The translations under genes were made by a program, and so were the position numbers. DNA of 35,583 bases from Catajapyx aquilonaris (taxonomy: Eukaryota): NCBI GenBank assembly GCA_000934665.2, contig JYFJ02004006.1:1-35583 (forward strand), read 5' to 3'. The notes under the pieces were generated by a model that saw only the letters and a list, made by a program, of their open reading frames with translations, was not told the DNA's origin and searched no databases. Of the stretch, positions 1 to 35,583 are shown piece by piece. The stretch's first letter is position 1. The number at the start of each line of letters is the position of its first letter.

Positions 1-1
1 T

Positions 2-493
2 CCTCCTTGCACCACCTGTGAGAGGGCCTGCAACATTGAAGAACTTCCGTGTAATCGAACTCCGGTGTGCACGTACCTCGCGCCGTGCATCATATGCAAC
101 AGACCAGGCTATGAGAATGTGCCGTGCTCTAGTATCGTGCGACCCGACCGCCCATGCCTCATCGACGAGTTGCCATGTGAGCTGGAGAAGGTTTGCGGGC
201 ACTTGGAAGAAGTACCTTGTGTGGAATGCGACTGGCCGGGATTGCCAGACTGTGATCAAGTAAAGATTCCGGATCGGCCATGCAAGCCCAGAGAGTTGCC
301 TTGCCGGAAGAGGGGAGTGCCTGACAGCCTGGTTAACGCCACGGTATCCAGATACAACTATGTCCAGACCATGAGGCCCAAGCGGTATGCCCCGTACGTC
401 ACGGTCCAGGATCCGAGGAGTGCCACTGGACGGATGTGTTGGGACACTGCCTTGACGTTGGCCTCTATTGCTTTCCATCATCTGCTGAAGTGA
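2..493 (+). CDS. 3' part (open at window edge) of a Cys-rich repeat protein of unknown family, possibly secreted or membrane-anchored
   Basis: Frame open from base 2 to TGA 491-493: PPCTTCE-RACNIEELPC...RPD-RPCLIDELPC...IPD-RPCKPRELPC-RKRG...WDTALTLASIAFHHLLK*. Two exact-length 42-aa units start at 23 and 149, a partial third at 275. GC-rich coding composition followed by an AT-rich UTR with AATAAA at 1130-1135. Confidence 0.75.
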   Translation, partial: PPCTTCERACNIEELPCNRTPVCTYLAPCIICNRPGYENVPCSSIVRPDRPCLIDELPCELEKVCGHLEEVPCVECDWPGLPDCDQVKIPDRPCKPRELPCRKRGVPDSLVNATVSRYNYVQTMRPKRYAPYVTVQDPRSATGRMCWDTALTLASIAFHHLLK

Positions 494-1615
494 CGACGGA
501 GCAGTCATCCAAACACCCAAGTATCACATAAGTTCCTACTTGTCAGCCAATTAAGCTTGTGATCCTTGTGTTAACCATTGAAACCTTCATTTTAAGTAAT
601 TGCGCCATGCAGTGCATACCGTAACTATCTAAAGATTTCAAAATACCCGTTTGCCGAGTGGAGACGAATTCAGTTGTTCAGTGAGATTAGCAAGCATTTT
701 GTTACATTGTGCACTAGTGTATGTGTTTAATCAATAATAGTCTAGATTAGTTAGCATCTCTGCCCATTTTTGTGTGTGCAATTTATCTGAAGTGATAAGC
801 ACGTCACAGTGTACAGTGTACTGTGAGCAAACCCCTGTATTCCCTTGGTCTGATTACAAAAGGCAACAACTAGCTATAGCCTCATGATCACAATGTAATC
901 CAGTGTCTTAATTACAGCTTAATTACCTCTCTTTTATATATCTAGAAAATTGAATGGTTGATAGTTGGGCAGGTGTTAAATGGATGTTGCTGAGATAATG
1001 CGTTTTTAGACCCTAACTGTCTGGTAATAAATTATAATCATCTTGTCTTAATCTTGGCTTTGATGCCGTGATGAAAGCCCTGCCAGCAGATTTTTTCTGA
1101 ACTTTTCGTTGGGAGTTGTATCCTCATGTAATAAAATTTGACCATTCAATCTTAACGAAGAACACTACTTATTTGAACCTTGGCCACATTCTTTGATCCA
1201 GAACAAAATATGCCTACAGGAAATATTACGTCACTGAATATCCACACACCTTACTTACAAGTGCGAACCACGCCACTGATTCACTCCACTTTCTGGTGAG
1301 TTGTTTGGAGCAATTTTTCCTCTGATACCAGCGTGGCCAATTGACACACTTTTTGTAGGTATCAGTTTGGTTACAATTCACTTGTAGACGTCGTATCCAG
1401 GTTGTGTTACGCGATGGAGGTCAGTTGGAGATCGCTTACTCAATGCAATGATTGTATGTACTGTAAGGGGGAAACAATATTCTCCTGACTTTATTGGCAT
1501 TCCGTGGTTTCCGTTGACAACATGCATGTACAGCTTCAAGTCTAACACAGCACTTTAACCGCAACATGCGAAACGGCTGAATATTTTTCTAAAGCTTCAA
1601 ATGATTACTCTTTGT

Positions 1616-4482
1616 TTATGGAAGAAACATGTGTTTTGGAGGGGGAATGTACACTTCAACTTCAGTTTCAGCTGATTCCTCAATTTGCTTTTCACCTTCC
1701 TTCCTCCATTCCTGTAAATACACACCGAAATTAGTTCAGATTCATCCATATAAAGACAGGCTGCCCAAACATATGGCTCCTTCTCGGAACCAATTGGCTT
1801 GAAATGTTCGAGACGTATGTAAACGTATACCATAATTTTTTCTAGAGTGAAGAGCACAATGGAGAGGATCATTCCGGTGGCAAGTATGACGCAAGGTGCG
1901 AGGACTTTCACAGCCGAGAAAGCTTCCACAGGCTGGTTCACTCCTCCGCATGAAAAGCTTCTCAACTTATTCCAACGACTTTTTAGAGCATCCAGTACGC
2001 CAGTAGTGTGCATCTTTAGGAGGCTGGAAAATAATAACGTTGGCCCAGATTGACTTAGCTGCGGATTTTTCCTTTGAAAAAAAAAACTCACTGGTAATTC
2101 ATGAGCCTGAGGTACGGTGAGCTATGTTGCAGTCCCATGGCCTGGTTGTCTGTGAAGTAAGACCCTGGGATGTGCGACACCAGACAGGCCCAGTCCAGGT
2201 GTATGTTGAACACATTGTTGACCGTCAGTTGATTGGCCAACGCAGCGTGGTTCTCTATAGTGGCCAGCTCTGCCCCTCCATTTAAATCCTCGTAAGTGCA
2301 CTCGTCCGTAAGTATCTTCTTATTCATCTCTCGGTACACTTCCATCGGATCATTTTTCTGTTTAAAATGTGCATTAGTGACTATCATAGTGTTTAAACCA
2401 GAGTTTGTTACCGTAAACAGAGTAGAGAGCATCCAAGGGTGAGCGCATAGCTTCCAGTCATTGCGATGCAGAATTTGCTCCACGTTTTGAAAAGGAAGGG
2501 TCAACTCTCGAACGGTCAGATACGAAGTGAAGAGAGCTCCGTAGCACCAGTACGAGAAGAGGAAAAGGAAGCTGCCGAACCAGACCACAAGACGTCCGCT
2601 GACACACGGTGGATGATCCTCCGATTCTGACAAACCGGAAAAGGTAACCATTTAACCTATTTTAGTCACGCTGAATCCGAAAAACCGTTTGTTGTTTAGG
2701 TCCTGATACCTGTCCACAGACAGACGGACAGCCATTACATGACTTTTTTTTTTTTTTGCAGAGAAAATGTCTGAAATGGGACCCGCTATATACTTACGCA
2801 CTCCTTTTTGACAAACGGCTGAGAAGACAATCCAGAACTGGTCCTTCAACAATGGATCCAATTGTCTGCAAGTCATGCGAGTGGTGAAGTACAGAACCAG
2901 GGATACCACAATTATGGAGATGCCCAGGGATGTCCACATGTTCCAGTGGAAAGGCATGACTGCTGCTCTCCACCAAGAGGAGCCCGAGCTGCCTGGTTCA
3001 CTCCACTGAAGATATATGTAAATACTGGAAATAATTTAAACTCGTGATAAGAACCACATGGAAAATTCACAGGAATTTCCTACCCGTCGATTAGGAGCGG
3101 AGTTGTGAAATCTATGGCCGTTTGACGTACAGATGTGATGGAGAAAGGTCCCACGATCATGTCGTATGACCCGTTGACCAACCCTTTTATCATTCCCACC
3201 CATGTACGACCATCCACTGCCAACTGTCCGTAGATTTTATCCAGCTCAGAGATACCCAAAGAGTACCTGCATTTGAGGTAATGTACTCAACATTTTTTTC
3301 ATGACTTACAAAAAGTGCTTACTTGAAGTTGAGGTTCTTTCGCAGCGAGTGGAATATTTCCTCGTAGTATCCCCTCTCACCAATTTCCAGTCTGTTGCCT
3401 GAAGGATTGGCAACGAGAATGTTTTCTTTCTGAGAGAAGAAAGGTGCACACTTCCTGATAGTCTGCAGTGTGTATGTTAATTTAATAATCTTTAGAAACC
3501 ATCACATTACTGCCTGATTTATTGACCCCCCTGCGCACAGTACTTACATCAACCATTACTTTCAGTGTGTGTCCTTCGAGATGCTTCCTCCTGACCCACA
3601 GCATGGGCATGGGTTGCATCACAAACTGCTGCGACACTCTCTGAGCACGTTGATTCCACACTCCAACGTCATCTCGTCGAAGACTGGACTTTGTGTCGAT
3701 CCGATAGACTTCTTCAAGTTTGGCGTCTCCGTTGGACTGGATCGTCGCAACTGTCACATTGCTGTCGGAAAAGGCTGTCGACTTGCCCATTGTGACAGTG
3801 GTCAGCTGCTCGTAGTTCTCCTGTGGGATCACTATTAGCCAGCGATTTCCAGCACCGAATGGCTGCGAGTTGTCCAGTTCAGTCTAAAGGTCAGATATAC
3901 TTTTTTTTAAATTTAAATTTCATCCCCCAAGAAAATGTTTCGCTGCAAATGTCGTAGACCAATTTGTATAAATTTATGTGGATGATAATATCTGTATAAA
4001 AATTAAATTATTGGAAAATTCCGGGGCTATCGAGTTCAGATATTGAGATATTTTTTGGGGGGACTTACACAAAATGTTAACCATACCTTGAAGGATGTGA
4101 GAGTTTCTTTAGACGGCGCAAAGAGTGTCGATCGTGCGTTGGGATTGAAGCGATTGTTGAGGTGAAGATCATTGTCTTGGGTAAGAGAGCTCACTGTTTG
4201 GACCCGGATATTCACGACATCTAGGATCTCTTGAACGAGCTCTAGGATGTCATCTGCTTCGTCATGTATGTATGTCTCTGTCGGGAACAAATGTATATGA
4301 AAAATGACGTGCACAAATAATGTGTAGTACTCACTGTTCTTTGGCTTCAGAGTAAGTATTTGAAGATCGTTCACTTTAAAACGCTTGCAAAAAGCAACCA
4401 CAAATTTGCTCCAGTCGGACAATCCCATGCTGGTGCCTAATAACATGACCAGCACCAGCATTAACGAATGATTCGGCTTCAT
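1616..4482 (-). CDS. Divergent ionotropic receptor (variant iGluR chemosensory receptor), copy 1, about 10 exons
   Basis: Signal peptide MKPNHSLMLVLVMLLGTSMG. S1 lobe TWVGMIKGLVNGSYDMIVGPFSITSVRQTAIDFTTP with the conserved Arg. M1 MPFHWNMWTSLGISIIVVSLVLYF, pore FWIVFSAVCQKG, M3 SGRLVVWFGSFLFLFSYWCYGALFTSYLTV, M4 AFSAVKVLAPCVILATGMILSIVLFTLE. Last exon 1711-1616 (EWRKEG...YIPPPKHMFLP*) inferred from a GTATAC donor shared with copy 2 and a homologous PPKH tail. Confidence 0.9.
2632..2730. repeat. Interspersed repeat, DINE-1/Helentron-associated-like, in an IR copy 1 intron
   Basis: GCTGAATCCGAAAAACCGTTTGTT...TTTAGGTCCTGATACCTGTCCACAGACAGACGGACAG matches 24263-24348; the (GACA/GACG)n tract is typical of HINE/DINE-type elements. 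Confidence 0.6.
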
Positions 4483-4575
4483 TGTGCCCTCCTCTTAGTG
4501 TCTCTCCGACACATTTGTGATTCCTTTCGATACTAAAATGAATCACCAAACTTATTCTTAAAAAAAAGTGACGCA

Positions 4576-4641
4576 AATCCTCAGAACTCTGTGGTTGACA
4601 AATCAATGGTTACTTAGCAGAGACCTGACGCCAATCGCATC
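4576..4641 (-). promoter_or_regulatory. Conserved upstream block of IR copy 1
   Basis: AATCCTCAGAA (4576), AATCAATGGTT (4601) and TCGCATC recur in the same order upstream of IR copy 2. Confidence 0.5.
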
Positions 4642-5586
4642 GTTTGTTATTTTATTGACGGAGACAGAGGGTTCCCAGAATAGCTTAATCCCCCCCAGTC
4701 GAATAATTACAGTATTTGCTCTACCATTAGGCAATGGACAGGTTAGGCTAATTGGACAATTCTTGCATGCTGAAATACCCATTACGAAACTTTATGGTAC
4801 ACGCAAAGATCGTTAGGAGTCGTAAAGATAACGAGTAATTAGTCCGCGAGACTTCTTAATATAGGATTGGTGCTTTGATTAACTATTATAATAATAGGGT
4901 AGATATTTCCATTTTAATTCATTTGCATTTCACACTCAGCATTTCTCATTTTCATAGTTTTGCATTACTTACTTTTTTTTCATCATTTTGTAAGTTAATG
5001 GACAAAATGTGATATTTGAAAAGTGCTGTGGACAAATGTACTGTTCGCAAAATTAAAAAGGCTTCTCAATTTTGCTTACAAATTAAATTGCAATAAACAA
5101 TTCACTGTCCGACTGTCCGACTGGATTGCAAATTAAATTGCAATCATTATTAGAAATTACAAATTAATAAAGAGGTAATAATGTGGCCTCTTTCGTAAAG
5201 ATGTGGAGGAAAATTGTCAATTTTTCCATTTATTTACTGAGCGGGTAGGTAGAAACCAATTGCCCAATTTCCAACACAAAATGTTGCCTACGCTACAAGT
5301 AAAATCAATGTCTCCATTGGTGACACTTTAGGCCTTGATTATTTTCCAGGAGATTTTTCTTACGTAATGATCTCATGCTATCTTGGGACATGCAATAATA
5401 ATTGGATAGTGCTTAGAATATTATAATCACAAATCGATTGGGAGCATCTGTAAAACTGAGAAAACATTTACTTCATGCCACTTTATTAGTGCCAACATTC
5501 AACATAAAAGCCATAAAACAAAAATACATGCAGGGTACAGAGCATGTACAGAGAGCATGATTTCAAGTTGTGCGCATGCAGATATT

Positions 5587-8299
5587 TTAGAAAAGCACTT
5601 CGTGCTTCGGAGGAGCAAAGTAAGGCGCCACAATCTTCCTTATCTCCTCTCGTTGTTTCCGATGCTCGTTCGAGACCTGAAGAGACAAACAGGCACAACT
5701 AATAATAATTGAAGTTGAGAAACTTGTCTGAATAATTTGAATATTATATTATTGAAGTACGTAGTATACCTGGAGGTGTTCTAGAAGGAAGCAGATGACT
5801 GCAAGGACTATTCCTCCTGCCAGGATGATACAAGGGGCCAACACCTTGATTGCCGAAAATGCTTCCACTGGTTCGCTTATCCCTCCGCACGAGTAAGGTT
5901 TCACTCGATTCCAGCGATTCTCCAGGGCGTCCAAAACACCCGTGGTCTGCATCTTCAAAAGCCTGTGGAAAAAATATATTACAATAGTGTGAATGGACTG
6001 AGCAAATGACGGATATACTTACTGATAATTGATGATTGCAAGGTATGGCGTTCCTTTGGGGAATCCCATCGCTTGGTTGTCAGTGAAGTAATCAATCGGG
6101 ATGTACGATATTTGACAGGCATATTCAAGCTTCACGTTGAAAACCCTGTTTATTGCCAACACGTTTGCCAACACAGCACGTCTACTCTTTAGAGCATATG
6201 GGACTGCTTCATCCTCTTTTTCATATATGCAATTCTGGTTGGTGATTTTGTCGTTCATCTCTCTGACCACTTCATTCGGATCTTCTTTCTGGAAAATAAT
6301 ATGTTGTTTTATTTTAGCTTTTTAAAACTTTGTGACAAAATTTTTGTTATATATATATTTTTAAAGTTGAGTCTTAATGATTACCGTAAAAAGCAGAGAA
6401 GTCATCCAGGGCATGGCGCACAACTTCCAGTCCTCTCGAGGCAAAATTTCTTCAACACTTTGAAAAGGTATTGTCAGCTCTCTGACGGTCAGAAACGAGG
6501 TAAACAAAGCTCCGTAACACCAATAAGCAAACACGAAGAAGAAAGTACCGAACCACATGACCAAACGGCCACTGACGTAAATTGGTGTGTCCTCCGGCTC
6601 TGAAAATGAAGGGCAGACATTGAACACTGATGGTCTGAGCTATGTACAACATGAACTAATTAATATTAATTCTCTCATTTATTTGTAACAATGATTTGTG
6701 TAATAATGACTTACCAACTCCTTTCTGACATAGTGCTGAGAAGAAGATCCAGAATTGGTCCGAGAAAGGAGCGGTCGTATCCTCTGTGCACACGAATCTG
6801 TTTGTGAAATACATGATGATCGAGATCAAAGGCATTGCGATGACAAGGGACGTCCAGGTGTCCCAATTGAAGGGCATAACCACAGCCCGCCACCAGGAGG
6901 ATCCGCTTCCACCAGTTTCGCTCCAACGAAGAAATATTTTGATACTGGCAATGAAAATTACAAATTAGCATTAATTATAATTAATTCCCATCAGCATTAC
7001 ATACCCATCAATGAGAGATGGAGTCGAGTAGTCGATGACATCTTGACGACTTGTGGTGATGGAAAAAGGACCAACCAGTACATCGTACGATCCGTTAAGC
7101 AATCCGCTTACCATTCCTATCCAAGTCCTCTTGTCTTTTGCAATCTCTCCGTACACCTGTTCCAGTTCGGACACTTTCACAGTGTATCTGATTGAAGAGA
7201 AAAAAAAAACTGGTCATGAAGGTCTTCACAAAAATTGTGCATATATAGTTCAAGACATTAATGTTAGTTCAACTTATACATACAATGGTATATAATACTT
7301 ACGTAAAGTTGAGTATTGTTTGTAGAGTGACGAACACTTCGGCGTGAAAGCCTAGTCCTACTTCTATCCCTTTTCCAGAGAAATTTCCAGACATTGTGTC
7401 GATTTGCTGGAAAAGTTGAATAAAAAGAGTAAAATATTACTCCGTTTTTCTGTTCAATGACATGTTGTGATGACAATATTATTAACTAATCCTACGTCTA
7501 TGATTATTCTGAGCCGATGCCCTCCAAGATCGCGTCTTCTGTCAAAGATCATGGGCAGCTGTTTGACGTCGAATGGATCCATTCCAAATTGAGGGTGTCT
7601 GTTCCAAAATCCCAGAAGTTTCTCTCCCTTAATCAGAGGCGTGTTCTTGTCAATCCTGTACACCTCTTGAAGCGTGGCGTCTCCGTCGTCTTGCATCGCC
7701 GCCACTGTGATGTCGCTGTCGGTGAAAGCAGGTGACTTTGCCATCGCGTCGGTCATCAGGTAGTCGAAATCATTCTCGGGAATTACAATCAACCAACGGT
7801 TACCGGCTCCAAATGTCTTCGTCTTGTTTCCCTGAGCCTGGAAATAATATTGTCACGTGTTATTAATTATAATTATATGTGTGCAAATACCACTGTACAC
7901 CTTGATTGACGCCAGTGTTTCTCTAGACGGCGCCATCAAAACTGACTGGGCGTTAGGGTTGTACTGATTGTTGAGCAGCCTCTCATTGTTGTTGTTGAGA
8001 GAGCTGACCGTCTGAACACGGATGTGTAGGATGTCCAGGATCTCTTGGACCAACTCCAGCACTTCCGCGTTATCCGTTGCTGTTGTGACGAACGACACAT
8101 TTTGACAGGAACATTTTGGCAAACGCTTCTTATACAATGACAACTTACTGTTCTTCGACTTGACTGTCAGGATTTGCAGGTCTCTCACTGCGAACCGTTT
8201 GCAGTAGGAGACGACGAATCTGCTCCAGTCGGACATACCAACACTCATGCTGACCATCACTAGCATCACCAGAAGCACCGAAATGTGATAAGTCTTCAT
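5587..8299 (-). CDS. Divergent ionotropic receptor, copy 2 (tandem paralog of copy 1)
   Basis: MKTYHISVLLVMLVMVSMSVGMSDWSRFVV; S1 TWIGMVSGLLNGSYDVLVGPFSITTSRQDVIDYSTP; pore FWIFFSALCQKG; M3 YWCYGALFTSFLTV; M4 AFSAIKVLAPCIILAGGIVLAVICFLLE; final exon VSNEH...PYFAPPKHEVLF* (stop 5587-5589). Intron positions match copy 1. Confidence 0.9.
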
Positions 8300-8398
8300 A
8301 AGTGACTCACCTTATTTTGGTTCATTCCGTTTGATTTACACTCAGTTGATATTGTGTTGCAAGAAGAGAATCTCTGGCAGCGGAATATATTTTGAAGG

Positions 8399-8479
8399 AA
8401 TCCTTAGAAACCACTCACAGTGAGGCAATCAATGGTTTCCAAAGTCACTGTGGTTGTGTGACATTAGCCGCGTCGCATC
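8399..8479 (-). promoter_or_regulatory. Conserved upstream block of IR copy 2
   Basis: AATCCTTAGAA (8399), AATCAATGGTT (8427) and TCGCATC at a similar distance from the ATG as in copy 1. Confidence 0.5.
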
Positions 8480-9054
8480 TGACATAGCGTGATTCACCTG
8501 ATAAAGATCATGGCGCAATTATTGAGACACCTTCTGGAATATTGACCCACGAACAAGTACTGTACAGTGTTTCTTTCGCACTCTCTGCTTCGTTCAAGAG
8601 AAACATTAATCAATTTGTTGCATCGAGTCGTCAAGGCAGCTGTCAGATGAATCACGCCATCATCTAGTAGCTGTACTGCGCAATTAAAAAGCGAAATAAA
8701 AATACCACACGGCCATTTTTCGATATCAAGCGACAGGTCGAGGTGACGGGAGAGACGACCAGGGATGTTTATCCGCCGCAAGTCATCTAGCAAAGTCCTT
8801 CCCCTATTGCGCGTAAGCAGAACGGGGACCAATCGGAAGCCTTGGTCATACAACGTGTTGTGTGAAGGGGCCAATCGGAAGGGTCGCGGTAAAAAATATT
8901 CGGCGGACTTATACAACTAACAGCGAATGTTTTCAATATTATAGATAATTATTATCGGAGACTCCAGTGTGTTTTCAGAAACGACACACATTGGTTGAAT
9001 GTTTGACAGCATATAACTCCTTTATTATTGCCAACTCAACAAAGATGTTGTTTT

Positions 9055-12000
9055 TCAAGCATTGACATGAATTGATATGAAGTCCCGGTACCGCAAAACA
9101 CGAGTGAAGAACACGTAATGATCCGGATCGCAAACGGTGGACACTCCTGAACTAACAATCCCTTGCAACACGAATCTGGGCTTGTTGTTGACCATAACTC
9201 TGAAGACCATTCCTCCTCCGCTGTCTCCAGGACACACGGTTTTACCTGCAAAAGACATACGGTGTCAGTTTTTTTTTAATGCAAAATTTGTGAATATGTC
9301 AACAATAATGTACCGTCTTCCTTTCCAGCGCAGTAGACAGTATCAGTTACGCGAGACACAGCAACACTGTCCTTAAAGCTTTCTATGCAAGTGTTGTGTG
9401 AAACCACTGGCATTTCTACTTCCATCAGATCCTGAGACACTTCACCTCTGTCTGTCAGTCCCCATCCCAATATCTGCGAAATAATTTTTTGTATAATTTT
9501 ATGTGCATTTCACATATTGCTTGGTGAGACTAGGGAGCATATACTATACATAAGAGGCGCAAACATTCGATTTCCGCGTCTCTCTGTTTGGGGTGTTGCC
9601 AAGGCTGGCGGCCATTTTGAAGCGGGGGCAACGCCAACGAGGGATAAATAGGGTACAGGCAAAAATAGGGTCCGCCATCTTTGATGGTTTTGCGGCCATG
9701 GCAACTACACGGCAAGAACACGCGCGAATCAAAAATGGCGGACCCTATTTTTGCCTGTACCCTAATTATACCTCGTTGGCGTCGCCCCCACTTCAAAATG
9801 GCCGCTAGCCTTGGCAACGGCCCAAACAGAGAGACGCTGAAATCGAATGTTTGCGCCTCTTATGTATAGTATATGCTCCCTGGTGAGACTTACAGTCCCT
9901 TTCTTGCCGTGTATTGTTGTAAAATCAACTTCACTCGTTCCTAGCACTCCAGGATAACATGCTGGACGAACGTGGCTTGTTATGTGCACAGGTTCTTTCA
10001 GTACGACAAGAGCAATGTCAGGTTCTAGTATCCTCCAGTTGTACCTCGGAGATATGATTAGTTCTTCAGGCTGAAATTACAAACAATTGTCCCTATACCA
10101 CTTCCTTGTACACTACATTATACTGTACAGTACCTCTAGATACTGGACAAACTCTTCGTTCTCATCAATGTCTATGTACATCTTTCCAAAGCCAAGTCTC
10201 ATACTGGCCGGATCCCTAGTTTTGGAGCCTTGTTGAGGTATCGTCACACAATGGGCGGCTGCAAAAAATAAGTCCATAGTCATCTGTTAGCTCATCCTTC
10301 AATTTATTTCTTTTTTACCTGTCACCACAACTCTGTCCGACACCAGTGTACCGCCGCAGTGGTACCTCCAAGTACCTCCGGCATTGTTGTAAAGAGCCAC
10401 ATGCCACGGCCATTCGCCTCTGTCCGGAATCTCTCCATTCGACACAAAACTTATGGTCTTTCTAGCATTTTTGACGCCACAAGCTGTAATAATAGTGCGA
10501 ACATTATAGAATTGGCTCTATGCCTCTGTTTGTCCGGCGCCATCTCCATGAGGGATATGGTAGTACTGCGTTGACAATCCATAACCATATAACCTTACTT
10601 GGAATGCAATGAATTTCATTTTGGGTGTCCCATTGTCCATCGCTGCCACAGGTCGAATGGCTTATGGTTATTCCTTTGGGCTCATAAAATTCGGCACATT
10701 GGTAGCTGACGATGGATCCTGGTGCAATTGGTTGATCGCAAGGGATTGTTCTTCCTCTGGCCGATTCACACCTGGTTGCTACACCCGCCTTTGGGATAAC
10801 AGGCAGACAACGATTCTCTTGAGGATGATCTATGAATCCTAACTGAGGTTGCAGATCTGGTGTTGGAGCTGCTGGAGTTGGTTCAGGCACATTTGGCTGA
10901 TAATATTCTGAAAAGAATAATTAATGAATCCATATAATGAAGGAGAAAGTTTGTCGGTATGTCCGTGCTACCTAGCCCACTTCCATGCTACTGAGAGTGC
11001 TGAAACTTGCCTTTCTAAATGTCCAAAATTTATGATTTTTTTTTCTCTATTGTGTCGATGCATGATTTTGAACTTTGGCCTTTGTTAGTATAAATATGGT
11101 TGATTATACCTCCTGGTTGAAGCTTGCATGTGAAATGCCTGTAGAGGTCGCAGGGTTGGGTGATCCAAAAGCTGTGCCATTCGACCTCGACGCAGTTACT
11201 GGTACCGTCTGTTACTGGTTGTCCGTCGTTCCAATGGGTAAAATCCACTGCGGTTCGGTCGCTCCATTCAAACCGGCCTATTAGATCCCAGTTTAATCCT
11301 ATCCACATCCGAAAGTACAGATTTCCTGAAAATTAAACATGAATAATATTATCTCATTGTTATTATTTTTGGGGGAACCTAGCAGATGTAAATCAGGCTC
11401 GTTTGGCTCTTGAAGTGATTAACAGATAATTTTTTTCTGAGCATTTTGTGTAATTGTGATGTGTATAATCTTTTGCTGTTGTACAAAAAGGGTACAATTT
11501 GTCTGACTTACCTACTAAAAACTTGTGTTCATCGTCGCTATGAATACTTGCAAGATCTGCGTTTCTGTGAAGTTTCTTGCAAGTCGACCTGGAATTTGCC
11601 CAAGTGTCCGCAACGTCAGAAAAGTAGTAGCACATTCCATTGAAAGGTACCCAATCGGATGGACACATGGCTGCGTGAAAAGACAACAACTTTGATTTCA
11701 ATAGGAAAATGATTTCATTGAAAATATTGCGCAGACTTTTACCTAAATTTAATCCGCATGCGAATAACTTGCGTTCCTCGCACGAAGTAGTGATCCATTC
11801 ACCAAAGTCGTGCTCGTAATCAGATCCAACCATGTACAACTGTCCACACTTCTGGTTTCCATAATTATTCGGTTCACCTTTCCTCCACTCAGTGAAGTCC
11901 ATTGAAGTTCCGTCGCTCCATTGCCACGATTTGGAGACAGAGTAAAGTCCTACCCAAAGTTGCCATCGCAATTTCTCTGCCAAAAATATTGTAATTAATT

Positions 12001-12605
12001 TAGTTACTTGTAAATTTGAGCTGGCACATAATGATTGAAAATACAATACAATTCAATTGCAATTCAATGCAAAGCTCTACATCAGATTTTTTTTTTAAAG
12101 TCGATACAACCGGACCTTACTGTGCAAGTAATCCTGCTCCTCTTGATCATGGATGCTGATGAGGTGTGAATCTGAATGCAAATTTTTGCACGCATCCAAC
12201 GCTTCAGGCCACGTAACCTTATAACTAGGAGTGAGGTAGCAAAAATTGTTGAAAAGTTTCCATCCAGATGGGCAAGACTGACCTTCAACTGACACAGCTG
12301 AAATATTATTAGAAAAATTATGTAAGAAAGTGACGGCATTCACTAATGCGATTAATATTAGTTGATTAGACTCGTAATGAGAGTTGATTAATTAAGCTTA
12401 TATAAATTATTAATATTATATGCCAATCACATAGTAGGTGTTTCTTGGCTTCAATGAACTTCAGCAGCTTTTTTTACAGTATGTAATTACATTAATTACC
12501 TTCATTGCTATTGAATCATGAACATTACGCGGCTGTCACTTATTATTAAAACAACAACTCACCTGATACAAAAATTAAAATTTGAACGAATGTTGCTCCC
12601 ATCAT
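9055..12605 (-). CDS. Gene A: secreted 2xCTLD - Wonton/Sushi-like - serine protease (ModSP/HP14-like catalytic part)
   Basis: Exon 1 MMGATFVQILIFVS (12605-12563). CTLD1 about 12297-11743 (EPN), CTLD2 about 11672-11113 (QPV), 6-Cys domain about 10810-10600. Activation site KTISF|VSNG; triad TAAHC / EPDIAL / KTVCPGDSGGG; stop 9055; minus-strand AATAAA at about 9021-9026. Confidence 0.9.
9531..9882. mobile_element. Foldback MITE (about 350 bp, long TIRs), copy 1, in a gene A intron
   Basis: (T)AGGGAGCATATACTATACATAAGAGGCGCAAACATTCGATTTC... is mirrored at the right end (...ATGCTCCCTG); arms about 150 bp around a short unique core. Flanked by direct repeat GTGAGAC (9524-9530 / 9883-9889), or GGTGAGACT on a 9-bp reading. 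Confidence 0.92.
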
Positions 12606-13092
12606 TGTTCACTCTTTAGTGTTTATTACACGTGGCACTTCACTTGTAATTTCCACTTGGTTTTAACCCCTTTTTTTCTTATCCGGTCAAAGTGAACCCG
12701 AGGAAGGTCAGTTGTATTGTCTGCAAGCACTTATGAAGCACTATAGAAGAAGGTATAAAGTGCTGTGGTGTACTGCTCGCAAGCATTTCCTCTATACCCT
12801 GAGGTGGTTCAGCTTTCTGGAGGTATGCATAAATCATTGGGGGGGGTGTGTGTTTTTCCCTGCAAGAAGGATGTAGACGTCCTATGAAGGTCGTTAGGTC
12901 ACTTGGAAATTTTTCGAAAAGGTCAGGTTTGTTTGGATGGTACGTAATAGACCCTGGAAGCGTTGTGTATACATTTTTGTGTAAAAAGTTCTGTAACAGA
13001 AATGACAATATTTTTTTCTGAGTGGCTGATATGTCATCAATTATTACAATATTTTTATTCTTCGTTTTTTTGTGTGGTTTACATAATTTTTA

Positions 13093-16000
13093 TTACGGAA
13101 TATGTTCAGCAATCATTTCGCTGAACCGTGTGGCACGTGTGAAGAAGATGTAATCTGTTGGATTGCATTCTGTAGACACTCCCGAGCTGACTATTCCTTG
13201 TAGCACGTAACGCAACTGTCCGCCAACACTGACTGGAAAGACCATTCCTCCTCCGCTGTCTCCCGGACACACAGTCTCACCTGGAGTAACAGAAGAAAAA
13301 CAAAGGATGTCACACACAAAATGTTACACAAAATATGCTCACCTCTTAGTCGTCCAGCACAATACACAGTTTCTCTTATACGAAACACTGCGTTGCTGTC
13401 CTGGAAATGTTTTATGCACCTTTCCTGACTTGCCACTGGCATTTCGATCATCTGAAGTGCTACAGACACACGATGGTTTTCGTCCAGTCCCCATCCAAGT
13501 ACCTGCATTGTTTTTTTAAAAAATTAACAGTACATATATTTGCGGGCAATATTTATGTGTGATGGGTGTGTGTTACCGTTCCTTTGGCTCCATCAATTGT
13601 GGTGAAATCTATCGTGTCTCCTAGTGCTCCAGGTACACATGCTGGACGGACATATGATGTGATAGTCACAGGTTCTGCCATGACTATAACTGCAATGTCT
13701 GGGTCTAATATTACCCAGTTGTAATGAGGTGATATTGAAATCAGTTCTGGCTGGAAAGATATTAATTATTACATACAATGTTAGAGTGTAAATTCGACGA
13801 ACAGTGATTCTGAGAATATTCGTTTTTTCCAGAATTTCAGCGAATTTTTCGCATATAGGTTGTCGTTTTTTTTAATAAAAGTAACTGCTTCAGGTTTAAT
13901 GCTTTCGCCAAACTTGTTTATCGCCGTGGGTTTGCAGAATATTTAATTTAGGAGCTGCTTACCACTCCATACTGCACATTAGGATCGTCCTCTTCGTAAG
14001 GGCTGAACAATTTACCGAAAGCTAATCTGACATCAGAAGGATTGTGTAATGTAGCTCCTCGATTTCTGACTGTCACGCAATGTGCAACTAAAATAATAAG
14101 AAACATTATTTGGCTAATTTTTCATCAATTCGGGGGGGCAATGATTTTCAAAGTGAACTTACCAGTGACTACCACTTTATCTGAAACAAGTGTCCCACCA
14201 CAGTGATATTCCCATTTCCCTCTGTGTCGTATGTATATTCCAACATGCCATGGCCACTCTCCCCTTCGAGGCGTGTTGCCTCTCAGAATCAGCGAAATTG
14301 TTCGCGAATTGTTTCTGAGTCCGCAAGCTGTAAAATGTGTATAAAAAAAATCGTGTGACTTGATTTTTCGAAAAATTTCTGTGACAATCGAGAATAGAAT
14401 CGCCTGGCAGTTAACTCACTAGGTTTGCAGGTGAATGTACCATCATCAGACCAATCTCCGTTCCTTCCACAGACAGCAATCTTTCCTGTACCCTCATAGA
14501 AATCTGAGCATCTGTAAGATGCTGTGCTCCCATATTCAACGGGATGCTGGCACGTTGTACGGTTGCCTTTCACGTTGCATTGTACTGTAACACCCTGGGG
14601 TAACGATTCTTGCGGTATGGCCGGACAGTACGTGACATCCTGCGAAGTGGTCGGAAGTTTTTCGTACGTTACTTCAGGACGAGATGTGACATGTTGCGTA
14701 GGTTTCAATGGCGATCTGGATTCTCCTGTCTCAACGGTTTCACACATTGTACTTTCTTTCGGTGCTGCTGTGTACTTCTATACTCACCTAACAATTGGTA
14801 CTTGCACAGAAAGGGCTGCAAATCCTGACAATCTGTCGCCTTCCATTCTAATCCAACCAACTTGTAAATCCAAAGTTCGGCGCATTGTTTACTGACACTA
14901 CCGTCTGAACTGATCTTGTTGTAATCCAACGCACTTCCGTCACTCCAACCCCACTGATAAGGTGTCTTTGAATGAAGTCCGATCCATTGACGAACATACA
15001 TTCGATCTGAAACATTCAACTGTCAGAAAAAAAAAAATCAAACGGAAAGAGAGAATAAGCCGATTAGGTATACCTAATCGGCTTATTCTCTCTTTCCGTT
15101 TGTCAGTCCCGTTTCTACTTATAGTTATGGTATCTCTCGCAGGGAATGGCATGAATATTATTATTCTTGCAGGGAATAGTACTGCGCATTTTGCATTTCT
15201 TTGCACATGTGTCTCACCTACAAAAAACCTGAACTGGTCATCGCTGTGAATACTAGCCAGGTCAGAACCTTCGTGTATCTTGACGCATTCACGTCTTGCT
15301 TCGTTCCAAGTGCGTAACTCGTTTGGCAGGATGTAACACCATCCGTTGTAATGCTCCCACCTTGGAGGACAAGCAACTGATGGACATTATGAGGATGAGG
15401 AGTGTCCACTATGGGAAGTTGTTGGCCTCACCTGATCGCAATTGGCATACGTAATGCTTCTGATTGCTGCAATCCTCACTCAGCATGTAGCCTTGGCTTC
15501 CTTCAATTCCTGAGTATTCCAGGTATATGCTGGAGCACCTCTTGGTGTAAGGTGTGTTCGGTTCGCCTCCTTTCCATCTGGTGAAATCCACAGAACTTTG
15601 GTCGCTCCATACCCAGCTTCCAATACTTGAGATTGAATTTAGTCCTGTCCATATGTACGATCGCATAGAGCCTGGAAAAATATTTTTTTGAAGCCAATCC
15701 TTGACAACTAATAAACTTGTTGGAAGCTAACTTACGTGCAAAAAAGACATGTTCCTCTTCACTGTGTATGCTGGCCAGATCAGCACGAGGATCAAGTCTT
15801 TTGCATGTCTTTCTCGCCGATTCCCAATTTTGGCGATAGCTGGAACTGAAGTAACAACTCTTTCCAAAAGTGTCCCATCCTTTAGGGCATGACTCCTCTG
15901 AATTTAGACCTGCAAAAAAATAATAATTTGCGGTTGGTTTCTCCCAAATTATTGCACAATTTGCACAAAAGTGTTGTGCCATGTGAATGTCCTTCAGAGG

Positions 16001-16868
16001 CCAACAATATTCTTACTATACAACATTCTTTTTTTCCACGCCATTTCCTAGAAGGACTCCGAAAGCCATTTTTTCGAACCAGAAAGTTCTAGGAATGGAA
16101 TACCAACCTAACAATTAGGGGGGGGGGGGGGGGGGGGNAATTATTAAAGGAAATAATATCTGTATACACTGCATCGCAATAATTGATTTGTCTTTTAACT
16201 TATTTATTTATTTATTTACTAGCAGCGGAGCCCGTTCTTCGCACAACCTGTTGCCATGGTAACCACAGTTGCCACGGCAACCAAACTTGGACAAACAAAC
16301 AGACAAACTTATAATTTTTCTTAACCGTAATATAATATTTATTTGCATATTTTTAAAAATACATTACATTGATATAGATTCAAGTTTTTTTCATGACTAT
16401 AGTGACCCTGATTGGTGAGGTCGTATAAAAACACTTTTTTTATTGCAATGCCGTAGGGTCCAAAAACCCTGACCTTGAGACTTGCCCTGCCTCAATAAGA
16501 GTGTGTTAATGACGTGCGTGTTACGGCATACATTTCAAGTAGTAAAAATATTATACACGTTTAAATAATATCTCACGTGCAAACACGCAGAATTTCGCTA
16601 AAATTATCTCGCAGTATTTTTTTGTGTGTGTTCGAGTGCAAATATAGATGTGGCATGTTTGTCATGCACCAATTTTTAGAAGGCGTAATTAGGAGTTGTT
16701 TTTTTTTTGTAATAATATAAAACTGGCCGTAAAATCGCAATTCCTGTAGTAGCCTATAATATGTTAAGTGAAAAGGATTAATAATGACACTTATTGTAAC
16801 AAAAAATAATCCATACCTGATATCCAAGATGATGCGAGAAGAACTGTTGAGATGAGCTGTAGGTTCAT
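13093..16868 (-). CDS. Gene B: secreted 2xCTLD - Wonton/Sushi-like - serine protease (mosaic of C-type head and A-type tail)
   Basis: Exon 1 MNLQLISTVLLASSWIS (16868-16817). CTLD1 about 15909-15432 (EPN), CTLD2 about 15376-14788, linker plus 6-Cys domain about 14726-14421. Activation RTISL|ILRG; triad TVAHC / DPDIAV / ETVCPGDSGGG; stop 13093. Confidence 0.88.
15039..15102. repeat. Perfect 64-bp palindrome with no spacer, in a gene B intron
   Basis: CAAACGGAAAGAGAGAATAAGCCGATTAGGTA|TACCTAATCGGCTTATTCTCTCTTTCCGTTTG, centre between 15070 and 15071. Confidence 0.95.
16118..16138. other. Poly-G run ending in an ambiguous base (possible contig join or low-quality point)
   Basis: About 20 G followed by 'n' in gene B intron 1. 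Confidence 0.8.
16219..16310 (-). mobile_element. Short Helitron-like remnant carrying two RFX X-box-like palindromes, in gene B intron 1
   Basis: Minus-strand end GCGAAGAACGGGCTCCGCTGCTAG|T next to (TTTA)n, with an ACAA/ACAG microsatellite at 16290-16308. GTTGCCATGGTAAC at 16250-16263 and GTTGCCACGGCAAC at 16268-16281. Confidence 0.45.
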
Positions 16869-17030
16869 GTCCAGTCACGACTACATCTGTTAACCAAACC
16901 TTTTTTTTTTCCTCACAATTTCAATTGCGATCAAGACAACCTTTAGACGATCTCCGTGCGTAAACCGCAAATGGGGAGGGTATTACTTTAGTAGCCGCCA
17001 GGGAAATGAGCAGGTGAAGTGGTGTATAAG

Positions 17031-17122
17031 AAAACAGGTTTATCACAGAGCAACCTTTAAACTACTATACGTTTGGTGCAAGGAGATCTGGATTTTCCTT
17101 TGTAAAAATGTAGCGCATGCGC
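17031..17122 (-). promoter_or_regulatory. Putative promoter block of gene B, shared with gene C (22017-22090)
   Basis: AAAACAGGTTTA ... CAAC.TT ... ATCYGGATTT ... TAGCGCATGCG in the same order before both ATGs; kappaB-like GGATTTTCC at 17090-17098. Confidence 0.45.
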
Positions 17123-17798
17123 CTTTTTGCGATCATACAATGTGGTGCCATCTGTAAGTTGACAGCTCCAATAGCCGGATAAAATTTGAGCAACAATTTA
17201 CTAATTAACAATCAGTATAATGATTAAAATGTCATAATTTGAAAGGGAGACACCAGTCGGGCATACTGGTAGTGCTCATGCATGCACATCGGGATCTACC
17301 AGTCAGAATGCGCATGCGCTATTTGAGAGAGAGCGCATGCGCATAGGAAATGCCATCTGTGTTAAAATTGCGAGTTGTCTCAAATTATTTGTAATAAATT
17401 TCGAAAAAGTTGATTAAGCTTCATTATTTCTCCCCCCGAATATTCTGCAAAATGACTAGTACTTAGCACTGGATGGCAGCACTTTTTTTTTCTATCTGCT
17501 GGTCATAGCAACATTTTTAAAGGCCAGGGACACCTACTTTTTGTGACCTTGCAATTCAAGTTCCCACAGGGTCGAATGGTAAATGATCTCTTCTCTATAT
17601 TAAATGTGATAGTGTGTACTTGGCTTCTGCTTGGCTTACATATAAGAATAAATCATTGGCGCGGATTCCTCTTGGACACTGTTTTTCCCTTCTTCTTCTG
17701 GAGCTGTGGACTTTGTGGTTTTAATTCAATACAATAAATACCTGATTATTTTTATTTTGTCCAAACAAGCACAGTATAAAGAGGGATAATTATATCAC

Positions 17799-20700
17799 TT
17801 AAATGTCACTGAGCTTTCTCACTATCCAGTGTGAAAACACGCTGACACGTGTGAAGAAAGTGAACTTTGTAGGGTCGCAAGCTTCGTGACGTGTCGAAAT
17901 ACCAAAGCTGGTAATTCCGTACAGGAAATATCGTTTGCTGCTTCCGGAACCGACCGGAAACATCATTCCGCCTCCGGAGTCGCCTCTGCACGAGTTGATT
18001 CGCGTACCTTCAAAGAAACATCAGCATATTAATAATAAGCTCATCGGAAATAATATTTTTGCAGTACTTCGAATAATAGTTAGTGTGTCTTTCTTTTTTT
18101 TACCGTTTTGAAATCCGACGCAGTAGTTTGATTCTCTGACGTAACTCTTCTCAGTACCTTCCAAAGAACTGCGACACTCTTGATGATGAACGTAAGGAAG
18201 TTCAGCAATTTGAAGCTCGGTGGCTAATTCACCACGGTCTGTTGTGCCCCATCCAACCAGCTGCAATTACTCTTCATGTACTACACAAAGCAGATGGAGA
18301 GAAAAAAAATATTATGTGTACTGACCACTCCTAATGACCCAGGCTTCAACGCCTGGTCCTCTTCGCTGGTTCCTCTTCCCAAAGGAAAACAAGCTGGACG
18401 AACCAGAGGGTTGATCTGCGCAGGTGTTTTCAGGATAACTATTGCAATGTCAGAGTCGAAACTTGAGGGATTGTAGTATTCGTACACCAAGATTCGATCA
18501 ACCTGAAATTGGTGTCGTACAGGTGGCGCCACAAGCCGATGGCGGAAAAAGAGCGAAACAATTCGCTAATTGGCCGCCAACGGATCATGTCGCCACCAGC
18601 ATTGTACAGTATACGTACGGTACCTCAATAAGTTGGGCTGATGATTCCTGAGCGTCGTACTGTCTGTAATATTTCCCCAGACCAACCATCATGTTCTTAG
18701 GTGCCATTGTCTCCACACTTCGACCTAACACGACGCAATGAGCAGCTGAAACAGTTCGCGTACCATCATGAGCATGAGCAATATTTTTAATTAGTTGCCA
18801 ATACTTGCCTGTAAGTACTGCTCTTTCGGACACCAGTGTACCTCCGCAATGGTAGTCCCATTGTCCTTTTATTTGCACATAGATTCCTGCGTGCCATGGC
18901 CATTCGCCTCTTCTGGCATCGCTGCCTCCAAGAATCAGAGAGATGGTCGGAGGCGTCGTTTTAACACCGCACACTGTCAATTACATCATTGTAAATCATA
19001 TCTACAATAGCCAACTTTATACCTATACTAGTACTACGTATAGAAAGCGAAGCAGTGCGCAGGCCAACGAACGTTATTGTGGCTTTGCCCACCACGACGA
19101 ATATGTCGCGGGGCGAATACGCCGGGGGCGAAATTGTCACGGGGGCCAATATGCCGGGGGCGAAAAGTCCGAGACCCGTTTCACTAACCGCAGGCATAGA
19201 AAAATGTGAGCGAAGCGATAGTTTTCTACTAGTATACCTACTAAGATTGCAGGAGAGGGCACCGTCAATTAGAGACCATTCGCCATTTCCGTCGCAAGTC
19301 ACTGTCTCTCCGCTGCCTTCGTAAAATCGGTCGCATTTGTATATGGCCGTAGTTCCTTGTGACAATGGTTGTTGGCATGATGTTGGTCTGCCTCTGAAGT
19401 AACACTCGACTGCGATACCAGGCGGCAAGGACGGTACGGCAGGACATGTCGCCGTACTTGGAGGTGGTGTTTGGTATGGCGTAAAAGGTGCGTTGGTTAC
19501 AGGCCGTTGTGTTGTAATATCTAGAGGCTTCAGCGGCGATCCTGTTTCTCCTGATTAAAAAAAAAAAAAATCGCATCAAATTTTAGCACCGGATTGATGT
19601 TTACGCCCTCACGACTTCAGCCTCGGTCGCACGACCAGACGCTTTACGACCGGCTGTCGCACGGCCAGATGCTTTGCGACAGACAAGTCGTGAGTATCTA
19701 AACAGGCCTTTATCCGGATTAAAAATAACCCACTGCCACATTAGGTCACCCGTTACTAAAGTCCTTCCCGAGAAACTTACCAGACATCCGATATTTGCAC
19801 AGGAAATGTCGCAACTCCTGACAATTCGCCGATTTCCAGTTCAGACCTGCCAGCTTGTAACTCCATAGTTCGGCGCATTGTTTGCCCCCACCTTCCGCAA
19901 CATTCGGCATGACTCTGTTGTAACCCACGGGGCTTCCATCGCTCCACTCCCATTGTTGACCATTCTTCGACTTCAATCCGATCCACTGTCGGACATACAT
20001 TCGCTCTGAAACGCGTTGAGAATGATTTTACTGTCGAGTTATTTTTAAATCGGTTTGTCCGCGGTTAGTCATCAGTTTTCCCATATATGTCAAACATATG
20101 GTACTACGTCCATAGGGGGGCAGTGTTGCCAAGTTTTCTTGTGTACCATAATGAGCAATTTAATTAGAAAAATAATAGAAATGTATGAGTGGGAGAGGGT
20201 CTGTGTCTGTCCACGGTGAGTCATCAGTTTCGCCATCTATGTGAGGCACATGGTACTACGTCCACTGGCGAGGGGGGGGCAGTGTTGCCAAGTTTTCTCG
20301 TGTACCATAATGAGCAATTTATCCAGTAATAGAAAAATAATAGACATTTATGAGGGAGAGGGTGTGTGTCTCTGTCCGCGGTGAGTCATCAGTTTCGCCA
20401 TCTGTGTGAGGCATATGGTACTACAGTCAGTGGGACCAGTGTTGTCATATTTCTTCGTGTATATAATAATGAACAATTAATAGTACAAAATTTGGTTTAA
20501 TGTCGAAACCTTACCGACGAAAAAGCTGAGCTGTTCATCGCTGTGTATGCTGGCCAGCTGAGCACCTTCGTGTATCGTGGCACATTCCGTTTTCGCCTCG
20601 TCCCAGGTGCGCAACTCGTTTGGCAGGATGTAACACACTCCGTTGTAATGCTCCCATCTTGGAGGACAAAACACTGTCAGACAGTATTGTGCGCGTTAAA

Positions 20701-21885
20701 TAGTTATAATAATGAGAACCTTCTGAACGTGCAACATTTACCTGATCGCAATTGGCATATGTAATGCAAGTGTTTGCCGCATTCCTCGCTGATCATGTAG
20801 CCTTCGCTGCCTCTGATCCCTGCGTATTCCAGGTAAAGAGTCGAGCATCTCTTGGTGTGAGGTGTGTTCGGCTCACCACCTTTCCATCTGGTGAAATCTA
20901 CTGAACTCTGATCACTCCATTCCCAGCTGCCTGAACTTGACAAAGAATTCAGTCCTGTCCACAGATAAGAACGCATGGATCCTAAAGAAAGGAAAAAAGA
21001 ATATGGGTCCCCTTCACTAAGTTTTGCCTTAGTGCACCGCTTTAGCAGGATCGCACTAAGTCCGCACTAGGCCCGAACTAGGCCTAAAGCGCGACTCTGC
21101 ATGCGACTTTTCTTAGTGAACTGGGTCACGTGGTTTAAAGCACTGCACTAAACTCTTGTTGTTTACTCTGAATACGGCCCTATATGATATGTCCTCCTAG
21201 TCAAATAAGAACCAAGGGAAAAAAAAATCCAAAATTTATGACCAATTTTCTAAGAATGTCTTACTGGCAAAGACGATATGCTGTTGTTCACCGTGGAGGC
21301 TGGCGAGGTCAGCTCTGGGGTCAAGTCTCTTGCATGTCTGACGAGCAGATTCCCAGTTCAATCTGTAACTGGAACTGAAGAAGCAGTTCCTTTCCAGAGT
21401 GTCCCATCCTTTTGGACAACGCTCCACTGAATTGACATCTGAAATGTGGGTGACAAAGCATACCGTAAACATATTGCAAATTTTCATATACGCCTTTAGG
21501 GCCAATTGTACAAAACAATATGTAGTACCATACATATAATAAAATATTCTGCGATTTACATTGAGACAGAGCGGCTACGACAAGCTTGAATAATTGAAAT
21601 GCAAGTCTCATAGACATCCTTTTTCGTAGATTATTTGGTCACGATTAGCCAATTAGTAGACAAAAAATAGTAGCTACGACGATGCGTTATGACCTTGACA
21701 ATAAACACGAGGTCATAAAATGTTAAGCTCAGTAGAAAAAATTGATATGTGAAGTTCAGTCATATTCGACAATTTTTCAAAGCAATCACGTTGGCAATGA
21801 AGCAGCTATTACTTGACTTATAAAAAATGGAATTACCTGATAATAATCCAGAGGCCACAATTGCAATTAACATCTGCAGGTCCAT
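17799..21885 (-). CDS. Gene C: secreted 2xCTLD - Wonton/Sushi-like - serine protease
   Basis: Exon 1 MDLQMLIAIVASGLLS (21885-21837). CTLD1 about 21438-20741 (EPN), CTLD2 about 20673-19781, linker plus 6-Cys domain about 19551-19240. Activation PTISL|ILGG; triad TAAHC / DSDIAI / INSCRGDSGGG; last exon ends ...WIVRKLSDI* (stop 17799-17801, a frame not listed in the ORF track). Confidence 0.9.
18511..18560. mobile_element. Truncated copy of the GGTGTCGTAC MITE in a gene C intron
   Basis: GGTGTCGTACAGGTGGCGCCACAAGC...AAAAGAGC matches 22404-22447; lies a few bases from a splice acceptor. Confidence 0.6.
19098..19178. repeat. Five degenerate 15-17 bp GC-rich tandem units (likely a DNA-transposon subterminal repeat)
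   Basis: CGAATATGTCGCGGGG / CGAATACGCCGGGGG / CGAAATTGTCACGGGGG / CCAATATGCCGGGGG / CGAAAAGTCCGAGACCC, inside the intron between the Wonton-like and protease exons of gene C. Confidence 0.6.
19589..19717. repeat. Small degenerate inverted-repeat element with an internal direct repeat, in a gene C intron
   Basis: GTTTA...CTCACGACTT versus AAGTCGTGAG...TAAAC; inner GTCGCACGRCCAGAYGCTTTRCGAC occurs twice. Confidence 0.45.
20056..20478. repeat. Tandem repeat, about 2.7 copies of a 152-165 bp unit, in a gene C intron
   Basis: Units start TGTCCRCGGTKAGTCATCAGTTT at 20056, 20208 and 20373; each contains ATGGTACTAC, CAGTGTTGYCA and ATAATGARCAATT. Confidence 0.9.
21005..21180. mobile_element. Degenerate Harbinger-like MITE(s) in a gene C intron
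   Basis: GGGTCCCCTTCACTAAG on the left, CTTAGTGAACTGGGTC internally and TGAATACGGCCC on the right; TAT on both flanks; repeated GCACTA(A/G) motifs. Confidence 0.4.
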
Positions 21886-22403
21886 GGTACTATAATCACA
21901 GTTTGAGGCACAAACACCGCACTACTTTTTCCAAGAACTTATCCAGGCAGTCCATGAGTAAACGACCTACGAAATACTGCCTGTGAGCATCCAAGGTTTA
22001 GTGTGATGCGAAAAGAAAAAACAGGTTTAGGAGGACAACTTTGCATTCAGGTGTACGTCGCGAAAATCCGGATTTGCATAGCGCATGCGTACGTTGATTG
22101 CGATTCTTAGCCCATTCACTGCTTATTAGTTACACATCACGGACATGTTGTCAGCTGAGAAAACTTCGGCGGAATGACACGACCGAGAATTATCCTGAAA
22201 AAAAAAAACATTGTACGTGTACGCCACGGGTAAAAACCCAACAATTTCATTGGAAATCTACTCAGGAAGTTATGCGGTTTTTTTTTGTAGGTCGCAGATT
22301 AGCATATAGGCGTCATCTAATCTCGCCTCAAGCAACTCACAAATTGTATGAGAAACATTAATAAAAATGTGTTGCACGTACAGTACAGTGCTGACTTATA
22401 ATT

Positions 22404-22588
22404 GGTGTCGTACTGGTGGCGCCACAAGCAGTGGCAGCAAAAGAGCAAATATAAATTTGGCCTCCATATGACCTTGTGAATATACCAAAATGATCCAGTG
22501 AAGGTGGTCATACCTGTGGGTCATACGGAGGCAACTTTCTATTCGCTCTTTTGCCGGACGCAGCTGATGGCGCCACAAGTACGACACC
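22404..22588. mobile_element. Small MITE with GGTGTCGTAC TIRs (possibly PIF/Harbinger-like)
   Basis: GGTGTCGTACTGGTGGCGCCA ... TGGCGCCACAAGTACGACACC, plus inner inverted GCAAAAGAGC/GCTCTTTTGC. A related half copy lies at 18511. TSD unclear. Confidence 0.7.
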
Positions 22589-22660
22589 ATGAATATACAA
22601 GAAGGGGGAAAATTGTAAAAATTCTGCTTGTCATAACGAGAAAATATTAGGTCACAGTTA

Positions 22661-22956
22661 CAGTAGGGTCAAGCTAACTTAAGGGTTGTGGGCGTGGCTT
22701 GTGTCCTTTGCAAACAAGCTCCGCCCCTGCTGAGTTTTTGTTTTTTTGTATGGAATTTAGAACTTTTGGTGGGGAGATTGGCTGGGTTACCAATTGTGTT
22801 ATGTACTCATCTAATTTTTGAAGTTTTACAACATAACGCCCATCTCCTTTGAAATCGAACCCTTATTGGTCGACGGGTAGGGGGCGGGGCTAATTTCTGG
22901 TTGCTCAGGACACAAGCCACCTCCCACAAAACCCTGAAGTTAGCTTACCTCTACTG
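22661..22956. mobile_element. MITE with about 75-bp imperfect TIRs, Tc1/mariner-pogo-like
   Basis: Left TA|CAGTAGGGTCAAGCTAACTTAAGGGTTGTGGGCGTGGCTTGTGTCCT matches the reverse complement of the right end (CAGTAGAGGTAAGCTAACTTCAGGGTTTTGTGGGAGGTGGCTTGTGTCCT). CAGT termini; TA on the left, TG on the right. Confidence 0.75.
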
Positions 22957-23135
22957 TGGCTTTAAAAATAACTGCTACTTTTCTAGTGAAGTATGAATGT
23001 ATGTGGTGATAGGAGTATAGGTGAAGTATAGGTGAATATGTAAAACAATTTTTATTCTCAAATTCCGTTGCATATACACACAGTAAATATTACTCATTGC
23101 AAATTTTCATCCCCAAAAATAATTGTCCCGAATTT

Positions 23136-26100
23136 TTAGTGCCATCTTGAGAGGACACGGAGGATCCATCGAGAGAACTTGCTGACTCGAGTGAAGTAGC
23201 TGTATTTGGTCGGATCGCATTCGTACTTCCCTTCCTGAGGGATGCCGAAGCTGACCACTCCCTTCAGGAAGTAGATGGGACCTTTAGCTGATTGGTCAGG
23301 AAAAACCATGCCTCCGCCACTGTCGCCTTGACACACATTTGTTCCTAATTTGAGGAGGAAAACAGGTCATTTATACATAAAATGTTCATGTAGTATCAAT
23401 CCCTTCGCACAGATGGCGCACCCTCCCTCTCTGCACACTACTGCCACTGTGCGGGGGGTAGTGGTACTACAGGGACAGACTGAGCCGACAGAGTCACAAG
23501 CCAATTCTACATCCAATGAGGGATCTGCTCATGTCTGCTCATGTCTGCTCATGTCGATTGTAAATCATAATTACCATTGTTGAACCCAGCGCAGTAGATT
23601 GACTTGACACTGGCCGATTCCAGCTTGTGAAGACTTCGCGTGCACATTTGCTTGTCAACCACTGGCAACTCGGCTTTACGAAGCTCGTCTGCTTCTCTTC
23701 CAGATTCCGTCAGGCCCCAGCCAACAACCTTTAAAACAAATAACAATAACAAATTCATAAATTATTATTACAAAACTATTAGCGGACCCATTGTCAAATT
23801 TTGGAAACACTTGGCACACCCTCAACTTGGACGATAGGCCACTACCATATGAACACTCCTGCCTCTCTCAGGGAGAAAGTAGTACTTCCTGCACGTTGGT
23901 GATGAGTCATTTAGCGGACAAAGTCCACCAGGTGGCTATACTACTTTGTCCTCTAAATATTGTTGAGAGGAAAGTGAATGCTACGGTAACTAGGTGATGA
24001 GTCGCCTTGTTTATGGGGTGGAGTCACGGGTATTATGATAGGCAAATCACGTGAGCGTGATTTGAGTAGACTTTTTCGCATTGCCAAGGAAATATATTTC
24101 TAATAATTAGACAACAACAATAATTATCTCCGTTTCTCGTTGCCAAGTAACCTAAGGAAGATAATACTAAAGGATGTAGACTAGATCTTGGCAGATAGAG
24201 TGAATCTGGAAAACCGGAAGTGGTCGGTCACCGGAAGTTGAACATGAAACATGTTTAGGGTCAGCTGAATCCGAATCCGAAAACCGTTTGTTTCTATCTC
24301 TTGCGGTTTAGGCTCTGATACCTGTTCACGGACGGACGGACGGACAGAAATATGAGAAAAAGTCTTTTAAAAATGAACTTACGACGCCTATATCGCCAGC
24401 TTCCGGATCTTGTTCGTCACTCTTGAACGGATAGCAAGCTGGACGGACACTCAAGGTGATGGTGACAGGACTCTTCAGGATTATGATTGCCAGGTCATTC
24501 TCAAAGGTTATTGGATTGTACTCTGCGTGAGGAATCAGCAATTGGGGCTGAAAATATTTTGTTTCGTACAGTTAGTTGTACTTATTTGTCAAATTTTTTC
24601 GTTGGAGGAGGGGGAGGGGGGCACGTAATACCTCTTTGAATTGAACGGCATCGTTTTCGATGGCAAAGACGCTGCTGATTTTTCCGAGACCGACGACCAT
24701 ATCTTCGGCGATCATAGCCACCTTTGTTGTTGCATTAGGAGTGACACAATGGGCAGCTAAAAATATTATTGAGAAAAACTTCAACAATATTAAATTTTCT
24801 AACTTCATAACAGTAAGGATCTATATATGCAATGTTTAATGAGATTTGCATATCTACTGTACGTAATCAAGTTGGATGAAAAGATGGGGAAGTTTCGCCC
24901 CCCTGAAATATTCGCCAAATTTTTTTGTAACTCACCTGTAATTAGCGCCCTGTCCGAAATAAGTGTTGCTCCGCAATTGTACTTCCATTGCCCGAATGAA
25001 TTTCTGGTGTACAGAGCAGCATGCCACGGCCACTCGCCACGTTTGCTCGGTTCTCCTCCGTGCACAAATGATATCGAAAGTGACTGCGTGTTCCTCTTGC
25101 CACATGCTAGGAATAGTTATCAAACATAATTAATAAATTAATAAATTAATAAATCATACTTACTTGGTATGCATCTAAAGGTGATTTCTGGGTACCATGT
25201 ACCGTCAGTGGTGCATTTGGAGTACACACTGGGCCATCCGCCTACGTGCTCGTAAAATTCGTCGCAACCGTACTCGACCTCGACCCCTGGGTCAGCCGGG
25301 TCATTGCAGGACACAATGTCTTGGGTCAACACTCGGTAGCACCTGGTTGTGATACCAGGCTTCGGTTTTATGGCTGGACATTGCACGTACCCGCTGTTTT
25401 CCAGCACTACAGGTGGTGGTCTGGTCGTGGCTTCGGTTATTACCGGTACCCGTACCGGTACCTGCACCGGTACATGCACCGGTACAGATGGCTCGGTTGT
25501 TCTTGGTGGCTGCACCTCTGGCGAATCTGAAATGTATTGTGTTAATGTTTGGTACACATCGCGTAGAACAATCCGTACTGTTTATTTGTATCCTGCATGT
25601 GAAGTGTCGGTATGAATCGCACTTGTGATTCCACCATTGACCGTCCGACGCTGTCTCTCCGCATCGTTCTGTCTCCAGGTTGTTCGGTTCTCCGTTTTTC
25701 CAGCTGGCGAACACCAATGGACTTCCATCACTCCATTCAAACACGTTCGAGTTCTCCAGGGAGTTCAGGCCGATCCAGAATCTAGAGTAGATTTGGCCTG
25801 GAATGTTTGGGAAACAAATACAATTTTACATGATAATACAATGCACAATGGACTATCGAACCCGTTGCCAAAAAATTGGCAAAAAAACGTATACTTTTAA
25901 TGAGATGGCCCGCCGATTTACCACCTCATACTAATTTTAACGCATAGATGGCGCACACTCACTCTGTACACTCCTGCCACCTTCAGGTCGATGGCGATAC
26001 TATCAGGTTGGGCAAACATATAAGCCTAAAAATCCTGCTTACCTACAACGTACTGCATTTCCTCCTCAGAATTAATGCTTCCCAAATCCGAGTCCTGATG

Positions 26101-26884
26101 AATTGTCTTGCAATGTCTCCGTGCATTGTCCCATGTTTCTTTCGTATGCGGAAACATGTAGCAAGTACCATGGAACAAATCCCAACCTTCAGGGCACTGG
26201 TATGCTGTCAAATACATTTTTTTTAAAACAATTTGATGTGTCAAAAAAATTAATGAACAAGGGTCATACCTGTGTACAGTTTGCATACGAATCGTCTTAT
26301 TTCGCTGCATGACGTGCTGTACCACGTGCCTGAATCGTGCTTTCGGTCAGTTCCGGACATGAAAATGTCAGTGCATTGCTCATTGTCCTCATTGTTGGGT
26401 TCGCCAGCCTGCCACCTAGTGTATCCTAGTGTACTTCCATCACTCCATTCCCAGATACCCGTAGTGTTACGAAGACCAATCCACAACTGCCAGTACATTT
26501 TGCCTGACCAAAAAATAATAATTACACTGGTAATGATAATTTTCACTCATATTTTTTTCTGTCATACTTGTGAAGTAATCCTGTGTATCCTGCGAGTTGA
26601 TACTGGCCAATTCCGACCCTTCGCGAATTTTGATGCAGTTTTCGCGTGCTTCCATCCACGTGGTCTTGTATTTGGACGTGTAGTAGCAGCTGTTGCCATG
26701 CTTGTCCCATCCCAAAGGACACAGGCTGGGTCCTCCGACGTTGTCATGATGCCTTGCAACTCTTCTCCCAGCCTCGATTCCTAGAAAACACACTTGCTGG
26801 CCTTGACGTAATAAGGTATATACGTAACATACACTTACCACCCGAAGCAGCTCCTAACAGCAGAAGTAGTAATAACTTCTCCAT
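23136..26884 (-). CDS. Gene D: secreted 2xCTLD - Wonton/Sushi-like - serine protease
   Basis: Exon 1 MEKLLLLLLLGAASG (ATG 26884). CTLD1 about 26781-26270 (EPN), CTLD2 about 26205-25580 (EPN), Pro/Val/Thr linker plus 6-Cys domain about 25527-25163. Activation LSISF|VHGG; triad TAAHC / ENDLAI / TNVCQGDSGGG; stop 23136. Confidence 0.9.
24211..24350. repeat. Second copy of the DINE-1/Helentron-associated-like repeat, in a gene D intron
   Basis: ACCGGAAGT x2, GCTGAATCCGAATCCGAAAACCGTTTGTT, TTTAGGCTCTGATACCTGTTCACGGACGGACGGACGGACAG. Confidence 0.6.
25852..26028 (-). mobile_element. Second copy of the same Helitron-like repeat, in a gene D intron
   Basis: Colinear similarity to 28749-28902 in a non-homologous intron; further fragments near 23405-23447 and 23790-23810. 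Confidence 0.55.
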
Positions 26885-28191
26885 TTGGGAAAACTCAACT
26901 ATATATGAGTGAACTCAATTCATTGTGAGTAACAATCCCTGCCTGTTGAGAATAAAAATGTCCCACCAACTTGAGGATGTTTTAAACTTGAGAAAAACCA
27001 GAGTCGAGACTGAAGTTGCTTGACTACGATTCTCTTAGTTTTTTCCACTTCTCGCCTGAGGGTGTTCAAGTTCTTGATTTTCGCATCCCACAGTATGACG
27101 TGTAGGTCATCCAGCCCACTTTACCTTTCCACAGCACTAGTGTGTGAAACAGAAATCCCGAAATCCAAGGTGACAACAGCGGAATTTCACCTATTCACAG
27201 AATCTGCATCATAAACAATATTAGCAACTACTACTCATAATAGCAACAAAACTTTTAATATTAATTACAATTAAATCATTGAGTCTCTCGTGAGTATGGG
27301 GTGTACCATATCTATAGTACGAACGAAAATTCAGGAAAAATCTGACAAATAAATAATGTGTAGGTTTTCACACTGATTACTGTATATTATGAATTATTCA
27401 CAATGCTTAATCAAATTGTTCTTAATATGAGTTCATACAATCGTTGTTTAAACAATCTATTTTTATAATCTATCATTTTTGGGCCTTTCATCGCGTATTC
27501 GTATTATTTAAAAAAATTTAATAGTGCGACGTCATCATAAGGCCTACCTCAATAATGACCATGAACCTTTTTGTATGCGCATATACATAAAGTATTACTG
27601 ATCATGTTGCAAACAAATTACATAACTAAGTCTATTAATTCAAGTGCAAGATTGGACTGTACTTTTTGATACTAGGCTACAGAAAATGCAACGCCATAAG
27701 GCTATTCCATTCCTACCTTAATTCGAAGCTGGAGTGGCGCTGGTCATTAATCACGAGAATCCTCAGGAAAGTGTTGAAGGTCATACGATTGCATGTAGAA
27801 AACCAGCGTTTTTGCAAAAGGTACGCGCAGTTCTAGGATAGTGAATAGCATGCTCGCACTCCACGTACAGTAGGCCACAATGGTTGTTGAAGGATTATTT
27901 AATAATGTTTAATATCACATGAATTCTGCATGCTTCTCTCTATATATTGCACTTGTTTTCTGCTTATCATCGTGTGGACTAATTAATATTGTTTTGACAT
28001 TTGATATTTTGATCATTCTGCATTGATGTGATCCCACTGCTAACTTAGCAGCAACTAGAAGTGGGACGAAAATTCCACCCATTGTAGTTATAACATAAAC
28101 TGGAAATATTCAGCGCAGATCATATTCAAAAGAGTGATCCAAAGTTTATTTATATTATTTGTCGGAATAATTTTATTTGAACAACGAGGCA

Positions 28192-31100
28192 TCACTTGAA
28201 ATCGTCTCCCCACTCTGCCTCCGACAGAATCCGCACAATCCAGACAGAAAACTTGCTGACTCTTGTGAAGTAGCTGTACTTGGTAGGATCGCAGTCTCTC
28301 GTCCCTTCCTCGGGTATCCCAAAGCTCACGACACCTCTCACGTAATACACAGGTCCGGACGGACTCGTCTTGGGAAACACCATGCCTCCTCCACTATCTC
28401 CAGTACACACGTTTGTTCCTTTAAAAATAAATTGTGAAACGTTGATAAAACCGCAGCCAACAATCGTTGGTAAACAATCATTATTTACCATTGTTCCAAC
28501 CAGCACAGTAAATTGAGCTGAATTTGTGGCTAGGATTGATGTTCTTGAGGCTCTCCGTGCACTTCCGCTTTTCAATGACAGGAAGTTGAGTCATCTGAAG
28601 TCTTTCGGCCACTTCACCAGTCTCTGTGCGTCCCCATCCGGCCACCTTGCAAAAAAAATTCAGCAAATAAAATGATCAGAAAAATTATGCTTCATATACA
28701 CCAATTATTTTTTTGCAACTTACTAAAAGTCAATGTTAAGGTTAAGTACTAGTAAACCCGTTGCCAAAATTTGGCAGAACCTGTAATCAGCATGACTGTA
28801 ATGAAATCGCCCTTCGATTTACTATTCTTCACGCATAGATGGCGCCCATATCGTGACTATCACATCGGACAAACATCAGACGGAGAGAATAAGCCTATTA
28901 GGAGAAAGGGTAATTAATGCAAATGCAGTCCGTACCACTCCGTATTCATCGAGTATATCTTCATCGTCATCTTCGGCATCAATTTGACCCTGTGGAAAGC
29001 AAGCTGGACGAACATGCGGCAAGATTCGAGCTGAATCCTTCAGGATGATGATGGCCAGATCGTTTTGGTTGAATTCCGGACTGTATTGTGGGTACATGAC
29101 GAATTTTTGCGGCTGTAATGGTTGGAGCATTGAATCACTGTTAAAATTAAGCAATTATTATCTCTTAGATAAATTATTCTAAGTCGAATTTGCCTCCATA
29201 ACCGAACTAATTTTTAAAGCACTTTTATTTATCATGTGAAAGGTTCGGGCAGGGAGCATATACTACATAAGAGGCGCACACATTCGATTTCCGCGTCTCT
29301 CTGTTTGGGGCTTTGCCACGGCTGGCGGCCATTTTGAAATGGGGGCAACGACAACGAGGTATAAATAGGGCACAGGCAAATATCTTCGATTCGCGCGTGT
29401 TCTTGCCGTGTAGTTGCCATGGCCGCCGAAACCATCAAAGATGGCGGACCCTATTTTTGCCTGTACCCTATTTATACCTCGTTGGCGTTGCCCCCACTTC
29501 AATATGGCCGCCAGCCTTGGCAACGGCTCCAAACAGAGAGACACGGAAATCAATGGCGCTGACCGAAGTTTGCGCCTCTTATTATGCTCCCTGGTTCGGG
29601 AGGAAAAAAAACATGGTGGTTAACATGTTAGCTCTCTGAAATGCGAAAAACACACACACCTCTATAAACTGCGCGTATTCACTCTCACCGCTGAATTTGC
29701 TGAAAAGTTTTCCGACTCCAATAATCATATTGCTTGTGTCCATCGGAGCCTTAGAGCCAGCAACTTTTGCAGCACAGTGAGCAGCTGCAGAAAACAACAA
29801 TGAGCATTTTTGTTTGTTTGTTTCTCTAACAATCAAACGTGAGGCAACACACCTGTCAAGACCGATCTTTCCGATATGAGTGTACCACCGCAGTGGTAGT
29901 CCCATCCGGATCCTCTTCTGGTGTACAACGCAGCATGCCATGGCCATTCACCACGGTCACTGCTATGCCCATGTGTCACAAAAGAGATTGTCCTCTTGCT
30001 GGATATCCCACAGACTGTGAATAATTTCCATGCTGCCGACAATGCTCATCATGTTATTAGCAATGACTTACTTGGATTGCAGGTAAATGTCCTCTCAGGA
30101 AGCCAGCCCCCGTTGGGCCTGCATCTTGAGAAAGCGTATGGCAGACGACTAGCAGGTTGGTACAGCTCGTCGCAACTGTACCTTATCTCGACCCCTGGAC
30201 TGACTGGTTCGTCGCAGGGTACCACCTGCTGTGTCTCCTGGGTGTAACACCGGGTGTTAACACCGGATTTGGCCACAATCGGATGGCACTTGGATGATGG
30301 ACCGGGTGTGTTTATTGGCTTTGTTGTGGTAGTGAAAGGTGGTCTGTACGCTGTTGTTGGTCTAGGTGTAGTTCTGGTTGTTGGAGGACGTGCTTGGACC
30401 GGCCGAGATGCGGTACCGGTACCTATAGCATGAACACCAATTAATTTTCAGACTTTTTCTCATTGAAAAAAAAAAGAAGCCTACCGTCCAATACAATTCG
30501 GCATGTGAAGTGCCTGTAGATCTCGCAGTCCTGTCCTTTCCATTTCCCATTCCAGTCTATCTCAACGCACTTGTTTGGAGCGAAGTCTTCTCTTCCGTTC
30601 TGCCAGTTGAAGAAATCCAATGCTGTTCCGTCGCTCCATTCGAACCAATTGTGGTTCTGAATGGAGTTCAGTCCGGTCCAGTACCGGAAAAATAATTTGC
30701 CTGAAACAGTGAAAGCCCAAATAAAAATTTTCCAGATTAAAAAAAAGGGTGGATAAAACTGAATCGGTCATTTGGAAAATGGGTCATCTCCAGCGCATTT
30801 ATTAAAAATTACTGGAGATGTTGATGTGCGTCTGATTTTAATTACTGATGTGATTAGTTAATTACCTACTAAGAAGCGATGTTCTTCTAAGGTGTGGATG
30901 CTGGCCAAATCTGCTGATTCGTGCAGATCTTTGCAATTTTGTCGTGCTCTTGACCATGAAGCTAGTCTAGGAGGCACGTAGTAACATATACCATGAATCA
31001 GTTCCCAAGTGTCAGGACAACTTGCTGCGGAAATATTGGCAAGTCACAGATAAAGTTCACTTAATTGTTATAGTATACGTACCTGTTTCTAATTTACAAG

Positions 31101-32070
31101 CGTATGCACGTGTTTCATCGCACGACATCGTCTGATAGACTCCCTTATCATTCTCGTAGTCGTTTCCGATCATGTAGAGTTGGACGCATCTTTTTCCAGG
31201 GTCATTTTTGGGCTCGTTGTCTTCCCATTCCATAAAGTCCGTTGGACTTCCATCGCTCCATTCCCAGTGTCCTGGACTTCTCATGGAATTCAGACCAATC
31301 CACATGTCCCATCTCATTTTTTCTGCAATCCACGCAACATATTCATTACAATATCAAAAATACATGCACTGGTTTATATGCAAGACTAGCGCTGCAGATG
31401 AGAAACAAATAAATTTTTTGGGGGGACACTTAGACTTCAAAAAGACTTTTCGTTGCATCATCAGCATGTAAGACATCTGCGTGCCAAATATCAGAACTAT
31501 TAGTAGCCTAAAAGTGGGCGAGGTAGCCCGGACATACATACCAACAAACTTTCTGCTTTATTATTATGTAGAGAAGTGGGATTAAAATGCAAAATTCTTC
31601 TCTTATTCCATCTGTTTATACTGTATCAATAAAATTATTTGCAACGTTTCATTAGACGCTGGTACTAACTGTGCATGTAGTTTTGTTCCTGGTTGTTGTG
31701 GACGCTGACTAGGTCAGACTTTGGATGTGCCCCTTTGCATGTCCGACGAGCCGATGACCACGTGGCTTTGAATCCGGAAGTGTAATAGCACGAGTGGCTA
31801 TGAAGCTCCCATCCCAGAGGACATGGTTTACCTGATGTTTCATCAGAATTGAAATTTAAAAAAAATTTGCAAATCATTAAACATCATAAGCTCATGATGT
31901 GTAACACTCACTTTCAGTATGATGTCGCTGGCTTAGCTGTGCTGACACTATACCTACAAGTTTCAATCACACAAGACACAATCTATGAAGTAATAGTACA
32001 GAAATAATATTTGAAACTGGTACTCACCTGACGTGCACAGAATAAGTAGCGTAATTAGTGTCACTTGCAT
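28192..32070 (-). CDS. Gene E: secreted 2xCTLD - Wonton/Sushi-like - serine protease
   Basis: Exon 1 MQVTLITLLILCTS (32070-32028), small exon about 31953-31912. CTLD1 about 31831-31083 (EPK), CTLD2 about 31024-30485, Thr/Pro linker plus 6-Cys domain about 30422-30071. Activation RTISF|VTHG; triad TAAHC / QNDLAI / TNVCTGDSGGG; stop 28192. Confidence 0.9.
28749..28902 (-). mobile_element. Non-autonomous Helitron-like element in a gene E intron
   Basis: Minus-strand 3' end reads hairpin TGCCAAATTTTGGCA then ACGGGTTTACTAG|T. Shares AACCCGTTGCCAAAA-TTGGCA, CGATTTAC, CGCATAGATGGCGC and ACTATCA..GG.CAAACAT with 25852-26028. Confidence 0.55.
29250..29593. mobile_element. Foldback MITE, copy 2 (core inverted relative to copy 1), in a gene E intron
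   Basis: CAGGGAGCATATACTACATAAGAGGCGCAC ... GCGCCTCTTATTATGCTCCCTG; the core is the reverse complement of the copy 1 core. Direct repeat GTTCGGG at 29243-29249 and 29594-29600. Confidence 0.92.
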
Positions 32071-32413
32071 ATTACGTTCAGTTTAGTGCGTTAGTTTGGC
32101 GAGGTTTGGCAGTTGCAGTCGTCATATAATTGCAGGTGGCGCGGAGTTGGGAGGCTGCAAGTACTGGCAGTACTAGTTACGCATCATGCGCATGCAAGTT
32201 TTCCTCGTTGCCCTCGGGACAAGCAGGTTTTCGTGTCTGACCCTGCTTACGTTCATGCTCTAAAAAAAGAAATAAGGATGGCTTGCATACCAAAATTGAA
32301 CCGTCGTCATAAAAGTTACGTTAATTTTTACAATAACACGATGAGATAATAAAACAACAAGGTCGATACAATTTTTTATTTTTTATTTTTCATGCAGATC
32401 AATACAGGATGTC

Positions 32414-34830
32414 TTAATTGGCATAATTGGCAACATTCGCTTTCATTCTGTTGCTCCTCAAGACGTCTTCTGGCGACATTGCGCGATCAATTTTGCAAAT
32501 GTACTTTCTTGAACTGAGACAGTCGATATTGCTCCAGTAGTCGGTTGGGCTGTACATTTGCACGCAATTGTTAACATCTTCTCTTACAGGATGAGAGAAA
32601 CCCCACTTGTCATAAGTGCGATCCTGAGCATCAACCCACACAAAGTCATTGTTGCCCATATTGTGCAATCCAATCCATGAATTTATATGGAGGCGGCCTG
32701 CAGGTGATCGCAAGTGTTACATGTCACAAAGTAATCTCAGTCCTATTCACAAGGAAATTACCTGCAATGAATCGGCTTTCTTCTTCACTACTTATGGATA
32801 CTAAGTCAGCTCCATTCTGAAGCAACTTGCAGTTTCCTCTGGCCCTTTCCCATGACGTACTGAAGTCGGAGAAGTAGTAACACTGTCCATTGTAACTTTC
32901 CCATCTTTCAGGGCATCGGCCTGGAATCATTCAAAAAATTTTGCCACATATTATGTCGAAATAAGCTGATAAGTCCACCAGTGAAGAACTCACCTGCTCT
33001 CAATTTGCATACAAAGGGACGCGAAAAGGCGCATGTTAGGTCGTTCCATACTGAGTCGTCTTCACCATTTTCTCGCAATACCGCGTACATTTCCACGCAA
33101 TTTTCGCCTGAGTCACCATAGTTGTCTGGTTGACCCCCATCCCACTGGGTAAAGGTCACCTGACTTCCATCGCTCCAGACATGCTTTCCAGTTTCAGCCA
33201 ACTGATTTAGTCCGATCCAGACCGCTGGAGTCATCAAATCTGAAACAAAATAAATTCTTCCTATATGCTGCAAGCTTGTGATATTTTTGTAGATCTACTT
33301 ACTCTTAACAAAATAGTATTCATTTTCGTCAATCATTGTAACCAGAACAGCTCGTTCGTCTAAATTGCCACATTCCTGAAGAGCCTGCAGCCATTGCAGT
33401 TTATCTCGAGAGAAGTTGTAACATCTGGCGTCATTTCTGATCCATCTAGGAGGACATGGGTTGGCTTCTGTAATATTAAAAGTGCAGTAATGTGATGATA
33501 CATTTTTTTGTAAATAAAATGTGAGTACCTTGCAGAGCGAATTTGCAGACAAAGCGACGTTTATAATCGCATCCAAGGTTGTTCCAATTTTTTGTAAAAA
33601 GTGCCTCAGTACACTGCTCGGTGTCCAAATTATTGGGCTCGTTTAGATCCCATCTGAGGTAGTCAATTGCACTTCCGTCCGTCCACCTCCATTTCGCATC
33701 AGAAGAAGTGTAATAATGGCCTATCCAAACGTCCTTAACCATTTCACCTGAAACACAGTCCAGGTTAATTAACGTTTATTTATGTTGAAGTCGTTCTTGG
33801 TACGCGTATAACAATGACTTACTTGATAGGTAAGACTGCTCATCTTTGTCACTGAAACTGACCAAATCTGCACTTTTATTTTGCACGCAATAATTCCTCG
33901 CATCTGCCCAAGTGGCTCTGAAAGTCGAAAAGTAGTAGCAACTCGATAGTCTCCTCTTCCAGTCAGGCGGACATGCTCCTATAAAAAGGAACCAATCCAT
34001 GTAAAACATTTCTAAGGACCTGAAAATATCATTATTAACACCAATATTTTACCTCTAACGTTTGTTAATTCGCAGGCAAAGTTAAATTTCCTATCGCAGT
34101 TATTGTCGTTCAATCTTCCTGTTTCGATGCCCATTTTATAGTTAGTTTTCTTTAGGACTAGTTCTATGCACTTCTCTTCAGCAGAGCTGGGTTCATTTGC
34201 ATCCCAAGTGAGGTAACCGTCGACCACTTGAGTACCATCACTCCATTTCAATTCGTCTGGCTTCTCCAGGGAATTAAGTCCAATCCACATGTCTCGATAC
34301 AAACGCTCTGAAAATATTGAAATATGCAATTCAACGGAATGTATTGAACACCGGAAACACCTGTTTAAAAATTATGGAATCTTCTCTAATAGACAAAGAC
34401 AGTTTTCTGACACATCAATGAGAGTACATCTGAATGAATATTGGACAAAATGATATTCCATGCAATAAACCTGTGGGACTTTGTTGGTTCAAGTTTTAAT
34501 ATATTTGCAAATTATTGACTTACTTGTCACTACGTTAGCTTCTGTCTCACTGTGGAAACTGGCCAATTCAGCTCCAGGATTTGATCCTTGGCAGGTCCGT
34601 CGAGCATCGTACCACGTTTGCGTTTCTTTAGAAATGTAATAGCAGTTATCTCCGTAGTATTCCCAACCATCGGGACATGTCTTGCTCTCTGTTACTACAA
34701 CGGGAAAGAGACACTTACAATAAGAGCTCTATTATAACACCTGTGTAAAATTTGCAGAGTCTAATAAGATAAGGCGAGAAACAATACCTGTGCAAACTAT
34801 TGCACTGAGAAGTACGCACAACAGGAACAT
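32414..34830 (-). CDS. Gene F: secreted four-domain C-type lectin with no protease or transmembrane segment
   Basis: Exon 1 MFLLCVLLSAIVCT (34830-34788). Four CTLDs, each split over two exons: about 34694-34053 (EPS, LND), 33979-33529 (EPN, WNN), 33468-32994 (QPD, WND), 32922-32414 (HPV, WSN). Stop 32414; minus-strand AATAAA near 32376. Confidence 0.88.
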
Positions 34831-35583
34831 ATTTCTGGTGCGCTGGTGAGCAAACAGATCTCGACTGACTGCTGGAGCAGACGATACGAGTTTTTATACA
34901 ATTTGAATCAAGGAAAAAAATGGCGCATGTTTGATTATGACGCGCCAAATAAATATTTCCAAAAAATATCAAAACATGGATGGCTTAAAAATAAGTTTTT
35001 CTTGCCACATGTTGGAGCATTGTGTTGCAATATTCATACTAAACCCAGCAGCTGCTGGTTTGAATATCTTCTGTCATAATATGCATTAACAAAACAATTC
35101 AGAAAGAAGGAATTTGCAAATTATGCACATACCATTTAATCACATTTTGCGAACATATGGACTACACTTGGAGTATAGTGTGATCAACAGTGCCAATAAC
35201 AACGATAATGCATTGTTATTAAATAATAACAGCTAGGTCTACTAATCAGGTGAATGATGAGGACATGACTGTATAATCACGAGTAATCTTGATATAACTT
35301 AAGTTCATTACACTTTTAAAAAAGAGAGTGACAAACAGTACTACAGTCCCTTTGTATGCAAATTAAATGCAGGTGCGTGGTGGATTTATCAGCTTTATTT
35401 CGACATATAAGATGTGGAAAATCTGCAATTATTTGAATGATTCCAGCCCGATGCCCTGAAAGATGGGAAATAAGTTACAATGGCAAAGTTCATCTAATAC
35501 ATATTTCTAGACGTATGTCTGTCTCTCCTGTTATTCGCTATGCAAATCCGTACGGAGGCCCCGACATATGCCCCAGGGGTTTC

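Follow-up and report, generated by a model that had tools for sequence, protein, structure and literature searches.

A tandem array of candidate lectin-headed ModSP/HP14-type serine proteases in Catajapyx aquilonaris

The step from recognition to the first proteolytic cut is the least understood one of the arthropod Toll and melanisation cascades. A cluster of lectin and protease exons in Catajapyx aquilonaris (contig JYFJ02004006.1; the analysed stretch of 35,583 nucleotides is called the window) raises the question of whether a single secreted protein could combine both functions, and to which kind of protease it would belong.

Gene models and transcript support

Between positions 9055 and 34830, the minus strand carries one gene for a lectin with four C-type lectin-like domains (CTLDs), LEC, and then five genes of 11 exons each, U1-U5, encoding 651-686 aa. 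These limits are the ATG of LEC (34830) and the final base of the U5 stop codon (9055). The genes were modelled by hand using GT-AG sites, reading frame and consistency among paralogues, which resulted in six complete reading frames (Table 1); the signal-peptide (first) exons of U3, U4, U5 and LEC come from a heuristic scan only. Introns of U1-U5 are GT-AG in 49 of 50 cases and GC-AG in one. Intron phases are consistent across all six frames, domain borders are all phase 1, and an AATAAA lies 15-80 nt 3' of the stop codon in every gene, LEC included. The window's single N (16138) is located inside intron 1 of U4. Genes flanking the array are ionotropic-receptor-like, and upstream kB-like motifs amount to two in 3.6 kb, an uninformative count.

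Pfam analysis of 50 stop-to-stop ORFs revealed five repeats of two Lectin_C matches, then Sushi, then Trypsin in four to five pieces, with each detected CTLD of U1-U5 split over two exons, and four further CTLDs upstream of these repeats on the minus strand. Only these three families were found, with no match to CUB or EGF on the 50 ORFs. Together with the spliced models, this confirmed the architecture described in the earlier note on this DNA: U1-U5 each encode a signal peptide followed by two long-form CTLDs, a Pro/Thr linker, a Sushi-like module with six Cys and, at the C-terminal end, an S1A protease whose His/Asp/Ser triad is intact. The first exon is hydrophobic in all five, the linker between CTLD2 and the Sushi-like module measures 32-48 aa (31-59% Pro/Thr/Ser), and every residue of the spliced proteins could be assigned to one of these parts. 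The same note let the free lectin follow the array, which is right in forward coordinates, but along transcription LEC is the first gene.

Table 1. Coordinates of the modelled genes, their exons and the Sushi-like modules in the window
Feature	Position	Strand	Remarks
LEC	32414..34830	-	secreted 4-CTLD lectin; 9 exons, 565 aa; all introns GT-AG; AATAAA 27 nt after stop
LEC exons	34830-34788, 34694-34524, 34307-34053, 33978-33823, 33747-33529, 33467-33303, 33239-32994, 32920-32762, 32697-32414	-	spliced model, Pfam Lectin_C
U1	28192..32070	-	11 exons, 672 aa; S1 residues N/G/S; predicted activation bond Phe-Val
U1 exons	32070-32028, 31831-31670, 31322-31083, 31024-30866, 30700-30485, 30422-30072, 30014-29853, 29784-29660, 29112-28936, 28645-28489, 28418-28192	-	spliced model
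U1 Sushi-like module	30073-30297	-	
U2	23136..26884	-	11 exons, 686 aa; S1 residues N/G/S; predicted bond Phe-Val
U2 exons	26884-26839, 26780-26568, 26503-26270, 26204-26043, 25797-25579, 25526-25164, 25106-24936, 24756-24632, 24547-24383, 23728-23575, 23344-23136	-	spliced model
U2 Sushi-like module	25165-25392	-	
U3	17799..21885	-	11 exons, 661 aa; intron 7 GC-AG; S1 residues N/G/T; predicted bond Leu-Ile
U3 exons	21885-21837, 21438-21265, 20981-20742, 20673-20515, 20005-19781, 19550-19242, 18973-18809, 18745-18624, 18502-18326, 18260-18104, 18007-17799	-	spliced model
U3 Sushi-like module	19243-19464	-	
U4	13093..16868	-	11 exons, 653 aa; S1 residues T/G/I; predicted bond Leu-Ile; exon 1 inferred only
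U4 exons	16868-16817, 15909-15736, 15671-15432, 15376-15218, 15006-14788, 14725-14420, 14327-14163, 14087-13963, 13750-13577, 13502-13343, 13280-13093	-	spliced model
U4 Sushi-like module	14421-14642	-	
U5	9055..12605	-	11 exons, 651 aa; S1 residues T/G/V; predicted bond Phe-Val
U5 exons	12605-12563, 12297-12121, 11976-11743, 11670-11512, 11325-11110, 10907-10599, 10483-10319, 10258-10134, 10070-9894, 9473-9314, 9245-9055	-	spliced model
U5 Sushi-like ('Wonton'-type) module	10600..10833	-	part of exon 6; Pfam Sushi 26.1 bits

Transcript evidence came from contigs of sequencing run X1 (type not on record); they skip the introns, whose ends on the minus strand read GT..AG, and the stretch compared with them excludes U5. 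A 2410-nt contig (27205..23108) carries the complete CDS of U2. Nine of the ten U2 introns are listed as joints, the tenth fits the arithmetic (321 nt 5'UTR + 2061 nt CDS + 28 nt = 2410), and this contig contains no extra exon, which bears on the absence of LDLa repeats described below. For U1, a 1388-nt contig spans the region from the second exon of CTLD2 to the last protease exon and skips 6 of the 10 introns (62, 57, 68, 547, 290 and 70 nt). A 2213-nt contig maps with one piece to exon 6 of U3, in the place that a full-length mRNA with 168 nt of 5'UTR ahead of the CDS would predict, and a 395-nt contig matches the last exon of LEC. In the contigs, lectin and protease exons meet precisely at the splice sites of the models (0-1 mismatches). 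That is, they belong to one mRNA and not to separate genes, as seen for U2 over its whole CDS and for U1 in part, with U3 being consistent.

The Sushi-like module and the protease domain

The Sushi-like module contains six Cys in all five copies, and the six columns are conserved in the alignment with relatives. Its Pfam Sushi scores range from 17 to 26 bits and exceed the cut-off of 20.7 in two of the five units. An HMM of the five modules matched the pre-protease module of LDLa/Sushi ModSP-like proteins (2.6e-18 to 1e-8); what had first been called a six-Cys Sushi variant is the counterpart of their own pre-protease module. Judged by sequence, the pre-protease modules of U1-U5 and of the ModSP-like relatives are homologous. 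With the AF2 model of the U5 module (pLDDT 89.1), all Foldseek PDB matches listed (through rank 50) were CCP-containing chains (TMq 0.51-0.62, E >= 0.015), and 27 of 30 matches in the ESM atlas were Sushi sets. According to these models, the module folds as a CCP. There is one Sushi-like module per protein in U1-U5, and a canonical four-Cys CCP/Sushi ahead of it is absent.

All five protease parts contain eight Cys and the triad motifs TAAHC (TVAHC in U4), D-I/L-A and GDSGG. We analysed 74 protease domains with a careful IQ-TREE run, in which the labels of the rows derive from Pfam architecture and automatic naming, none of them standing for an experimentally characterised ModSP, HP14 or Factor C. 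U1-U5 formed one clade (support 100/97), which was joined by three LDLa/Sushi rows (two domains of P0007 and a Folsomia candida protein; 95/91). Adding 27 insect LDLa/Sushi rows, 30 LDLa/Sushi in all, gave a support of 94/87, just under the tool's star. Some of these relatives carry the NCBI name 'modular serine protease'. Outside the clade fell the 12 Gd rows, the CLIP rows and those of scorpion P0043, the only ones in the tree that combine Asp189 with the automatic name 'clotting factor C-like'. On these automatic labels, the protease domains thus group with ModSP/HP14-like LDLa/Sushi proteins and not with Gd or CLIP, as anticipated.

At the activation site, U1, U2 and U5 are predicted to have Phe at P1 and U3 and U4 to have Leu, residues that most ModSP-like rows also show there. 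Position 189 is occupied by Asn or Thr in all five copies and never by Asp, giving a non-tryptic pocket; the N/G/S triplet is common to U1, U2 and the nearest relative, P0007. By sequence, the C-terminal half, comprising the Sushi-like module, a Cys-Gly linker and the non-tryptic S1A protease, is of the ModSP/HP14 kind.

How far does this likeness extend? ModSP is described with the layout S-4/5 LDLA-CCP-Wonton-PD, where Wonton denotes a six-Cys Sushi-like module immediately before the protease (PMC10036332, with its Table 2 footnote; PMC1761132), and as a chymoelastase-type enzyme that prefers Leu at P1 (PMC10732536). U1-U5 resemble ModSP (Drosophila), HP14 (Manduca) and Tm-MSP (Tenebrio) in their protease grouping, pre-protease six-Cys module, Cys-Gly linker, Leu/Phe at P1, non-Asp189 pocket and predicted nature as secreted zymogens. 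However, they have neither the four to five LDLa repeats nor the separate canonical CCP of those proteins; instead, their head consists of two long-form CTLDs with a Pro/Thr stalk, and they occur as five diverged tandem copies. The earlier note's view of a replaced LDLa head held, since Ldl_recept_a matched none of the 50 ORFs in Pfam and two CTLDs stand there instead. Without LDLa repeats, U1-U5 thus represent a head-swapped ModSP-type variant rather than canonical members. The nearest proteases found (HMM scores 241-275) were P0007 and the Folsomia candida (springtail) isoforms P0149 and P0165, automatically named 'limulus clotting factor C' by NCBI. They share the U1-U5-type pre-protease module, but their heads are built from 2-4 LDLa repeats and not from CTLDs.

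Lectin heads and divergence of the copies

All ten protease-linked CTLDs match Pfam Lectin_C and show the other marks of the long form, namely the WIGL motif and six Cys with the N-terminal pair among them: each has exactly six Cys, and W[IVT]GL is aligned throughout. EPN is kept in five of the ten, and the canonical WND sugar/Ca motif occurs in none of them, so these domains are not predicted to bind sugar in the canonical Ca-dependent way. The 'glycan sensor' originally proposed for this head is therefore not supported in its canonical form. Within LEC, CTLD3 is canonical (QPD + WND) and two other domains are near-canonical (EPS/LND and EPN/WNN). The LEC gene has the same orientation as U1 and is located 343 bp upstream of it.

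With 35-53% identity among paralogues, the five copies are strongly diverged, in line with the suggested 'diversified panel'. Wherever dS was computable, dN/dS was about 0.1-0.34, values that are rough because dS is saturated (>1) in all pairs; Cys counts are even across the copies. These sequence comparisons indicate that the five copies are old and under purifying selection. U4 is a mosaic with a lectin head like that of U3 and a protease like that of U5, according to per-domain identities, sliding identity and trees. This pattern indicates that at least one lectin head was exchanged between neighbouring genes. Across U1-U5, different heads are paired with different pockets. The diverged copies and the U4 mosaic illustrate re-pairing of exon-phase-compatible modules within a tandem array.

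Known systems and possible function

Literature and protein searches revealed no description of the order CTLD-CTLD-Sushi-protease, and the initial impression that no characterised protein has this architecture was borne out to that extent. In Aedes aegypti CLSP1, CLSP2 and CLSP3 the order is reversed, with the protease N-terminal, a single C-terminal CTLD and no Sushi module; P0083, a match of the protein search, has this CLSP-like order. Lepidopteran immulectins, secreted dual-CTLD lectins tied to prophenoloxidase activation, resemble U1-U5 in having two tandem CTLDs in a secreted protein, but are free and lack a protease domain. In vertebrates, the lectin pathway with its MBL/ficolin-MASP complexes follows, by description only, the same logic, a C-type lectin recognition unit coupled to a CCP-preceded autoactivating serine protease, but in two separate proteins. 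MASPs have a CUB-EGF-CUB-CCP-CCP head and a tryptic pocket; unlike MASP, C1r and C1s, U1-U5 contain no CUB or EGF in Pfam.

In Limulus Factor C, a single CTLD is surrounded by five Sushi repeats and by Cys-rich, EGF and LCCL domains, and the protein senses LPS via its N-terminal region, not via the CTLD. Pfam detected none of the Cys-rich, EGF or LCCL domains and no five Sushi repeats in U1-U5. Factor C is described as a mosaic zymogen that senses LPS, includes a lectin-like domain and activates itself autocatalytically at a Phe-Ile bond (PMC11836539), and a reference title therein calls it a mosaic of complement-like, EGF-like and lectin-like domains. Shared with U1-U5 are the one-chain combination of a sensor (putative in U1-U5) and a protease zymogen, a lectin-like domain and Sushi, with Phe-Ile versus Phe-Val in U1, U2 and U5. 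The proposed fusion of receptor and initiating protease thus stands insofar as lectin and protease are encoded in one mRNA, but with Factor C the one-chain idea is not new in kind.

With slightly more confidence than doubt, we propose that the tandem genes encode secreted ModSP/HP14-type zymogens which, docked by their lectin heads and autoactivated by clustering, would start a cascade and are under purifying selection. By analogy with the immune initiators ModSP, HP14 and Tm-MSP (PMC10732536, PMC7215089), a humoral immune role would be the most likely reading. The lectin head would dock the zymogen on a multivalent ligand, for example the surface of a microbe or of altered self, or a partner already loaded with ligand, such as LEC. 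Adjacent zymogens could then cut each other at the Phe/Leu-Val/Ile bond, which is consistent with a chymoelastase-type pocket. The catalytic chain would remain attached to the head via the linker Cys and the Cys of 'RPAC', and the active protease may cleave downstream zymogens after Leu-type residues, setting off an extracellular cascade. Autoactivation of ModSP and HP14 is described as difficult to reconstitute (PMC10732536); a natural lectin/ModSP-type protease fusion would offer a minimal one-protein system for clustering-induced autoactivation and an independent parallel to Factor C and MBL-MASP. A further-reaching version, possible but tentative, is that the array forms a self-contained germline-encoded recognition-to-proteolysis panel, in which each protein senses its own ligand via the dual-CTLD head and autoactivates a chymoelastase-type initiator protease. 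On a ModSP scaffold, one polypeptide would then do what the lectin complement pathway does, with new pairings arising by neighbour exchange as in U4.

U1-U5 could also act in a non-immune extracellular process (embryonic patterning, moulting, cuticle or matrix remodelling, reproduction or digestion), with the CTLDs targeting an endogenous glycoprotein or matrix, which we consider rather unlikely. The missing canonical WND would fit such a role, the window including the flanking ionotropic-receptor-like genes contains no link to immunity, and Gd-type proteases are found among the sister groups of the protease tree, Gd and Nudel being described in dorsoventral patterning (PMC10036332). However, the protease core groups not with the Gd rows but with ModSP-like proteins, a group whose characterised representatives are the immune initiators cited above, and an old five-fold expansion with diversified heads and a lectin neighbour would be more typical of recognition families. 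If the role were non-immune, the array would be an ordinary example of domains being shuffled among arthropod S1A proteases, a very large family.

Distinctly unlikely in our view is that U1-U5 are immune initiators which are not self-contained, their CTLD heads docking separate pattern-recognition proteins, possibly LEC. The absence of WND from all ten protease-linked CTLDs and the closely adjacent LEC gene, with its canonical and near-canonical domains, point in this direction. Yet adjacency by itself is a weak sign of partnership, and invertebrate CTLDs with non-canonical motifs have often been reported to bind microbial ligands. Some precedent for a docking head exists, as ModSP, HP14 and Tm-MSP need PGRP/GNBP/beta-GRP receptors that are proteins of their own: HP14 is described to bind beta-GRP2 through its LDLa head (PMC7215089), and reliance on separate receptors is stated for HP14 and ModSP (PMC7215089, PMC10732536).

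Finally, an artefact in which lectin and protease exons stem from separate genes, or in which the copies are pseudogenes, is scarcely credible: the models are hand-built with four heuristic first exons and the type of run X1 is not on record, but each of the six reading frames is complete and their intron phases are consistent, the X1 contigs join lectin and protease exons at the modelled sites almost without mismatch, dN/dS stays far below 1 and the copies have kept their Cys counts.

Gene models and transcript contigs

With a GC content of about 0.42 and coding regions broken up into short exons, the window has a eukaryotic look. When 50 stop-to-stop open reading frames were searched against Pfam, we found five repeats of the same series, namely two Lectin_C domains, a weak Sushi match (17-26 bits) and Trypsin in four to five pieces, with each CTLD spread across two exons. 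Four more CTLDs were detected at 34728-32417. Spliced models were based on GT-AG sites, on the reading frame and on consistency between paralogues, and yielded six complete reading frames: a free lectin gene (LEC) and five lectin-protease genes (U1-U5) of 11 exons each, encoding 651-686 aa. The array limits, 34830 and 9055, correspond exactly to the LEC ATG and the final base of the U5 stop codon. For U3, U4, U5 and LEC, the first exon was predicted heuristically.

Predicted genes of the array, with specificity-pocket residues of the protease domains
Gene	Position	Strand	Model	Residues 189/216/226
LEC	34830..32414	minus	9 exons, 565 aa, four CTLDs	
U1	32070..28192	minus	11 exons, spliced model	N/G/S
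U2	26884..23136	minus	11 exons, spliced model	N/G/S
U3	21885..17799	minus	11 exons, spliced model	N/G/T
U4	16868..13093	minus	11 exons, spliced model	T/G/I
U5	12605..9055	minus	11 exons, spliced model	T/G/V

All five protease genes comprise a hydrophobic first exon, two six-Cys CTLDs and a linker of 32-48 residues with a Pro/Thr/Ser content of 31-59%, followed by a six-Cys Sushi-like module, a Cys-Gly linker and a catalytic domain with the motifs TAAHC (TVAHC in U4), D-I/L-A and GDSGG. Introns are in phase 1 at every domain border and in phase 0 at two positions within the protease domain (following exons 8 and 9), and many of them measure only 52-75 nt. Among the 50 introns of U1-U5, 49 are GT-AG; the remaining one, U3 intron 7 (18746-18808, 63 nt), is GC-AG with the donor CAG↓GCAAGT, a position at which U1, U2, U4 and U5 all carry GT. 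AAG acceptors occur in three introns (28646, 23729 and 18008). An AATAAA lies 15-80 nt past the stop codon in all six genes, LEC included, which fits six separate transcription units. The single N of the window (16138) adjoins a homopolymer run in U4 intron 1, and 16139-16226 was skipped as a repeat in read alignment; a small assembly gap at 16138 could affect the model of U4 exons 1 and 2. A search of the window against Rfam matched no family. Upstream of the six genes, two kB-like motifs were found in 3.6 kb against a rate of 0.22 per kb across the window, a count too small to be informative.

No RNA run is listed as containing the region. A single public run, X1, does contain it; its kind, library and tissue are unrecorded, and 0.42 of the sampled words were present in it, near the exon fraction. 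Contigs of X1 leave out the introns, whose ends read GT..AG on the minus strand. U2 is represented by one contig of 2410 nt, running from 27205 to 23108, in which nine of the ten introns appear as joints exactly where the model places them. The remaining intron falls in a repeat-skipped stretch, and the lengths add up as expected for the spliced model (321 nt of 5'UTR, 2061 nt of coding sequence and 28 nt give 2410). For U1, a 1388-nt contig runs from the second exon of CTLD2 through the Sushi exon to the last of the five protease exons (six of ten introns), and for U3 a 2213-nt contig has one piece at the position expected from a full-length mRNA. The AAG acceptors of U1 and U2 were likewise confirmed by contig joints. 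The stretch compared with X1 included U4 in part, with U5 outside it. Lectin and protease exons thus belong to one gene in U2 and U1, and U3 is consistent with this; separate transcripts, the first outcome by which the earlier note would have been refuted, were not observed. Together with the gene models and Pfam matches, these contigs confirm and sharpen the tandem lectin-protease array described in the earlier note.

Affinity and predicted activation of the protease

Using the N-terminal half of the U3 protease domain as query, we searched 1.84 billion representatives exhaustively and obtained 1066 matches at E <= 0.001, of which the best 150, in a ranking set largely by summed multi-domain scores, are considered here. 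Top identities among these best 150 of 1066 were about 40-52%, indicating that Catajapyx aquilonaris and close relatives are absent from the representative set searched. Many of the 70 retrieved proteins scanned with Pfam combined LDLa, Sushi and Trypsin domains and came from insects and springtails; NCBI names on some relatives were 'modular serine protease', 'modular serine protease-like' and 'limulus clotting factor C', and other retrieved proteins were Gd-type, CLIP-type or multi-protease predictions. A PDB sequence search with the protease N-terminal half gave generic elastase, chymotrypsin and kallikrein matches only (1e-8 to 1e-5).

We then placed 74 near-complete protease domains in an IQ-TREE phylogeny whose reference rows were labelled by architecture and automatic names only, characterised ModSP, HP14 and Factor C not being among them. 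The five window domains formed one clade (ultrafast bootstrap/SH-aLRT 100/97), which joined three LDLa/Sushi rows (two domains of P0007, the nearest relative, and a Folsomia candida protein) at 95/91. These eight grouped with 27 insect LDLa/Sushi rows at 94/87, and outside this clade fell 12 Gd rows, the CLIP rows and a scorpion 'clotting factor C-like' protein. The tree therefore supports the proposed link of the proteases to ModSP/HP14. The nearest relatives P0007 (Logan contig) and P0088 (ENA contig) stem from environmental or bulk assemblies. P0007 comprises four LDLa repeats, Sushi, protease, a Wonton-like module and a second protease-like domain (His>Gln, Ser>Ile), and P0088 has a Thr/Pro linker ahead of its six-Cys module, as in the window genes.

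An HMM built from the five six-Cys modules of the window matched the module immediately N-terminal to the protease in LDLa/Sushi relatives, with E-values of 2.6e-18 for a protein fragment, 3.5e-14 for the nearest relative, 7e-12 for Folsomia and 4e-9 for a beetle 'modular serine protease', and the six Cys columns aligned between window modules and relatives. Structure prediction of the U5 module from an 11-row alignment reached a pLDDT of 89.1. Foldseek matches of this model in the PDB, as listed through rank 50, were all CCP-containing chains, including factor H, beta-2-glycoprotein I, C1s, C2 and factor B, at TM-scores of 0.51-0.62 and E-values no lower than 0.015, in keeping with a module of 78 residues. 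ESM atlas features agreed with the CCP fold (27 of 30 matches were Sushi sets). HP14 orthologues have a ModSP-type architecture with Wonton before the protease (PMC1761132). HMM, Cys alignment, fold and this architecture together indicate that the Wonton-type module is common to the window proteins and ModSP/HP14. The window proteins thus have the Wonton-type module and catalytic domain of the ModSP/HP14 family, without LDLa repeats and without a separate CCP.

In an alignment with 49 reference domains, the predicted activation bond was ISF↓V in U1, U2 and U5 and ISL↓I in U3 and U4; most ModSP-like and Gd-like rows also had Leu or Phe at P1. None of the five window proteases has Asp189, and the pockets of U1 and U2 are identical to that of the nearest relative. 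With such a pocket and Phe or Leu at their own activation bond, the proteases could in principle activate themselves in trans. Two Cys residues are conserved, one in the linker ahead of the activation site and the other in 'RPAC'; such a pair holds the cleaved chains together in related clip and modular proteases. For cSP48 an interchain disulfide has been noted, and ModSP is described as autoactivating with PGRP-SA, GNBP1 and peptidoglycan, or with GNBP3 and glucan (both PMC10732536).

Lectin heads and known systems

All ten protease-linked CTLDs are of the long form (six Cys) with a WIGL core. EPN is kept in five of them (CTLD1 of U2-U5 and CTLD2 of U2) and WND in none, so that not one of the ten has a complete canonical site for Ca-dependent sugar binding. 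The 'dual-CTLD glycan sensor' of the earlier note thus finds no support in these motifs. In LEC, CTLD1 has EPS and LND, CTLD2 EPN and WNN, and CTLD3 (32994-33467) QPD and WND, the sole fully canonical galactose-type site among the 14 window CTLDs; LEC looks better equipped for sugar binding than the protease-linked heads. The heads may bind sugars in a non-canonical way, or bind proteins. Possibly they dock on separate recognition proteins, among them the adjoining LEC, much as the LDLa head of HP14 docks on beta-GRP2 (PMC7215089). Glycan sensing by a self-contained immune protease, as originally suggested, is a reasonable hypothesis that the sugar-site motifs weaken.

Compared with ModSP, HP14 and MSP, the window proteins share the catalytic core and would work in a like mode, but two defining features, LDLa repeats and a separate CCP, are missing. 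We therefore do not file them as members of this group; they are a head-swapped variant of it. Factor C differs from them in architecture and specificity. It is the closest precedent for the concept, a sensor-protease that carries a lectin-like domain and activates autocatalytically, with Phe-Ile as its activation bond (PMC11836539). In Aedes CLSP1-3 the two kinds of domain are fused the other way round (PMC6070988), and MBL-MASP is a two-protein analogue. In a barnacle shell study, lectins and proteases were separate proteins (PMC4519255).

No CTLD-CTLD-Sushi-protease protein was described in the full-text literature searched, mostly outside subscription journals, which makes 'undescribed' provisional. 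Lectin_C was found in none of the 70 proteins Pfam-scanned from the protease matches (best 150 of 1066) or otherwise fetched. A CTLD HMM run over 175 fetched proteins hit only P0083, a database protein with the reverse order (protease, then CTLD), and five 'mannose receptor-like' proteins. Word-based protein searches gave no matches with the Sushi exon or the protease N-terminal half, and with the CTLD1b-CTLD2a reading frame only five multi-CTLD 'mannose receptor-like' proteins without protease. Four loci from a metagenome contig scan by exon-7 alignment (matches of 9-25 residues) were put down to chance, as tblastn of the six window proteins found nothing there.

History of the array and neighbouring sequence

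Judged by their divergence, the five copies are old: full-length identity among U1-U5 is 35-53%, and synonymous sites are saturated (dS > 1 in every pair tried). Where computable, dN/dS was about 0.1-0.34, a rough value given the saturated dS and no test for positive selection; it roughly fits purifying selection on the copies. U3 and U4 are 76% identical in CTLD1 and 67% in CTLD2, versus 44% in the Sushi exon and 40% in the protease, whereas U4 and U5 are 36-37% identical in both CTLDs and 57% in the protease. The switch in U4 is located near the start of the protease domain. Trees paired the CTLDs of U3 and U4 (100/100 and 100/99) and the proteases of U4 and U5 (100/99). Because these groupings conflict and each is strongly supported, U4 is a mosaic of a U3-like lectin head and a U5-like protease. 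As the heads of U3 and U4 differ by a smaller dS than the proteases of U4 and U5, the simplest reading is that the neighbours U3 and U4 exchanged the head after the U4/U5 duplication. The phase-1 introns at all module borders would permit such exchanges without breaking the frame. The CTLD tree resolved only the U3-U4 pairs and did not trace the heads back to a LEC-like gene.

From about 1600 to 8311 on the minus strand, Pfam matches mark two tandem ionotropic-receptor-like genes. The matches were Lig_chan pieces, Lig_chan-Glu_bd (1.1e-11) and a weak IR75A_N (3.7e-5, under the curated cut-off). These genes suggest an arthropod genome. A Cys-rich ORF of 163 aa at 2-493 on the plus strand, open at the window start and with a recurring 'ELPC...PC' spacing, had no Pfam match. 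A tandem repeat occupies 20056-20424 in U3 intron 4 (165-nt unit, 2.3 copies, 84% matches). U5 intron 9 contains a foldback (MITE-like) element at 9529-9884 with 157-nt inverted arms that are 94% complementary. A related copy at 29264-29532 in U1 intron 8 matches it in pieces of 88-93% identity and has its own inverted arms of 80 nt; ORF translations of these foldback elements are alike on both strands.
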